Positions 1 through 64,000 of a stretch of DNA of 64,000 bases are shown here, piece by piece. Source of the stretch: Candidatus Marinacidobacterales bacterium (GTDB lineage: Bacteria > Acidobacteriota > Vicinamibacteria > Marinacidobacterales > DATDRI01); the NCBI GenBank assembly GCA_965226495.1, contig OZ245365.1, positions 2,016,001 through 2,080,000 on the forward strand. Reading direction: 5' to 3'. Numbering within the stretch: position 1 is the stretch's first letter; every line of letters starts with the position of its first letter. The notes beneath the pieces are model-generated. The model did not search any database and was not told the DNA's origin. It was given only the letters and a program-made list of their open reading frames with translations. The translations under genes and the position numbers were made by a program.

Positions 1-2
1 TG

Positions 3-335
3 CAAGAGTCGTTTTGGAAGCTGCGGGAGGCCGCCGATGAGACGCGGAGTCTCGCCCAGCGGCTCCTCACGGGAACGGTCGATCATCTTGGGGAGATTGA
101 TGAATTGATAGCCAAGCATGCCGAGCACTGGCGACTGCCTCGGATGGCGGCTGTGGACCGTAACATTTTGCGATTGGCGATCTATGAATTCCTCTATGAA
201 GAAGTGCCCAAGCCGGTCGTCATTAACGAGGCGCTCGAGGTGACGAAGAGGTTCTCCAGCCCCGATGCGGTGCAGTTCGTGAACGGTGTCTTGGATGCCG
301 TTCGCGCGAGCATCGAAGCTCCGGAGGCGAGTTAG
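3..335 (+). CDS. nusB: Transcription antitermination factor NusB (5' truncated by window edge)
   Basis: Frame is open from position 3; motifs [16 protein letters not shown] and [13 protein letters not shown]...FVNGVLD. Confidence 0.93.
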
Positions 336-340
336 ACTCC

Positions 341-1840
341 GTGGCCGATCTCCCAATTCCTCCCGACCGGCGCGACAAGCTGGAGGCGTTGCGCCAACTC
401 GGGGTCGATGTCTATCCCACTCGCTACGACCGGACGCATTCCGTGACCCAGGCCGTGGAGGAGTTCTCTCCTCGCAGTACGGAGGAGCTCGAAGAGGCAG
501 CACCCCGGGTGCAGGTGGCCGGTCGCCTGGTCGCACTCCGCGGTCACGGGAAGACAGCGTTTGCGCATTTATCGGATGGAGCCTCTCGGCTTCAGGTGTA
601 CATCCGCAAGGATACGGTCGAGTCTCCTGGATTCGAGATCTTCAAGGAACTGGACCTGGGAGACTTTATCGGCGTAGCGGGGCCGATGTTCCGCACCCGC
701 ACCGGCGAGTTGACAGTCAAAGCCGAGCAGCTAACGTTTTTGGCGAAATCGCTCCTCCCGCTTCCAGAGAAGTGGCACGGCCTGGCGGATAAAGAGATAC
801 GGTACCGCCAGCGCTACCTGGACCTGGTGTCTAACGTCGACGTGCGAGAGGTCTTCGTCACTCGCAGCCGTGTGATTCGCGAGATGCGCTCGTTTTTCGA
901 TGCGCGAGGCTACATGGAGGTGGAGACGCCGATGCTGCAATCGATCGCCGGTGGTGCGGTGGCGAGGCCGTTCAAGACATTCCACAACACGTTGGGGATC
1001 GATCTCTACCTTCGCATCGCGCCCGAGCTCTACTTGAAGCGCTTGGTCGTGGGTGGACTGGAAAAGGTGTACGAGATCAACCGGAACTTTCGCAATGAAG
1101 GAATTTCGTACAAACACAACCCTGAGTTCACGATGTTGGAGTTTTACGAAGCCTACAGCGATTTTCGATCGATGATGGATCTTACCGAGGATCTCTTCGT
1201 TCAGCTGGCGCAGCAAGTTGCGGGCAGCGAAGAATTGGAATATCAGGGCCAGAAGATCAAGTTTACACCTCCCTATCCTCGGGTCACGATGCTCGACGCT
1301 ACGCGCGAAGCACTGTCACGAAAGGGTGTCGAGGCTTCCGAGACAGAGCTCCGCGACCCCAAGGCCCTGATGGCGATCTTCGAGCGACTCGACGTTGGGT
1401 TCGACCCCGCCGATCCCTGGGGAAAACTCTTGGCGAGTCTCTTCGAAGAAGTCGCGGAGTCCGAGCTAATTCAGCCTACTTTTATTTATGACCATCCGCT
1501 GGACGTCTCGCCGCTCTCCAAGAAGAAACCGGACGACCCGACATTGGTGGAACGATTCGAGCTCTTCGTGGCGGGAATGGAGTGCGCCAACGGGTTCAGT
1601 GAGCTCAACGATCCCGAAGATCAAAAAGAGAGATTTGAGATGCAGCTTAGCCAGAGAGAGCGTGGCGACCAGGAAGCTCACGTCATGGACGAAGACTACA
1701 TCCGAGCCTTGGCGCACGGGTTACCGCCAACTGGCGGGGAGGGTATCGGTGTGGATCGCTTGGTCATGATTCTTACCGATTGCCGTTCTATCCGTGACGT
1801 GATCTTGTTTCCCCACATGCGACCAGAAGCCACTTCATAA
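341..1840 (+). CDS. lysS: Lysine--tRNA ligase (class II)
   Basis: OB-fold N-terminus, [27 protein letters not shown]...[24 protein letters not shown]. Confidence 0.98.
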
Positions 1841-1849
1841 CCTCCACCC

Positions 1850-3094
1850 ATGCCGTACGAGATCGTCATTTCGCTGCGCTACCTGCTGGCGAAGCGGAAG
1901 CAGGTCTTCATCTCCGTCATCTCGGCGATCTCCACACTCGGTGTCGTCGTGGGAGTCATGATCTTGCTCATCGCCATCGCTATCATGACAGGCTTCCAGG
2001 GTGAGCTCAGGTCTCGGATTCTGGGTGCAGCATCTCACCTTAGTATTTACAGCCTGGAGGGTCGCGCCATTCGGAACTACTCCGAGGTCACCGAAATCCT
2101 GGCGTTACTTCCCGGAATCGAGGGGGCCGCTCCGGTGATCTACGGGAAGGCCTTGGTCTCGAGCGGCACCGGTTCGGGGTTGGTCACCTTGAAAGGCGTG
2201 GATCCAATCCTAGAGGCGTCGGTCACGGAGTTCGCGGAGAAGATGGTGGCGGGAACGCTCGAAGGCCTCGCCGCACCACCCGAGGAACGTGATGGGTCTC
2301 CGCTCCCGGGCATGGTGATTGGTGAGGAATTGGCGATGACTCTGGGAGTCCTGGTGGGCGATACCGTAAACGTCACATCACCCGAAGGGCATCTCACTCC
2401 TTTCGGCATGCTCCCGCGCAGCCGCCGCTTTCGGATCGCGGGCATCTATCGCGTGGGACTCTATGACTTCGATAACGCGTGGGCGTTGGTGGAGCTCGAG
2501 GATGCGCAGAGGTTGCTCGGCTTCGCGGACGAAGCCATCTACGTGGAGACCCGGGTTGACGACATTTATGCCGTGAAGTCTCTCGGGGTCGAAGCTAGAG
2601 CGAAGCTGGGAACTGGCTACGGAAGCGTGGATTGGATGGAGATGAACCGCAGTCTGTTTTCTGCGCTCTGGCTCGAGAAGATGGTGACGACCATCTTTAT
2701 TAGCTTCATTGTCGGAGTCGCCGCTCTCAACATCGTCGCTAGCCAGATCATGATCGTAATGGAGAAGACGCGGGACATTGCGATCCTTCGATCGATGGGT
2801 GCCACCGCGCGGAGCATCATGACGATTTTCATGCTGCAGGGCTTGACTATCGGTGTGATCGGCACGTTAGTAGGGGCGGTGCTGGGAGTGAGCGTTTCAT
2901 GGGTACTCGACCATTACCAGGTGATTCACATTCCCGAGGATGTCTACCAGCTGACGTACGTTCCTTTCAAGCTGCTACCGATGGATTTCCTCCTGGTGGT
3001 ATTGGGTGCACCCCTGGTTTGTTTTCTGGCCACTCTCTATCCGGCCAGGCGGGCCTCACGGCTCAACCTCACGGAGGCGCTTCGCTATGAGTGA
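1850..3094 (+). CDS. lolE: Lipoprotein-releasing ABC transporter permease LolC/E
   Basis: RYL..KRK N-terminus, MEKTRDIAILRSMGA, YPARRAS..EALRYE C-terminus; followed by lolD. Confidence 0.9.
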   Translation: MPYEIVISLRYLLAKRKQVFISVISAISTLGVVVGVMILLIAIAIMTGFQGELRSRILGAASHLSIYSLEGRAIRNYSEVTEILALLPGIEGAAPVIYGKALVSSGTGSGLVTLKGVDPILEASVTEFAEKMVAGTLEGLAAPPEERDGSPLPGMVIGEELAMTLGVLVGDTVNVTSPEGHLTPFGMLPRSRRFRIAGIYRVGLYDFDNAWALVELEDAQRLLGFADEAIYVETRVDDIYAVKSLGVEARAKLGTGYGSVDWMEMNRSLFSALWLEKMVTTIFISFIVGVAALNIVASQIMIVMEKTRDIAILRSMGATARSIMTIFMLQGLTIGVIGTLVGAVLGVSVSWVLDHYQVIHIPEDVYQLTYVPFKLLPMDFLLVVLGAPLVCFLATLYPARRASRLNLTEALRYE

Positions 3095-3773
3095 AGTTCT
3101 TCTCGAGGCTCGAGGGCTTGTAAAAGGTTTTCTCTCCGGGGCGAGCTATCTCCCAGTTCTGCAGGAAGCGAACTTCACGGTTCAAAAAGGGGAGATGGTT
3201 GCCATCGTGGGCGCGTCCGGGGTTGGCAAGAGCACCTTGCTACACGTGCTCGGGACCTTGGACGAACCGGAACGAGGCTCGGTGTCGGTAGAAGGCGAGG
3301 ACGTTTTCGCTCTTAGCGAGCCGAAACGCACCGAGTTGCGCAATCGAACTATCGGATTCATCTTTCAGTTTCATCACTTGCTGCCCGAGTTCTCGGCCCT
3401 GGAGAACGTGATGATGCCGTTGCTGATAGGGCGGACACCGGCTGCCGTCGCCCGCGAGCGCGCCGCCCGACTATTGGAAGCTTTGGGGTTAGCCGATCGG
3501 GCGGAGCATCGACCTGGTCAGCTATCGGGTGGGGAGCAGCAGAGGGTGGCGGTGGCGCGCGCCTTGGTGGCTCAGCCACCTTTGGTCTTGGCAGACGAAC
3601 CGACCGGCAATCTGGACGCGAGAACCAGTGAAGAGCTGGTGGGCCTCCTGGTCAGGCTACATCAAGAACGGGGCCTGACGTCGGTCCTAGTCACGCACAG
3701 TCAACAAATTGCGTCGGTTTGCGATCGGGTCGTCTCTATGGAAGACGGTCGGCTGCGCGAGCACAAAGCTTGA
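3087..3773 (+). CDS. lolD: Lipoprotein-releasing ABC transporter ATPase LolD
   Basis: Walker A GASGVGKS, FIFQFHHLLPEF, LSGGEQQR, ADEPTGNLD; ATG at 3087 overlaps the permease end. Confidence 0.93.
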   Translation: MSEVLLEARGLVKGFLSGASYLPVLQEANFTVQKGEMVAIVGASGVGKSTLLHVLGTLDEPERGSVSVEGEDVFALSEPKRTELRNRTIGFIFQFHHLLPEFSALENVMMPLLIGRTPAAVARERAARLLEALGLADRAEHRPGQLSGGEQQRVAVARALVAQPPLVLADEPTGNLDARTSEELVGLLVRLHQERGLTSVLVTHSQQIASVCDRVVSMEDGRLREHKA

Positions 3774-3785
3774 AGAGACGTTGCT

Positions 3786-3892
3786 TTGACGCCGCCCGAC
3801 GCGCATGCTATTCTCCGTTCGACTCGAGCCGCGAGTGTGGGTCATGTGGAGGAACCACCACATATCCAGGATCTTACGGGCTGTGCTATAAT
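3786..3892 (+). promoter_or_regulatory. Two tandem sigma70-type promoters upstream of clpC
   Basis: TTGACG(3786)-17 bp-TATTCT(3809) with TG extension; second extended -10 TGcTATAAT at 3884-3892. Confidence 0.6.
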
Positions 3893-3918
3893 ACGCGTAC
3901 AATGGTCGGGTGGAGGAT

Positions 3919-6357
<2,439 letters not shown>

Positions 6358-6376
6358 ACACCTGACGGGTTCGCGT

Positions 6377-8785
6377 GTGCTGGCAACCCTCGTGGCCAGC
6401 CTGCTCCTTCCTGCGTTACTCTTCGCGCAGGGTGAAATCATCGAAGGAATAGAGATCGTAGGGAACCGCTCTGTCGACGCCGGTACCTACCTCTTCCACA
6501 TCAACTCCAAGGTCGGCGACTCCTACGACGAAGAGAAGGCGCTCGCCGATTTCCACCGCCTCTGGAATACCGGCTTCCTAGATGACCTCACGCTGGCAAC
6601 TCGTGACGGTGAGCAGGGTAAGATCTTGACGTTTTCGGTCGAGGAGCGCGAGCGCGTCCGCACTATCGAGTATCTAGGCTCAAAGTCCCTCAGCCAATCT
6701 GATATCGAGGAGAAGCTCAAGGAAGAGGATGCCCAGATCAAGATGGACTCTTTCTACGACCCTGCCCAGGTGGTGAGGGTAACGAAGATCATCCGACAGA
6801 TGTTGAACGACAAGGGACTTCCCAACGGCGAAGTCTCCAGCACCGTGACCAATGTAGAGGCCGGCGTGCAAGTTGCCTTCAACATTAACGATGAGCGCAA
6901 GCTCACCATTAAGAGCGTCAACTTCGTAGGAGCGGAAGAGTTCTCTCAATGGCAGCTCAAGTGGGGCATGAAGAAGACCAAGGAGAGTCACCTCCTGGCG
7001 TTTCTCCAAGGCGGCAGTCTGTTTACCGATGAGAAGTTTGCGGAGGACGTCGAAACGCTCCGGGAGCTATACCTCAATCAGGGTTTCGTCGATGTCAGCT
7101 TCGGTGAGCCCGAGGTAGTTTACGAAGACGGTAACTCCCGATTCATGTTCTGGAGTAAACCGAAGCGGTTCGTTACCCTCAACATCCCCGTCTCCGAGGG
7201 TAAGCAATATCGCGTGGGTGAGGTCAGCGTCGATGGGGCGACGGTGTTCCCCGAGACGTTCGTGAAGGCCTTCTTCAATCTGCAACCCGGTGAGGTCTAT
7301 AACGAGTCCACCATCGTCAAAGGGATGGAGAAATTGCGAGAGCTCTATGGCGCCCGGGGCTACGTTCAGTTCACCGGGTTTCCCGTCAAACGGCCTCAGA
7401 CGGGCTCGGATCTCGTCGATGTCACGATCAACTTGCAGGAAGACAAGCAATACTTCGTGAATCGCATCGAGTTCGAAGGCAACAGCAGCACCCGCGACAA
7501 AGTCGTCCGGCGCGAGGTCTGGCTGAACGAGCAGGATGTCATGAACATGGAACTGCTCAAGCTCTCCATACAACGGATTAACCAGCTCGGTTACTTTCTG
7601 CCTATCGAGGCGCCCCAGATCGAGCCGGTTCCGGGCGAAGAGAATAAGCTCAACGTCGTTCTTCCGGTGCAGGAACAAAACAGGAACCAATTCCAATTCG
7701 GTGGCGGCGTGTCGGGTTTGGAGGGTGCCTTCATCAACGTGTCCTTTTCCACCGCCAACTTTCTGGGTCGGGGAGAGACCGCTTCTTTCGCGGTTCAGAC
7801 CGGAAGCCGGACCCAGAATTTTCAGATTTCTCTCCAGGAGCCGTGGTTTCTCGATAAACCGATCACCGTGGGGTTCAGCGTTTTCAAGCGCCTAATCAAA
7901 TTGCCTCAGTTCACGCAAAGGGACACCGGTGCGAATTTCACCTGGGGGATGCCCCTAAAGCGGTTCTCCCGGTTCTTCGTGAACTACGGCTACACGGTCA
8001 TCGAGACGTCCGAGCCGGATACGGATCTGTTCGACAGCTTCTTCGGGGGGGGACTCGGTGGCTTGGGCCTCGGGGGCTTCGGGGGGGGCTTCGGGGGGCT
8101 CGGGTTTAATCCATTCTTTGGCGCCTTCGGCAGTTTCAATCAGAGCCGAGTCACGCCGACTTACGTCCTCAATACCGTTGACAACCCGATGTTTGCTTAC
8201 AAGGGGAAGCGGTATACAGCGAGCTTCGCATTTGCCGGAGGACCGCTGGGAGGAACGGTCAACTACTACAAGCCGACCTTCGAGGGTATTTGGTATCTCC
8301 CGGTTACCCGCAAGAGCAATTTCGGTTTCCGGGCCATGACCTCATGGCTGCAGGGTTTTGGGGAAGTGGAATCGGCTAACACCATCGACGGGATTCCAAT
8401 TTTCCAACGATTCTTCATGGGAGGCGAGAACCAGATCCGGGGGTACGACATCCGCTCGCTGGGGCCGCGACTCATCAGAGACGATGGGGTCACCGTTTTG
8501 GTCGGCGGGACCAAGATGATGCTGTTCAACATGGAGTACTATATTCCGCTGGCGGGACCGCTGCGGGCAGTGTTATTCTTTGATGCTGGCCAGACGTTTG
8601 CCAAGGAAGACCCGATAAGGTTGTCGATGTTCAATGAGATTGCTACATCAACCGGAGCCGAAATGCGTTTCCTGGTACCAATGCTCAACGTGCCTTTTCG
8701 GTTGATTTTCGCATACAATCCGAACTCGGAGCGGTTCTTCCAACCGTCCACCGCGTTCCGTTTCGGCATCGGCTCGACTTTCTGA
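6377..8785 (+). CDS. bamA: Outer membrane protein assembly factor BamA
   Basis: Signal peptide, POTRA repeats (GN..TRDKVVRRE), barrel IRGY motif, C-terminal Phe; start placed at GTG 6377. Confidence 0.93.
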   Translation: MLATLVASLLLPALLFAQGEIIEGIEIVGNRSVDAGTYLFHINSKVGDSYDEEKALADFHRLWNTGFLDDLTLATRDGEQGKILTFSVEERERVRTIEYLGSKSLSQSDIEEKLKEEDAQIKMDSFYDPAQVVRVTKIIRQMLNDKGLPNGEVSSTVTNVEAGVQVAFNINDERKLTIKSVNFVGAEEFSQWQLKWGMKKTKESHLLAFLQGGSLFTDEKFAEDVETLRELYLNQGFVDVSFGEPEVVYEDGNSRFMFWSKPKRFVTLNIPVSEGKQYRVGEVSVDGATVFPETFVKAFFNLQPGEVYNESTIVKGMEKLRELYGARGYVQFTGFPVKRPQTGSDLVDVTINLQEDKQYFVNRIEFEGNSSTRDKVVRREVWLNEQDVMNMELLKLSIQRINQLGYFLPIEAPQIEPVPGEENKLNVVLPVQEQNRNQFQFGGGVSGLEGAFINVSFSTANFLGRGETASFAVQTGSRTQNFQISLQEPWFLDKPITVGFSVFKRLIKLPQFTQRDTGANFTWGMPLKRFSRFFVNYGYTVIETSEPDTDLFDSFFGGGLGGLGLGGFGGGFGGLGFNPFFGAFGSFNQSRVTPTYVLNTVDNPMFAYKGKRYTASFAFAGGPLGGTVNYYKPTFEGIWYLPVTRKSNFGFRAMTSWLQGFGEVESANTIDGIPIFQRFFMGGENQIRGYDIRSLGPRLIRDDGVTVLVGGTKMMLFNMEYYIPLAGPLRAVLFFDAGQTFAKEDPIRLSMFNEIATSTGAEMRFLVPMLNVPFRLIFAYNPNSERFFQPSTAFRFGIGSTF

Positions 8786-8909
8786 TGCCGGCTCGCTTCC
8801 TCCTTGGCCGACATCCATATCGGTCGCCGGTGAGCCTAGCAAGACATTCTTAAGGAGCACGGAGTCATTTCGTATGGAGAATCAAATAGTCATGTCAAAA
8901 GGAGTAGCC

Positions 8910-9551
8910 ATGAAGTTCATTTCGTTCGCCCTAGGGGCCATCTTCGTTGCCGCCTTGCCTGCGTTGAGCGCGGGACAGGCTGGCGTCACGACCCAAGTGA
9001 AGATCGCCGTCATCGATATCGATCGGGTGGCGCAGGAATCGACCCCCGGTAAAGCACTTTTCGAGAAGCTCAGAGTCGAAAATGACAAGTTGGCTTCCGA
9101 GCGTCAACAACGGGAGGAGGAGATTCGCGACCTGCAGACCAAGGCCGCCTCGGATGTTCTTTCCCAGGATGCCCAGGCGCGGCTGGCACGCGAGATCGAG
9201 CGAAAGCGCACCGACGCACAGCGTTGGTTGGAGGACGCGCAGGGTGAGTTCCAGGAAAAGCAGAAGCAAGAGGAGGCCGCGTTCCAAGCCACGCTCGGTC
9301 CGATCGTGGAAGCGGTCGCTCGGGAGGCAGGGATCGGCCTCATCTTCCGTGTCACACCCGGACTCACCTTTGTTCTCGATCCAAACCTCGACCTGACCCC
9401 GATGGTCATACAGCGGTTGAACTCCGGGCCAGCTGCTGGTGCGGCGGCGCCCACCGGGGCGGGCGAAGGAGCGGAAACAGCAGCGCCCACCGAGGCGGGC
9501 GAAGGAGCGGAAACAGCAGCGCCCCCTCCGTCGGATCCTCAACAGAACTAG
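8910..9551 (+). CDS. skp: OmpH/Skp periplasmic chaperone
   Basis: Signal peptide, [10 protein letters not shown], coiled coil, DLTPMVI; follows bamA; AAGGAG SD before ATG 8910. Confidence 0.88.
9447..9524 (+). repeat. 36-bp tandem repeat (2 copies plus a partial) in the skp 3' end
   Basis: gcgcccaccg(g/a)ggcgggcgaaggagcggaaacagca x2, encoding APT(G/E)AGEGAETA. Confidence 0.9.
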
Positions 9552-9573
9552 AGCTCACCAGGACTTCTACGTC

Positions 9574-10014
9574 GTGCCCGGGCTCGACATTCAGCAGATC
9601 ATGGAGCGGCTTCCGCACCGCTACCCTTTGCTCCTCGTGGATCGAGTGCTTGAGCTGGATCCCGGCCGTCGCATCGTGGCCCTCAAGAACGTCACCTTCA
9701 ACGAGGAGTTTTTCCAGGGGCACTTCCCGGGCCTCCCTTTGATGCCGGGCGTTCTCATTTTGGAGGCTATGGCCCAGGCGGGTGGGATCTTGGTCCTTCC
9801 CGAGGGCGGTAGTGCAGTGGGAAAAACCTTTTACCTTGTGGGTGTCGATAATGCCAAGTTTCGGCGTACCGTCGTTCCCGGAGATCAGCTCACCATCAAG
9901 GTGAGAGTTACCAAGGCGCGCGGTAACTTCCGTAAGTTATCGGGGCAGGTCGAGGTCGATGGTCAACTCGCCGCGGAGGCCGAGCTAACCCTTACCGGAG
10001 TGGATCCCGCATGA
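9574..10014 (+). CDS. fabZ: 3-hydroxyacyl-ACP dehydratase FabZ
   Basis: [34 protein letters not shown]; start approximate. Confidence 0.96.
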
Positions 10015-10826
10015 AAGCGGCGACCGTAGAGTGTCACCCCACGGCGATCGTGCATCCGGGCACTCGGATGGCGGATGGAGTTCGTGTCGGTGCGTACGCC
10101 GTGATTGGCGAGCACGTTACGATCGGCCGGGACACGGTGGTGGAAGTGAACTCGGTCGTCGATGGCTATACGACGATCGGGGAGCGCTGTCGGGTGTTCC
10201 CGTTTGCGTCGATCGGCTTGGAACCCCAGGACCTGAAGTTCCGAGGCGAAAAGTCCACCCTCGAGATAGGCAACGACAACGTATTCCGCGAGTTTGTGAC
10301 CATTCATCGTGGCACTGTCGGGGGAGGGGGCCGTACTGTTATTGGCGACTCCAACCTCTTCATGGCCTACACTCATATCGCCCACGATTGCATCGTTGGC
10401 GATTCCACCGTCTTTGCGAATGGCGCGACCCTGGCCGGCCATGTGCTGGTCGAGGATCACGCGACCATCGGGGCTTACAGCGGAGTCCATCAGTTCTGTC
10501 GCGTCGGTCCCTATGCCTTCGTAGGTGGCTATACGGTTGTGACTCAAGACGTATTGCCGTTTTCGCGAACGGTCGGCAATCGCGCTCGTCTGTACGGAAT
10601 CAATACCGTGGGTTTGGCGCGGCGTCAGTTCTCTCGAGAACGCATCTCTGGTCTCCGTCACGCATTTCGTATCCTGCAGCAGTCGAAGCTCAATGTCTCG
10701 CAGGCCGTCGCTCGCCTCGAAGCTGAATTGGCGAACGAGGATGTCCGCCTCCTGGTGGACTTCATTCGCTCCTCCAAAAGGGGTGTCGTGATCAAGCGTG
10801 GCCGAGAGCGAGGCGAACCGGTGTGA
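10011..10826 (+). CDS. lpxA: Acyl-ACP--UDP-N-acetylglucosamine O-acyltransferase LpxA
   Basis: Hexapeptide repeats, [30 protein letters not shown]. Confidence 0.96.
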
Positions 10827-11668
10827 GCTCTTCCGAGCCAGCCGATAGCCTACCGATACCCCCTGACAGCACGCTCGGCCTCATCGCCGGCAATGGCGAG
10901 TTCCCGCTACTCGTTCTGGACGAAGCGCGTCGGCGCGGCGTCGAGGTCGTCGCGCTCGCCATCGAGGGGGAGACGGACTCCCGCATCGAGGACCGGGGAG
11001 CCACCGTGCATTGGATCGGCCTCGGGGAGGTCAGCCGGTGCATCAAGTTGTTCAAAAAGGCGGGAGTGACTCGGGCGATCATGGCCGGGCAGGTGAAGCA
11101 CAAGAAGATCTTCCGATCCCTTCGGCCCGATCCCGGGCTGCTTCGCGTTTTGTCGCGAATGAAGTCTCGAAACACCGATGCGATACTCGGTGCGGTGGCG
11201 GACGTGCTGGCAGAAGAAGGCATTCAGTTGCTGGACTCGACATCGCTGCTGCGTTCTTGGGTTGCGACGGAAGGAGTCTTGGGAAAGCGAAAGCCGAGCG
11301 CGGGAGAGAAGAAAGACATTGCGTTCGGTTTGCGAATGGCTCGTGAGATAGCGCGACTCGACGTCGGACAAACGGTGGTGGTCAGAGGCGGAGCCGTGGT
11401 TGCAGTGGAGGCGATGGAGGGAACCGACGAGACCATCCGGAGGGCGGGCGGCATCGTTTCCGGCGGCTTGACGGTGGCGAAGGTAGCTCGGCCCTCTCAG
11501 GACATGCGATTCGACGTGCCGGTGGTTGGTCCACGGACCATTGAAGTCATGGCCGATGTCGGCTGTGTGGTGTTGGCTTTGCAAGCCGAGAGGACTCTGC
11601 TGTTGGAGCGGGAAACACTAGTGGAGAAGGCCAACGATTCCAAGATCGTCGTCATTGGAGCGGTGTAG
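10823..11668 (+). CDS. lpxI: UDP-2,3-diacylglucosamine diphosphatase LpxI
   Basis: LGLIAGNGEFP, LDVGQTVVV, EAMEGTD, QDMRFDVPVVG; follows lpxA. Confidence 0.92.
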   Translation: MSSSEPADSLPIPPDSTLGLIAGNGEFPLLVLDEARRRGVEVVALAIEGETDSRIEDRGATVHWIGLGEVSRCIKLFKKAGVTRAIMAGQVKHKKIFRSLRPDPGLLRVLSRMKSRNTDAILGAVADVLAEEGIQLLDSTSLLRSWVATEGVLGKRKPSAGEKKDIAFGLRMAREIARLDVGQTVVVRGGAVVAVEAMEGTDETIRRAGGIVSGGLTVAKVARPSQDMRFDVPVVGPRTIEVMADVGCVVLALQAERTLLLERETLVEKANDSKIVVIGAV

Positions 11669-11674
11669 TCGCCA

Positions 11675-12640
11675 GTGAGTCGAAAAAGTGGCTCAGGCGG
11701 CGAGGGGCCGGTCCCGGTAGCGGTCGTCGGGGTTGGCGCTCTGGGGAGTCGTCACGCCCGCGTCTATTCCGATCTGCCTGGGGCCGAGCTCGTCGGTGTT
11801 GCGGATCTCGATCTCGATAGAGCCCGATCGGTTGCCGACAAGTACGGGGTGGCCGCCACGACGGATTACCGCGAGTTTCTTTCCCGAGTTAGAGCCGCAA
11901 GCGTCACCGTGCCCACCGTCGCCCACCGTGAAGTCGCGGTCGACCTCATGGAGGCGGGGGTAGACGTCTTGGTCGAAAAGCCGATGGCCGCGGCCTTGGA
12001 TGAGGCGGAAGAGATGATAGACACGGCTCGCGAGAACGAAAGAGTCCTCGGGGTGGGCCACACCGAGCGATACAACCCTGCGGTCGAGGCGCTTCTCGAT
12101 TACTGCAGAGATCCTCGCTTCATTGAGGTCCACCGCCTTGCATCTTTCAACCCGCGGAGCTTGGATATCGACGTCGTCTTGGACCTAATGATTCACGATC
12201 TCGACGTGGTCGGCTCGCTCGTTCGATCCGACATTCAACACGTCGAGGCGATTGGGGTGCCGGTCTTGACGGAAAGAGCGGATATCGCCAACGCCCGCCT
12301 CCGGTTCAAATCTGGCTGTGTCGCGAACTTGACCGCAAGCCGCATATCCCAGGAGAAAATGCGGAAGTTGCGGGTCTGGGAACGGGAGAGTTATGTGTCG
12401 CTGGACTACCTCGCTCAGGAAGCCTGGTCCTACCGGTTGGAGAGAAGTGAGGGGATGCCCCAAGTGGTGCGGCAGAAGCTACCGGCCGAGAACCAGGAGC
12501 CACTCAAGCGAGAATTGGAAGACTTTCTAGCGGCGGTCATCGTCCGCGGCACGCCCCGCGTTTCTGGCGAGGACGGGCTGAAAGCGCTTCGATTGGCGCA
12601 TCTTGTGATAGGGGCGATGGAGGAGAACGGTGGTGCCTAG
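11675..12640 (+). CDS. Gfo/Idh/MocA oxidoreductase (GnnA-like UDP-GlcNAc 3-dehydrogenase candidate)
   Basis: VGVGALG Rossmann motif, VLVEKP, GHTERYNP, DVVLDLMIHDLD; located in the lipid A cluster. Confidence 0.85.
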   Translation: MSRKSGSGGEGPVPVAVVGVGALGSRHARVYSDLPGAELVGVADLDLDRARSVADKYGVAATTDYREFLSRVRAASVTVPTVAHREVAVDLMEAGVDVLVEKPMAAALDEAEEMIDTARENERVLGVGHTERYNPAVEALLDYCRDPRFIEVHRLASFNPRSLDIDVVLDLMIHDLDVVGSLVRSDIQHVEAIGVPVLTERADIANARLRFKSGCVANLTASRISQEKMRKLRVWERESYVSLDYLAQEAWSYRLERSEGMPQVVRQKLPAENQEPLKRELEDFLAAVIVRGTPRVSGEDGLKALRLAHLVIGAMEENGGA

Positions 12641-12686
12641 ATCCTGGTGGCCGTCAAAATACCGAGTTGCCAGTATCGGGCTAGCC
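12641..12686. repeat. Dispersed intergenic motif copy A (others at 27786-27824, 27838-27876, 57025-57057)
   Basis: atcctggtggcc-N-aaaa.ac..agttgcca shared with 57025; agttgcc...atcgggctag shared with 27838. Confidence 0.6.
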
Positions 12687-12742
12687 ACACGGGCTTGCAG
12701 CCCGTGGACTAGGCGCCATAGTGTTCCGTTGCCACAATCGGT

Positions 12743-12771
12743 TTGGCCGGGCGCCTCCCGCTGGCTATAAT
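12743..12771 (+). promoter_or_regulatory. sigma70-type promoter
   Basis: TTGGCC-17 bp-TATAAT upstream of the TonB-like gene. Confidence 0.55.
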
Positions 12772-12827
12772 CCAAAAGACCCTCACATTCAGCAACTTCG
12801 AGCGACAGGGTCACGCGAGACACGCTA

Positions 12828-14018
12828 TTGCACCGCACCAAGTACGGACATGGAAGGCAGCTCGCGGGTATCCGTCGGGGTTCGCCGGTTGCGCCGAAGA
12901 GAAGATCGCGCAAGAGTTCGGCCGAGGTAGAGCCTCCTCAGCACGGACTCGGGTTCGAGGCCTTCATTCCTCTTGCCGATCGCGAGCAGTTTCCTTTCCC
13001 TCGACTTCTCGGTCCCGCCGCCGGCGTCGAACTGACGGTTTCAGAAGGCCTTGCACTCAGCAGCAGCCGCCGAGAAGGGTTTCTGGCCTCGACCATTCTC
13101 CACTTGATCCTCTTCATCATTGTGATCGTGAAGCCCGACTTGTTGGCCCCCTCCGATCGTGCGCTCAACATACCTGAAGAGGAAAAGGCACCTCTGGTCT
13201 TGTTTATGGAGCCGCCCGCTCCCGCTTCTGGTTCGCCGCTTGTCGTGCCCGCTCTCCCTCCTCCTCCTCAATCTCAGAATCCCAATCGAATGATGATTCC
13301 CAAGGCGACGAAGCCCGCCCCGCCCGACAAACGACAGGACTTCCAAACCGATTTACCATTCTCGGAAGGCAATGTAGACGAGTTTTACACCGAAAAAGAG
13401 CTCGAGGATCCCGGTGAGGAGGGTGATGAAGGTGAGCCGGACGCTCTCGAGGGCGAGGGAGAAGGAGAAGAGCAGACGGAAACCAAGCTTGCCGATCTAC
13501 TTCCGAAAGACCGGTTCTCATTTACGCAGCCGAGGGTGGAGCCCGAGCCACGAACACCACTTCCCCCGGCCGGCGGCAACGGCGATCTGGGTGAGGACGG
13601 TGGAGGAGGGCCATTCGAAGACATTCGTCGTTTCATGCAAGGTAAGCAATTTCACAACCCGGAAGGCGGCTTGGTCACCGGGCGCAACAACACGCTCTAC
13701 TACGACGACAAAGGAGCCGATTTCATACCCTGGCTTCGCCGCATGTTGGCGGAAGTGCGTCGCAATTGGTTGCCCCCCGTCTCGGCCTACTGGCAGTCTG
13801 GGCACGTCGCGGTGGCGGTCTCGGTTCTTCGCACCGGTGAGGTCAACGGGCTCCAGATCATGGTTCCTTCTGGAACCCGGGCACTGGATAATGCCGCCTC
13901 GGGCGCGCTTCGGGCCGCGCAATTGTTGCCGTTGCCTCCCGACTACCCCGACGCTCGCTTCGACTTCGTTCTCGTATTTTGGTACAACGAGCGCCCTTAC
14001 GATCTCTTCCCGCGCTAG
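12828..14018 (+). CDS. TonB/TolA C-terminal domain membrane protein (energy transducer-like)
   Basis: TM helix with S..LH (STILHLILFII), Pro/acidic linker, C-terminal V.RNW..P...SG..ALD.AA..AL TonB_2-like domain; start uncertain. Confidence 0.75.
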   Translation: MHRTKYGHGRQLAGIRRGSPVAPKRRSRKSSAEVEPPQHGLGFEAFIPLADREQFPFPRLLGPAAGVELTVSEGLALSSSRREGFLASTILHLILFIIVIVKPDLLAPSDRALNIPEEEKAPLVLFMEPPAPASGSPLVVPALPPPPQSQNPNRMMIPKATKPAPPDKRQDFQTDLPFSEGNVDEFYTEKELEDPGEEGDEGEPDALEGEGEGEEQTETKLADLLPKDRFSFTQPRVEPEPRTPLPPAGGNGDLGEDGGGGPFEDIRRFMQGKQFHNPEGGLVTGRNNTLYYDDKGADFIPWLRRMLAEVRRNWLPPVSAYWQSGHVAVAVSVLRTGEVNGLQIMVPSGTRALDNAASGALRAAQLLPLPPDYPDARFDFVLVFWYNERPYDLFPR

Positions 14019-16267
14019 TGCCTCGCAAATCAGTCCTGTTCTCGCTGTTTGTCGTCTCCGCTTGTGGCGGCAAAGCGCCCCCGCCCGCGCCACCACCGCA
14101 ATCCGTGCCTCCGGCGGCCGCAGCTCCCGCTAGCTCCGGGGAAACCGAGGTTCCCTCGCTACCGATTCCGATTGACCGTTTGGCGCCTCGACCCCGGATC
14201 CGAGTCGGGCTCACGACGCGAGCCGAGGTGGTTCGATTGACGGCGCCGCAACCCTTCTTCCTATCCGCCGGCGACCAGAAGTTACGGACACACGATCTGC
14301 TCGTGGAGAGGGAACTGTTAGTGGGCGCCGAAGGAGTCGTTTTCCGTGTACAAATTGCGTCGTCACCGGACCGCGAACGGGCGGAGAATCTCTTGCGAAC
14401 GATCGAAGACGAAACGGGAACTTCTGGAGACATAGCCCGGGAGGCGAGCAGCGGAAGGTTCGCAGTCCGTGTTGGCAGCTGGAGTACCCGGCAGGGGGCC
14501 GCGGCAGAAAAAGAGGCGCTGGCGCGAAAAGGCTACGAGGGTTTACGAGTCGTTTCCGAGCCCTCGAGCTCCCAGCGCCCGCGACGCCTTGTGTTGCGAC
14601 CGAGGGGGTCCCCTCCAATTTTCACCAGTGAGATGGCGCTGACGGCCTGGCCGGCCTCGTCCGACGCGTGGCTCGAAGTGGACGAGGCGCCGTATCGTGG
14701 AGTGATCGAGATTCGCGTGAATGCCTCGAACCGTTTCACGGTGATCAACGAGTTGAACCTCGAGGATTACTTGAAGGGCGTTGTTCCTGCAGAGCTATCG
14801 CCGGCGGTTTTTCCTGAGCTCGAAGCCATCAAGGCGCAGGCCGTCGCCGCTCGCACATATGCCGTGAAACACCGTGGGCAATTTCGCGCCGAGGGGTTCG
14901 ACATATGTGATACACCGGCCTGCCAGGTTTACCAAGGTGCGGGAGTCGAACAACGTATGAGCAACGAGGCCGTCGCCGCCACGCGGGGGGAGTTGTTGAC
15001 CTATGAGGGCAAGCCGGTGGATGCGATGTACACGTCGACTTGCGGCGGACGTACGGAAAACGTCGAGAACGTGTTCAACGGTGCTTCTTTTCCTTATCTC
15101 GTGAGCAAGCTGTGTTATCAGGAATCGCCCATCGTCGAGGTTCGCGCCACGGTGTCCAAGCCGTCGAGCCCCGAGTTGGCCGGCGCGGTGACTCTCGGTG
15201 TGATACCCGAGGGGGAGCTTGCGGCATTGGAAGTGTCTCAGCCGGCCACGGAGACCGAGTTTGCCCGCTGGTCGGCGAGCGCGTTTAGGAGCTTGGGGCA
15301 AAAACAATGCAAGGCGATTTCGGAAGGAAACGGAGAGGTGAGCGCCGGCCAGTTCGCCCGTTCCCTTGCGGGCGCTCTCTGCTGGGAGGGGCGACTTCCA
15401 TTTCTGCTGTCGAACCTGGATACCGATCGTTTGGTGCCAACCGTGGATGCCCCTAACCTTTCTGCGGGGGAGCGACGCATGCTCGCCCACTGGATCGAAG
15501 AAGGGGTGGTTCAGCCTCCCAAGGATGGATTGGATCCGCAACGAGCGCTGTCTCGGCGCGAGGTATTGGAGAGTCTCTATCGCCTTCTTATCACTCGCGG
15601 TGAGCCTCTGTTGCGCTCGGCCCGCTTCCTCGGCCTCGAGGACGCGCAGCTGCGGTTGGAGGTGGACGATTCAGAGGAACTGTTGAAGCTCGCCCGGCGA
15701 CGCTATTTGTTTCGGCAGGTAGGCGACTGGACGTACTTTTCTCCGCATCTGTCCGTCATGCCGGGTGACCGCGTTCAGTTTCACGACGGTGACGAGGGCA
15801 TCGACCTTTTGGTGTTGCTATCGCGGGGTGGGAGTTTCGATCGTTCTTCGCGCTTTTCCCGGTGGGTGGTGAGAAAGACGAGTGCAGAGCTCACTGAGAG
15901 TGTCAGCGCCCGCGCTTCGGTTGGACAAGTGACCGACTTGAGGCCTTTGCGGTACGGCCGTTCCGGCCGAGTGGCGGAGCTCGAGGTGGTAGGTACGGAA
16001 GGCTCTACCGTGTTGATCGGCTTGGCCATCCGTCGGGGATTGGGCCTCCGGGAGAACCTCTTTTTCGTAGATCGCCAACTCGGCCCGGACGAGCAGGTGA
16101 CGGCCTGGGTCTTTACCGGCCGCGGATGGGGACACGGGGTAGGCCTTTGTCAGGTCGGCGCCTACGGAATGGCCGCCGCGGGTCATGATTATAGAGACAT
16201 CTTAGCTCATTACTATTCCGGCACGACGATTTCCCTCGACGTTCCGGTGACCTCCAAGGTACGCTGA
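14018..16267 (+). CDS. SpoIID/LytB domain lipoprotein with SPOR-like domain (peptidoglycan lytic transglycosylase)
   Basis: Lipobox VSAC, LEDYLKGVVPAE, EAIKAQAVAARTY, GRGWGHGVGLCQVGA..MA, IL.HYY. Confidence 0.88.
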   Translation: MPRKSVLFSLFVVSACGGKAPPPAPPPQSVPPAAAAPASSGETEVPSLPIPIDRLAPRPRIRVGLTTRAEVVRLTAPQPFFLSAGDQKLRTHDLLVERELLVGAEGVVFRVQIASSPDRERAENLLRTIEDETGTSGDIAREASSGRFAVRVGSWSTRQGAAAEKEALARKGYEGLRVVSEPSSSQRPRRLVLRPRGSPPIFTSEMALTAWPASSDAWLEVDEAPYRGVIEIRVNASNRFTVINELNLEDYLKGVVPAELSPAVFPELEAIKAQAVAARTYAVKHRGQFRAEGFDICDTPACQVYQGAGVEQRMSNEAVAATRGELLTYEGKPVDAMYTSTCGGRTENVENVFNGASFPYLVSKLCYQESPIVEVRATVSKPSSPELAGAVTLGVIPEGELAALEVSQPATETEFARWSASAFRSLGQKQCKAISEGNGEVSAGQFARSLAGALCWEGRLPFLLSNLDTDRLVPTVDAPNLSAGERRMLAHWIEEGVVQPPKDGLDPQRALSRREVLESLYRLLITRGEPLLRSARFLGLEDAQLRLEVDDSEELLKLARRRYLFRQVGDWTYFSPHLSVMPGDRVQFHDGDEGIDLLVLLSRGGSFDRSSRFSRWVVRKTSAELTESVSARASVGQVTDLRPLRYGRSGRVAELEVVGTEGSTVLIGLAIRRGLGLRENLFFVDRQLGPDEQVTAWVFTGRGWGHGVGLCQVGAYGMAAAGHDYRDILAHYYSGTTISLDVPVTSKVR

Positions 16268-16292
16268 GCGCTCTCACCGCCGCGCCCAGAAG

Positions 16293-16321
16293 TTGACAAG
16301 CTTCGCCGCCTCCAATAGCAT
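16293..16321 (+). promoter_or_regulatory. sigma70-type promoter for the DUF4388-miaA-hfq-deoB run
   Basis: TTGACA-17 bp-TAGCAT. Confidence 0.6.
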
Positions 16322-16345
16322 TGTCGGATACCCAACCTGCCCATT

Positions 16346-17476
16346 ATGTCAGCATTCGAAGTAACTAGTGCGGAAGAGCTAACCAAGGGTGGCATCCTGC
16401 GGGGACGCCTCGCGGATGTCAGTCTTCCGGAGATGCTCATTTTTCTCAAGGTCTCTGAGAGGACCGGCGTACTCTCGGTAGTGCAGACTGGTGTGCGCAA
16501 GGCCCTCTATTTTCTCGAGGGGAATGTTGTGTTCGCGGCCTCCAGCTTGAGCCAGGACCGGCTCGGCGAGGTATTGCTGCGGGGCGGCAAGATCTCCGCC
16601 GACGAGTACCTACAGCTATCGCAACGAATCCGTGGGGGACAACGTCTGGGGAAGGCGCTCATCGAAAGCGGTGTGCTTGCTCCCCGCGACCTCTGGTGGG
16701 GAATCGAGCAACAGGTGCGGGAGATCGTGTGGGGTCTCTTCACGTGGGAAGAGGGCTCCTTTCAGTTCGAGGAAAGCGACCGGCCGCGCGGCGAAAAAAT
16801 CACCATCAATCTCGAGGTCGAGAGCCTGATCGTCGAGGGAATCCGCCGCATCAGTGGTTCTGGAGCGATCAGCAGCCATTTCGTTCCGGTAGACACGATT
16901 CTGGAAAGAGCCGAGAAGATGTCACCGATTGCCCTGGAAGCCTACGAAGAGCACGTCGTGCGACACGTGAACGGCCTTCGAACGGTTGCCGAGATCTGCA
17001 AGGAGAGCGAGATCGGGGAGGCGGAAACCCGTAAAGTGCTCTATGCTTTCATGTCGGTGGGGGTCGTATCAGTCAAGGGACGCAAGCATGCACCGCTCGA
17101 TCCGGAAGCTATCGAGCGGGCCGACTATCGGGGAATGGTCGAGCTCTACAACGAAATGTACAAATATCTGTTTCGCCACATGTCGGGCGAAGTGGGTCCG
17201 ATTGCAGAGATCATCCTCGAGAAGTACTTGGGCGAGCTGAAAGGACGACCGCACTCGCTTTTCGAACGGGCGAGGTTGCGCCGGGACGGCTCCCTCGATC
17301 CACACCAGATCGAATTGAATGTGTCGCGTTTGAAACCGTTCGAACGTCGGAACCATTTGGTCGAAGCCCTCAATGAGCTTCTTTATGCGGAGCTCCTGGC
17401 CGTCAAACGAACGCTTGGCGCATCTCATGAGGCTCAACTCATCCAGAGTTTCCGGACGATGAGGGGAGATAAGTGA
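16346..17476 (+). CDS. DUF4388 (PATAN-like) domain protein
   Basis: LRGRLADVSLPEML...TGVL...LYF.EG...DRLGEVL...LFTWEEGSFQF pattern. Confidence 0.8.
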   Translation: MSAFEVTSAEELTKGGILRGRLADVSLPEMLIFLKVSERTGVLSVVQTGVRKALYFLEGNVVFAASSLSQDRLGEVLLRGGKISADEYLQLSQRIRGGQRLGKALIESGVLAPRDLWWGIEQQVREIVWGLFTWEEGSFQFEESDRPRGEKITINLEVESLIVEGIRRISGSGAISSHFVPVDTILERAEKMSPIALEAYEEHVVRHVNGLRTVAEICKESEIGEAETRKVLYAFMSVGVVSVKGRKHAPLDPEAIERADYRGMVELYNEMYKYLFRHMSGEVGPIAEIILEKYLGELKGRPHSLFERARLRRDGSLDPHQIELNVSRLKPFERRNHLVEALNELLYAELLAVKRTLGASHEAQLIQSFRTMRGDK

Positions 17477-17655
17477 GCTCGCGTGGGTTCCTCGGACGCC
17501 GGTTTCCGCGTGACTGGACGAAAGCGGCTCAATCTCTCTTGAATCGTGCTGAAGCTTCCTCACTTCCCAGACTCCAAACGGCGGAAATCTACGGGGCGAT
17601 CACGCTGGGCGGGTTACTCGTCCTTCTCCTCATCGGACGCTGGCTCATCGGATGA
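17473..17655 (+). CDS. Small hypothetical membrane protein (60 aa)
   Basis: 4-bp overlaps with both neighbours (GTGA, ATGA); C-terminal hydrophobic helix. Confidence 0.55.
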   Translation: MSSRGFLGRRFPRDWTKAAQSLLNRAEASSLPRLQTAEIYGAITLGGLLVLLLIGRWLIG

Positions 17656-18734
17656 GACCGTCGAGTCTGGTTGCTATAGTCGGACCTACCGGTTCTGGTA
17701 AGAGTGCGTTGGCGTTACGCCTTGCCGAAGTATTCGGTGGAGAGATCGTTGGTTGCGACGCGCTTCAAGTTTACAGGGGAGCGGACATCGGAACCGGAAA
17801 GTTGGCCGTCTCCGAGCGTAGAGGAATTCCCCACCATCTTCTCGACGTTGCCGACCCGTCCCGCGATTTCTCGGCTGCGAGCTACATTCGACTCGCGGCG
17901 CCGATCGTCAAGGATATCGACCAGCGCGGCGGACTACCTCTCGTGGTCGGAGGGACGGGACTTTATTTGAGGGCGCTGCTTCACGGTTTGTTCGATGGAC
18001 CGGGTCGAGACCCCAAGCTACGGAGCCGGCTCGCAGCCATCGCGGGTCGTCGCGGCTCTCGATTCGTTCACCGTATGTTGTTGCGTCTCGATCCCGTGTC
18101 TGCGAAACGGATTCACGAGAACGATACGGTGCGGGCCGTTCGGGCCTTGGAAGTCAGTCTACTAGCCAAGCGCCCGATGAGCGATATGATGAGAGAGCGA
18201 ACGAGACCTCTGATAGGCTACCGCGTCGTTATAATTGGGATCACGCCAGCTCGGCAAGAACTGGCTGGTCGGATCGAAGCTCGGATCGCCGAGATGTTCG
18301 CCGGCGGATTGATCGACGAAGTGCGGGGTCTGGTGAGCGAGTTCGGCTCCGACGCGCCGGTACTCAAGGCGATCGGCTATCGTCAGGTGGCACAGTACCT
18401 CGCGGGTGAGTGCAATCTCGAAAGGGCACGACACTTGACTCTCAAGGCGACGCTTCAATACGCGAAACGTCAAATGACCTGGTTTCGCCGGGAAGAGGGT
18501 GTGGTTTGGTTCGCCGGTAGCGGTAATGAGCCTGAAGTAGTGGAGGCAATTGAGCAATACCTCGGTAGCCAAATAAAGACTCTTCATCCATTAATCCCGC
18601 TCCCTTCCGCCTCGGCTGCAGCTTCGGCGAGACCACGCCATAGCCGTTGTCACGCGGAGTATTCCAACGGCGAAGGCGGGTTGGGAGAGGGTCTGGGTGA
18701 GGGAGAAGGGGTGCATGCAAAAACAGCCTCCTAA
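17652..18734 (+). CDS. miaA: tRNA dimethylallyltransferase MiaA with repeat-derived C-terminal extension
   Basis: GPTGSGKS, DALQVYRG.DIGTGK, VGGTGLY, YAKRQMTWFR; followed by hfq. Confidence 0.96.
   Translation: MRPSSLVAIVGPTGSGKSALALRLAEVFGGEIVGCDALQVYRGADIGTGKLAVSERRGIPHHLLDVADPSRDFSAASYIRLAAPIVKDIDQRGGLPLVVGGTGLYLRALLHGLFDGPGRDPKLRSRLAAIAGRRGSRFVHRMLLRLDPVSAKRIHENDTVRAVRALEVSLLAKRPMSDMMRERTRPLIGYRVVIIGITPARQELAGRIEARIAEMFAGGLIDEVRGLVSEFGSDAPVLKAIGYRQVAQYLAGECNLERARHLTLKATLQYAKRQMTWFRREEGVVWFAGSGNEPEVVEAIEQYLGSQIKTLHPLIPLPSASAAASARPRHSRCHAEYSNGEGGLGEGLGEGEGVHAKTAS
18591..18707. repeat. Nested palindromic repeats inside the miaA 3' end
   Basis: Outer ttaatccc(g)ctccct...tgggagaggg(t)ctgggtgaggg matches 49819-49860; the inner insert has ccgcct/aggcgg and gccgttg/caacggc stems. 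Confidence 0.75.
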
Positions 18735-18978
18735 TATTCAAGATAGTTTCTTGAATCATGCCCGGCGCGAGCGGGTAAGCGTGATCGTTTATTTGATGAA
18801 CGGAACGAAACTCAGCGGGCGTATCAAGAGCTTCGATCGTTTTGCCATCATCATGGAAAACAACGGTATCGACCAGATGATCTTCAAGCACGCTATCTCT
18901 ACTATCAGCGGCACGAGGCAGTTCGGAAACTATCTCAACATGGACCCGGTAGTAGGAGATGCGGAGACGAAAGACTGA
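18715..18978 (+). CDS. hfq: RNA chaperone Hfq
   Basis: NIQDSFLN..RRE...YLMNG.KL.GRIKSFD.F...QMIFKHAISTI. Confidence 0.97.
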   Translation: MQKQPPNIQDSFLNHARRERVSVIVYLMNGTKLSGRIKSFDRFAIIMENNGIDQMIFKHAISTISGTRQFGNYLNMDPVVGDAETKD

Positions 18979-18984
18979 AGGCGC

Positions 18985-20169
18985 GTGACCAGAAGGGCCT
19001 TCTCACGTGCGATCGTTATCGTCATGGACGGCGTTGGAGTCGGCGAGCTCCCCGACGCCGCCGACTACGGTGACCGAGGAACGAACACTGTCGCCCATAT
19101 CGCCACCTCTCAAAACCTGAAAGTTCCTTTTCTCGCCAGCTTGGGGCTTGCCAAGCTCGTGCCCGACCTGCAGGCGCCCGAGTCCCTCACCGGTGCTTTC
19201 GGCAAGATGAACGAGGCCTCGCCGGGTAAGGACAGCACGACCGGCCACTGGGAGATGGCCGGCATCGTCCTCGAGAAGGCTTTTCTGACCTATCCGAAAG
19301 GGTTTCCAAACGAGCTGATCGAAGAGTTCGAAGAGCAGATCGGGCGTGAGACGCTGGGAAATCGAGCCGCGAGTGGAACGGTGATCATTCAAGAGCTGGG
19401 CGAAGAGCACCGGCGAACCGGCAAGCCCATCGTGTACACCTCGGCGGACAGCGTTTTTCAAATCGCGACCCATGAAGAAGTCGTTCCGATCGATGACCTC
19501 TACAAGATGTGCCAGATCGCCTTCGACCTTGCGGTCAAGGACTACGGCGTCGCGCGGATCATTGCCCGGCCTTTCCTCGGAGACAAAGCCGGTTCGTTCG
19601 CTAGGACGTCACGGCGTCGCGACTTCGTGCCCAAAGCCCCTCGGCCCACTTTGCTCGATCGAATGGCGGAGCACGATCTCGGCGTGTTCGGCGTAGGTAA
19701 GATCGAAGATCTTTTCGCCGGTTCAGGCGTCTCGGAGGCTGTTCACACCGAGAGTAACGCGCACGGCATTGCCGAGACGTTCAATGCGATGAAAAAGTCG
19801 GACGCTGATTTCATCTTTACCAACCTCGTCGATTTCGACCAACAGTATGGGCATCGGAACGACGTCCCTGGCTTCGCCCGCGCACTCGAGGAATTAGATC
19901 AAAGTCTTCCAGGGTTGATGGCGGCGGCAAGAGATGACGACCTCGTGCTCCTCACCGCTGACCATGGCTGTGATCCAACCACGCCCTCCACCGATCATTC
20001 CCGGGAATATGTTCCGTTGTTGGCCGCTGGCAAACGGGTGCGGGCAGGGGCCGACTTGGGCATCCGCAGTAGCTTTGCGGATCTTGGACAAAGCCTGGCC
20101 GAGAACTTCGGATTGGGCCAGCTCGGGGCTGGGGAGAGTTTTCTACAGGAGCTGCTGGCGAGCCGTTGA
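18985..20169 (+). CDS. deoB: Phosphopentomutase
   Basis: DGVGVGELPDA, GKDSTTGHWE, YTSADSVFQI, NLVDFD..YGHRND, ADHGCDPT..STDHSRE. Confidence 0.96.
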   Translation: MTRRAFSRAIVIVMDGVGVGELPDAADYGDRGTNTVAHIATSQNLKVPFLASLGLAKLVPDLQAPESLTGAFGKMNEASPGKDSTTGHWEMAGIVLEKAFLTYPKGFPNELIEEFEEQIGRETLGNRAASGTVIIQELGEEHRRTGKPIVYTSADSVFQIATHEEVVPIDDLYKMCQIAFDLAVKDYGVARIIARPFLGDKAGSFARTSRRRDFVPKAPRPTLLDRMAEHDLGVFGVGKIEDLFAGSGVSEAVHTESNAHGIAETFNAMKKSDADFIFTNLVDFDQQYGHRNDVPGFARALEELDQSLPGLMAAARDDDLVLLTADHGCDPTTPSTDHSREYVPLLAAGKRVRAGADLGIRSSFADLGQSLAENFGLGQLGAGESFLQELLASR

Positions 20170-20294
20170 CTGGGGCCCGTGGCTTTCGCGCATGACGCAG
20201 TAAATTTCAAATGTTTTGTTCGGCTCTCGTGGTCCATTGGACGCGTTTTATTAGGCTGCCCAGCCACTTACAGGCTTTGCCCCCGCGGCCAATC

Positions 20295-20322
20295 TTGACA
20301 GCCCTGGTCGCCGTGCTATAAT
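20295..20322 (+). promoter_or_regulatory. Consensus sigma70 promoter for yceD-rpmF-plsX-fab
   Basis: TTGACA-16 bp-TATAAT with TG extension. Confidence 0.75.
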
Positions 20323-20348
20323 GCCGGCGCTTAACCTAAGAGGCTGTT

Positions 20349-20972
20349 ATGTTTATCGACTTATCGCATGTGCCAGACGAAGGGCAAGAGGTCAAGCTCG
20401 GGGTTTCCGCCGAACAGTTGCCCATTGAAAAATCTGAGCTGCGGCTCGTAGATCGCGTCGAGCTCGCGGGCCGACTGGATCGTGTGGACAACGTGGCTTT
20501 TCGTCTGGGGGGCTCGTTCAACGCAACGGTGGAGCTTTCGTGCGTGCGCTGTTTGGAGCCACTTCGGCTCGAGTTGGATGAGTCTCTGGATCTCCTGTTT
20601 TTACCCCCGTCGGCAAACGTGGGGCCTGGTAAGCCTGATAAGCCTGATAAGCCTGATAACCCTCACAGGCCTGATAAGCCAGGTAGGGCCAGTAAGTCTA
20701 GCAGGTCCAGTAAGCCTGGCCGGCGGGACGAAGAGGGGGAGCTGAAGGATGAGGACCTCGCCGTCAGTTTCTACCAAGATGACAAGATCGATGTGGGTCT
20801 CTTGATAAGGGAGCAGGTTTATCTGGCTCTCCCGATGAAACCCATCTGCCGTGACGACTGCCAGGGCTTGTGCTCGGGGTGTGGCACGAACCTGAACTCG
20901 TCTTCCTGCAACTGTGCCCGTGAGGCAGTGGATCCTGGACTGGCCAGTCTCAAGACGCTCTTGAAGTTGTAA
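20349..20972 (+). CDS. yceD: YceD/DUF177 family protein
   Basis: C.RCL, LALPMKPIC..DC.GLC..CG.NLN...C.C; precedes rpmF. Confidence 0.92.
   Translation: MFIDLSHVPDEGQEVKLGVSAEQLPIEKSELRLVDRVELAGRLDRVDNVAFRLGGSFNATVELSCVRCLEPLRLELDESLDLLFLPPSANVGPGKPDKPDKPDNPHRPDKPGRASKSSRSSKPGRRDEEGELKDEDLAVSFYQDDKIDVGLLIREQVYLALPMKPICRDDCQGLCSGCGTNLNSSSCNCAREAVDPGLASLKTLLKL
20622..20720 (+). repeat. Degenerate 9-bp tandem repeat (about 11 units) in yceD
   Basis: aagcctgat x3 followed by diverging units, encoding (K/R)P(D/G). Confidence 0.85.
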
Positions 20973-21063
20973 TTGCCCGGCGGGGGGGCTCGACGTCACC
21001 CTGGCCGAAGAGATACGCGAGCAGTTCGTACAAGCTAGCTCGCCTCGAAAGGAGTTTACCGAA

Positions 21064-21246
21064 ATGCCGAATCCGAAACGGCGTCACTCGAAGAGTCGGC
21101 GCGACAAGCGGCGGACGCATGATGCTCTCGCCCAATGCGCTCGGTCTGAGTGTCCAAACTGCCATCAGCCGAAACTTCCTCACCGGGTGTGCCCAAGTTG
21201 TGGCTACTACAAAGGGAGCGCGGTCATGGAGGTCAAGGAAGCATAG
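21064..21246 (+). CDS. rpmF: 50S ribosomal protein L32
   Basis: MPNPKRRHSKSRRDKRR...CPNC..PKLPHRVCPSCGYY. Confidence 0.98.
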   Translation: MPNPKRRHSKSRRDKRRTHDALAQCARSECPNCHQPKLPHRVCPSCGYYKGSAVMEVKEA

Positions 21247-21282
21247 GCCAATCGGCTTTTCCGAGCGAGGCGGCTTCCCGTC

Positions 21283-22296
21283 GTGACGAATTGGACGATC
21301 GCCGTGGACGCGATGGGTGGCGACTTTGCGCCCCGAAACATTGTGCAAGGAGCCATTGCCGCACGGCGGGAGTACGGCGTCGCTCTGGCGCTGGTGGGCC
21401 GCGAGGCTGAGCTGCACCGGGAGCTTGGACCAGAGGCCCGCGAGATCGAGATCGTGGATGCGCCGGAGGTCGTGGCGATGGACGAGCCGGCCCTCACCCC
21501 GATTCGAAAGAAGAAAAAGTCTTCGATTCGAGTGGCGGCGGAAATGGTGAAAGAAGGCCGTGCCGCGGGCTTTGTCTCTGCCGGGAACACCGGCGCCTCC
21601 ATGGCGACCGCCAAGTTGATCTGGGGGTGCCTGGAGGGAGTCGATCGACCGGCCCTGGCGACCGTTTTGCCTAGCGCGACAGGAGTATCGGTGCTTCTCG
21701 ATGCCGGTGCCAACGTGGAATGTCGCCCCGAGCATTTGGTGCAGTTCGCGGTAATGGGCCACGTTTATGCCAAGGCGGTGCTGAAGATCGACAGCCCTCG
21801 CGTCGGCCTGATGTCGATCGGGGAAGAGGACCTGAAAGGAAACGATCTAACGCGCGAGGCGTACCGGGTGTTGAAGGAAAGCCGACTCATTAAATTTATC
21901 GGCAACGTCGAAGGTCGACACGTCTTCAGCGGAGACGCGGATGTTATCGTGACCGACGGTTTCACCGGTAACGTTGCGCTCAAGGTTAGCGAAGCGGTGG
22001 CGGAAGCTTTGAGGCTGATGATTCGGCAAGAAATGACTCGCACCATGTTTTCGCGTCTCGCATATTTCGTCTCGCGGTCCGCCCTCGCCCGTTTCGAGAA
22101 ACGTGTCGACTACGGGGAGTACGGCGGAGCACCGCTTCTTGGTCTCAATGCGGTGGCCATCATTTGCCATGGGAGAAGCTCTTCGAAGGCGGTCAAGAAC
22201 GCCATTCGTGTGGCGCACGATTTCATCAGTCGCGGGAGCAATGAGCGAATCAACGAGGGGATCCGGGAGCTGGCGAGTGTGGGGCAGCAGGCGTGA
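21283..22296 (+). CDS. plsX: Phosphate acyltransferase PlsX
   Basis: IAVDAMGGDFAP, SAGNTGA, DGFTGNVALK, YGGAPLLG, HGRS. Confidence 0.97.
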   Translation: MTNWTIAVDAMGGDFAPRNIVQGAIAARREYGVALALVGREAELHRELGPEAREIEIVDAPEVVAMDEPALTPIRKKKKSSIRVAAEMVKEGRAAGFVSAGNTGASMATAKLIWGCLEGVDRPALATVLPSATGVSVLLDAGANVECRPEHLVQFAVMGHVYAKAVLKIDSPRVGLMSIGEEDLKGNDLTREAYRVLKESRLIKFIGNVEGRHVFSGDADVIVTDGFTGNVALKVSEAVAEALRLMIRQEMTRTMFSRLAYFVSRSALARFEKRVDYGEYGGAPLLGLNAVAIICHGRSSSKAVKNAIRVAHDFISRGSNERINEGIRELASVGQQA

Positions 22297-22301
22297 GCGG
22301 C

Positions 22302-23240
22302 ATGAGCAAACTGGCGTTGATTTTTCCCGGGCAAGGCTCCCAGCAGGTAGGTATGGGCAGAGCGGTCGCGGAGGCACATCCCGAAGCGAGAGAAGTCTTC
22401 GAGTCAGCTGATGCGACGTTGAATTTCTCCCTCTCCAAACTTTGCTTCGACGGCCCGGCCGACCAGTTGAAGCTCACCGAGAATACACAGCCAGCCATTC
22501 TTGCGACCAGCACCGCACTCTACAGGGTGTTGGCGGCACACGGCATCAAGCCCGATTTTGTGGCTGGGCACAGCCTGGGCGAGTACTCGGCGTTGGTCGC
22601 GGCCGGATGTCTCCGTTTCGAAGACGCTGTGATCTTGGTGCGGAACCGGGGGCGGTACATGCAAGAGGCGGTGCCGGTCGGCGAAGGGGCGATGGCTGCG
22701 ATCCTCGGTTTGACGTTGCGCGAGGTCGAGGCGCTTTGTGAAGAAGTGGCGGAAGGGGAAGTCGTCGAGCCAGCGAACCTCAACGGGCCGGGCCAGATCG
22801 TGATTGCCGGTCATAATGCGGCGGTGAATCGCGCCGCGGAAGCGGCGAAAGGTCGAGGCGCGAAGCGGGCCATTCTCCTTCCGGTGAGCGCTCCCTTTCA
22901 CTGCCAGCTGATGAAGCCTGCTCAGGATCGTCTGGAACGAGATTTTGCCGAGGCTACTTTTTCGGATCCGCGAGTGCCCGTGATCTCCAACGTGGATGCA
23001 GCGCCGGTGCGAACTGCCGAACAGGTGCAGGACGCGCTGACCAGGCAGGTGGCTTCTCCAGTTCGCTGGGAGGAATCGGTTCGTACGTTGGTGGAAGAAG
23101 GCGTGAATCAGTTCGTGGAGGTGGGACCCGGAAAAGTCCTAACCGGGCTGGTGCGCAAGATCTCGAAAGACGTGCGAGTCGCATCGGTGGAAGACCCGAG
23201 CGGCGTCGAGACACTGTTGGCCGAGGTGGCGAGTGGCTGA
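22302..23240 (+). CDS. fabD: Malonyl-CoA:ACP transacylase FabD
   Basis: FPGQGSQ, GHSLGEY, VSAPFH. Confidence 0.97.
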
Positions 23241-23976
23241 GCTCGAGGGCAAGGTAGCCCTGGTGACTGGTGGCAGTCGGGGCATAGGTCGGTCGGTCGC
23301 TTCACGTCTCGCCATAGAAGGGGCACACGTGATCGTGACCGGACGTGACGCCGAGCGAGCCCGTCAGACGGCGGAGGAATTATCGTCCGATGGTGGTCGA
23401 GTTCAAGGCATGGCTATGGATGTCTCGGATCGGTCCGCAGTGGGTGCTGGTTTCGAGACGGTACTGGGGGAGCAGAAACGCCTGGACATATTGGTGAACA
23501 ATGCAGGCATTACCCGGGACAACCTTCTTCTCCGGATGAAACCGGAGGAATGGGATGCCGTAATTGCCACGAACGTCAACGGGCTTTATTATTGCTGCCA
23601 GGCCGCCTTGCGGCCGATGATTCGTCAGCGATACGGGCGCATCGTGAACATGAGCTCGGTGGTAGGACTGACGGGCAATGCCGGCCAGACCAACTATGCG
23701 GCCTCCAAGGCGGCCATCCTCGGGTTCACCCGATCGCTGGCGCGAGAAGTCGCATCCCGAAACGTGACGGTCAACGCGGTGGCGCCTGGCTATATTGCCA
23801 CCGATATGACGGAGGATCTATCCGATCAAGTCAAGCAAGAGCTCTCGGCATCCATCCCGCTGGGGCGCATCGGGCAGCCGGAAGATGTCGCCGCATGCGT
23901 AGCTTTTCTGGTATCCGAGGGCGCTAGCTATCTGACTGGTCAAGTCTTGCAGGTCAACGGCGGCCTGTACATGTAG
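23233..23976 (+). CDS. fabG: 3-oxoacyl-ACP reductase FabG
   Basis: [21 protein letters not shown]. Confidence 0.96.
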
Positions 23977-23978
23977 AT

Positions 23979-23987
23979 TGTTATAAT
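23979..23987 (+). promoter_or_regulatory. Internal extended -10 promoter upstream of acpP
   Basis: TGtTATAAT followed by a strong SD (TAAGGAGG). Confidence 0.5.
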
Positions 23988-24018
23988 CAACGTTGCTGAA
24001 TCTTAAGGAGGGGATCGA

Positions 24019-24255
24019 ATGAGTATTCCAGAAAAAGTGAAGGGTATTATCGTGGATCAATTGGGAGTCGAAGAGGAGCAAGTGGTTCTGGACGCGTCCT
24101 TCGTGGATGATTTAGGCGCGGACTCTCTCGATCAGGTCGAGTTGGTGATGGCCTTGGAGGAAGAGTTCGGTCTCGAGATCCCGGACGAGGACGCGGAGAA
24201 GATCACTCGAGTCAAGGAAGCGGTAACTTACATCGAAGGACATGCCAAGAAATAA
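24019..24255 (+). CDS. acpP: Acyl carrier protein
   Basis: [20 protein letters not shown]. Confidence 0.98.
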
Positions 24256-24276
24256 AAGAGCGGCCGGAGCTGTGGC

Positions 24277-25527
24277 GTGACGCGACGGGTTGTCATAACA
24301 GGGGTGGGCCTGGTGTCCGCGGTGGGCATAGGTACCCGTGAGACTTGGACCGCCCTGCTGGAGGGTAAGAACGGCGTCGCGCCGGTGACCCATTTCGATG
24401 CTTCTGCGTTTTCCTGTCGTATTGCGGGCGAAGTGAAGAATTTCGATCCGCTCCAGTACGTCGAGAAGAAGGAAGTAAAGAAGATGGACGTCTTCATCCA
24501 GTATGCTCTGGCGGCTTCCACGTTTGCGATGGCCGACTCCGGCCTGAAGGTGACCGCGGAGAACGCCGATCGGATGGGGGTCTTCATCGCCTCCGGCATC
24601 GGCGGATTCGCAACCATCGAGCGGGAGCACCGAAACCTGCTCGAGGGAGGGCCACGTAAGATTTCGCCGTTTTTCATTCCCGCCTGCATCATCAACATGG
24701 CCGCCGGACAAGTGTCCATCCGCTTCGGCGCCAAGGGGCCGAACTCCGCGACCGCAACGGCATGTTCTGCCAGCTCTCACGCGATCGGTGACGCGGTCGA
24801 GATCATTCGACGAGGAGACGCGGATGCAATGATCGCCGGTGGTTCGGAGGCCGCGATCACTCCTATGGGCATCGGTGGCTTTGCCGCGATGCGCGCCTTG
24901 TCTACGCGGAACGACGAGCCGGAGAGGGCATCCCGGCCCTTCGATAAAGATAGGGACGGGTTCGTGGTCGGGGAAGGGGCGGGAGTCGTCGTGCTCGAGA
25001 CCCTGGATGGAGCGCTCTCCCGTGGAGCAACCATCTATGCCGAGGTCGTCGGCTATGGCATGACCTCCGACGCGTACCACATCACCGCCCCCTCGAAGGA
25101 TGGGGACGGCGCGACCAGGGTGATGCAACGAGCTCTCGAAGCCGCCAAGGTTCGGCCGGAGCAGGTGGATTACATCAACGCGCACGGTACATCGACTCCG
25201 TACAACGATCGCACGGAATCGATGGCCATCAAGAGAGTGTTCGGCGATCACGCTCATAAGCTGGCCGTGAGCTCGACGAAGTCCATGACTGGCCACCTCC
25301 TTGGTGGGGCCGGAGGCTTGGAGGCTGGTATCGCAGCGCTTGCGGTCAAGGAGCAGATCATCCCGCCGACGGCGAATTACGAGACACCCGATCCGGATTG
25401 CGATTTAGACTACGTGCCCGGACAAGCTCGACCGGCGGAGTTACGATATGTACTCTCCAACTCTTTCGGCTTTGGGGGGACGAACGCCGCGTTGGTTTTT
25501 AAGCGGTACGAGGGAGGGACGCCTTGA
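24277..25527 (+). CDS. fabF: Beta-ketoacyl-ACP synthase II FabF
   Basis: [34 protein letters not shown]. Confidence 0.97.
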
Positions 25528-25539
25528 GATTCGGAGGGA

Positions 25540-26610
25540 GTGATTAGCTCCCCGCGCTCGACCGGCGTCGTCTATACTCCTCGGTTCAAAGAGCATCGAA
25601 CCGGTGACGGACATCCCGAGAGTCCGGCTCGCATGGACGCAGCGGCCCGTGCTGTAGCAGCACCGAACCTCGCCGAAAAGCTCACCGCCCTTGAGCCTCG
25701 TGTCGCGGAGCGAGAGGAAGTGCTTCTCGTTCACACTCAGCGCCACTTCGACGAAGTCATGGAGACGCGAGGCCAAGAACAAACCTACCTCGACAACGAT
25801 ACGGTCACGTCGCCAGAATCAGCGGACACGGCTTTGCTGGCGGTAGGGAGCGTCCTCTCTGCCGTGGATGCGGTGATGGGTGGGGAAGTGAACAACGCGT
25901 TCGCCTTTGTGCGTCCGCCCGGACACCACGCCAAGCCTGACAAGGCCATGGGCTTTTGCCTTTTCAACAACATCTCGGTCGCCGCACTGCATGCCATCCG
26001 GACGCGTGACTTGGAAAGGGTTTTGATCGTCGATTTCGACTTACATCATGGCAACGGAACGCAGAAGGCCTTCTACACTTCCCCCGAAGTCCTATACGTA
26101 TCCACCCACCAGTGGCCCCACTATCCTGGCACCGGTTCCCTGGAAGAGACCGGCAGGGAAGCGGGAGAGGGCTTCACGCTCAATGCTCCGATGCCGGCGG
26201 GAATGGGTGACGCTGAGTATCTGTCGATCTTCCGGTCGATCATCGGACCGGTCGCACGCGAGTACGCTCCCCAACTGGTGTTGGTCTCCGCTGGGTTCGA
26301 CGCGTATTTCAAAGATCCCTTGGGAAGCATGGGGCTTACCGAGCGGGGATACGCGGCCTTGACGCGAGAGATTCTCTCCATTGCCGATGTCACCTGTGGA
26401 GGTAAGGCGGTGTTCGCACTCGAGGGAGGGTATCATTTGCCAGGCCTCGAGCAGTCGATCGTTTCCGTACTGGAGGTTATGGCCGGTTTTTCCCAGGGCG
26501 AAGAGAATTTCGAGCCGGCGAGTCAAGCCAAGTTCGACAAGCAGGCTAAGCCCTTGATGACCGCCATCCGTGAGACCCACAGCCGTTTCTGGAAGTCGCT
26601 CTCCGAGTAG
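25540..26610 (+). CDS. Histone deacetylase family protein (class II-like)
   Basis: HPESPAR, RPPGHHA, GFCLFNN, DFDLHHGNGTQ, SAGFD, LEGGY. Confidence 0.94.
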   Translation: MISSPRSTGVVYTPRFKEHRTGDGHPESPARMDAAARAVAAPNLAEKLTALEPRVAEREEVLLVHTQRHFDEVMETRGQEQTYLDNDTVTSPESADTALLAVGSVLSAVDAVMGGEVNNAFAFVRPPGHHAKPDKAMGFCLFNNISVAALHAIRTRDLERVLIVDFDLHHGNGTQKAFYTSPEVLYVSTHQWPHYPGTGSLEETGREAGEGFTLNAPMPAGMGDAEYLSIFRSIIGPVAREYAPQLVLVSAGFDAYFKDPLGSMGLTERGYAALTREILSIADVTCGGKAVFALEGGYHLPGLEQSIVSVLEVMAGFSQGEENFEPASQAKFDKQAKPLMTAIRETHSRFWKSLSE

Positions 26611-26714
26611 GTTCACCCGCTCTAGGGCACTGGACAGCGATTACCCAAAACTTGCGAGAATTGAGGACGGGGAGTAGAGTCGATCATGCACTCGACGTGC
26701 GGTAGACGTTTTTC

Positions 26715-27773
26715 ATGACCTCCGAAAGTTCTGCGCTGGCGGGTGTCCTCTCCCAGCAAACCCAGGAAGGCGAGCTCTACGAGAAACTGCCCGGCGATAG
26801 GGTTCGTTGTTTTTCCTGCGGTCACCGTTGTCTGATTCCCAACGGCAGGCTCGGAATCTGCAAAGTGCGCTTCAATCAAGAAGGCGCTCTGATGGTGCCC
26901 TGGGGCTATGTGGGAGCGCTTCAATGCGACCCTATCGAGAAAAAGCCTTTCTTCCATGCCATGCCAGGGACCGACGCGCTGTCGTTCGGTATGCTGGGGT
27001 GCGACTTCCACTGCAGCTATTGCCAGAATTGGTTAACGTCACAAGCATTGCGCGACCCGCGCGCGGTGTCTGCACCGAAGAGTTGCACGAGTGAGGAGCT
27101 GGTTGGGTTGGCCCGCCGCTACGGTGCGAGCACTCTGGCGAGCACCTACAACGAACCCTTGATCACGAGTGAATGGGCGGTCGACGTTTTTCGTCGCGCC
27201 AGGCCGGCGGGATTCCGCTGCGCCTACATCTCGAACGGCAACGGGACGCCAGAAGTCTTGAAGTACATTCGCCCTTACGTCGATCTTTTCAAAGTGGACC
27301 TTAAGAGTTTCCGAGATAAGAACTATCGAGAGCTCGGCGGGATTCTGAATAATGTCTTGGAAACGATCGAATCGGCCAAGGGAATGGGATTTTGGGTCGA
27401 GGTCGTCACTCTGGTCGTCCCCGGTTTCAACGATTCCGACGAGGAGCTGCGAGACATCGCATCCTTTCTATCTTCCGTTTCGACCGATATTCCTTGGCAC
27501 GTCACCGCCTTCCACAAGGAGTACAAGATGACCGGGCCCGACAACACGACGACCGAAGTCCTCTTGCGAGCCGCGGAGATCGGAGCCTCGGAGGGGCTGT
27601 CCTTTGTCTATGCAGGCAACCTTCCCGGGCATGTCGGCCGTTGGGAGAATACGTTTTGCCCCGGATGTGAAGAGCTGGTCATCGAGCGGGTCGGTTATAC
27701 AATTCTCAAGAACACCCTGCAGAATGGGAAGTGCCCGAGCTGCCAGCTCGCCGTACCTGGCGTCTGGGCGTAG
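26715..27773 (+). CDS. AmmeMemoRadiSAM system radical SAM enzyme (PFL-activase-like)
   Basis: N-terminal C..C.H.C...G.C.VR, DPIEKKPFFH, CDFHCSYC, TYNEP, C-terminal CPGC...CPSC. Confidence 0.9.
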   Translation: MTSESSALAGVLSQQTQEGELYEKLPGDRVRCFSCGHRCLIPNGRLGICKVRFNQEGALMVPWGYVGALQCDPIEKKPFFHAMPGTDALSFGMLGCDFHCSYCQNWLTSQALRDPRAVSAPKSCTSEELVGLARRYGASTLASTYNEPLITSEWAVDVFRRARPAGFRCAYISNGNGTPEVLKYIRPYVDLFKVDLKSFRDKNYRELGGILNNVLETIESAKGMGFWVEVVTLVVPGFNDSDEELRDIASFLSSVSTDIPWHVTAFHKEYKMTGPDNTTTEVLLRAAEIGASEGLSFVYAGNLPGHVGRWENTFCPGCEELVIERVGYTILKNTLQNGKCPSCQLAVPGVWA

Positions 27774-27889
27774 GGGCGCTATTTCTCGGCGCCAAAGGGG
27801 CGAGTTGCCAGTGTCAGTCTAGCCAGGGCGCCCCTGCTGGCGGCCAAGATAGCCAGTTGCCCAAATCGGGCTAGACCGGCGGCCGTTCA

Positions 27890-27918
27890 TTGACAGCCTC
27901 CTCCAGAAGGCCCAGAAT
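27890..27918 (+). promoter_or_regulatory. Possible sigma70 promoter upstream of the VOC gene
   Basis: TTGACA-17 bp-CAGAAT. Confidence 0.4.
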
Positions 27919-27940
27919 TACAGCGTTTGCCCCGCAGATT

Positions 27941-28056
27941 TTGCTGGGCGTCCAGTAGGCGTCGGTTGCCGCTATCGAGCGCGTCAGGACGCGGCCCGTT
28001 GAACTTGCTGGGCGTCCGGTAGGCGTCGGTTGCCGCTATCGAGCGCGTCAGGACGC
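27941..28056. repeat. Two 52-bp direct repeats, each self-complementary
   Basis: 27941-27992 and 28005-28056 differ at one base; gcgtcc...ggacgc closes each copy. Confidence 0.9.
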
Positions 28057-28083
28057 CGGTCGATTGTGACAGGGAGGGCCACG

Positions 28084-28620
28084 ATGCCCAAAGAGGCAGC
28101 CGGACCAAAGAATCGCGGTAAGAAGGTGCTGAAGACAACCGGCGGAAGGAAGAAAGCAGCCAAAAAGAAGAAAGCCACAAAGCCCAAGGCTGTTGTCGCC
28201 AGGGGTAAGATAAAGAAATCGGACCCTGTCAGGATACCCAATGCGATTGGCCTCAAATCTCAGCACCTGGATTTCTTGACCCTCAGGATCGACCAGGTGA
28301 AGAAGTTCTACGTCGAGACTCTTGGTTTCCAACTTTTTAGCCACGACTCCCGCCTCAACTACCTGCACGTTCGCACGACGAGCGGGGCGAGCCTCGGGTT
28401 CATGCCGCCGAATCCCAGAATGATCGGTGAGCAGCCCCCTCCTAAGGAAGCGACCCTCTATTTCATGGTCGAGGATGTCGATCGCGTCTACACGAAGTTG
28501 ATCGCCAAGGGCGTCGGTTTCCTCGGTCCGCCCCAGGAGATGCCGTGGGGACACCGCGTGATCACCACGACCGATCCCGAGGGCCGGACGGTGATGCTCG
28601 CGTCGGAGATAGAGAGCTAA
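28084..28620 (+). CDS. VOC/glyoxalase family protein with Lys-rich N-terminal tail
   Basis: KKFYVETLGF, LYFMVEDVD, PPQEMPWGHR...DPEGRTV; GGGAGG SD before ATG 28084. Confidence 0.85.
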   Translation: MPKEAAGPKNRGKKVLKTTGGRKKAAKKKKATKPKAVVARGKIKKSDPVRIPNAIGLKSQHLDFLTLRIDQVKKFYVETLGFQLFSHDSRLNYLHVRTTSGASLGFMPPNPRMIGEQPPPKEATLYFMVEDVDRVYTKLIAKGVGFLGPPQEMPWGHRVITTTDPEGRTVMLASEIES

Positions 28621-28920
28621 TCGCCCGGCGGGCCGAAATAACTCAGTACGCGTGGGGCCCCACCGCCGTCTGGCCACCTCGTTCGATGGCACAACGTAGT
28701 TTGACGGCCGGCATGATCTGGAACTTCACGCTCACTTTCTTTTACCAATCGCCCGGGGCCCCACCCCCAGGCGTGTCGCTTCGGCGGCGGGCGCCTCCGC
28801 GACAGCTGAAGGCTCCCCGGCCGGCGGGCCTCCGGCCCTTACGTGCTAACATAGGCCCGTGTTGGGACATTTAGGCCACCGAAGCGGTTCGCCCGCCATA
28901 CCTCTGTCGGTTTTCGAACA

Positions 28921-29931
28921 ATGAGCTCGCTGTTCTCTTTCATCCGCGAGCTCATCGATATCCCGTCGGTGACGGGTGACGAAGCCGATGTCGCCCGGTT
29001 CCTCGAAAAAACTCTGGGCGAGCGCGGTTTTCACGTGACGATGCAAGAGGTGGAGGCCGATCGGTACAACGTCTACGCCCTGACTAACGGCTCGCCGAAA
29101 GTCGTACTCTGTACCCATCTGGACACCGTCCCACCGTTTTACGCGAGCTCCGAGGACGATCGGTACATCTACGGTCGCGGTTCCTGCGATGCAAAAGGTT
29201 GCATGGCCGCGATGGTCGAAGCGGTTGCCGGTCTCCGCGAGAAGGGCGTCGAAGGGCTCGCACTTCTCTTCGTGGTAGGGGAGGAAGTCGACAGTATTGG
29301 AGCGAAGACCGCCAACCTATTGAAGCCCGGCTCCAGATACGTTTTGGTCGGTGAGCCCACCGAGAGCCGTATGGCGTCTGGACACAAGGGTACGTTTTAT
29401 TTCATATTGCGAGCGAAGGGGCGGGCCGCCCATTCTGCGTATCCGCATCTCGGCGACTCCGCTACCGACCGGCTCCTCGATGCACTACAGAAGATTCGAA
29501 AGGCCGACTGGGGACGGAATGATGTGCTCGGGCCGGCGACTGTGAACATTGGGACTCTCTCCGGCGGCTTAGCCCCCAACGTCATCGCGCCGGAGGCGGC
29601 TGCGGGAGTTCTGGTGCGGGTCGTCGGGAAGGCGTCAGAGGTGGAAGAGACTCTCGTGGAGGTACTGGCCGACGCTCCGAACCTAAGCTACGAGGTTTTG
29701 TCCAGAAACGACGCGGTGCTCTGCGAGACTCTGCCGGGTTTCGATGTAGCCCCGATGGCCTTCGGTACCGACATCCCATCGCTCACCGAGCTCGGAAAAC
29801 CTTTGCTATTCGGGCCGGGTTCAATCCACGATGCGCATACCTCCGAAGAGAAAATAGGCAAGCAAGACGCACTGCGAGCGGTAGAGCTTTATCAGCAGGC
29901 GGCGATTGGCTTGTTGGAGCGAGCCCAGTGA
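28921..29931 (+). CDS. M20 metallohydrolase (ArgE/DapE-like, probable succinyl-DAP desuccinylase)
   Basis: THLDTVPP, GRGSCDAKG, VGEE, GEPT, GPGSIHDAHT; first gene of the dap operon. Confidence 0.85.
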   Translation: MSSLFSFIRELIDIPSVTGDEADVARFLEKTLGERGFHVTMQEVEADRYNVYALTNGSPKVVLCTHLDTVPPFYASSEDDRYIYGRGSCDAKGCMAAMVEAVAGLREKGVEGLALLFVVGEEVDSIGAKTANLLKPGSRYVLVGEPTESRMASGHKGTFYFILRAKGRAAHSAYPHLGDSATDRLLDALQKIRKADWGRNDVLGPATVNIGTLSGGLAPNVIAPEAAAGVLVRVVGKASEVEETLVEVLADAPNLSYEVLSRNDAVLCETLPGFDVAPMAFGTDIPSLTELGKPLLFGPGSIHDAHTSEEKIGKQDALRAVELYQQAAIGLLERAQ

Positions 29932-31010
29932 CGAGCAAGCGACGCGAACCAAGGCTGAAAGTGGCGGTCCTGGGCGCTACCGGTGCGGTGGGGCAGAGAT
30001 TCATCGAGCTTTTGTCGTCGCATCCGTGGTTCGAAGTAGCTCGGCTCGCGGCTTCGGAGCGATCGGCGGGGAAGCGTTATCAGGATGCTTGCGGGTGGCG
30101 CCTTGCCACACCCGTTCCAGCGAAGATAGCAACCGAAATCGTGCAGGGGATGGAACCGGACGGCGAGATGGACTTGGCTTTCTCGGCGCTGAGTGCTTCG
30201 GTAGCCCCCGAAACAGAAATGGCCTGGGCCAAGGCCGGCGTGCCGGTTTTCAGCAACGCCCGAAGCTATCGTTTGGAGCCCGACGTTCCGCTCCTCATTC
30301 CCGAGATCAACCCGGAGCATCTCGGACTGGTCGAGAAGCAGAAGAAGTTTCGTGAGTTACCAGGTCGTGGCTTCATCGTCACCAACGCCAACTGCTCGAC
30401 AACCGTCCTGGCCATGGCTTTGGCGCCCCTCGAGCGGGTCTTCGGCCTGCGGCGACTCTCCGTCGTTACCCTCCAAGCGATCTCGGGCGCAGGATATCCG
30501 GGGCTTCCGTCGATGGAAATTCTGGGAAACGTGATCCCTTTCATCGCCGGGGAAGAAGAGAAGATGGAGGCGGAGACGCAGAAGATTCTGGGAAAGTTCG
30601 TAGACGGTGCGGTTGAGCCCGCGTCCATGACGGTTTCGGCGCAGGTCAACCGAGTCCCCGTTTTGGACGGCCACACCGAGTCCGTTTCGTTCGAGACTAC
30701 TCGGCCGGCAAGCCTCGAGGAAATTCGCGACGCGCTGGCAACTTTTCGCGGGGAGCCTCAGGAGCTGGATCTCCCGAGCGCTCCGGAGCGTCCGGTCGTC
30801 GTTCTCGACGGCCCCGACCGGCCCCAACCCATGTTGGATCTCTACCTTGAAAACGCCATGGCCACAATTGTAGGGCGCTTGCGTCCATGCCCAGTTCTCA
30901 ATTTTAAAATGACCCTACTTGGTCACAACACGGTCCGAGGTGCGGCCGGAGGCTCGATCCTGAACGCCGAACTAGCCATGGCGCGAGGTCTCATTGGAGA
31001 CGATCTATGA
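29928..31010 (+). CDS. asd: Aspartate-semialdehyde dehydrogenase (archaeal/eukaryotic-type)
   Basis: LGATGAVGQRF, HPWFE, ASERSAGK, NANCST, QAISGAG, HNTVRGAAGGSILNAE. Confidence 0.95.
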   Translation: MTSKRREPRLKVAVLGATGAVGQRFIELLSSHPWFEVARLAASERSAGKRYQDACGWRLATPVPAKIATEIVQGMEPDGEMDLAFSALSASVAPETEMAWAKAGVPVFSNARSYRLEPDVPLLIPEINPEHLGLVEKQKKFRELPGRGFIVTNANCSTTVLAMALAPLERVFGLRRLSVVTLQAISGAGYPGLPSMEILGNVIPFIAGEEEKMEAETQKILGKFVDGAVEPASMTVSAQVNRVPVLDGHTESVSFETTRPASLEEIRDALATFRGEPQELDLPSAPERPVVVLDGPDRPQPMLDLYLENAMATIVGRLRPCPVLNFKMTLLGHNTVRGAAGGSILNAELAMARGLIGDDL

Positions 31011-32410
31011 TCGTCATGAAGTTCGGCGGCACGTCCGTGCAGGATGGTCCGGCCATGCGGCGCGTGGTCGAGATTGTGGAAAAAGAAAAGGACCGTCATC
31101 CGATCGTTGTGGTTTCCGCTATCGCGGGAGCTACAAACTCCTTGTTGGCCATGGGGCAGACGGCACTCTCCGGCAATACTCGCGCGGCGGAGGAGGTCCT
31201 CTCTGAGCTCGTGAGCCGACATCGATGGATCTTGTTCGACTTGGCTCTTGCGAAGTCCACCGAGCGTGAGGTTGCAGATGTTGTTGCGCACTACGCCGAA
31301 GAGCTCGGCAACTTCAGTCGAGGGGTGGTCTTGCTGCGCGAGCTCACGCCGCGTATCCAGGACGCCATAGTGAGTTACGGCGAACGCCTCTCGGTCGCCT
31401 TGCTGACCGCCGCTGCCCAGGCGCGAGACCTCGATGCCGTCCGGGTCGACGCCCGCGAGATCATGCGCACCGATTCGCGTTTCGGCAAAGCACGACCCGA
31501 CACCGAAGCCCTTCCGATGAGATGCCAAGAAACGATCGCCCCGGTCTTGGCCGCAGGGAAGATCCCGATTATTGAAGGCTTCGTCGGCTCAACCGACAGC
31601 GGTGAGCCCACCACCTTGGGTCGTGGAGGCTCCGATTACACCGCTGCTTTGTTGGGAGCCGCGCTTGGAGCCGAGGAAATCCAAATCTGGACCGACGTGG
31701 ACGGGATGCTTACCGCCGATCACCGGCTGGTGCCGGATGGCAAGAAGATCCGAGAACTGTCCTTCGCCGAGGCGGCGGAGCTCGCGTACTTCGGAGCTCG
31801 CGTGCTCCACCCCGCCACCATCGAACCCGCCGTCTCCCGCGACATCCCAGTTCGCATACTGAACTCACGCCGACCGTCCGCCAGTGGGACCACCATCGCT
31901 TCCCGCGCCCGCAAAACCGGGGTTGCGGTTAAGTCCATCGCTGCAAAGAAAGGAATCACCGTCATCGACGTCAAGTCGCTCCGGATGTTGATGGCGCACG
32001 GTTTCCTTAGATCCATGTTCGAGCTCTTCGATCGTCACGAGGTCGCCGTCGACTTGGTCTCGACTTCCGAGGTCAGCGTCTCCTTGACCGTCGACTCGGT
32101 TGAGAAGATATCCGCTATCGTGGAGGAGCTCTCGCAGTTCTCCGAGGTGACGGTGGAAAGAGAATGCGCCATCGTGTGTTTGGTGGGGGAAGAAATCCGC
32201 TCTACTCCACGCATCGCTGCTCGTTCCTTGAGTGCCCTTGGTGACATCAACGTGAGAATGATCTCTCAAGGGGCGTCGGAAATGAATCTCTCGTTTGTGG
32301 TACGAGAGGGAGATGCCGACGAAGGGGTCAAGAGGCTGCACCGCGAGTTTTTCACCGGCATCGATCGGCCCGAGGTCTTCGAGGAGGTGGATACGGAGAT
32401 GGTGCCTTGA
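31007..32410 (+). CDS. lysC: Aspartate kinase (LysC-type, two ACT domains)
   Basis: MKFGGTSV, TTLGRGGSDYTA, WTDVDG, TSEVSVS, MISQGASE. Confidence 0.94.
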   Translation: MIVMKFGGTSVQDGPAMRRVVEIVEKEKDRHPIVVVSAIAGATNSLLAMGQTALSGNTRAAEEVLSELVSRHRWILFDLALAKSTEREVADVVAHYAEELGNFSRGVVLLRELTPRIQDAIVSYGERLSVALLTAAAQARDLDAVRVDAREIMRTDSRFGKARPDTEALPMRCQETIAPVLAAGKIPIIEGFVGSTDSGEPTTLGRGGSDYTAALLGAALGAEEIQIWTDVDGMLTADHRLVPDGKKIRELSFAEAAELAYFGARVLHPATIEPAVSRDIPVRILNSRRPSASGTTIASRARKTGVAVKSIAAKKGITVIDVKSLRMLMAHGFLRSMFELFDRHEVAVDLVSTSEVSVSLTVDSVEKISAIVEELSQFSEVTVERECAIVCLVGEEIRSTPRIAARSLSALGDINVRMISQGASEMNLSFVVREGDADEGVKRLHREFFTGIDRPEVFEEVDTEMVP

Positions 32411-33144
32411 TCCTGGGACTCACCGGCCAAGGTCGCATGGGCAGAGAGGTGGAGCGGCTGGCTCTTCAAGGCGGACACGAGATTGGGCTCTCTTTGGACG
32501 AGCACTCGAACCCGGACGGGGTGGGCCTCACTAAGGATGCCTTGGCCGGAATGGACGTCGTCATAGATTTTAGCTGGCCCGAAGCCGTTCTCGAGAACAT
32601 CCGTCGGGTAGCAGAGGCAGGTGTTCCCATGGTGGTGGGGACGACCGGATGGTACGATCACCTCGAAAAAGCGCGGGAGTTGATCGAGACACACCAAACG
32701 GCGCTCGTCTACGGCGCGAATTTTTCGATCGGGGCTAATCTCTTCTTGAAGCTCGCAAAGATCGCCACCCGGCTCTTCGACCCTTTCCCTGCGTACGACC
32801 CTTACGTTTTTGAGCAACACCATCGGGACAAGGTCGATGCGCCCAGTGGAACCGCCCTACGCCTAGCGGAGATCGTCGTCGCTAACACGGACCGCAAGAC
32901 CCGCGTGCAGATCGGAAACCCGGAGGGGACGATCGATCCCGAAGCGCTTCACGTCTCTTCGCTAAGGGCGGGAGGGGCATCGGGTCGACACGACGTGGGG
33001 TTCGATAGTGCAGCCGACAGCGTGGAAATAGTGCATACCGCTCGCAACCGGGAAGGCTTCGCGCGGGGCGCGCTTTTTGCCGCGGAGTGGATCCGCGGCA
33101 AGAAAGGCGTGTTCGAGTTCGCCGATTTATTGGAGTTGGAGTGA
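32407..33144 (+). CDS. dapB: 4-hydroxy-tetrahydrodipicolinate reductase
   Basis: G.GRMG, VGTTGW, NFSIG, EQHHRDKVDAPSGTA, R.GFA.GAL.AAEW. Confidence 0.94.
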   Translation: MILGLTGQGRMGREVERLALQGGHEIGLSLDEHSNPDGVGLTKDALAGMDVVIDFSWPEAVLENIRRVAEAGVPMVVGTTGWYDHLEKARELIETHQTALVYGANFSIGANLFLKLAKIATRLFDPFPAYDPYVFEQHHRDKVDAPSGTALRLAEIVVANTDRKTRVQIGNPEGTIDPEALHVSSLRAGGASGRHDVGFDSAADSVEIVHTARNREGFARGALFAAEWIRGKKGVFEFADLLELE

Positions 33145-33147
33145 GCC

Positions 33148-34056
33148 ATGAGTGAGCCGTGGCAGGGAACCTATACTGCGGTAGTGACGCCTTTTCGCGC
33201 CGACGGAGCCGTGGACGACGAAACGCTCGAGAGGCTGGTGGATCTTCAAATTGAAGGAGGCGTGGAGGGAATCGTTCCTTGTGGCACAACCGGGGAAAGC
33301 GTCACTCTGAGCGGCGAGGAGCAGCTTCGCGTTATTCAAGTGGTACGAGACCGAGTCGACACGCGGGTTCGGGTGATCGCCGGTGTCGGCGGGAACGCTA
33401 CTGAGAAGGTCGTGGCTCAGGCTCGCGCCGCCGCGTCGTTGGGGGTCGAGGGGATTCTGTCCGTCGTTCCTTATTACAACAAACCAACCCAAGAGGGCCT
33501 GTTTCGACACTTTTCCGAATTGGCCGATGCGGTCGAGATACCGGTCATCGTCTACAACGTTCCGGGCCGCACCAGCACGAATCTTTCGCCCTCCACCTTG
33601 ATGCGTCTCGCCGAGCACGGGAACATTCGCGGCGTCAAAGAGGCATCTGGCAACCTCGTTCAAGTGATGGAGATTCTGTCGCGCCGGCCCGACGGCTTCC
33701 GCGTTTTTTCCGGGGAAGACAATCTGACCTTGCCGATTCTGGCTCTCGGCGGCGATGGAGTGATCTCGGTAGTCTCGAACGAAGTGCCGATGCTGATGAG
33801 TCGGATGGTTCAAGAGGCGTTGGCCGGGAGACTGCCCAACGCCCGCGACATCCATTTCCGACTCTTGGGTTTGATGAACGCAAATTTCATCGAGACGAAT
33901 CCCATCCCGGTCAAGGCGGCTCTGGCGATGATGGGACTTATTGGTGAACACTATCGCCTTCCGCTGGTGCCGATGAGCGCAGAGAATCGCAGGCGACTTC
34001 GTGAGCACCTGCTGCAATTGGAGCTGGTCGAGGAGTTGACCGGTAACAGGAGCTAA
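33148..34056 (+). CDS. dapA: 4-hydroxy-tetrahydrodipicolinate synthase
   Basis: GTTGES, PYYNKP.QEG, YNVPGRT, GVKEASG, ETNPIPVK. Confidence 0.97.
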   Translation: MSEPWQGTYTAVVTPFRADGAVDDETLERLVDLQIEGGVEGIVPCGTTGESVTLSGEEQLRVIQVVRDRVDTRVRVIAGVGGNATEKVVAQARAAASLGVEGILSVVPYYNKPTQEGLFRHFSELADAVEIPVIVYNVPGRTSTNLSPSTLMRLAEHGNIRGVKEASGNLVQVMEILSRRPDGFRVFSGEDNLTLPILALGGDGVISVVSNEVPMLMSRMVQEALAGRLPNARDIHFRLLGLMNANFIETNPIPVKAALAMMGLIGEHYRLPLVPMSAENRRRLREHLLQLELVEELTGNRS

Positions 34057-34058
34057 GT

Positions 34059-34913
34059 GTGACGACGAAGGCAAAGACTGCTCTACAAGAAACCATCGAA
34101 CGGCTATTCGAGCTCGAGGGGGCCGACCTTCCATCAGATGCAGAGAGCTCTTTCCTCGAGTTCAGGGCGATGCTGTCCCGAGGTAAGGTGCGCGCCGCGG
34201 AGCTGGGGCCTCATGGTTGGGTCGTCAACACGTGGGTGAAGAAGGGGATCTTGCTGGGATTCCGCCTCGGACGAATCGAGGATTTCTCACTGAAGACGCC
34301 GCCGATGCGGTTTTTCGACAAGCACACGTTTCCGCTTCGGGATCTGGAGCTCGAAGAACAGGTTAGGGTGGTCCCGGGCGGTTCTTCCATTCGGGCCGGG
34401 GCGTTCGTGGGCCGAGGAGTCGTCTGCATGCCACCGATGTATGTGAACGTCGGTGCCTACGTGGATGAAGGGACTATGATCGATTCCCACGCGCTGGTAG
34501 GATCCTGCGCTCAGGTCGGCAAGCGCGTACACGTTTCCGCCGCCGCGCAGATTGGTGGTGTTCTCGAGCCGGTGGGAGCGATGCCGGTGATCATCGAAGA
34601 TCGCGTGTTGGTGGGAGGAAACTGCGGGGTGTACGAAGGTACTATCGTAAAGAAGGAAGCGGTATTGGCACCCGGGACAATATTGACTAGGTCCACGCCC
34701 GTCTACGACCTAGTGAACGAAACGGTGCTGCGTGCAAACGAGGACTCCCCCTTGACCATACCTCGAGGCGCGGTGGTAGTACCGGGTAGCCGTCCGGCGC
34801 GGGGAAACCTCGCCTTGCGAGAGGGCCTCCATCTCTACGCACCTATCATCGTCAAGTACCGCGATCCCGGAACCGATGCCGCGGTGGCGCTGGAAAGCGC
34901 ACTGCGTCCTTAG
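34059..34913 (+). CDS. dapD: Tetrahydrodipicolinate N-succinyltransferase
   Basis: WVKKGILLGFR, RVVP, VNVGAYVDEGTMIDS, GSCAQ.GK.VH, IGGVLEP. Confidence 0.95.
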   Translation: MTTKAKTALQETIERLFELEGADLPSDAESSFLEFRAMLSRGKVRAAELGPHGWVVNTWVKKGILLGFRLGRIEDFSLKTPPMRFFDKHTFPLRDLELEEQVRVVPGGSSIRAGAFVGRGVVCMPPMYVNVGAYVDEGTMIDSHALVGSCAQVGKRVHVSAAAQIGGVLEPVGAMPVIIEDRVLVGGNCGVYEGTIVKKEAVLAPGTILTRSTPVYDLVNETVLRANEDSPLTIPRGAVVVPGSRPARGNLALREGLHLYAPIIVKYRDPGTDAAVALESALRP

Positions 34914-34925
34914 TCGGCTCAACTC

Positions 34926-36056
34926 TTGGAAAAGCCCGCTTCACGCCTCGACGGGGTAGGGATTTCTCTTATCCGTCGCGTCCTGGAGGCCGCCCCGAAA
35001 GACGCCATCAACCTGGGATTCGGAGAGCCCAACTTCGATACCCCACGTGCGATTCTCCGTGCTGCACACGAGGCACTCGACGAGGGCCGGCTTGGCTACA
35101 CGGCGACCGCGGGCCTGCCCGAATTGCGCCAGGCCATAGCGGAGTACTCGGGCGGTCGACTCAGTCCCGACTCGGTGCTCGTTACGGTGGGAGCCCAAGA
35201 GGCGCTTTTCGCGACCATGTTGGCGTGGCTTGGTCCAGGGCAGGAAGTCCTGGTTCCCGACCCAGGTTTCCCCGCTTATCCGGCGATTGCGAGGCTGGCC
35301 GGTGCGTCGCCCGTTGCTTATCCCCTGCGCGCCTCGAATGGCTTTCAGTTCCGCGCCGCCGCTCTCGAGCCTCTGATTTCGGCGCGCACGCGGGCACTGG
35401 TATTGAATAGCCCGGCCAATCCCACCGGAGTGATTATTCCTTTCGAGGAGCTTCGGGCTGTCGCGAAGCTCGCGGCAGATCACGAGCTCCTCGTGATCTC
35501 CGACGAGGTGTATCGGGAGATCTACTTCGGAGATCGGCCGCCCTCCTATCTAGACGTCAGCACCGACGGAGTCGTCGTCTCGAGTCTTTCCAAGGTGGCG
35601 AGCATGACCGGCTGGCGTCTCGGTTGGGCGGTAGGCACGCCCGAGCGGATGGAGCCGATTCGGGTCATCCACCAGTACGCCGTGACGTGTGCGCCGGCTC
35701 ACTCTCAAAAGGCCGCTCTCACAGCGTTCGGAACCAGTGCCCAACGGGAGGCGGAGTCTTTCCGGCGTGAGCTCAGGCATCGCAGGGATCTTCTCGCAAC
35801 ACTGGCTCGAGAGCGCTTGGGCTTCTCCCCCTTGATTCCGGAGGCGACCTTTTACATGTTGATCGAAGCCGCGCCGGCTGGAGACAGTTTGCGGACCGCA
35901 ATGGAATTGGTCGAGCACGCGCGGGTGATCACGATTCCAGGTGCCGCCTTCGGCGAAGAGGCTAGTCGCTTCTTGCGCTTGTCGTTTTCAGTAGAGGAAG
36001 AAGAGATCCGTCAGGGGATAGAACGTATCCGTGGCGCGGTACCCCGGAATCAATAG
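34926..36056 (+). CDS. PLP-dependent aminotransferase class I/II (probable DapC role)
   Basis: GEPNF, NSPANPTG, SDEVY, SLSK..SMTGWRLG; last gene of the dap operon. Confidence 0.88.
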   Translation: MEKPASRLDGVGISLIRRVLEAAPKDAINLGFGEPNFDTPRAILRAAHEALDEGRLGYTATAGLPELRQAIAEYSGGRLSPDSVLVTVGAQEALFATMLAWLGPGQEVLVPDPGFPAYPAIARLAGASPVAYPLRASNGFQFRAAALEPLISARTRALVLNSPANPTGVIIPFEELRAVAKLAADHELLVISDEVYREIYFGDRPPSYLDVSTDGVVVSSLSKVASMTGWRLGWAVGTPERMEPIRVIHQYAVTCAPAHSQKAALTAFGTSAQREAESFRRELRHRRDLLATLARERLGFSPLIPEATFYMLIEAAPAGDSLRTAMELVEHARVITIPGAAFGEEASRFLRLSFSVEEEEIRQGIERIRGAVPRNQ

Positions 36057-36241
36057 TAGTCCGAGCAGCTCATGTAGTAGTGGCACCGCGGACAGAGAAG
36101 CTTGCAGCGGTCCTCCCTCAAACTCGCCCCGCAGTTCGGACAAGTCAGGACGAGAATCTCGGGGTCGATCTGTAACTTAGTGGCGGGTTCCTGCTTGTTC
36201 TGTCTATCGAGTGGCTCAGGTGTTTCGCTGAGTTTCCGCAT
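36050..36241 (-). CDS. Small zinc-ribbon protein
   Basis: CPNCG...CKLLCPRC.YYMSCSDYY; starts 12 bp after the TPR gene stop on the same strand. Confidence 0.7.
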   Translation of the reverse strand: MRKLSETPEPLDRQNKQEPATKLQIDPEILVLTCPNCGASLREDRCKLLCPRCHYYMSCSDYY

Positions 36242-36253
36242 AGGGGTGGCGAA

Positions 36254-37189
36254 TTAGCGTCGCTTGCCGACCTCTCCCTTGCCAGTGAGGGCCGCCTTGA
36301 AGCGCGGCTCCGAGCGGAGGGCCTCGAACTCCTTGGCTTTTCGTATCTCCGCACGGCGAGGGGGGTGGATGTCGATCGCAGTCTGCAACGCGTCGAGCGC
36401 GGCCTCACGGTCGCCGAGTTTCACGTACGCGATGGCCAGGTTGTAAAAGGCCTCGTCACAGTCCGGATGATTCTTGAGCGCGGCGCGCAGATCCAGTACT
36501 GCGTCTTCGTTGCGACGTAGACGCAGCAGCGCGATACCGCGGTGGAGCAGTGCCGAGTGGTCGTCCGGCTGGCGGTCGAGGGCGCGGGTGAAGCACTCGA
36601 TGGCCTCTTGGGGGCGACCGTTGTCCAGGCGTGCTAGCCCCTTTACGGAGTGAGCCTCGACCGAGGCAGGATCGATCTCCAATATGGCGTCGGCCGCAGC
36701 GATCGCCTCGTCGAACCTGCCGCACTCGATGAGAGCACTGGCCTTGGTAATGCGAGCGTCGAGTTTCTCGGGCGCGAGCTGAATAGCGCGATCGTAGCAA
36801 CTGATCGCCTCTTCGTAGCGCCCGACGTCCGCGAGGGCCGCCCCTCGGTTGTAGACAAAGTCGTCGTTGTCAGGATCAAATTTCAAAATCTCGTCGAAGC
36901 TCTTGAGCGCTTCTTCGGCGCGCCCGAGCTCTCGAAGAACCACCGCCCTATTATGGATGGACGCAAGATGGTTTGGTTGGATGGCAAGAGCCTGCTCATA
37001 ATCGGCGAGTGCGTCTTCCAACCGGTCCATTAGGTCGTAAACGATCCCGCGGTTGTAGTATGCAAAATAGGATTGGTCGTTCAGAGTGAGGGCACGGTTG
37101 AGGTAGCGGAGAGCTCGTTGGGGGTCGTCTTCTTCGATGAACTTCACGCCGAGATCGACGTAGCGTTCATGGAGTGTGATTCGTCCCAT
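36254..37189 (-). CDS. Tetratricopeptide repeat protein
   Basis: Multiple AYYNRG/YNRG...A...YD.A repeats. Confidence 0.9.
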   Translation of the reverse strand: MGRITLHERYVDLGVKFIEEDDPQRALRYLNRALTLNDQSYFAYYNRGIVYDLMDRLEDALADYEQALAIQPNHLASIHNRAVVLRELGRAEEALKSFDEILKFDPDNDDFVYNRGAALADVGRYEEAISCYDRAIQLAPEKLDARITKASALIECGRFDEAIAAADAILEIDPASVEAHSVKGLARLDNGRPQEAIECFTRALDRQPDDHSALLHRGIALLRLRRNEDAVLDLRAALKNHPDCDEAFYNLAIAYVKLGDREAALDALQTAIDIHPPRRAEIRKAKEFEALRSEPRFKAALTGKGEVGKRR

Positions 37190-37298
37190 AACCTTTGACG
37201 ACTGTATCAGTCAGGCTGCCAGCATAGCCCCGCCGGGTCTCGCTTTGCAACCGACCTCCGGGGCATGTCTCGCGCTGCAACGCTCCCTCCGGCTCGGG

Positions 37299-38078
37299 TC
37301 ATTTGCGCTGAACGATGACTTCTCGCGCCCCGATGCTGCACTCGCTCTCCGGGCCGGCAGCGATCGTTCCTTTGACAAGAATGCCCAGGCCCTCGCCGAG
37401 AGCGCTGTACGCAACGGGAGCCGAGCCACGTTTCAGACGGGTCGCGCTACCGACGTAGACGACATAGCTTAGACGATCGCTCCCCAGCAGCTCGAAGGAG
37501 TCGTTGTCGATGATTCGCGAAAGCTTACCCGTTCTAGTGACGGTAGCTCCGGGATCCGGGCATTTGGAAGAGGACGCCTTGGCCGGTCGAGTGGCCCGAG
37601 GGGGCGGTCGGGACGACTGTGGTTGGGGTCGTGGTTTGCTCTTTTGGACGCTCGCCGTTTGGGAAACCGTGCTGGACGGGACATCGTTAAGAAGGGTGGC
37701 CGCGGAGAAGGACTTCGTTGCCGGTCTGGAGTCGCCACTCACGCCCTTTACTCGGAACTCGTCCAACAAGATCGCGTTGCCGGTCACCAGGCGCACCTTT
37801 AGGCGGATGAACTCTCCCTCGTTCGCGGAACGGATATCGATCTCACCTAACAGGGTTTCCCTTTGGAAGAACGAGAGGTGGATGTCGCCGGCCGGCAGGC
37901 CGGGGAGCGTGACGGCTCCGTCGTCCTCCGGGACGCCTTCTCTTTCTCGCATCTCGGCGATGGTGACTCGAATCTCGGCGACCGGCAGCTCAGTGTCCAG
38001 GTGGCATCTGACCGTGACGGGAGGCTCGAATTGGGAACTGGGAAGAGTGAGGAGGAGCAGAGTGGTCGCGAGTTGCAT
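37299..38078 (-). CDS. Secreted hypothetical protein (C-terminal OB/DUF5666-like domain)
   Basis: Signal-like N-terminus MQLATTLLLL, Pro/Ser linker, C-terminal V...T.....L..G..V.V.G pattern with a Cys pair. Confidence 0.6.
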   Translation of the reverse strand: MQLATTLLLLTLPSSQFEPPVTVRCHLDTELPVAEIRVTIAEMREREGVPEDDGAVTLPGLPAGDIHLSFFQRETLLGEIDIRSANEGEFIRLKVRLVTGNAILLDEFRVKGVSGDSRPATKSFSAATLLNDVPSSTVSQTASVQKSKPRPQPQSSRPPPRATRPAKASSSKCPDPGATVTRTGKLSRIIDNDSFELLGSDRLSYVVYVGSATRLKRGSAPVAYSALGEGLGILVKGTIAAGPESECSIGAREVIVQRK

Positions 38079-38167
38079 GATGTTTCTGATTCGACTCGAG
38101 ATGCATCCTACCCCATTCGAGCCGGAGATCAAACGGCGCAGCCGCCTGAGGTATCATCGAGTCCATT

Positions 38168-39271
38168 GTGGCAAAACAGCCGAAGGGAACTCGGCAGACT
38201 TTACAAGCACGTCTGCTTTCTTGGTATCGACGCCATCGGCGTGAGCTCCCATGGCGGGAGCGGCCCGAACCCTACCGCGTTTGGGTCTCGGAGCTGATGC
38301 TGCAGCAGACGCAAGTCAAGACGGTTGTCCCCTATTTCGAGCGGTTCATTGGCCGGTTTCCCGACGTCGCGATGTTGGCGAGCGCGCCGGAGCACGATGT
38401 CTTGGCCGCGTGGTCGGGGCTAGGTTACTATCGCCGCGCCAAGGCGCTGCACCGAGCAGCCAAATGGGTGATGGAAGAGAACGGTGGTCGTTTTCCAGAG
38501 ACCCTCGATGGATGGCTGTCGCTCCCCGGAGTGGGGAGGTACACCGCGGGTGCGATTCTCTCGATCGCATACGGCCAGCGCCACCCGATCCTGGATGGAA
38601 ACGTCACGCGCGTGTTGTCTCGGATGTTCTTGGTTCGTGGGGATCCTAGGTCCAGCCCGGTCCGAAAGATCCTATGGCAGAAAGCGGAAGATCTGTTGCC
38701 GGCGCGATCGGTGTCGGATTTCAACCAAGCCCTCATGGAGCTGGGAGCGTTGGTATGCACACCGCGCGGTCCCCGGTGTCTGTTGTGCCCCGTTCAGGAA
38801 GATTGCAAGGCGTTTCAGCATGGCGTCCAGGAAGAACTGCCCGAGTTGACCGCCAGAAAGGTCTCCGTTCCCGTCGTGTTTACCGCCGCCGTCATTCGGA
38901 GGCGAGGGAAGGTTTTGATGTATCAGAGGGAGGAGGAAGAGCTCATGCGTGGGCTGTGGGAGTTTCCGGGAGGGTCGTGCCGGGCGGACGAGGAGCCGCG
39001 AGGGGCATTGGTTCGTGAGGCCCGCGAGAGGTATGGGCTTCGGTTGGAGCCGGGTGCGGAGCTCACCCGCGTCAAGCACAACATCATGAACCGACGGATT
39101 ACACTCTACGCCTTCGCCGCGCGACTGACCGACGGTTCGAGCCGCGGCCTGCGGAGTACGCCGAGTAAGAAGTCGCCAGTATGGATCCTACCCGAGAAGG
39201 TAGATGAATATCCCGTCTCCTCAATGACTCTCAAGGTGCTTCGAGGAATAAAAGAGAAAGAAAAACCCTAG
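38168..39271 (+). CDS. mutY: A/G-specific adenine glycosylase MutY
   Basis: LPWR, SELMLQQTQV, WSGLGYY.RA, LPGVGRYTAGA, C..6..C..C..5..C Fe-S motif, C-terminal NUDIX-like GLWEFPGG. Confidence 0.96.
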   Translation: MAKQPKGTRQTLQARLLSWYRRHRRELPWRERPEPYRVWVSELMLQQTQVKTVVPYFERFIGRFPDVAMLASAPEHDVLAAWSGLGYYRRAKALHRAAKWVMEENGGRFPETLDGWLSLPGVGRYTAGAILSIAYGQRHPILDGNVTRVLSRMFLVRGDPRSSPVRKILWQKAEDLLPARSVSDFNQALMELGALVCTPRGPRCLLCPVQEDCKAFQHGVQEELPELTARKVSVPVVFTAAVIRRRGKVLMYQREEEELMRGLWEFPGGSCRADEEPRGALVREARERYGLRLEPGAELTRVKHNIMNRRITLYAFAARLTDGSSRGLRSTPSKKSPVWILPEKVDEYPVSSMTLKVLRGIKEKEKP

Positions 39272-39350
39272 ACAGGATTAACAGGATTTACAGAATTGAA
39301 CTGAACGGGACTTTGGTTTTCCTATCCTGCTATCCTGTTATCCGGTCTGG
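39268..39350. repeat. Imperfect inverted repeat built from (A)CAGGAT units
   Basis: Left arm gacaggatt-aacaggatt-tacagaatt; right arm tatcctgc-tatcctgt-tatccggtc. Confidence 0.75.
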
Positions 39351-39385
39351 TTTTGGGTTTGTCTTTTTCCTGGCTATATTGGTTT

Positions 39386-40534
39386 ATGCGGACGCTTTGC
39401 TTCGTCTTGGCGGTGGGGATTGTCGGCGTGCAAGGCGATCCGGCGGACATGTACAAACGGGGACTGGCGTTTTATAACGGCGGTCGATACGAAGAGGCGC
39501 TCGAGCTTCTCAAGAGTGCTTCGGCCTTTCGCCCGAATGTCCCCGACTACCGGTACAGCCTGGGACTTACCTACTTGAAGTTAGGACAAGCAAAACAAGC
39601 CGCCTACGAGCTAGAGGCGGTGCGGGGCATGATTGGCCTTCGACGAAACACGCGAGTCAAGGAGCCCCAGGTGCTGGTGCATTTGGCAACGGCGTTCATT
39701 CAGCTAAACAAGCTTTCCGGAGCGCGCTCACGTCTGGAGCTTGCTCTCGAACAAGAGCCGGACAACGTACCAGCGCTCTACGCACTCGGCCTCGTCGAGC
39801 AGAAGGAGGGCAACACGGAGCTGGCGTTCGAGCGTTTTCAGATGGTGTTGAAACATGAGCCCGACCATCCGGACGCCAATTTGGCTGTTGCCAAGTTCCT
39901 TCGAGAGCAGGGCAGAGGAGCGGATGCCCTCGAGCGTCTAAGGCATGCCGCCCATGGTGCTCCAGGGAGTGTCCAGCTCCAGCTCGCCTTAGGGGCGGCG
40001 GCCTACGAACAAGGCTTCCCCGACGAAGCGGAGGCGGCCTTTCAACAGGCATTGGCGCTCGAGCCCCAGAACGCAGAAGCGCTGTTCGGCTTCGGGACTC
40101 TGATGCTAGCCAAGAAGCAATACGATGCTGCGATCACGACTTTGGAGCCGTTGACGCGGACCGAGACGCCCCACGACCCCGCGGCATTCAATTTAGCTCA
40201 GGCCTACATGGCGAAGGACAGGAAAGAAGAAGCGCTGGGTGTGCTCGAGGCTCTCGCTACCCGTTCTCCCGAACATCCTAAGGTTCAGTTCACGCTCGCG
40301 CTCGTGTTCGAAATACGGGGAGAGGTGGACCTGGCGGAGGCAGCGTATCGGAGGGAGATTCAGGGTCGGCCGGACTTCGTGCCGGCGTACTTGAACCTCG
40401 CAGCGCTTCTGGAGAAAGAAGGACGGTCGGAAGAAGCGGTCGAGCAGCTTCGGTTGGCACTAGTCCAGAGCTCGGAAGCTTCGCAAGCGGAAAAGATCCA
40501 AGCTGCAATAACGGCCATGGAAGAGAGCGAATAA
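39386..40534 (+). CDS. Secreted tetratricopeptide repeat protein
   Basis: Signal-like N-terminus, about 9-10 TPR motifs. Confidence 0.88.
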   Translation: MRTLCFVLAVGIVGVQGDPADMYKRGLAFYNGGRYEEALELLKSASAFRPNVPDYRYSLGLTYLKLGQAKQAAYELEAVRGMIGLRRNTRVKEPQVLVHLATAFIQLNKLSGARSRLELALEQEPDNVPALYALGLVEQKEGNTELAFERFQMVLKHEPDHPDANLAVAKFLREQGRGADALERLRHAAHGAPGSVQLQLALGAAAYEQGFPDEAEAAFQQALALEPQNAEALFGFGTLMLAKKQYDAAITTLEPLTRTETPHDPAAFNLAQAYMAKDRKEEALGVLEALATRSPEHPKVQFTLALVFEIRGEVDLAEAAYRREIQGRPDFVPAYLNLAALLEKEGRSEEAVEQLRLALVQSSEASQAEKIQAAITAMEESE

Positions 40535-40538
40535 GAAG

Positions 40539-40572
40539 GCGGCGGCTTCAAATTTGAATTTGAGGCCGCCGC
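40539..40572. terminator. Hairpin between convergent genes (probable terminator)
   Basis: gcggcggcttcaaatt / aatttgaggccgccgc 16-bp stem; no long U tract. Confidence 0.65.
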
Positions 40573-40610
40573 TCGTTTATCCCCGGCAGGTCTGTCCGCC
40601 TAGGGAGTGG

Positions 40611-41243
40611 CTATTGGTTTATCGGGTAGCCGAATGATCGCTCGATGATGATGGGAGACCCGGTCGATCCGCCTTGCCCGCATGCACCACCGCGGCCGCG
40701 ACCGATGCCGGACACACCGATACCTCCCCATCCTCCCTTACGACCTCGCTTGCCCGGTCTTCCCTCGCCGTCGCCGAATCGCGCCTGCGAAATGGCTCCC
40801 GGTATGAGCTCCTCAGGAGCGTCGGGAAGAGCCAGGGCCACCTGTACCGCCGCTGGTGCGTCGAACGCCACGGTGTCTACTCGCAGGGCGGTCAGGTTCA
40901 GGCCGGGGTTCGATGCTTCCTGCTGGTCTTCAGAAATCGGAGCGGGTTGTTGCCTTGGTGCGCGTTCATCCAGGTTGGGGAACTTCGGCAAGCGAATCTG
41001 CTCCGGCAGGAGATCGGCCGGTACCTGAGAGTCGGAGGCCGTGCGGACCGACTCGCTGCTAGCGTACCCGGCGAATCCCGCGGTGTCTCTCGCTACCTGG
41101 TCGGTAGAGGGAGGAGCCCCGATGAGAAACGCGAGCACGAACAGCCCGAGCCCTTGAAGCGCCACGACGAGGGGAAGGCTTTCCGATTTGCGCCAACTCC
41201 CCATGGTGATCGAGCTCGTATTGCCGGTCACTCGAGAAGCCAT
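40611..41243 (-). CDS. Hypothetical single-pass membrane protein with Gly-rich C-terminus
   Basis: GAGGAGGT SD before ATG 41243; TM helix; low-complexity tail. Confidence 0.65.
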   Translation of the reverse strand: MASRVTGNTSSITMGSWRKSESLPLVVALQGLGLFVLAFLIGAPPSTDQVARDTAGFAGYASSESVRTASDSQVPADLLPEQIRLPKFPNLDERAPRQQPAPISEDQQEASNPGLNLTALRVDTVAFDAPAAVQVALALPDAPEELIPGAISQARFGDGEGRPGKRGRKGGWGGIGVSGIGRGRGGACGQGGSTGSPIIIERSFGYPINQ

Positions 41244-41350
41244 GAACACCTCCTCAGATTGGAACTTGCTTGGCTTCCAATCGGCTCGGCGGGCCCCGCC
41301 AAGTTGCCCCAGCGAGTTGAGGGGCCCACCTCACCTAAGCGATTACTCTA

Positions 41351-41367
41351 GGCAAAAGGGATGCCAG
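41351..41367 (-). promoter_or_regulatory. sigma54-type promoter
   Basis: Minus strand CTGGCATCCCTTTTGCC = TGGCA-N6-TTGC with exact GG-N10-GC spacing. Confidence 0.65.
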
Positions 41368-41640
41368 AAGGTGTGAGGCATTTAACATCCGCGAACAAAA
41401 GGACTTCCGGACCAAAGCCTCACTGAGCTTGCGTCATCATCAAGGGACAGTTGACCGCTTTTTTGGGCGTTCTTCAGTCTGTGAAGGCGTCGGGCCGAAG
41501 GGACGGCAAACTGTCGGGTGCCGCCCCGTGTCTGGCGTCAAAGCAGGAGGGGAAGTAGCCAGGCGTCGGTTGCCGGTTTCGACGAAGTCAAGGCGCCCGT
41601 GTGCGCTTGTGCTAGTATGAATAGTTTTTCCGAGGTTCCG

Positions 41641-44127
41641 ATGAGTCGAGAGTACGAGTTTCAGGCAATCGAGTCGAAGTGGCAGAAGCGTTGGGCCGAT
41701 ACCCGCGTCTTCGAGGTCAGCGAGGATTCTAGCCGTCCAAAGTTCTACTGCCTGGCCATGTTGCCCTATCCGTCGGGAAGAATTCATATGGGGCATGTGC
41801 GCAATTACTCGATTGTCGACGTCGTCGCGCGATTCAAAAGAATGAGAGGGTTCAACGTCCTCCATCCGATTGGCTGGGATGCGCTAGGGCTTCCGGCGGA
41901 GAATGCTGCCCTGAAGCACGGTACCCACCCCGAGGAGTGGACACTTTCCAACATCGACCACATGAAAACGCAGCTCAAACGCATGGGCTTCTCCTATGCC
42001 TGGGAGAGGGAAATAGCAAGCTGCGATCCAGACTACTATCGTTGGAACCAGTGGTTCTTCATCCAGATGTGGAAGAAGGGGCTGGCGTATCGAAAACAGG
42101 CCACCGTGAACTGGTGTCCAAGCTGCCAAACGGTGCTGGCCAACGAGCAAGTCGAAGGCGGGGGCTGCTGGAGGTGTGGCACCGAAGTGATTCAGCGCGA
42201 TCTCGAGCAGTGGTTTCTCAAGATCACGAGCTACGCGGAAGAACTGCTGTCGGATATGGCGCTGCTGGACAAATGGCCAGAGCGCGTTCTGACGATGCAA
42301 CGCAATTGGATTGGACGCTCGGAAGGCGCGGAGGTCGACTTCGCGGTGGAAGGGGAAGACCCCATTCGCGTCTTCACCACACGCATCGACACCATTTGCG
42401 GCGCGACCTTTCTGCTCTTGGCGCCGGAGCATCCACGGGCAAAGGCCTATGCGGAGCGATCGCCGGAGCTTCAGTCTTTTGTCCGGCAGGCCGTCGCGCG
42501 GGCAAAGGAAACAACAGAGGCGGCCGACCTGGAAAAAAATGGCATGGCCACCGGCCGCTTCGCGGTCAACCCGTTTACGCAGGAGCAGGTCCCCATTTGG
42601 GTCGCCGATTACGTTCTCATGGGCTACGGAACGGGCGCCGTCATGGCGGTGCCCGCTCACGACGATAGAGATTTCGAATTTGCGCGCAAATACGACCTCC
42701 CCATTCCGGTTGTGGTTCAGCCGTCGGGAAGTACGTTGAGCTCGGACTCTCTCGATAAGGCCCACTCCGACTACGGAACCTTGGTGGATTCAGGAATTTT
42801 CAGTGGCCTTCCGTCCGAGGAAGCCATGCCCGCCATGGCGGCGTACGCGGAAGAGCAGGGTTTCGGCAAGAAGACCGTCACCTACCGGCTCAGAGACTGG
42901 GGGATTTCTCGCCAACGGTATTGGGGAACTCCCATTCCGATGATTCACTGCGGTGCATGCGGCGTGGTACCGGTTCCGGAAGCAGATCTGCCGGTGTTGC
43001 TACCGAAGACCATCGACATTACTGGGCAAGGAAAGTCGCCACTCGAGGGGATTCAAGAGTTCGTCAATGTCGATTGTCCAAAATGCGGAGGTCCTGCAAA
43101 ACGCGAAACCGATACGATGGACACGTTCGTGGACTCTTCGTGGTACTTCTACCGTTATACCGATCCACGCAACGATACCGCTCCGTTCAGCAGCGACAAG
43201 CCGGGCTATTGGTTTCCCATCGATCTCTACGTCGGTGGTATCGAGCACGCGATTCTACATCTCATCTATTCCCGCTTTTGGACAAAAGTAATGCGTGATC
43301 TCGACTTGGTAACCAACACCGAGCCGGTGTCCGAACTGCTGTCGCAAGGGATGGTGCTCAAGGACGGTTCGGTCATGTCCAAGTCGAAGGGAAACGTCGT
43401 CGAGCCGGACGAAGTCGTCAGCCGAGTTGGCGCCGATACGTTGAGGCTCTATGTGCTCTTCGAAGCTCCACCCGAGAAGGAGATGGACTGGACCGACCAA
43501 AGGTTGGAGGGGCCGGCACGATTTCTCCAGCGGGTTTGGCGACTCGTGACCGGCGAACTGGAGAACATCGAGTCCGCCGAGGCGATCGATGGTGAAGAAG
43601 CCTGGAACGAAGTCGAGACCGCTTTAAGGCGGAAGACACATCAAACCATCCTACGTGTGACCCGAGACGTTGAAGAGCGGTTCCATTTGAACACTGCGAT
43701 CTCGGCGATCATGGAGCTCACCAACGAGGTCTACAAATATCTCGGGTCGCGCCCCGCGGAAGGAGACCGCTCGGAGGCCAGGAAAGCTCTTCGTGAGGCC
43801 GCTGAGACGATCGTGCTTTTGATCAGCCCCTTCACCCCGCACGCCTCCGAAGAAATGTGGGAGTTGCTCGGGCACCGGGGCGGCCTGCGGAAAGTCGACT
43901 GGCCCTCTTATGACCCATCGATCGCGGTTCAAGAAACCGTTACCCTGGTTCTGCAGGTGAACGGTAAAGTGCGGAGCTGCATCGCCATTCCCGCGGATCT
44001 CGAAGAGGAAGAGCTGAGGCAACTGGCGCTCGACGACGAGAAGGTCCGTTCTCTTACCTTGGGACGTAAAGTGGAGCGTGTGGTCGTTGTCCCGAAGCGG
44101 CTGGTCAACGTTGTGGTGGGGGAGTGA
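41641..44127 (+). CDS. leuS: Leucine--tRNA ligase
   Basis: PYPSG.IHMGH, editing domain GTGAVMAVPAHD, GGIEHA, VMSKS. Confidence 0.98.
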   Translation: MSREYEFQAIESKWQKRWADTRVFEVSEDSSRPKFYCLAMLPYPSGRIHMGHVRNYSIVDVVARFKRMRGFNVLHPIGWDALGLPAENAALKHGTHPEEWTLSNIDHMKTQLKRMGFSYAWEREIASCDPDYYRWNQWFFIQMWKKGLAYRKQATVNWCPSCQTVLANEQVEGGGCWRCGTEVIQRDLEQWFLKITSYAEELLSDMALLDKWPERVLTMQRNWIGRSEGAEVDFAVEGEDPIRVFTTRIDTICGATFLLLAPEHPRAKAYAERSPELQSFVRQAVARAKETTEAADLEKNGMATGRFAVNPFTQEQVPIWVADYVLMGYGTGAVMAVPAHDDRDFEFARKYDLPIPVVVQPSGSTLSSDSLDKAHSDYGTLVDSGIFSGLPSEEAMPAMAAYAEEQGFGKKTVTYRLRDWGISRQRYWGTPIPMIHCGACGVVPVPEADLPVLLPKTIDITGQGKSPLEGIQEFVNVDCPKCGGPAKRETDTMDTFVDSSWYFYRYTDPRNDTAPFSSDKPGYWFPIDLYVGGIEHAILHLIYSRFWTKVMRDLDLVTNTEPVSELLSQGMVLKDGSVMSKSKGNVVEPDEVVSRVGADTLRLYVLFEAPPEKEMDWTDQRLEGPARFLQRVWRLVTGELENIESAEAIDGEEAWNEVETALRRKTHQTILRVTRDVEERFHLNTAISAIMELTNEVYKYLGSRPAEGDRSEARKALREAAETIVLLISPFTPHASEEMWELLGHRGGLRKVDWPSYDPSIAVQETVTLVLQVNGKVRSCIAIPADLEEEELRQLALDDEKVRSLTLGRKVERVVVVPKRLVNVVVGE

Positions 44128-44666
44128 TACGAACCGTGAGGATGAAGTTGGTCACGGTTGGACTGCTGTTTCTCTCCTCCGCCTGCGGCTATAGCTTGGC
44201 GGGGCGGGGCTCCTTTCTGCCCGAACACATTAAGACGATAGGTATCCCGACGTTCATCAACGCATCTACTCAACCCGGCGTCGCGGAGATATTTACCGAG
44301 AAAGTCATCGAGGAGTTCGCGTCGCGAGGGAAGTACGTTATCCAGCCCGAAGAGGCCGGGGCCGATGCGGTACTGGCTGGCACCGTCCTGTCCTTCACCG
44401 TGGCTCCACAGACGCTCCGTGGGGGCGTTAACGAGGTCACGGCCAACGAAGCCACGCGCTACTCGCTCGTCATCCAAGCCAAGGTCGAGTTCAAAGATCT
44501 TCTGGACGAGTCCATGATTTGGGAGGATGAGAATTTCCGCATGCGGGAGGCCTGGGAGATCGGTGAAGAGTCTGATGACTTTTTCGATCAGTCGGGGCTG
44601 GCGATCGAGCGCGTGGCGGAGGAGTTCGCGAAGACGCTGGTGAGCCGCATCCTCGAGGCCTTCTAG
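44124..44666 (+). CDS. lptE: LPS assembly lipoprotein LptE-like
   Basis: Lipobox SSACGY; conserved position leuS-lptE-holA. Confidence 0.85.
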   Translation: MIRTVRMKLVTVGLLFLSSACGYSLAGRGSFLPEHIKTIGIPTFINASTQPGVAEIFTEKVIEEFASRGKYVIQPEEAGADAVLAGTVLSFTVAPQTLRGGVNEVTANEATRYSLVIQAKVEFKDLLDESMIWEDENFRMREAWEIGEESDDFFDQSGLAIERVAEEFAKTLVSRILEAF

Positions 44667-44668
44667 GT

Positions 44669-45736
44669 TTGAAGCTCGCCTACTCGCAGCTAGACAAGCA
44701 TTTAGCCTCTGGGAAGTTGGCCGCGGCATACGTGTTGCGCGGGGATCAAGACCTGCTCCGCGAGTTGGCGCTCGGCGAAATCCGGAAGGCCGCTCTCGGC
44801 GACACTTCGGACGAGTTCGACTTCAATCTCGAGCGATTCGACGGCGAAAAGACGACCGCCGAGTCGTTGGTGATGGCGGCGAATACGCTCCCGCTTCTAG
44901 GACTCGCCGGAGGGGGCGGACAACACCGCGTTCTCATCGTCAAGAGGGCCAAGCGTCTCGTAGAGGGAGCGCAGGCGGAGGCACTAGTCGGCTATTTGAA
45001 GGATCCGTCACCGCAGACGGTTCTGGTGATGGAGCTCGAGAGCTCCCCCGATGGTCGACGAAAGGCGTGGAAGGAGATCGAAAAACAAGTCACGGTCGTG
45101 CAGTGTGACCCACCGAAGGAATGGGAAATAGAGGAATGGGTTGCCGGGCAGGCGCGAATTCGAAAACTCCCCTTGGACGCCGAAGCGGCTCGATACCTAG
45201 CCAGCGAGTTCGGCTCGGACCTGCGACGCCAGCTCGGTGAGCTCGAGAAGATATCGCTCTACGCAGGTGCTGAGAAACTGGACGGGCAAGAGCTCGCGTC
45301 TCTACTGGGGCGCGGAAAGGCACAGAGCATCTTTAAATTCACCGACGCCGTCGCGTCTCGCCAAGCCGCGGTGGCCCTCAAGCAGTTGGGGCGGTTGTTG
45401 GACGAGGGTGAGCCCGCTCTGCGGATTCTGGCGCTGCTCGATCGGGTGCTGGGCCAGCTACTAGTAGCTAAGGAGTTCGGAGCGGGGAGGGGAAGGAGCG
45501 GCCAACTGATGAAAGTCTTGAGGGTACCACCCAGGGCTGCGGATAACATCGCTCTCTGGTCGGACCGATACCAAGAGCAGGATCTGTTGGACGCTATCGA
45601 AGGTCTGGCACGTTGTGATCGCCAGCTGAAGAGCAGCGGAACGCCGGCGCGATTGATACTCGAGGGTTTCGTCCTCTCGGTCTGCGGGACGGGCAATCGA
45701 AGAGGGCTTCCTTCCGTTATTCCCTCTCGCCTGTAG
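44669..45736 (+). CDS. holA: DNA polymerase III delta subunit
   Basis: Y.L.G.., FN...FDG, ELEKISLY, IFKFTDAV, D..LKSSG; conserved context with rpsT. Confidence 0.9.
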   Translation: MKLAYSQLDKHLASGKLAAAYVLRGDQDLLRELALGEIRKAALGDTSDEFDFNLERFDGEKTTAESLVMAANTLPLLGLAGGGGQHRVLIVKRAKRLVEGAQAEALVGYLKDPSPQTVLVMELESSPDGRRKAWKEIEKQVTVVQCDPPKEWEIEEWVAGQARIRKLPLDAEAARYLASEFGSDLRRQLGELEKISLYAGAEKLDGQELASLLGRGKAQSIFKFTDAVASRQAAVALKQLGRLLDEGEPALRILALLDRVLGQLLVAKEFGAGRGRSGQLMKVLRVPPRAADNIALWSDRYQEQDLLDAIEGLARCDRQLKSSGTPARLILEGFVLSVCGTGNRRGLPSVIPSRL

Positions 45737-45812
45737 CGAAGACTGCAGGCGTCAAGGAATGTCGTGCCGCTATCGATGGAGTCAGACGCCGGGTGAGGGC
45801 CGACGGCGAAAC

Positions 45813-46079
45813 TCAGCTCCCGGATGTAGCGCCGAGCTTGGCGAGCCGTGACTTGTAGCGAGAACCGGTGTTGTCGTGGATGACACCCTTCTTGACCATC
45901 CGATCGATCAGGGACGTCGTACTTGGGAGAAGCTCACGGGCCTTATCCGTATCCTCGCTAGCGATTGCCTGGCGGAGCTGCTTGATATCGCTACGCAACC
46001 GAGAACGATCGGAACGATTGCGGAGCCGGTGTTTCTCGTTTTGACGGATGCGTTTCTCCGCCGAACGACTATGAGCCAA
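45813..46079 (-). CDS. rpsT: 30S ribosomal protein S20
   Basis: AH.RSAEKRIRQ...KGVIH.N...R.KSRL; AAGGAGG SD with TTG start. Confidence 0.96.
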   Translation of the reverse strand: MAHSRSAEKRIRQNEKHRLRNRSDRSRLRSDIKQLRQAIASEDTDKARELLPSTTSLIDRMVKKGVIHDNTGSRYKSRLAKLGATSGS

Positions 46080-46143
46080 TGACTACCTCCTTGGTTGGTT
46101 TCACTTCGGCGCCGGGGCCCTGGTGGCCTGGCACAACCAATAT

Positions 46144-46774
46144 ATGCTAGCACAAAAGAAGCAATTCCCGAAATGGGCCTGTCTTTTAGCCATCTTGGCA
46201 GCCATTTTCGCAGCAGCTTCGGTCCTCCCCGCGGGGCGAGCGGCCCCTGCGATCGGAGCCGCGGCGCCCAGGGTCATCGTCCTTGGGTTCGACGGGGCCG
46301 ATCCCGGCCTGGCGATCCGCTTCATGGAGGAAGGTCATCTGCCGAACCTCCAGAGACTCAGCCGGCAGGGGCAGTTTGCGCCCCTAGCCACCACCCGCCC
46401 CTCCGAGTCACCGGTCTCCTGGTCGTCCTTCGCGACCGGAATGAACCCCGGAAAAACAGGTATTTTCGACTTCCTCGCGCGGGTGCCGGCCCTATGTAGA
46501 CGATGCGTACGATATCGTTGTCGGGTTCAAGCCGGGGTATCGGGTGTCCTGGGAGACGACCTTGGGTGGTATTCCCCATGAGGTCATCACGAACAACCGC
46601 AACAACTGGAGCGGGGATCATTGTTCTTCCGACGCAAATATCACGGCGGGAGTTTTGTTTAGTAACCGCACGCTGAAACGAGAGAGTGCGCGCACTATCG
46701 ACATCGCGCCCACGGTTTTGGATCTCTTTGGCATTCTAGTGCCGGACGATATGGACGGCGAACCGTTGTTCTAG
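46144..46774 (+). pseudogene. Alkaline phosphatase-superfamily nucleotide pyrophosphatase/phosphodiesterase with a large internal deletion and frameshift
   Basis: N-terminal VIVLGFDGAD...PSESPVSWSSFATG.NPGK.GIFDF is joined near 46489, in another frame, to C-terminal PYVDDAYDIVVGF..GYR.SW...WSGDH...DIAPTVL.LFG...P.DMDG. Confidence 0.8.
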
Positions 46775-46782
46775 TTGTTGAA

Positions 46783-47421
46783 GTGACTAGTTACGCGCTC
46801 GTTTTTCGGAGGCTCGAGAAGGTCGGACTTCTTCTGCTTACGGATGTTGATTTGCCGAGCGTGGCCGGGCTGGTCGCCGGCGAGCCAGTTCGAGGCTCCT
46901 GGTGGGGACACGCGCGGGCGCAGGAGATCTTTAACGTGAGTGAGAAACTTGCCGAACATGTTGACGTAACCAGCGTCAAGTTCGTGAAGAACAAAGTGAC
47001 GTTCGTCCATCGTCGGCTCTGGCCCGCGCTCGTTGCGGTTGGTACTTCGCGCGCCTCTTGGCAGCTGGAACAGCTGTCTGGGGCTGCGCTCTCCTTTCTC
47101 GATCGGGTGGAGCGGGCTGGGCCGGTTCGGAGCGACGATGTAAAGGTTGCAGAGGCAGTTCGTGGTGGTTCGCGGAAGGTAAGTGAACTTATCCGCGATC
47201 TCGAGAAGCGACTCTTGTTACACAGCGAGCCGGTTCACACCGAGTCGGGCGCGCATGCCAAGTCTCTGGAGAGTTGGGGGCAGTGGGCTGCTAGGGTTAA
47301 CCTGGGCGGCACGACGACGAGCGCGAAGGAAGGCAAACGGGTATTGCAGAACGCGACTCGCGCGCTATGCGGCGGTTCCAGTGTGGCTCCAGGACTCCCA
47401 TGGATTTCGGAAGATGATTGA
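46783..47421 (+). CDS. Conserved hypothetical protein (possible winged-helix)
   Basis: LPSV...VAGEP..GSWWGH...KVT.VHRRLWPAL motif; coupled to the next gene. Confidence 0.65.
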   Translation: MTSYALVFRRLEKVGLLLLTDVDLPSVAGLVAGEPVRGSWWGHARAQEIFNVSEKLAEHVDVTSVKFVKNKVTFVHRRLWPALVAVGTSRASWQLEQLSGAALSFLDRVERAGPVRSDDVKVAEAVRGGSRKVSELIRDLEKRLLLHSEPVHTESGAHAKSLESWGQWAARVNLGGTTTSAKEGKRVLQNATRALCGGSSVAPGLPWISEDD

Positions 47422-48760
47422 AAGGTTAAGTCGCTTTTTCGGCGTTTCGGCGGCCGGTAGCTCGGTCCGAACCGAAATCCTAGCCGGTGTCAGCACCTAC
47501 ATGGCGCTGTCCTACATCGTCTTGGTCAATCCCGCCGTGCTCGCCGGTGCGGGAATGGACGCGGGGGCGGTGATGATGGCGACCTGCCTGGCCTCGGCAC
47601 TCGCAACGGCCTGGATGGCATTTCATGCCAACTATCCCATCGCCTTGGCACCGGGAATGGGGCACAACTTCTTCTTCGCCATCACGGTCTGCGGTCCCAT
47701 TGCGGCGGGCGGTCTCGGCTACAGTTGGCAGGTGGCTCTGGCCGCGGTGTTCGTATCAGGAAGCATCTTCCTCGTGGGCTCGTTCTGGGGGCTGCGGGCC
47801 CGCATCATCACCCTCGTGCCAGCGCACATGAAGACCAGCATTGCCGTTGGGATCGGGCTGCTCATTGCGGTCGTGGGTTTGCGATGGGGCGGCCTGTTGG
47901 TTGCTCGTCCGGGCATCTACATCGGTCTAGGGGAGCTCGGAGAGTCACCCGTCCTTTTGACTCTGTTCGGCCTGACGGTCATGTCGGTGTTGACCGCCGC
48001 CCGGGTTCCCGCCGCATTGGTCGTTGGGATTCTCGTGACCACGCTACTCGCGGCCTTGACCGGTTTGGCCAAGCTCCACGGAGTTGTGGCATGGCCGCCT
48101 TCGATCGCTCCGACTCTGTTCGCTCTCGATTTTAGGGGCCTCCTGCGCGAAGCAGATTTTGTTTCCGTCGTTTTCGTCTTTCTCTTCGTGGATATCTTCG
48201 ACACCGTCGGCACCTTGATCGGGGTGGGGCAAAGAGCCGGGCTCATCGTGAACGGTGAACTTCCTCGCGCCCGCCAGGCACTGACTGCAGACGCGGTGGG
48301 GACTGTCGCGGGATCGGTTTTGGGGACCTCGACGGTAACGAGCTATGTCGAGAGCGCGGCGGGAGTGGCCGCAGGAGGGAAGACGGGCTTCGCGGCACTG
48401 GTGACGGCGGTGCTCCTGGCGGGTTCGATTTTCTTCCATCCTCTCGTCGAGGTAGTCGGGGTGGGATTCGACGTTGGTGGGGGAGTCGTGCTCTACCCAA
48501 TTCTCGCGCCGGCGCTCATTCTGATCGGAGTCTTCATGATGCATGGGATCGGTGATATCGCTTGGAACGATCCCCGGCAGGCTATCCCCGCGTTTCTCAC
48601 CATAGTCATGATGCCTCTCACTACGAATATCACCGAGGGCATCTCGTTCGGGTTCATCTCTACTTCGGTGCTCTATTTGGCGAGTGGTAAGCGGAAGTCG
48701 CTACATTGGGGAGTGCATGTCATTGCCGCCTGCTTCCTGTTAAGGTATTTGCTGCTATGA
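47414..48760 (+). CDS. NCS2/AzgA-family purine (guanine/hypoxanthine/adenine) permease
   Basis: TEILAG..T...L.YI..VNP, P.ALAPGMG.N.FF, FDTVGTL, TSYVESAAG..AGG.TG, PAFLT...MPLT..I. Confidence 0.93.
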   Translation: MIERLSRFFGVSAAGSSVRTEILAGVSTYMALSYIVLVNPAVLAGAGMDAGAVMMATCLASALATAWMAFHANYPIALAPGMGHNFFFAITVCGPIAAGGLGYSWQVALAAVFVSGSIFLVGSFWGLRARIITLVPAHMKTSIAVGIGLLIAVVGLRWGGLLVARPGIYIGLGELGESPVLLTLFGLTVMSVLTAARVPAALVVGILVTTLLAALTGLAKLHGVVAWPPSIAPTLFALDFRGLLREADFVSVVFVFLFVDIFDTVGTLIGVGQRAGLIVNGELPRARQALTADAVGTVAGSVLGTSTVTSYVESAAGVAAGGKTGFAALVTAVLLAGSIFFHPLVEVVGVGFDVGGGVVLYPILAPALILIGVFMMHGIGDIAWNDPRQAIPAFLTIVMMPLTTNITEGISFGFISTSVLYLASGKRKSLHWGVHVIAACFLLRYLLL

Positions 48761-49800
48761 AGGCCAGGAAGAAACCGCGCTATTCAACCGGTCAGCCCGA
48801 GCTAGATGCAAAGCTCGAGGAGCTGGTGAGTTCCACGTGTCCCGGCCGCGAAAAGGAGTACGTCCTACAGATCGCCACCAGCGCCTTGAAGCTTGGCCTC
48901 GAGAAGGCCAAGCGCGGTGATCTCAAGATCGCGAATGCGGCGCTGAAGGAAATGCGCTCCGCATTCAAGATGTTCACGCCGTATCGACGGGTCCACAAGG
49001 TCACGGTGTTCGGCTCTGCCCGCACCGAGCCCGGTCAGCCGGACTACGAGCGCGCCGAAGAGCTCGGCCGTCGCATGGCGGAGGCGGGATGGATGGTCGT
49101 GACCGGCGCGGGCAGCGGCATCATGGGAGCGGCACACCGTGGAGCGGGGCGCGACATGAGTATCGGGGTCAACATCCGACTGCCCTTCGAACAGCAAGCC
49201 AACCGGACCATCCGTGGCGATCGAAAACTCCTCTCGTTCCGATACTTTTTCACCCGTAAACTCTTTCTGTTGAAGGAGTCCTCTGCGGTGGCATTATTTC
49301 CAGGGGGCTTCGGCACCCTCGACGAAACGTTCGAGGTTCTAACCCTATTGCAGACCGGCAAGCAAAGCCCCCTTCCGGTAGTCATGGTAGAAAGTCCGGA
49401 AACGGGTTACTTCCGCGCGCTAGAGCGTTTTATCGAGGAGCGAATGGTGTCGGGCGGACTCGTCTCCGAGGAGGACAGATCATTATTCAAGGTGGTGCCG
49501 AATCCGAAGGCGGCCTGCGAAGAGACTCTCCGCTTCTATCGTCTCTACCATTCGTCTCGCTACGTGGGAGGGAGACTGCTGATTCGGCTGCAGCGTGAGC
49601 TCAGCGGCAAGGAGCTCGACGATTTGAATCATTCCTTTGCTGACATTCTAAACTCGGGCGATATCGAAGTGGCTCCAATCTCGTCCGAAGAAGAGAAGGA
49701 CCCTCAGCTTGGGAAGCTCTCCCGTATTCAGCTCGACTTCAACCGCAGAAACTTCGGAAGGCTCCGCCAGCTCATCGATATGATTAACGGGTTTGATTAG
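48757..49800 (+). CDS. LOG family nucleotide monophosphate phosphoribohydrolase-like protein
   Basis: VFGSART, TGAGSGIM, YFFTRK, PGGFGTLDE. Confidence 0.9.
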   Translation: MKARKKPRYSTGQPELDAKLEELVSSTCPGREKEYVLQIATSALKLGLEKAKRGDLKIANAALKEMRSAFKMFTPYRRVHKVTVFGSARTEPGQPDYERAEELGRRMAEAGWMVVTGAGSGIMGAAHRGAGRDMSIGVNIRLPFEQQANRTIRGDRKLLSFRYFFTRKLFLLKESSAVALFPGGFGTLDETFEVLTLLQTGKQSPLPVVMVESPETGYFRALERFIEERMVSGGLVSEEDRSLFKVVPNPKAACEETLRFYRLYHSSRYVGGRLLIRLQRELSGKELDDLNHSFADILNSGDIEVAPISSEEEKDPQLGKLSRIQLDFNRRNFGRLRQLIDMINGFD

Positions 49801-49805
49801 ATGGT

Positions 49806-49880
49806 TGGCTTCCTTCCTTTAATCCCTCTCCCTCTGGGAGAGGGCCTGGGTGAGGGTGAACGCTGGCTTCCTTCCTTTAA
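49806..49880. repeat. 41-bp palindromic element flanked by 17-bp direct repeats
   Basis: tggcttccttcctttaa at 49806-49822 and 49864-49880 flank ccctctccc-tct-gggagaggg-cctgggtgaggg. Confidence 0.85.
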
Positions 49881-51712
49881 CGCGGAAACATCACCGTAAA
49901 ATCAGCATCCCGCTCCGCGACCTGTTCGGTGTTTTCGTCGGTGACGCGAGCGCGGAGAGAGTAGCTTCCCGGTGGAAGCGCCTTGAGCGACACGTCACTC
50001 TTCAGCGCAACGCCCGAGACCCTGGATGGCCGGTGATAGGAAGGGGCTACTTTCGAGAAGAGTCTCCCGTCCTTGAGAATGAAGAAGTCGACCCGCAGTC
50101 TCGCCTGATTGGTTATCGGGCCCACCGAGTAGCCGAGGGCTTGAACGTAGGCGGTCAGGCTCGAGGTCCGCTCGAAGCGGTGCAGGACGTTGGGTATCAA
50201 GCGCAAGTTCCCGAATTGGAAGGGAGGGCGCGGGGCTCCGGCGGGGAGTGGATCGGTTTCTACCGCAGCGCTTGCCAAAAGGAGGCTCGAGAGCGTGAGC
50301 CCCTCTCCGGTGAAGACCGGGACTTCTATCGTGGTCGAGGACCGACCCACTGCACCGCTGGGGTTGTCCCGAACCAGGGATTCTATCTGATAGGTACCGG
50401 GAGCCAGATTTAGGGATGCTTCGTAAAGCATCTGGCTGGATCGGTAGGCATCCAAGTCATTGGCTGGAAATTGGATTTCGATGCGGTCCTCGATCGGAGG
50501 TTGTTCGGTACCCGACTCGTCCCTCACCTGAACCAAGATGTCCGCTTCATAGCCATAGCCGGTCCCGTCCTCCGTCGGTCGAGGAGTCAGTCGCGCGTAA
50601 GGCATGGAGACCGTGATGGGCACCCAGGCCGAGCCTGTCTGCGAGGGGAAGAAAGCGGCGGTAGTGGTGAGCGGCACCGACGGAAAGTCGGCACGAGCCT
50701 CGGTGACCTCCCGGAGTGAAGGCAGGTTGAGCTCGGGCACTTTCGCCACTTCGAGGAGGTTCCGCTGGAAATCGAATTGATCCATGGACATCTGGTCGCC
50801 GAAGTATTGGTTCTGAGCGCCACTTATTGGATCCATGAGCGTACCGCCGTCGCGCATGAATCCGAGCGCGTCGAGCTCGCTCATGGCCCAAGCCTGGTTG
50901 GTGCGCAACGGCGCCAAAGCATCGATGTTGTCGGCGGAGACGATCTCGAATCGCCCCGTCGAGGTGAAATCGACGAAACCGATGTCGAAGGAGGCCGGCA
51001 GCCGAGGGTTCGGCGCGTTGTTGTAGGTCCATACCTCGGACGGCCGCTCAAAGGCGTTGCGCCCTGCCGGGGCCCTGTCGATCGTACTGGGCGCGCCGAG
51101 AATGATGTAGATCTTGCCGCGGTCGGTCGCCCAGCCGGGAATTCCAGCGCCGAAGTGTTGGACGGAGTGCGCGAACCGCCGCTGATGTTCCTGCCGGGGC
51201 TCGTTCTCGGGAGTCTCAGGTGTGGTATCGCGCCGGCGCCAGAAAGACTCCATAAACGCTAGCCTGTCGGAGGGTGTCTCCAAAGACTCGAAGCGCTCTC
51301 TCTCCTCTCGGGACACGATCCACTTGACGTACTGATTCACCCAACGATCGAAAAGCTTGTCCAGCTCTTCCACGTCCGGATAGGTGACGAAACTGAACGT
51401 ATCGCCAACCGCGAAGTCGTCGTTCCCGCTATTGATCCGGAAGGATACGCCGCTCTCGACCTCCTGGTAGAGGTTGCCCACGACCGTGGTGGGCGGAACC
51501 CCGTCTTCGCCGGAACGCTTCACGGAAAAGGAGATTGCGTCGGAGTCGGCGCTCACACACTGAACGGTATAGAATTCGAGCGGCACGTTCTCCGGAACGT
51601 CCACAATAGTGAGGGTTCCGTCTCCCAGGCCCTGCAATACGGGTCGGGTCGCGCGCTCAGTGACCTCGGGTCTGGCGGCCACCAATGCGAGTACGAGTAG
51701 CAAAGAGCTCAT
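49877..51712 (-). CDS. GWxTD domain-containing exported protein
   Basis: Signal peptide, FW.RRD..P.T..NE...EH.RR, GWATDRGKIYI..G.P. Confidence 0.9.
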   Translation of the reverse strand: MSSLLLVLALVAARPEVTERATRPVLQGLGDGTLTIVDVPENVPLEFYTVQCVSADSDAISFSVKRSGEDGVPPTTVVGNLYQEVESGVSFRINSGNDDFAVGDTFSFVTYPDVEELDKLFDRWVNQYVKWIVSREERERFESLETPSDRLAFMESFWRRRDTTPETPENEPRQEHQRRFAHSVQHFGAGIPGWATDRGKIYIILGAPSTIDRAPAGRNAFERPSEVWTYNNAPNPRLPASFDIGFVDFTSTGRFEIVSADNIDALAPLRTNQAWAMSELDALGFMRDGGTLMDPISGAQNQYFGDQMSMDQFDFQRNLLEVAKVPELNLPSLREVTEARADFPSVPLTTTAAFFPSQTGSAWVPITVSMPYARLTPRPTEDGTGYGYEADILVQVRDESGTEQPPIEDRIEIQFPANDLDAYRSSQMLYEASLNLAPGTYQIESLVRDNPSGAVGRSSTTIEVPVFTGEGLTLSSLLLASAAVETDPLPAGAPRPPFQFGNLRLIPNVLHRFERTSSLTAYVQALGYSVGPITNQARLRVDFFILKDGRLFSKVAPSYHRPSRVSGVALKSDVSLKALPPGSYSLRARVTDENTEQVAERDADFTVMFPR

Positions 51713-51741
51713 GACAGGGCCCATAACGAGGGAATTTTAGC

Positions 51742-53106
51742 ATGGTCCAATACTTGATGTTGTTGGCGTTGCTTCAGGCCGAGCCGGTCGATCGGTTGGT
51801 CCAGGGTGGCACGGTCGTGACTATGGATCGGGAGATGCGGGTTCTCGAAGGGGCGGCTGTTGCGATCCGCGGCGAGCGCATCGTGGCGGTCGTCGAGGCG
51901 GGTGATCCTCTTCCCGACGCCCGAGAAGTGGTAGATGCCGCGGGGCATCTCGTGATTCCCGGGCTGATAAACACCCATGGCCATGTGCCGATGATTTTGC
52001 TTCGTGGCCTGGCTGACGACATGGCGCTGATGGAATGGCTCAACGATTTCATCTTTCCCGCCGAGGCACGGAACGTGAACAAGGAGTTCGTCTATTGGGG
52101 AACTCTTCTCGGTGCGATCGAGATGGCTCGAGGCGGGACGACGACTTTCACCGACATGTATTACTTCGAAGACGAAATCGCACGAGCTACCGATCGATCG
52201 GGGCTGCGGGCGGTACTTGGTCAGACGATCATCGGTTTCCCCGCGCCGGATTACAAGACCACCGACGAAGCGTTAGCCGCCACCGAGGCCTTCGTTCGTG
52301 AATATCGAGACCACCCTAGGGTCACGCCCTCGGTGGCACCCCATGCGCTCTACACCACCGACATCGAAGTGATCATCAAGGCTCGGGAGATGGCGTGCCA
52401 ATACGATGTCCCGTTCCAGATTCACGCCCACGAGTCACCGGAGGAAGATACCGCGGTGAGAAAGAAGATGGGTATGACGACGGTATCCGTGCTAGATCGG
52501 GCAGGCGTGCTCGACTCGGGGGTGATCCTGCATCATGTGATCACACTGACCGACGAGGATATTCGACTCATTGCCCGCAGCGGTGCTACCACCTCTCATA
52601 ACCCGGAGTCCAACATGAAGGGGGCGTCGGGCCTCGCCCGGGCTCCGGATTTGCTGGCAGCGGGGATTCCGGTGGGACTCGGTACCGACGGCGCGGCGAG
52701 CAACAATAACTTGGACATGTTCGAGGAGATGGACACCGCGGCCAAAGTGCACAAGCTCAATCGACAGGACCCGACCGCCATGCCCGCTCGCGACGTGTTT
52801 CGGATGGCAACCATCGGCGCCGCGGAGGCATTGGGGCTTGCGGACGATGTGGGCTCGATCGAGGTAGGGAAGCTTGCTGATTTGGTGTTGATCGACCTCG
52901 ACAAGCCGGAGCTGACGCCTCTCTACGACGTTTACTCGCACTTGGTTTACGTCATCAAAGGGCCGTATGTGCGTTCGGTGCTTGTTGGAGGCGAGTGGAT
53001 AGTTCGGGACCATAAGGTGGTCACCATGGACGTGGAAGAAGTGTTGACCAAGGCGCGGCAGATTCAGGAGCGAATCCGAGCCAGCCTTGCCCGAGCGGAA
53101 AAATGA
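51742..53106 (+). CDS. Amidohydrolase, MTA/SAH deaminase (MtaD)-like
   Basis: PGLINTHGH, GTTTF.DMY, PHALYT, IHAHES, HNPESNMK, GLGTDGAASNN. Confidence 0.88.
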   Translation: MVQYLMLLALLQAEPVDRLVQGGTVVTMDREMRVLEGAAVAIRGERIVAVVEAGDPLPDAREVVDAAGHLVIPGLINTHGHVPMILLRGLADDMALMEWLNDFIFPAEARNVNKEFVYWGTLLGAIEMARGGTTTFTDMYYFEDEIARATDRSGLRAVLGQTIIGFPAPDYKTTDEALAATEAFVREYRDHPRVTPSVAPHALYTTDIEVIIKAREMACQYDVPFQIHAHESPEEDTAVRKKMGMTTVSVLDRAGVLDSGVILHHVITLTDEDIRLIARSGATTSHNPESNMKGASGLARAPDLLAAGIPVGLGTDGAASNNNLDMFEEMDTAAKVHKLNRQDPTAMPARDVFRMATIGAAEALGLADDVGSIEVGKLADLVLIDLDKPELTPLYDVYSHLVYVIKGPYVRSVLVGGEWIVRDHKVVTMDVEEVLTKARQIQERIRASLARAEK

Positions 53107-54620
53107 AGCGCCGACTCGAGATCGTCGGACTGGTCGTTGCCGTTGCGGCGGGTTCGGCCTGCAAAACCCGTGAGAGCTCATCGCCGACTCCAAGAGCCCG
53201 CAACGTCATTCTGTTCATCGGAGATGGACTAGGAGCGACCCAAATAGCGCTCGGACTCGAGTACGCCCGCGTCGTCGAAGGGCGTCAGCTTCATCTGGAG
53301 AAACTCATGGAATCCGGTGAGATCGGGTATGCACTCCCGGTTTCGCACCAGACCACGGTGATTGATTCCGCTGCCGCGGCTACTCAAATCGCGACCGGCC
53401 AGGTAGCTTGGAATCAGACACTCGGGATCGATATCGAGGGAAAGCCGATCGAGACGATACTCGAGCTATCCGAGAGCCGGGGGCTAGCAACGGGTCTGGT
53501 AACCAACATGCGACTGGTTCATGCAACCCCCGCCGCCTTCGCCTCACACCAACTGTCCCGCTATGACCCGGAACCAGAGATCGCCGATCAGATCCTAGCG
53601 GAGCACGAGATCGAAGTCCTTCTCGGTGGGGGAGCGCGGGCTTTCGTCCCGCAGGGACAGCGGACGTCCGAGAGCCTACCGGGAATTCCGGCCCGACTCG
53701 ACGGGCGTTCACGGCGCACCGACGATCGGGATCTCATCGCGGAAGCGCGCGAACGCGGCTACGCCGTCGTGAGCGAGCGCGAGGCGCTTCTCGACCATGC
53801 GTCCAAAAGGAAGAAGCTTCTGGGTCTATTCTCGGCCAGCAACCTGCCTTATGTCTTGGATCGTCGAAGTGAATCGTTGGACGGTGTTCCCAGCCTCGCG
53901 GAGCTAACCGAAGCCGCACTCCGAGTGCTTGGTGCGGAGGAAAAAGGGTTCTTCCTCATGGTCGAAGGAGGGCGCATCGACTATGCGGGCCACGACAACG
54001 ATGCCGGTGCGATGCTCCACGAGATTCTCGATTTCGATGAGGCGTTGGGTGTCGCGTCTCGTTTTCAATCGAAGAATCCCGATACCCTGCTTCTGGTGAC
54101 CGCCGACCACGGGACTGGAGGGTTCACTTTCACTTACTCTCGACACGCTGATTGGGAAAGACGTCCGGCGATTCCTCTGGCGAGTGGGGAAGTGTATCGC
54201 CCGCGTTATTTCTACCCCGGCAGGAACGAGTTGGAGCTCCTGGGGAAGCAATCGAGGTCGTATGAGTTGATCGGAGAGAGAGCCGGAACCGATCCCGCGA
54301 AGCTTCAAAAGGAGGTGCGAGATGCCACCGGTCTGGAGCTTACCTGGGAGGAGGCGACGAAGGCCGCGGCACGGAACACTGAGGGCAAACCTGAGGTCGG
54401 CGATTTTTCGCAGTTTTACACCGACGAGGAAGACACCGCACAGGCGTTGTTGGGACGGGCGCTATCTCGGCAGACGTCCATCAGCTGGTCGACCGGGGGG
54501 CACACCACCGATCCGGTCCTTGCCTTCGGTGTGGGTCCGGGCGCGCATAGGCTGCGGGGGGTGTATCGAAATACTCATATCCACGAAGTGATGGAGAAGA
54601 GCCTAAGCGGGATGCAATAA
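53103..54620 (+). CDS. Alkaline phosphatase (PhoA-type), lipoprotein
   Basis: Lipobox GSAC, NVILFIGDG, DSAAAAT active-site Ser, HATPAAF, MVEGGRID.AGH.ND, TADH. Confidence 0.93.
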   Translation: MKRRLEIVGLVVAVAAGSACKTRESSSPTPRARNVILFIGDGLGATQIALGLEYARVVEGRQLHLEKLMESGEIGYALPVSHQTTVIDSAAAATQIATGQVAWNQTLGIDIEGKPIETILELSESRGLATGLVTNMRLVHATPAAFASHQLSRYDPEPEIADQILAEHEIEVLLGGGARAFVPQGQRTSESLPGIPARLDGRSRRTDDRDLIAEARERGYAVVSEREALLDHASKRKKLLGLFSASNLPYVLDRRSESLDGVPSLAELTEAALRVLGAEEKGFFLMVEGGRIDYAGHDNDAGAMLHEILDFDEALGVASRFQSKNPDTLLLVTADHGTGGFTFTYSRHADWERRPAIPLASGEVYRPRYFYPGRNELELLGKQSRSYELIGERAGTDPAKLQKEVRDATGLELTWEEATKAAARNTEGKPEVGDFSQFYTDEEDTAQALLGRALSRQTSISWSTGGHTTDPVLAFGVGPGAHRLRGVYRNTHIHEVMEKSLSGMQ

Positions 54621-54651
54621 ATAAGGCGCCACCGGTCGGCGGCGCCTTATT
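54620..54651. terminator. Bidirectional terminator-like hairpin
   Basis: aataaggcgcc / ggcgccttatt stem between convergent genes. Confidence 0.75.
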
Positions 54652-54673
54652 AGCTTCGTTTCAGGGCGCAACA

Positions 54674-55636
54674 CTATTCTCTCGAAATCGTTACACTCCC
54701 ACTAAAAGTCGAGGCCTCGATCACCACGCTGCCGTCGCCGTAGATGCCGTGGACTTCCCGCTTGCTGATCGCTCCAGACATAGTGAGCGGGAACTCGCTT
54801 TCGATGTCGCCGCTGAAAGTCTCGGCGGTGAGCTCGAAGCCGATGTCGTTGGCGATGTAGATCTGGACGTCGCCAGAATGGCTCTCGAACTCGTAGCGTC
54901 CTCCCTTTGCGAACGTGCCGCCGTATCGGATATCGCCGCTGACGCTTTCTATCGCAGCACGCTCACAATCGGCTTGGGTGAGAATCACGTCGCCGCTTAC
55001 ACTGCTCACTTCCACCTCCCGCGCCTTCAGTCCTGTGACCTGGACGTCGCCGCTGACGCTGGCGATCTCGGGGTCCTCGAGCGATGCGGCCGACTCGACG
55101 GTGACTTCGCCGGAGACACTCTGGGCCACCAACAGGTTCTCCGCATTGTTGACCGTGACGTCGCCGCTGACGGACTCCGCTTCGAGCTCGCCACCAACGT
55201 CTGCTACATGAACGTCTCCCGACACCGACTCCGCGGACACCGATGTGCCGGTGGGAACGGTAACACTGAAATCCACCGACATATGCTTGTGCTGTTTGCC
55301 CTTGGTGTACTTGGTCTCGATCCGCACACGATCTCCGGTTTGGCTCACCTCGATGCTTACGAGAGAAGGATCGCCATGACCGTGTTTCTCGGCCTCGACC
55401 CGAATCTCGGTGCCCGGTCCGCCCCGGATCTCGATATCGCCTGATAAGTTGCCGATGTCGAGCGAGCCCGAGGGGCCGACGTCGAATGTGCGAGAGAACT
55501 GCTCGCCTTCCTGAAGGTAGAGGTGCGTCGAGCGTTCCACGGGGGCCGCCGCTCCGAGGAACGAGGCACCGAACAGCAACGTTAGAACAACCTGTATGGG
55601 TTTACGGAAGTTTGTCTTCATGGTTTTCTGTCTCAT
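54674..55636 (-). CDS. DUF4097 beta-strand repeat protein
   Basis: Signal peptide; repeated SVSGDV units. Confidence 0.9.
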   Translation of the reverse strand: MRQKTMKTNFRKPIQVVLTLLFGASFLGAAAPVERSTHLYLQEGEQFSRTFDVGPSGSLDIGNLSGDIEIRGGPGTEIRVEAEKHGHGDPSLVSIEVSQTGDRVRIETKYTKGKQHKHMSVDFSVTVPTGTSVSAESVSGDVHVADVGGELEAESVSGDVTVNNAENLLVAQSVSGEVTVESAASLEDPEIASVSGDVQVTGLKAREVEVSSVSGDVILTQADCERAAIESVSGDIRYGGTFAKGGRYEFESHSGDVQIYIANDIGFELTAETFSGDIESEFPLTMSGAISKREVHGIYGDGSVVIEASTFSGSVTISRE

Positions 55637-55640
55637 CCCT

Positions 55641-56369
55641 TCAGCTGGGATCCGGACTTTCCGAATCGCGTATTTCGTCGATCAAATCCAGCGCGTTCTC
55701 GCCTTGCCCCTTTCGCACTTCATTGATCAGGAGCACCGTATTCTGGAGAAGGCTGAGCTTGCGTCGGAGAGCGGTAAGAAGACTGTCCCCGGCTACCAGG
55801 TTCTCCGGCTGTTGGCGGGCCGCTGTCCGACTCTCTCCGATAGCGTCTTCGATGACGGTTAGGTTCGCCGTGAGCACCGCCATCAATTCGGGATCGAGAG
55901 TAGACTGATCGGTCTCGACGATCTTTTCCAGTCCTTGGATGGCGTTTTCGTAGTGCTCTTCCGCGGCTAGGAGCTCTGCCGCAACCCACTCTGCACTACC
56001 TTCGGGCGGTTGGCTGGAAAAGAAGTCGAGCTGGTTCATGATTGCCATTGTGCCGATCAAGACAATCGCTGTAGCGGCGAGGGCCCATCGATGTGACGAG
56101 AGATTGTTCGCAATCCCGTTTCTCCAAGAAGAAGTCTGCGGCGTGCCGCTTTGCGCTCGTATTGAATCAGCAATCCGCTTCCAGGCATCTGCAGGGGGAG
56201 TCAGGCGCTCGAGCGATGCTGCCGCCCTCTTAACCTCGAGGAGATCTTCCGCCATCGCCCGGCACGATTGGCATCTCTTGAGATGCGCCTCGAGCGATTG
56301 TTGTTCGGAGCTGCTCATCGAGCCGTCTACGTAATCATCGAGCTGGGCTCGGTATCGATCCTCAGTCAC
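55641..56369 (-). CDS. zf-HC2 transmembrane anti-sigma factor
   Basis: L.DYVDG...EAHL..C..C, TM helix; overlaps the sigma gene. Confidence 0.88.
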   Translation of the reverse strand: MTEDRYRAQLDDYVDGSMSSSEQQSLEAHLKRCQSCRAMAEDLLEVKRAAASLERLTPPADAWKRIADSIRAQSGTPQTSSWRNGIANNLSSHRWALAATAIVLIGTMAIMNQLDFFSSQPPEGSAEWVAAELLAAEEHYENAIQGLEKIVETDQSTLDPELMAVLTANLTVIEDAIGESRTAARQQPENLVAGDSLLTALRRKLSLLQNTVLLINEVRKGQGENALDLIDEIRDSESPDPS

Positions 56370-56997
56370 CGCTTTTCTCCCGTGGAGGTTTGCCCAAGAG
56401 CTCTCGTAGTTTCAGTCTGGCTTTGTGAACCAGAGACTTGGATGTGCCCTCCGCGACACCCAATATGTCCGCCACCTCGCGGTGGCCGAATCCCTCGACG
56501 TCGAACAGCAAGAAAGCCGCCCGGTAGGAATGGGGAAGTTGCACGATGGCGTTCTCTAGGTCGAGTCGGGCCGCCGTCGACTCGGGAGCAGCGGAGGGGG
56601 AGAATCCCGTCGACTCGTCCAGGCTTTTGGTCACCGATTGTCTCTGCGCAGCCCCACTTCTGAGATGGTCGAGGCAACGGTTGACTGCCAATCGATACAA
56701 CCAAGTCCCAAAGGCGGCCCGCCCTTCGTAGCTCGGTAGCTTGTTGTAAGCCAGTAAGAAGATCTCTTGAAGGAGATCCTCCGCTTCGGCGAGGTCTCGG
56801 ACCATGCGGAACGCCAGGTTGTACATGGCCGAACTGTGCCTTTGATAGATGGCCTCGAAAGCCTCCACGTCGCCGGATCGACACCTGGCGACCAGGGTTG
56901 CTTCTTCCGCTCGAGCCTGCTGCTTGGTAGTTGAGACAGAGGAAGGGCCTTGTGGAACGCCGGCCCCGTCCCTGACGTCTTGCATGGGCGCTAGCAT
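56362..56997 (-). CDS. ECF sigma-70 factor
   Basis: AEDLLQEIF, F.TWLYRLA.N, LP..YR..F.L...EG....EVA.ILG...GT.KS..HKAR. Confidence 0.93.
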   Translation of the reverse strand: MLAPMQDVRDGAGVPQGPSSVSTTKQQARAEEATLVARCRSGDVEAFEAIYQRHSSAMYNLAFRMVRDLAEAEDLLQEIFLLAYNKLPSYEGRAAFGTWLYRLAVNRCLDHLRSGAAQRQSVTKSLDESTGFSPSAAPESTAARLDLENAIVQLPHSYRAAFLLFDVEGFGHREVADILGVAEGTSKSLVHKARLKLRELLGKPPREKSGD

Positions 56998-57243
56998 ATC
57001 TCAGGAGAGCAGCGCGGCTTGCGCATCCTGGTGGCCACCCAAAACACGAAGTTGCCATCAAATATCTCGTCAGGGGGCGGTTCATCTTGTTGCCTGGGTC
57101 CTTTGGACATTCGGTTCTTTTCCTGCGCTTACATGGGTTTGGACGAGGGTGGGGCCAAAATGGTTTACGCGGGGTCCAGATCTCCCGACTGCGGCTGGCA
57201 ACTTCAACCCTATGATAGACTTGCCCCCCCAGGGAGGGCCGGG

Positions 57244-58359
57244 ATGAAGTCGCTTTCACTGTTGCTTCTTATTAATGCGCTCACCGTCGGACCAAGCTTC
57301 GCAACCCAGCCTAGGATCAAGGTCATCGCCGATCAGGACAGCGCGGGGCCGGAGGGAACGAACTATCTCTCCCTGTTGATGCTCCTCCTGGCCCCCGAAA
57401 TCGATCTGCCGGGAATCACCACGGTGAGTGGCGACCAGTGGGTTAAGCAGGCGACGGTTTTTGCGCGCCACGCCGTTGAGCTTACTGGGCGGTCCGACGT
57501 GCCGGTGGTTCAGGGCGCCGAGATGCCGTTGCTCAATAGTGGAGGCGAGCAGGAGCGTCGCGAACGCCTGTTCGGGTCTTATGCAACATGGCATGGGGTG
57601 TTCAATCCCGATGCTCCTTCTCCCGATCGCATTTGGGAACCACCTGGTGGCTGGCCTGAGATGCCAGCTCGGTCAGGGCATGCGGTCGACTTCATCATCG
57701 AGACGATCCGCAAGAATCCAGGCGAGGTCGTGCTCTACTGCGCGGGACCTCTGACCAACGTCGCGCTCGCCGTTCGCTTGGACCCCGGCATCGTGCAACT
57801 CACCCGGTCCATCTACATCATGGGGGGAAGCAGCGGCGGAGGCCCGGAGCTCAATTGGTGGTGGGATCCCGAAGCGGCGGCCATCGTTTTGCGAGAGCCT
57901 TGGAAGGAAATCGTGGTGACGCCGTTCGAGACGGGAGGCCAAGCATGGTCCAGCCCAGACCTTATGCGGCCGATTGTCGCTTCCGGAGGTCGACTTGCCA
58001 GTCACGTGAGCTCGACGTACCTAGATTACAAGCCTCAGGATTCCAATACCGTGTGGGGGATGATGTGGGATGAAGTCACGGTCGCCTCTTTGCTCGACCC
58101 GACGGTGATTGGTAAGTGGGAGGAATTGTATCTCGACGTGGTGATCGACCATGGACCCACCTACGGTGAAACTCGCGTCTGGCGGAAGCCGCCAGCGGTC
58201 CTGAGTTTTTTCTTGGCCTACAGTGGGCCCGATCCGATGGACTCTGAGAGTTGGACAGAACATCATCGGTTACCCTACGGCCGCCGTCCTGCGCAGGTTC
58301 AGATGGAAGTCGATCTGGAGAAATTCAATTCGCTTTTCATAGAGGTCTTGTCACGATAG
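57244..58359 (+). CDS. Nucleoside hydrolase family protein, exported, with atypical metal motif
   Basis: Signal peptide (…PSFA), DQDSAGPEGTN, GPLTNVA, IMGG, N.WWDPEAA, MWDE. Confidence 0.88.
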   Translation: MKSLSLLLLINALTVGPSFATQPRIKVIADQDSAGPEGTNYLSLLMLLLAPEIDLPGITTVSGDQWVKQATVFARHAVELTGRSDVPVVQGAEMPLLNSGGEQERRERLFGSYATWHGVFNPDAPSPDRIWEPPGGWPEMPARSGHAVDFIIETIRKNPGEVVLYCAGPLTNVALAVRLDPGIVQLTRSIYIMGGSSGGGPELNWWWDPEAAAIVLREPWKEIVVTPFETGGQAWSSPDLMRPIVASGGRLASHVSSTYLDYKPQDSNTVWGMMWDEVTVASLLDPTVIGKWEELYLDVVIDHGPTYGETRVWRKPPAVLSFFLAYSGPDPMDSESWTEHHRLPYGRRPAQVQMEVDLEKFNSLFIEVLSR

Positions 58360-58380
58360 CTCTCTGCGAGGGGTTCGATC

Positions 58381-59400
58381 ATGAAGCCAAGTGTGGTGTT
58401 GATTGGTTTGTTGCTGGCAGCCGGCTGCGCTCGAGATCCCGGAGGCTCCGGCCGATGGGAGCTCTCAGAGTCGGCAGCCGGCGAGGTGGACGAGACCCTG
58501 GCGCGACAGATTTTTCTCGCGCTCGATGCAGCAGAGCAGGCAGGTACCGATCCGTCGATTTCTCACTACGATGTGCGTGCAGCGACGGTAGTGGAGGCCG
58601 AAGGGAGAGAGCACGTCGTGGTCGGGAGCAACACCGAGTACCAGGTTCCAGAGGCCATACATGGAGAGACTTCTCTTCTTAACCACGTGACGAGCCTGCT
58701 CGGGAAAGAGGCGACCCGGAGCGTTCGCTTCCTCGCTTTCTACTCCGATGGCAGGTGTGGGAGCGGCTCGAGCTGCGGTGACTGTCGAGATTACCAAATC
58801 GCGGTAACCGACTACCAGAACCTCTTGATCGCCTGTGGGCAGAGCTCAGATCGCACCGTACACATCAAGAAGTTCGCGGATGCGGTGGTTCCCGAAGAGA
58901 GTTTTCCAGCAGTCTCTGCCGACGGGATCCCTCTGAGCGAGGCGGTTTTAGAGCAGCTGGTGGGGGCGGCCATCGAAGCTCGCCAGGGTGGGATTACTCT
59001 CTTTACTTCTGGGGAACATCATGCCGGTGCCGCCGGAGTCTCGTCCAAGGGCAAGTTATACCGGGCGGCCGGTGCGGACGACGCGGCGTTTCATTACCGT
59101 TACCCGATTGGCGGGCTGCTTCAACAGGCGGCGGCGGAAAGCGACTACTTCATCGAAGCGATCGTCGTGGTAGGTGAGCCGGGTGAGTGGCCCCGCATCA
59201 GCTACCGCGACCGCCAGTACGGCTATGAGTCGAGCAGTTTCAATCTTCGGGAGGGCCTCGAGCCGATCCGCTTGATCCTGACCGACGGGGAGGGGAACTA
59301 CCGCATGACGACTTTCGAAGAGGCTTTGCCAGGGGCATTCAGCACCAGCGCCTTCATGCCCGATGCGGTGGGGGAGTTTTTGGAGAGCCACACTCGGTGA
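58381..59400 (+). CDS. Two-domain cytidine deaminase-like lipoprotein
   Basis: Lipobox LAAGC; G.N.E...HGE...SCGDCR zinc motif; second degenerate domain with G.LY....DDAAF. Confidence 0.8.
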   Translation: MKPSVVLIGLLLAAGCARDPGGSGRWELSESAAGEVDETLARQIFLALDAAEQAGTDPSISHYDVRAATVVEAEGREHVVVGSNTEYQVPEAIHGETSLLNHVTSLLGKEATRSVRFLAFYSDGRCGSGSSCGDCRDYQIAVTDYQNLLIACGQSSDRTVHIKKFADAVVPEESFPAVSADGIPLSEAVLEQLVGAAIEARQGGITLFTSGEHHAGAAGVSSKGKLYRAAGADDAAFHYRYPIGGLLQQAAAESDYFIEAIVVVGEPGEWPRISYRDRQYGYESSSFNLREGLEPIRLILTDGEGNYRMTTFEEALPGAFSTSAFMPDAVGEFLESHTR

Positions 59401-59404
59401 AAGT

Positions 59405-59434
59405 CTCTCTCTCGTTGTTACGTTGGGGAGAGAG
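59405..59434. terminator. Hairpin directly after the deaminase stop codon
   Basis: ctctctctc pairs with gggagagag (one GU pair). Confidence 0.45.
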
Positions 59435-59437
59435 GAG

Positions 59438-60832
59438 CGGTTAGTCCCGAAACGATGCACGGGCGCGGTGGAACGCGCAAAAAAAGTCATTTTCTTGTTT
59501 TTTTACTTGACAATTTTCGAAGGTCTTTTAAAGCGAAGTTGTTGACACGATCGTGGACGCGCGTGTGGCGCCCTGAAATAGAGGAGGAAGGCGTGATCCG
59601 CGTCGCGAGCTTCGAACGTCATCGCAGGTCGTATTGATTTAACACCGGCCATCCCAGGACCTCGAAAAACCCCGCGCTATATTAGGAGCATGACACACGA
59701 GTTCCAACTGAAATCGATTTCAGATGATGAGCTACTCCGTCGGTTGTCGGAACTCACGCAACAGTCCCGACGCGTCGAGTCCGAGTTGGTCGCTCACATC
59801 GGCGAAGTGGACGAACGTCGACTGTATGCGCGCGAAGCTTTCTCTTCGATGTTTTCCTATTGCACCGAAAAGTTGCACTTGTCGGAGCACGAGGCTTACC
59901 TGCGCATCGCAGTGGGGCGCGCGTCTCGTACGCACCCCATGCTTCTCGAGATGCTCGGTGATGGGCAACTTCACTTGAGCGGCATCGCCAAGATCGCACC
60001 GCACCTCACCGAGGCCAATCGAGAGACGCTTTTGGCTCGTGCGGCGCACAAGTCCAAGCGGAAGATTGAGGAGCTGGTGGCCGAGATTTCACCCAAGCCT
60101 GATGTTCAGGCGACGATACGCAAACTGCCCGAGCGTCCCGAGAAAACAGAACGGACCCCAGCCCCCCAACTCGGTCCGGAACGAGTTGCTATGCCTTCCC
60201 CGGCTCCCGCTCCGGCCAAGCTCGCGGTGGTGGAGCCTCTTGCACCCGCGCGCTATAAAGTGCAGTTCACCGCCAGCTCCGAGCTTCACGATAAGCTGGC
60301 GCGACTCCGGGTGCTCATGCGCTCCTCGGTACCCGACGGTGATCTGGCTGCGATCATAGAAGAGGCCGTGACCGAGAAGCTCGAGCGGCTAGAGTCGAAG
60401 CGGCTTGCCAAGACCAAGTCCGCAAGAAAGAGTCTTGAAGAAACCGACACGTCGCCCTCATCGCGCTACATCCCGGCCGCGGTGAAACGCGCCGTGCGGG
60501 AGCGGGACGGGAACCAATGCACGTTTGTGGACGCAAACGGTAGACGCTGTAGGGAGCGCCACGGCCTCGAGTTCCACCACCACCAGCCCTTTGGCCGTGG
60601 CGGCGACCACAGCCCGGAGAACCTGCGGATGATGTGCCCCGCGCACAACCGGTATCTGGCCGAGCGCGACTACGGAAGAGAGGTGATGAGGCGATACCGG
60701 CGCTCAGGCGACCATGCACGCGAGCCCGCGCCTGTTTACTTCCTCGGCAACCGGCTCTCGAACGCGACGAGTGGGGCCCGTCGCGACAGGAGCGGCGGCA
60801 GCACGACGTGGTCTAGGGCGAAATACGGTTAG
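59438..60832 (+). mobile_element. Putative HNH-encoding selfish element with possible CGGTTAG target duplication
   Basis: cggttag at 59438-59444 and 60826-60832; the gene interrupts a nucleoside-catabolism cluster. Confidence 0.4.
59690..60832 (+). CDS. DUF222-like N-terminal domain plus C-terminal HNH endonuclease
   Basis: SDDELL..L..L....R..E.ELVAHI.EVD.RRLY...SSMF.YC...L.LSE; R.IP..V.R.V..RD...C...C...LEFHH..P...GG....NL...C..HN. Confidence 0.88.
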   Translation: MTHEFQLKSISDDELLRRLSELTQQSRRVESELVAHIGEVDERRLYAREAFSSMFSYCTEKLHLSEHEAYLRIAVGRASRTHPMLLEMLGDGQLHLSGIAKIAPHLTEANRETLLARAAHKSKRKIEELVAEISPKPDVQATIRKLPERPEKTERTPAPQLGPERVAMPSPAPAPAKLAVVEPLAPARYKVQFTASSELHDKLARLRVLMRSSVPDGDLAAIIEEAVTEKLERLESKRLAKTKSARKSLEETDTSPSSRYIPAAVKRAVRERDGNQCTFVDANGRRCRERHGLEFHHHQPFGRGGDHSPENLRMMCPAHNRYLAERDYGREVMRRYRRSGDHAREPAPVYFLGNRLSNATSGARRDRSGGSTTWSRAKYG

Positions 60833-61767
60833 CCCTTGTCCCTCTTCTTCCACTCCTTGTTGAAGCGGGTTCGCTTGAGGAAAGACTTCTGGGTGCCGAC
60901 ACCCATCGTGGAGAGACCGGCGTAGAGATTGGCGCGGGCCAAGGCGTCCCGTTCCGGCATGCCTTCGGCGAGGAAGACCGCGAAGCTTCCAATGAACGCA
61001 TCGCCGGCCCCGGTAGTGTCTTTGGTTGTTACCTTGTAAGACGGGATGAGCTCCATGCCCTCCGAGCCCGCGAGCAAAGCTCCTTTTTCGCCGAGGGTGA
61101 TGATCACTCGACGAATCCCCTGTGCGAGAAGGTACTCGGCGCATGCCTTCGCTTGATCAACGGTCGTAACCGGCTTCCCGGTGATGGCGGCAGCCTCGGT
61201 CTCGTTGGGAACGAAGTAGTCGACGTTGGCCAACTGCTTCAGATCCGCGGGGAGCGCCGGGGCCGGATTCACGATACAGCGGATCTTGTTCTTCCGGGCG
61301 AATCGAACCGTGTGGTAGACGGTGTCGAGGGGAATCTCGAACTGCAAGATGATGATGTCGGCGCGTTTCAGTCGGGACGCTGCTTGATTGACTCCCTTGG
61401 CAGTCAGCTTGTCGTTGGCGCCCTTTACCACGATGATTCGATTCTGGCCGCTCTTCTCGACGAAGATGGGAGCCACACCACTCGAAACTCCCTTGACGGT
61501 TTGGACGTTGCGGGCCCCGATACCGAGGGACTTGAAGTTCTTGATGGTGGCCGGCCCGAAAAGGTCGTCTCCCACTCGTGCGACCATTTGCACCTTGGCG
61601 CCGCAGTACTTCGCCGCGACCGCCTGGTTCGCCCCTTTACCCCCGAAGCCGAGGTCGAAGGCTTCTCCGAAGACGGTCTCTCCCGGTTTGGGGAATTGAT
61701 CGGTGAAGCTGGTGAGGTCGACATTGGCACTTCCTACTACTGCGATTCGCGCTTGTCTTTTAGCCAT
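60829..61767 (-). CDS. rbsK: Ribokinase
   Basis: VVGS.N.DL, GGKGANQAVAA, VGDDLFG, PNETEA, DTTGAGDAF. Confidence 0.95.
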   Translation of the reverse strand: MAKRQARIAVVGSANVDLTSFTDQFPKPGETVFGEAFDLGFGGKGANQAVAAKYCGAKVQMVARVGDDLFGPATIKNFKSLGIGARNVQTVKGVSSGVAPIFVEKSGQNRIIVVKGANDKLTAKGVNQAASRLKRADIIILQFEIPLDTVYHTVRFARKNKIRCIVNPAPALPADLKQLANVDYFVPNETEAAAITGKPVTTVDQAKACAEYLLAQGIRRVIITLGEKGALLAGSEGMELIPSYKVTTKDTTGAGDAFIGSFAVFLAEGMPERDALARANLYAGLSTMGVGTQKSFLKRTRFNKEWKKRDKG

Positions 61768-61790
61768 TTGTTTGCTGGGCCTCCGGCCCT

Positions 61791-62852
61791 CTAATCCGAT
61801 TGCGGCGAGGGCCGTGTCATCAAGTCCACGAAGAGCTTCTCGAAACGCTCGCGATCGATGTCGGTCTGGACTTTCCACGTTCGTCCGGCCCACCAAGGGC
61901 GATTCTTCTTGGTCCACCACACGGTCTTTCCGTAATCCGGTCCCCAGGCGAATTCGCAATCAACATAGAGCTCTTCCTTCTTGGTAATGACCTTGGGGTC
62001 GATGATGGAAGCCGCTGAGAGCTCGTCCCACATGTAGGAGAAGATACCTTCGTCTACGTTGGGTCCTAGATACGATTCCTTCATGTAGTTGGCGAGCGGG
62101 GTGTTCGCCGTGGCGATGCGCTCGATCAGCTCTTTCGTCATCTGGGTCTTGTGGCACACGTCAATGGGAGTAAGCTCCATGTCTTTCCACGGCGCGCGAA
62201 GGTGCATCGCGGCCGCCTCGGCATCCCACCAAAAATTGAACATGTGGTTCACGTGGGTTGCCCCACCCATCGTGTAGACGGCTTTGATCTTGCCGATGAT
62301 ATCCGGCGCGATCCGGATCGCCAAAGCGATATTGGTGAGCGGACCGGCGGTGTAGAGCACGAGCTCGCCCGGGTACTTCCGTGCCATCTCGATGAGCAGC
62401 TCCGCGGCGTGTTTATCCACCGGTTTGATGGTCGGGGGGCCGCCCGGGGCAGGAGGGATGGTCGTCTTCGGTGCGACCTCTGGGCCCCATGCACCGTGCC
62501 ATCCATCGCCTTCCTTCGGTCCCCAAAGGGCCTCGCGACGGTTCATCGCCCCCTCGCTATTAATAAGCGGATCTTCCGAGCCGGCCGCCACCGGAACGTC
62601 GGGCTGGCCGCAAACTTCTACAATCTTGAGCGTGTGATAGACGGCTTGATCGAGCCAGGCGTCACCACCAACGACGCCGATCCCCACGACCTCGATGTTA
62701 GGAGCCATGAGCAGCATGGCGATGGACACCACGTCGGTCCCGCCGGGACCGGAAGTGTCCTGGTCGATGAAGACCTTGATGCGCTCTTGTCCGGAAGAGG
62801 AGCTGGCGAGCAGGAAGACAGCAAGAGAAACGGCGACTGATACACGATGCAT
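61791..62852 (-). CDS. Nucleoside hydrolase family protein, exported
   Basis: Signal peptide, DQDTSGPGGTD, GPLTNIA, MGG, FNFWWDAEAA, MWDE. Confidence 0.9.
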   Translation of the reverse strand: MHRVSVAVSLAVFLLASSSSGQERIKVFIDQDTSGPGGTDVVSIAMLLMAPNIEVVGIGVVGGDAWLDQAVYHTLKIVEVCGQPDVPVAAGSEDPLINSEGAMNRREALWGPKEGDGWHGAWGPEVAPKTTIPPAPGGPPTIKPVDKHAAELLIEMARKYPGELVLYTAGPLTNIALAIRIAPDIIGKIKAVYTMGGATHVNHMFNFWWDAEAAAMHLRAPWKDMELTPIDVCHKTQMTKELIERIATANTPLANYMKESYLGPNVDEGIFSYMWDELSAASIIDPKVITKKEELYVDCEFAWGPDYGKTVWWTKKNRPWWAGRTWKVQTDIDRERFEKLFVDLMTRPSPQSD

Positions 62853-62871
62853 AAGCTCCTCCTCGTCGAGC

Positions 62872-63957
62872 CTATGGTTTCCGCGGTGGTGCGGATAGGC
62901 GCTCTATGAACGTAGCCACGAACCGGTCACCGTCCACGACGGTCGGCACGTCGGCGTTCGGCTCCACCTTGGGGAAATTCGTAACCTCGTAATGGTCTCC
63001 CACGTCCTCGATGCCTTCCAGGAGCAAGTAGCGGTTGGCGACCGTCTCCCCATAGGTCAGGTCTCCTTTGGTTTCCACATCGATGAGCATGGATTTCATC
63101 TCAGTGGCGTAGGTCTTGTCGAAGGCCATGCCTACTGCCAGTGGATCGTGAAGATCGGCGCCCTCGAAGCCAAGCCTTTCCGAGAAACCGATGTAGAAGT
63201 CGTTGATGTCGGCTACGAACTTGCCAATCGCCGAGCCGGAGTTGGCGAGAGCAGGGAGGTGCCGGCGGTACAACTTGGTCTGTGATGTGGCTCCGAGACC
63301 TACCATGGTGATAGGGATACCGGAGTTGAAGACAATCTTCGCGGCCTCGGGATCATTGTAGATGTTGGCTTCGGCCGCCGGGCTCGCGTTGCCCCCGACG
63401 GTCGAGCCTCCCATCAGTATGATCTCGGGAACCTTCTCCCGCAGGGTGGGATCCTGCAGCAGTGCGAGCGCGATGTTGGTCAGCGGGCCCACCGGGACCA
63501 AGGTGATAACCCCGGGATTCGCGTTCACGATATCGATGATCACTTCCACGGCGTGGCGGGGGTCCAGCTTCTTGGTAGGAGCGGGGAGCTCGACGTCTCC
63601 CAAGCCGTTGGCCCCGTGAATCGATTCCGCGGTGATGAGCTTCCGCTGTAGAGGATACTTGGCGCCCTTCGCCACGATGATGTCGGGCCGCTCCGCCAAC
63701 TCGACGAGCTTGAGGGCGTTCACCGCGCCCTTGTCCACGATCACGTTTCCCGACACGACGGTGATGGCTTCGATCTGAAGCTCCGGTGACTGCGTTGCCA
63801 GCAAGACCGCCATGGCATCGTCGATACCGGGATCGATATCTAGGATGATGCGCCGTGGGTTCTGGGCGGTGGGGTTCTGCGCCGCGATGACCGCCTGGTT
63901 GTCGGCGACGATTCCGGCGGCGAGTAGCGCGGAGAAAAGGACTGGTAGTCGTTGCAT
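62872..63957 (-). CDS. Nucleoside hydrolase (canonical RihA/IU-NH-like), exported
   Basis: Signal peptide, DIDPGIDD, GPLTNIA, AEANIYNDPEAA, LHDP. Confidence 0.93.
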   Translation of the reverse strand: MQRLPVLFSALLAAGIVADNQAVIAAQNPTAQNPRRIILDIDPGIDDAMAVLLATQSPELQIEAITVVSGNVIVDKGAVNALKLVELAERPDIIVAKGAKYPLQRKLITAESIHGANGLGDVELPAPTKKLDPRHAVEVIIDIVNANPGVITLVPVGPLTNIALALLQDPTLREKVPEIILMGGSTVGGNASPAAEANIYNDPEAAKIVFNSGIPITMVGLGATSQTKLYRRHLPALANSGSAIGKFVADINDFYIGFSERLGFEGADLHDPLAVGMAFDKTYATEMKSMLIDVETKGDLTYGETVANRYLLLEGIEDVGDHYEVTNFPKVEPNADVPTVVDGDRFVATFIERLSAPPRKP

Positions 63958-63972
63958 CGAGGGCAGGCTCCG

Positions 63973-63999
63973 TCAGAAAGCGTTGGCGATGGCGGCGAT
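63973..63999 (-). CDS. 3' end of an upstream gene cut by the window edge
   Basis: Reads IAAIANAF-stop, ending 15 bp before the next start codon. Confidence 0.35.
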   Translation of the reverse strand: MAAIANAF

Positions 64000-64000
64000 G

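Follow-up and report, generated by a model that had tools for sequence, protein, structure and literature searches.

A candidate periplasmic ribose/nucleoside-scavenging locus in an acidobacterium, with predicted exported nucleoside hydrolases and deaminase-fold proteins

Cleavage of nucleosides in the periplasm is an already known strategy, found in Pseudomonas aeruginosa (Nuh) and in the Bacteroides Rus locus. The rus PUL of B. thetaiotaomicron (BT2802-09) is described as encoding a periplasmic nucleoside hydrolase (NH), RusNH, together with ribokinases, a permease and a SusC-like receptor, and RusNH is reported to be a weak nucleosidase (10.1101/574913), which counts against a nucleosidase reading of the hydrolases considered here. 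The same source assigns binding of Ca2+ and ribose to the N-terminal DXDXXXDD motif, with the third Asp binding ribose. Nuh is described as a periplasmic purine nucleoside hydrolase that converts nucleosides to base and ribose, a single enzyme under quorum-sensing control whose periplasmic location may offset absent nucleoside transporters (PMC5437708). The original prediction for the DNA studied here set out from the cytoplasmic location of E. coli RihABC and Cdd, a premise that is incomplete, since periplasmic hydrolases had been described in P. aeruginosa and B. thetaiotaomicron.

We analysed a window of 64,000 nucleotides from a Candidatus Marinacidobacterales bacterium, together with the sequence that follows it. 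Open reading frames, Pfam and NCBIfam placed all the genes that had been named for an 18-kb scavenging neighbourhood at or near the expected positions, and the interspersed GWxTD, ECF sigma/anti-sigma/DUF4097 and HNH genes were likewise as described. Inspection past base 64000, where a transporter or receptor had been thought worth seeking, revealed both a predicted transporter (a DMT-type permease) and a TonB-dependent receptor. The features, in window coordinates, are as follows.

46123..46581, + strand, phosphodiesterase N-terminal remnant (PF01663 profile positions 1-70 of 342; 152-aa frame)
about 47414-48760, + strand, NCS2 permease (PF00860, 1e-30)
48757-49800, + strand, LOG-family protein (TIGR00730, 111 bits against a cut-off of 96)
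51742..53106, + strand, MtaD/TRZ-ATZ-type amidohydrolase, putative nucleoside deaminase, accessory member (PF01979, 1.5e-74)
53103..54620, + strand, PhoA-type alkaline phosphatase, probable lipoprotein (PF00245, 3.7e-85)
57244..58359, + strand, NH_A, signal-bearing IU-nucleoside-hydrolase-family protein of DQD type, motif ADQDSAGPEGTN (PF01156, 1.7e-52, 179 bits)
58381..59400, + strand, CDA-like protein, predicted exported, two domains with cytidine-deaminase fold, lipobox LLAAGC (PDB phmmer, AlphaFold2, Foldseek)
59690..60832, + strand, HNH-domain gene (weak PF01844 match)
60829..61767, - strand, ribokinase RbsK, last gene of the operon (TIGR02152 equivalog, 337.2 bits, above the cut-off of 299.65)
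61791..62852, - strand, NH_B, signal-bearing DQD-type NH-family protein (PF01156, 8.9e-57, 193 bits)
62872..63957, - strand, NH_C, signal-bearing canonical IU-NH, DIDPGIDD (PF01156, 6.3e-90, 302 bits)
63973-64950 (G000:2079973-2080950), - strand, DMT-superfamily permease, 3' end in the window at 63973..64000 (PF07168, 3.8e-24; PF06800, 3.7e-5)
65027-66103, - strand, NH_D, fourth signal-bearing NH, past the window end (PF01156, 2e-69, 235 bits)
66300-69254, + strand, TonB-dependent receptor, divergent from NH_D (PF13620, PF25183)

Five genes on one strand, in the order NH_D-permease-NH_C-NH_B-RbsK with gaps of 76, 15, 19 and 23 bp, form the core operon, and the real unit, smaller than 18 kb, consists of this operon, the convergent pair of NH_A and the CDA-like lipoprotein, and the receptor operon. 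The HNH gene is an insertion that splits the locus and not a member of the system; it is absent from two other genomes (G002 and G001), in which the CDA-like gene and RbsK face each other with no gene between them. The 196-bp divergent gap between NH_D and the receptor carries promoter-like sites back to back, with an 11/12 match upstream of the receptor gene, and the receptor is followed by TPR, AIRS-like, ADP-ribosylglycohydrolase and FG-GAP/ASPIC genes. Synteny of the ADP-ribosylglycohydrolase gene, situated 2.7 kb downstream of the receptor gene, is confined to this genus; the true start of the glycohydrolase is probably an internal ATG, which would give a product lacking a signal. Clustering of the hydrolases is above chance: four of the seven PF01156 matches in the genome fall within 9 kb at this locus, and other genomes show this arrangement too.

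Of 40 relatives, 18 gave a permease match, a count that takes in G007, a genome flagged as unpublished, and one fragment of 23 residues; in all 15 of the relatives' neighbourhoods that were fetched it adjoins an NH gene, and in 13 of these RbsK is present in the same locus. Among 80 permease loci from Acidobacteriota and one Longimicrobiales, with neighbours counted within 10 kb and related genomes entering as non-independent samples, an NH occurs in 59, a PfkB kinase in 57, either in 73 and both in 43. The proposed co-location held up, with the genes of the module clustered in related as well as distant Acidobacteriota. A TonB-dependent receptor is present in only 15 of the 80 loci, which counts against the scavenging reading set out below.

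The whole 18 kb, including phosphodiesterase, NCS2, LOG and PhoA, had been proposed to form one functional scavenging system, a reading that we now regard as very improbable. It is true that all of these genes have a link to nucleotide or purine metabolism, that the end of the MtaD-like gene and the start of PhoA overlap by 4 bp, and that in G003 an NCS2-LOG-GWxTD-MtaD synteny runs directly into RbsK, but G003 belongs to the same family, so that the synteny may be simply inherited, and NCS2, PhoA and LOG occur in just 2, 1 and 0 of the 80 permease loci, respectively. NCS2 and LOG, whose stop and start overlap (47414..49800), are a separate cytoplasmic purine pair that lacks conservation alongside the module and is syntenic only in G003, and LOG carries no signal. 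PhoA, with a lipobox-like N-terminus (a hydrophobic stretch and then Cys at residue 20), adjoins the MtaD-like gene only in G001 (L003/L017), the G002 copy being cut at the locus end, and its linkage is confined to this genus. The phosphodiesterase is indeed, as described, a deleted gene with a signal-like N-terminus; the genome holds 54 PF01663 matches, spread over several dozen open frames, other and better-scoring ones lying in frames of 494-888 aa, and the 152-aa remnant was rejected as a working part. In none of these four cases is the gene conserved with the module. What stands of the scavenging idea is extracytoplasmic N-glycosidic hydrolysis, together with deamination, followed by ribose uptake and phosphorylation by RbsK, because this accords with the synteny conserved among signal-bearing NHs, permease and RbsK; the 18-kb span as one system does not stand.

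Export was assessed with a home-made heuristic that scores a positive n-region, an h-region and a small-residue site, a lipobox Cys or a twin-arginine motif. It flagged NH_A to NH_F, the CDA-like protein, PhoA, the phosphodiesterase remnant and the receptor, and none of the cytoplasmic controls (RbsK, LOG, the sigma factor, HNH and the AIRS-like protein). The signal-like N-termini that had been noticed on the three hydrolases of the window were recovered, and in NH_B and NH_C translation cannot begin beyond them: NH_C has one possible start upstream of its motif and NH_B a single one, preceded by GAGGAGGAG, and no ATG, GTG or TTG lies between the hydrophobic segment and the catalytic Asp motif of either protein. 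NH_A starts at ATG 57244, after a GGGAGGG stretch, and not at TTG 57019; the one other candidate start codon, a TTG, falls within its hydrophobic segment, and in NH_A and NH_D only TTG or GTG codons occur within that segment. A variable hydrophobic N-terminus is retained in all four NH_A orthologues examined, and a signal-like one in five of five NH_B orthologues. At the permease loci 75 of 90 neighbouring NHs have a signal-like N-terminus, a figure biased towards signals because the heuristic picks the start that maximises hydrophobicity, with at least two cytoplasmic-type (DTDTASDD) copies scored signal-like.

It is hardly credible that these N-termini are non-functional as signals and that the clustering reflects ordinary cytoplasmic nucleoside catabolism with no extracytoplasmic pathway. 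Although no verdict is possible on the MtaD-like protein of this genome, whose N-terminus is short and lacks charge, the extensions of orthologues keep their hydrophobic character while the sequence varies, whereas cytoplasmic-type NH paralogues start 3-7 residues before the motif; all six full-length NH copies in the genome have an N-terminal hydrophobic extension, one of them with a twin-arginine motif; and the CDA-like protein has a hydrophobic N-terminus in 24/24 aligned homologues, with the lipobox Cys kept in close relatives. On these sequence features the NHs and the CDA-like protein are predicted to be exported.

The CDA-like lipoprotein has no Pfam match, PF00383 being absent even at E <= 10, and scores 24.6 bits against TIGR01354 (cut-off 113.65). 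Its residues 192-323 align to Bacillus subtilis cytidine deaminase (PDB phmmer), and its AlphaFold2 model (mean pLDDT 83) has, among the PDB matches listed by Foldseek, cytidine deaminases as the best (E = 1e-8, target TM 0.84), followed by blasticidin S deaminases. The zinc-ligand and Glu motif (H/C-x-E, C-x-x-C) is intact, and H94, E96, C132 and C135 are invariant in all 24 aligned homologues. Few genomes have the protein (4 of the 200 sampled from the phylum); in all eight genomes having it the gene lies no more than 3.5 kb from an NH gene, and in seven of the eight it is clustered with permease and RbsK. In L100, permease, NH, RbsK, NH_A and the CDA-like gene form a single-strand run beside a divergent, signal-bearing MtaD-like gene. 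A separate canonical Cdd is also encoded in the genome.

The MtaD-like gene recurs less often; it adjoins the module in G001, G003 and G028, and homologues of 38-47% identity lie near it in L061, L067, L079 and L100. Its product belongs to the amidohydrolase superfamily, with all best NCBIfam models below their cut-offs (446 bits against 540 for NF006549, the best, and 272 against 779 for the MtaD model NF012037). The idea of an exported MtaD-like deaminase finds clear signal-like N-termini on co-located homologues in five genomes (the latter four and L010). In this genome a stop immediately precedes the N-terminus, which offers only 13 residues, none of them charged, and is ambiguous to the heuristic; export here is doubtful for these reasons.

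All four NHs exceed the Pfam gathering cut-off of PF01156 (34.2 bits), and none reaches an NCBIfam equivalog cut-off. NH_C, with the canonical DXDXXXDD as DIDPGIDD, is closest to RihA-type models, at scores below their cut-offs, and NH_D has DTDLGFASDD with a 2-residue insertion. NH_B (DQDTSGPGGTD) and NH_A (DQDSAGPEGTN) lack the canonical motif; the third Asp is replaced by Thr in both and the fourth by Asn in NH_A, which counts against a standard nucleosidase reading. This DQD-type motif, DQDxxGPxxTD, was seen in 38 copies; it carries a 3-residue insertion and replaces the Asp described as ribose-binding, and no close solved structure was found for NHs of this type, the best PDB sequence match (E = 1.6e-24) being canonical. 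Such features would suit a locus that harvests ribose or another furanose from other ribosylated compounds, for example ADP-ribose or NAD derivatives, modified nucleosides or ribosylated polymers, with NH_A and NH_B as specialised enzymes, after a proposal for enzyme-diversified Rus loci in Bacteroidetes. The ADP-ribosylglycohydrolase downstream of the receptor points the same way, such enzymes being described as common in rus-like loci and RusNH as a weak nucleosidase (10.1101/574913), and in Terriglobia DQD-type NHs lie directly beside a receptor and a distinct PfkB kinase 26-28% identical to RbsK. We nevertheless hold this explanation to be fairly unlikely, since the motif is fully canonical in NH_C and near-canonical in NH_D, both with good scores against RihA, RihC and UriH models, since the co-located deaminase folds suggest cytidine- and adenosine-type substrates, and since the ADP-ribosylglycohydrolase is syntenic in this genus only and probably lacks a signal.

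In the preferred reading, scavenging of nucleosides for their ribose, the probable cargo of the permease is ribose; a nucleoside is a distinctly weaker candidate, and a nucleobase or other compound is unlikely. The best Pfam match, to the ureide permease family (PF07168) and not to a sugar-transporter family, counts against ribose, and it would suit a permease that imports intact nucleosides or nucleobases, the NHs and deaminases mainly releasing bases and ammonia for nitrogen or purine salvage, with ribose secondary. In several relatives the permease is joined by RbsK and a cytoplasmic NH, three proteins that together would suffice for import, cleavage and phosphorylation: in G012, G016 and G018, for example, an NH without a signal stands beside RbsK and an orthologue of the permease (63-74% identity), an arrangement that fits a nucleoside importer just as well, and Nuh was argued, in the published description, to serve mainly to provide adenine as a nitrogen source (PMC5437708). 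Against this alternative, which we consider improbable, a PfkB kinase lies within 300 bp of the permease in 29 of the 80 loci, permease and RbsK share one operon here, Atlas look-alike clusters join PF07168 to the sugar-transporter families PF06800 and PF06379, and NupC, present in all five tested genomes with the signal-less NH arrangement, is already there for nucleosides. The present genome also encodes, 3.7-8.3 kb upstream of the window, the canonical cytoplasmic pathway of NupC, phosphorylases and Cdd, and this counts against the periplasmic reading.

On balance the locus is probably the acidobacterial counterpart of a periplasmic ribose/nucleoside-scavenging locus, for which we infer the following substrates and order of steps. 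The compounds reaching the periplasm would be nucleosides, or nucleotides from which phosphatases such as the nearby PhoA lipoprotein have removed the phosphate, and entry may be through the divergently transcribed TonB-dependent receptor. There the predicted exported CDA-like lipoprotein may convert cytidine to uridine, and the MtaD-like amidohydrolase, whose export is clear in relatives and doubtful here, may convert adenosine-type to inosine-type substrates. The four predicted exported IU-family hydrolases would split the ribosides into base and ribose, the operon-encoded DMT permease would take up a product, most likely ribose, and cytoplasmic RbsK would phosphorylate it to ribose 5-phosphate.

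Compared with known enzymes, all four NHs share fold and family by Pfam with E. coli RihA/RihB/RihC and the Crithidia fasciculata-type IU-NHs, and NH_C shares DXDXXXDD, but all four have predicted N-terminal signals, NH_A and NH_B are of the DQDxxGPxxTD subfamily and NH_D has its 2-residue insertion. The CDA-like lipoprotein resembles E. coli-type dimeric Cdd (PDB 1ctt, 4eg2, 6k63) in having two tandem cytidine-deaminase folds with the H-x-E/C-x-x-C zinc/catalytic motif in the N-terminal fold and absent from the C-terminal one; it differs in its predicted export, as a lipoprotein or via a signal peptide, in its very highly conserved C-terminal domain and in its poor global superposition on two-domain Cdd structures (TM about 0.25-0.3). 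The predicted exported two-domain cytidine-deaminase family lacking a Pfam match, the predicted exported MtaD-like deaminases and the NH subfamily with the non-canonical DQDxxGPxxTD motif are apparently new.

Nuh, as described, and the present locus have in common an IU-family hydrolase in the periplasm (here by prediction), import of the products and passage of ribose to ribokinase; this genome differs in having NupC, four clustered NHs, permease and RbsK in one operon and predicted exported deaminases. With the rus PUL, as far as it is described, the locus shares a TonB-dependent outer-membrane receptor, NH(s), an inner-membrane permease, ribokinase, variable accessory enzymes and, as in many rus-like loci, a nearby ADP-ribosylglycohydrolase; a PF07168 match in the B. 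thetaiotaomicron control genome is a mere hint of kinship between RusT and the permease. A SusD-like partner, a RusR-type regulator and a surface glycoside hydrolase were not seen among the flanking genes, so that the SusC/SusD pairing of rus is missing, and the periplasmic location, experimental for RusNH, is predicted here from N-termini. Ribokinase, inner-membrane permease and a putative periplasmic nucleoside-cleaving enzyme nevertheless occur together in one locus, as in rus, in another phylum, with four NHs against one, one ribokinase against two, and the addition of deaminase-fold proteins with predicted export.

The original prediction placed an extracytoplasmic nucleotide and nucleoside scavenging system of about 18 kb at 46144..63957. 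When six-frame open reading frames (ORFs) of the window were searched against Pfam and NCBIfam, all of the genes it named were recovered, and the possibility it raised of a transporter or TonB-dependent receptor past base 64000 was borne out in the 6.34-Mb, single-contig genome (G000), where a permease, a fourth nucleoside hydrolase (NH) and a divergent receptor follow. The genes, in window numbering, are:

46123-46581, PF01663 phosphodiesterase fragment, 152 aa, matching only profile positions 1-70 of 342
46783-47421, AlkZ-related gene (PF24741)
about 47414-48760, NCS2 permease (PF00860), its stop overlapping the LOG start
48757-49800, LOG-family protein (TIGR00730, above cut-off)
49877-51724, minus strand, GWxTD protein (TIGR04514)
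51742-53106, MtaD/TRZ-ATZ-type (MtaD-like) amidohydrolase (PF01979), with a 4-bp overlap with the PhoA-type gene
53103-54620, PhoA-type alkaline phosphatase (PF00245), Cys at residue 20
54674-56997, minus strand, DUF4097/anti-sigma/ECF sigma operon (Pfam and NCBIfam matches)
57244-58359, NH_A (PF01156)
58381-59400, cytidine deaminase (CDA)-like lipoprotein, no Pfam match
59690-60832, HNH gene (weak PF01844 and weak IscB-like matches)
60829-61767, minus strand, ribokinase RbsK (TIGR02152, 337 bits against a cut-off of 300)
61791-62852, minus strand, NH_B (PF01156)
62872-63957, minus strand, NH_C (PF01156)
63973-64950, minus strand, DMT-superfamily permease, 325 aa (PF07168 ureide permease, 3.8e-24; PF06800, 3.7e-5)
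65027-66103, minus strand, NH_D, the fourth NH (ORF and Pfam search past the window end)
66300-69254, TonB-dependent receptor, divergent from NH_D across a 196-bp gap
beyond the receptor, TPR, AIRS-like, ADP-ribosylglycohydrolase and FG-GAP/ASPIC genes

The first 46 kb of the window is occupied by housekeeping genes (LysS, BamA, Skp, LpxA/LpxI, MiaA, fatty-acid synthesis genes, Asd, LysC, DapB, MutY, LeuS, LptE and HolA); adjoining MiaA, at 18985-20169, is a 394-aa Metalloenzyme-superfamily protein (PF01676) whose candidate identities are phosphopentomutase and cofactor-independent phosphoglycerate mutase. Because NH_D, the permease, NH_C, NH_B and RbsK follow one another in this order on the minus strand with gaps of 76, 15, 19 and 23 bp, we regard them as one operon. 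Promoter-like sites stand back to back in the NH_D/receptor gap, one of them an 11-of-12 match; overall counts from the promoter and terminator scans were not above shuffled expectation, and the suggestive position of this divergent pair is the only signal of note in the promoter scan. The GWxTD and MtaD-like genes also diverge (51724-51742), with 17 bp between start codons, and this pair is kept in three related genomes, G001, G003 and G028.

The permease was present in 18 of 40 relatives (6/7 of family f1, 12/17 of f2 and 0/16 of f3), a count that takes in G007, flagged unpublished, and a 23-residue fragment in G034. With these two and G006, whose contig is too short, left out, 15 neighbourhoods were compared. 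An NH gene adjoined the permease in all 15 and RbsK lay within the locus in 13, the exceptions being L005 and L006, the latter of which stops at a contig edge. The receptor and TPR gene were divergent from the operon in 4/15, the CDA-like and MtaD-like genes were each found in 3/15, and other flanking genes varied between genomes. In a wider scan the permease had at least 594 relatives, and the best 80 loci came nearly all from Acidobacteriota (Vicinamibacteria, Terriglobia, Acidiferrales and others), with one from Longimicrobiales; four of the 80 repeat genomes already in the relatives' or CDA-like sample. Within 10 kb of the permease, these 80 loci carried an NH in 59, a PfkB kinase in 57, either of the two in 73 and both in 43, and in 62 an NH or kinase was within 300 bp. 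The same 10 kb held FG-GAP/ASPIC genes in 19, a TonB-dependent receptor in 15, an MtaD-like gene in four, a CDA-like gene in two, NCS2 in two, PhoA in one and LOG in none.

The 18-kb neighbourhood thus stands as far as its gene content is concerned, but NCS2, LOG, PhoA and the phosphodiesterase remnant are not part of the conserved module. Genome-wide, PF01663 matches 54 times, spread over several dozen long open frames, the window copy being a 152-aa N-terminal remnant, and PhoA is linked to the module only within the host genus. The overlap of the NCS2 stop codon with the start codon of the LOG/PpnN-like protein (48757-48760), which has a 95-residue N-terminal extension, suggests translational coupling of this cytoplasmic pair, which does not accompany the module from genome to genome. 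The HNH gene (59690-60832) is, on comparison within the genus, an insertion: G001 and G002 lack it at this site, and RbsK and the CDA-like gene there converge with no gene between them. A MazE/PIN pair and a Uma2 gene fill a comparable gap beside the permease in G028.

Central to the proposed system is the location of the hydrolases, which, judging from their N-termini, are likely exported. PF01156 has seven matches in the genome, four of them within a 9-kb stretch of the locus, and all six full-length copies have an N-terminal extension ahead of the first β-strand and Asp motif. No ATG, GTG or TTG lies between extension and motif in NH_B and NH_C, and in NH_A and NH_D the sole alternative starts are TTG or GTG codons within the hydrophobic stretch. 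The hydrophobic, sequence-variable N-terminus is kept in orthologues of NH_A (4/4), NH_B (5/5) and NH_D (8/8) and in close orthologues of NH_C (4/4); in a more distant NH subfamily sharing 37-41% identity with NH_C, all eight proteins examined begin only a few residues ahead of the motif. A simple signal heuristic was positive for the NHs, CDA-like protein, PhoA, phosphodiesterase remnant, DUF4097 protein and receptor and negative for RbsK, LOG, sigma factor, HNH and AIRS-like protein. Among 90 NH N-termini near permeases, 75 were signal-like, seven short, four extended and non-hydrophobic and four unclassified, keeping in mind that this heuristic takes the most hydrophobic possible start and therefore leans towards signal calls. 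Away from the locus, one NH paralogue with a twin-arginine (Tat-type) N-terminus lies among unrelated neighbours at G000:C1:6087289-6088368 (L101:7289-8368) and a second signal-bearing NH at G000:2148670-2149746; the unlinked copies, NH_E and NH_F, have unrelated neighbours and no transporter or kinase nearby. Unrelated genes also separate NH_F from an adenosine deaminase some 5 kb away.

Two further proteins resemble deaminases. The CDA-like lipoprotein scored only 24.6 bits against TIGR01354, and its second half aligns weakly with Bacillus subtilis cytidine deaminase. Its AlphaFold2 model (mean pLDDT 83) retrieved cytidine deaminases first in a structure search (1ux1, E = 1e-8, target TM 0.84), followed by blasticidin S deaminases, and the two-domain enzymes 4eg2, 6k63 and 1ctt gave longer matches with poor superposition. 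In an alignment of 24 homologues H94, E96, C126, C132 and C135 were invariant, the C-terminal domain was without zinc ligands yet highly conserved, and the N-terminus was hydrophobic in all 24, with a lipobox Cys in some. Homologues fall into at least 525 clusters, with no precomputed Pfam domain among the 120 matches listed; some clusters are named cytidine deaminase by one source, and resembling Atlas clusters are labelled 'hypothetical protein' and are mostly from Acidobacteriota. The gene is rare, being present in 4 of the 200 genomes sampled from the phylum. In these four and in G000, G001, G002 and G028, it lies no more than 3.5 kb from an NH gene (8/8), a closeness that by our calculation a random gene would show about 1% of the time at about seven NH genes per 6 Mb, and it is clustered with the permease and RbsK in 7/8; the eight genomes represent at least six families and are not independent samples. 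The G001 orthologue (L003:13931-14947) has an in-frame stop two codons past the lipobox Cys, and the NH_A, NH_D, AIRS-like and ECF sigma genes each align in two pieces in G001 or G002, suggesting frameshifts or assembly errors.

The MtaD-like amidohydrolase is below every NCBIfam equivalog cut-off. Orthologues lie beside the module in G001, G003 and G028, and homologues of 38-47% identity near it in four further loci. N-termini are clearly signal-like in L010, L061, L067, L079 and L100; in G000 itself a stop lies just upstream, with only 13 uncharged residues ahead of the conserved core, so that export of this copy is doubtful.

The hydrolases themselves fall into subfamilies: canonical DTDPGxDDA (36 copies, including NH_C and NH_D, the latter with a 2-residue insertion), DQDxxGPxxTD (DQD-type; 38 copies, including NH_A and NH_B) and DTDTASDDA (12 copies, mostly without signal). 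The DQD-type has Thr in place of the third Asp of DXDXXXDD, a residue described as ribose-binding in one study (10.1101/574913), and in NH_A Asn also replaces the fourth Asp. Against solved structures, NH_B best matched canonical enzymes (E = 1.6e-24). DQD-type enzymes may act on ribosides other than the common nucleosides. A recurrent arrangement in Terriglobia-type loci (L024, L027, L035, L052, L059, L063, L081 and others) comprises a receptor, a DQD-type NH, sometimes a TPR gene and often a second DQD-type NH, then usually a PfkB kinase that shares only 26-28% identity with RbsK, next the permease and, downstream, FG-GAP/ASPIC genes; it looks to be a separate variant of the module.

On the most economical reading, nucleosides would be deaminated and hydrolysed at the N-glycosidic bond in the periplasm, and the ribose taken up and phosphorylated. 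Least certain is what the permease carries. Pfam places it closest to the ureide permease family, with a remote relationship to RhaT/GlcU, and several relatives partner the orthologous permease and RbsK with a signal-less NH, an arrangement that fits nucleoside import equally well. NupC was present in all five tested relatives in which a cytoplasmic NH partners the permease and so does not discriminate on cargo. In the literature searched, a single plant paper mentioned ureide permease together with ribose and ribokinase.

A periplasmic route could also substitute for missing nucleoside uptake, the reason proposed for P. aeruginosa (PMC5437708). We rejected this explanation for G000, as NupC, two phosphorylase types, Cdd, Upp and two adenosine deaminases (Add) are present. 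At G000:C1:2007675-2012269 (locus L103), 3.7-8.3 kb upstream of the window, a canonical cytoplasmic salvage cluster encodes, on one strand, a pyrimidine-nucleoside phosphorylase, a NupC-family transporter, a PNP/UDP-family phosphorylase and a tetrameric-type canonical Cdd, with Upp (uracil phosphoribosyltransferase) divergent and another phosphoribosyltransferase nearby; both Add genes are elsewhere, and NupG (PF03825) was not found in this 94.8% complete genome. Since a cytoplasmic route exists, the periplasmic locus would be an additional one. A TPR, FG-GAP/ASPIC and TonB trio lies directly upstream of the salvage cluster.

Dead cells release nucleic acids that make up a soil reservoir of carbon, nitrogen and phosphorus, and Acidobacteriota are common in soil but their physiology is poorly studied. 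It is possible, if somewhat doubtful, that many Acidobacteriota possess a full periplasmic deaminate-then-hydrolyse pathway forming a SusD-less, PUL-like system for nucleic-acid carbon and nitrogen in soil. In such a pathway cytidine would be turned into uridine by a hitherto unannotated family of exported two-domain cytidine deaminases, and adenosine-type into inosine-type substrates by exported MtaD-like amidohydrolases; the products would feed inosine/uridine-preferring NHs, separate DQD-type NHs would take other ribosides, and a TonB-dependent receptor together with a DMT-type ribose permease would provide uptake. Were this so, periplasmic nucleoside breakdown would count as a trait widespread among Acidobacteriota and recognisable by its genes (at least 594 permease relatives), a family of at least 525 clusters without Pfam annotation would gain a testable function, and the NHs whose sugar-binding motif is altered would be set apart as a subfamily; the CDA-like family, exported MtaD-like enzymes and DQD-type NHs are the components of most interest.

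Among the papers listed by the literature search, none dealt with acidobacterial NH loci or with comparable exported deaminases of cytidine or adenosine in bacteria, and a secreted cytidine deaminase was named only in two papers on fish AID/APOBEC. The main text of a 2023 review of ribonucleoside hydrolases is without the words periplasm, extracellular or secreted (PMC10526354), from which we consider exported NHs under-recognised. So far, nucleoside breakdown in the periplasm is on record for Nuh of P. aeruginosa and for Rus of Bacteroides. According to these sources, Nuh is described as periplasmic and its E. coli homologues cytoplasmic (PMC5437708), and the RusNH locus of B. thetaiotaomicron holds two ribokinases, SusC/D homologues and a sugar permease, with variable enzymes, including nucleoside hydrolases and ADP-ribosylglycohydrolases, in Rus-like loci (10.1101/574913). 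Set beside these systems, the acidobacterial locus is real and conserved, and its strategy is of a known kind, in a new form.
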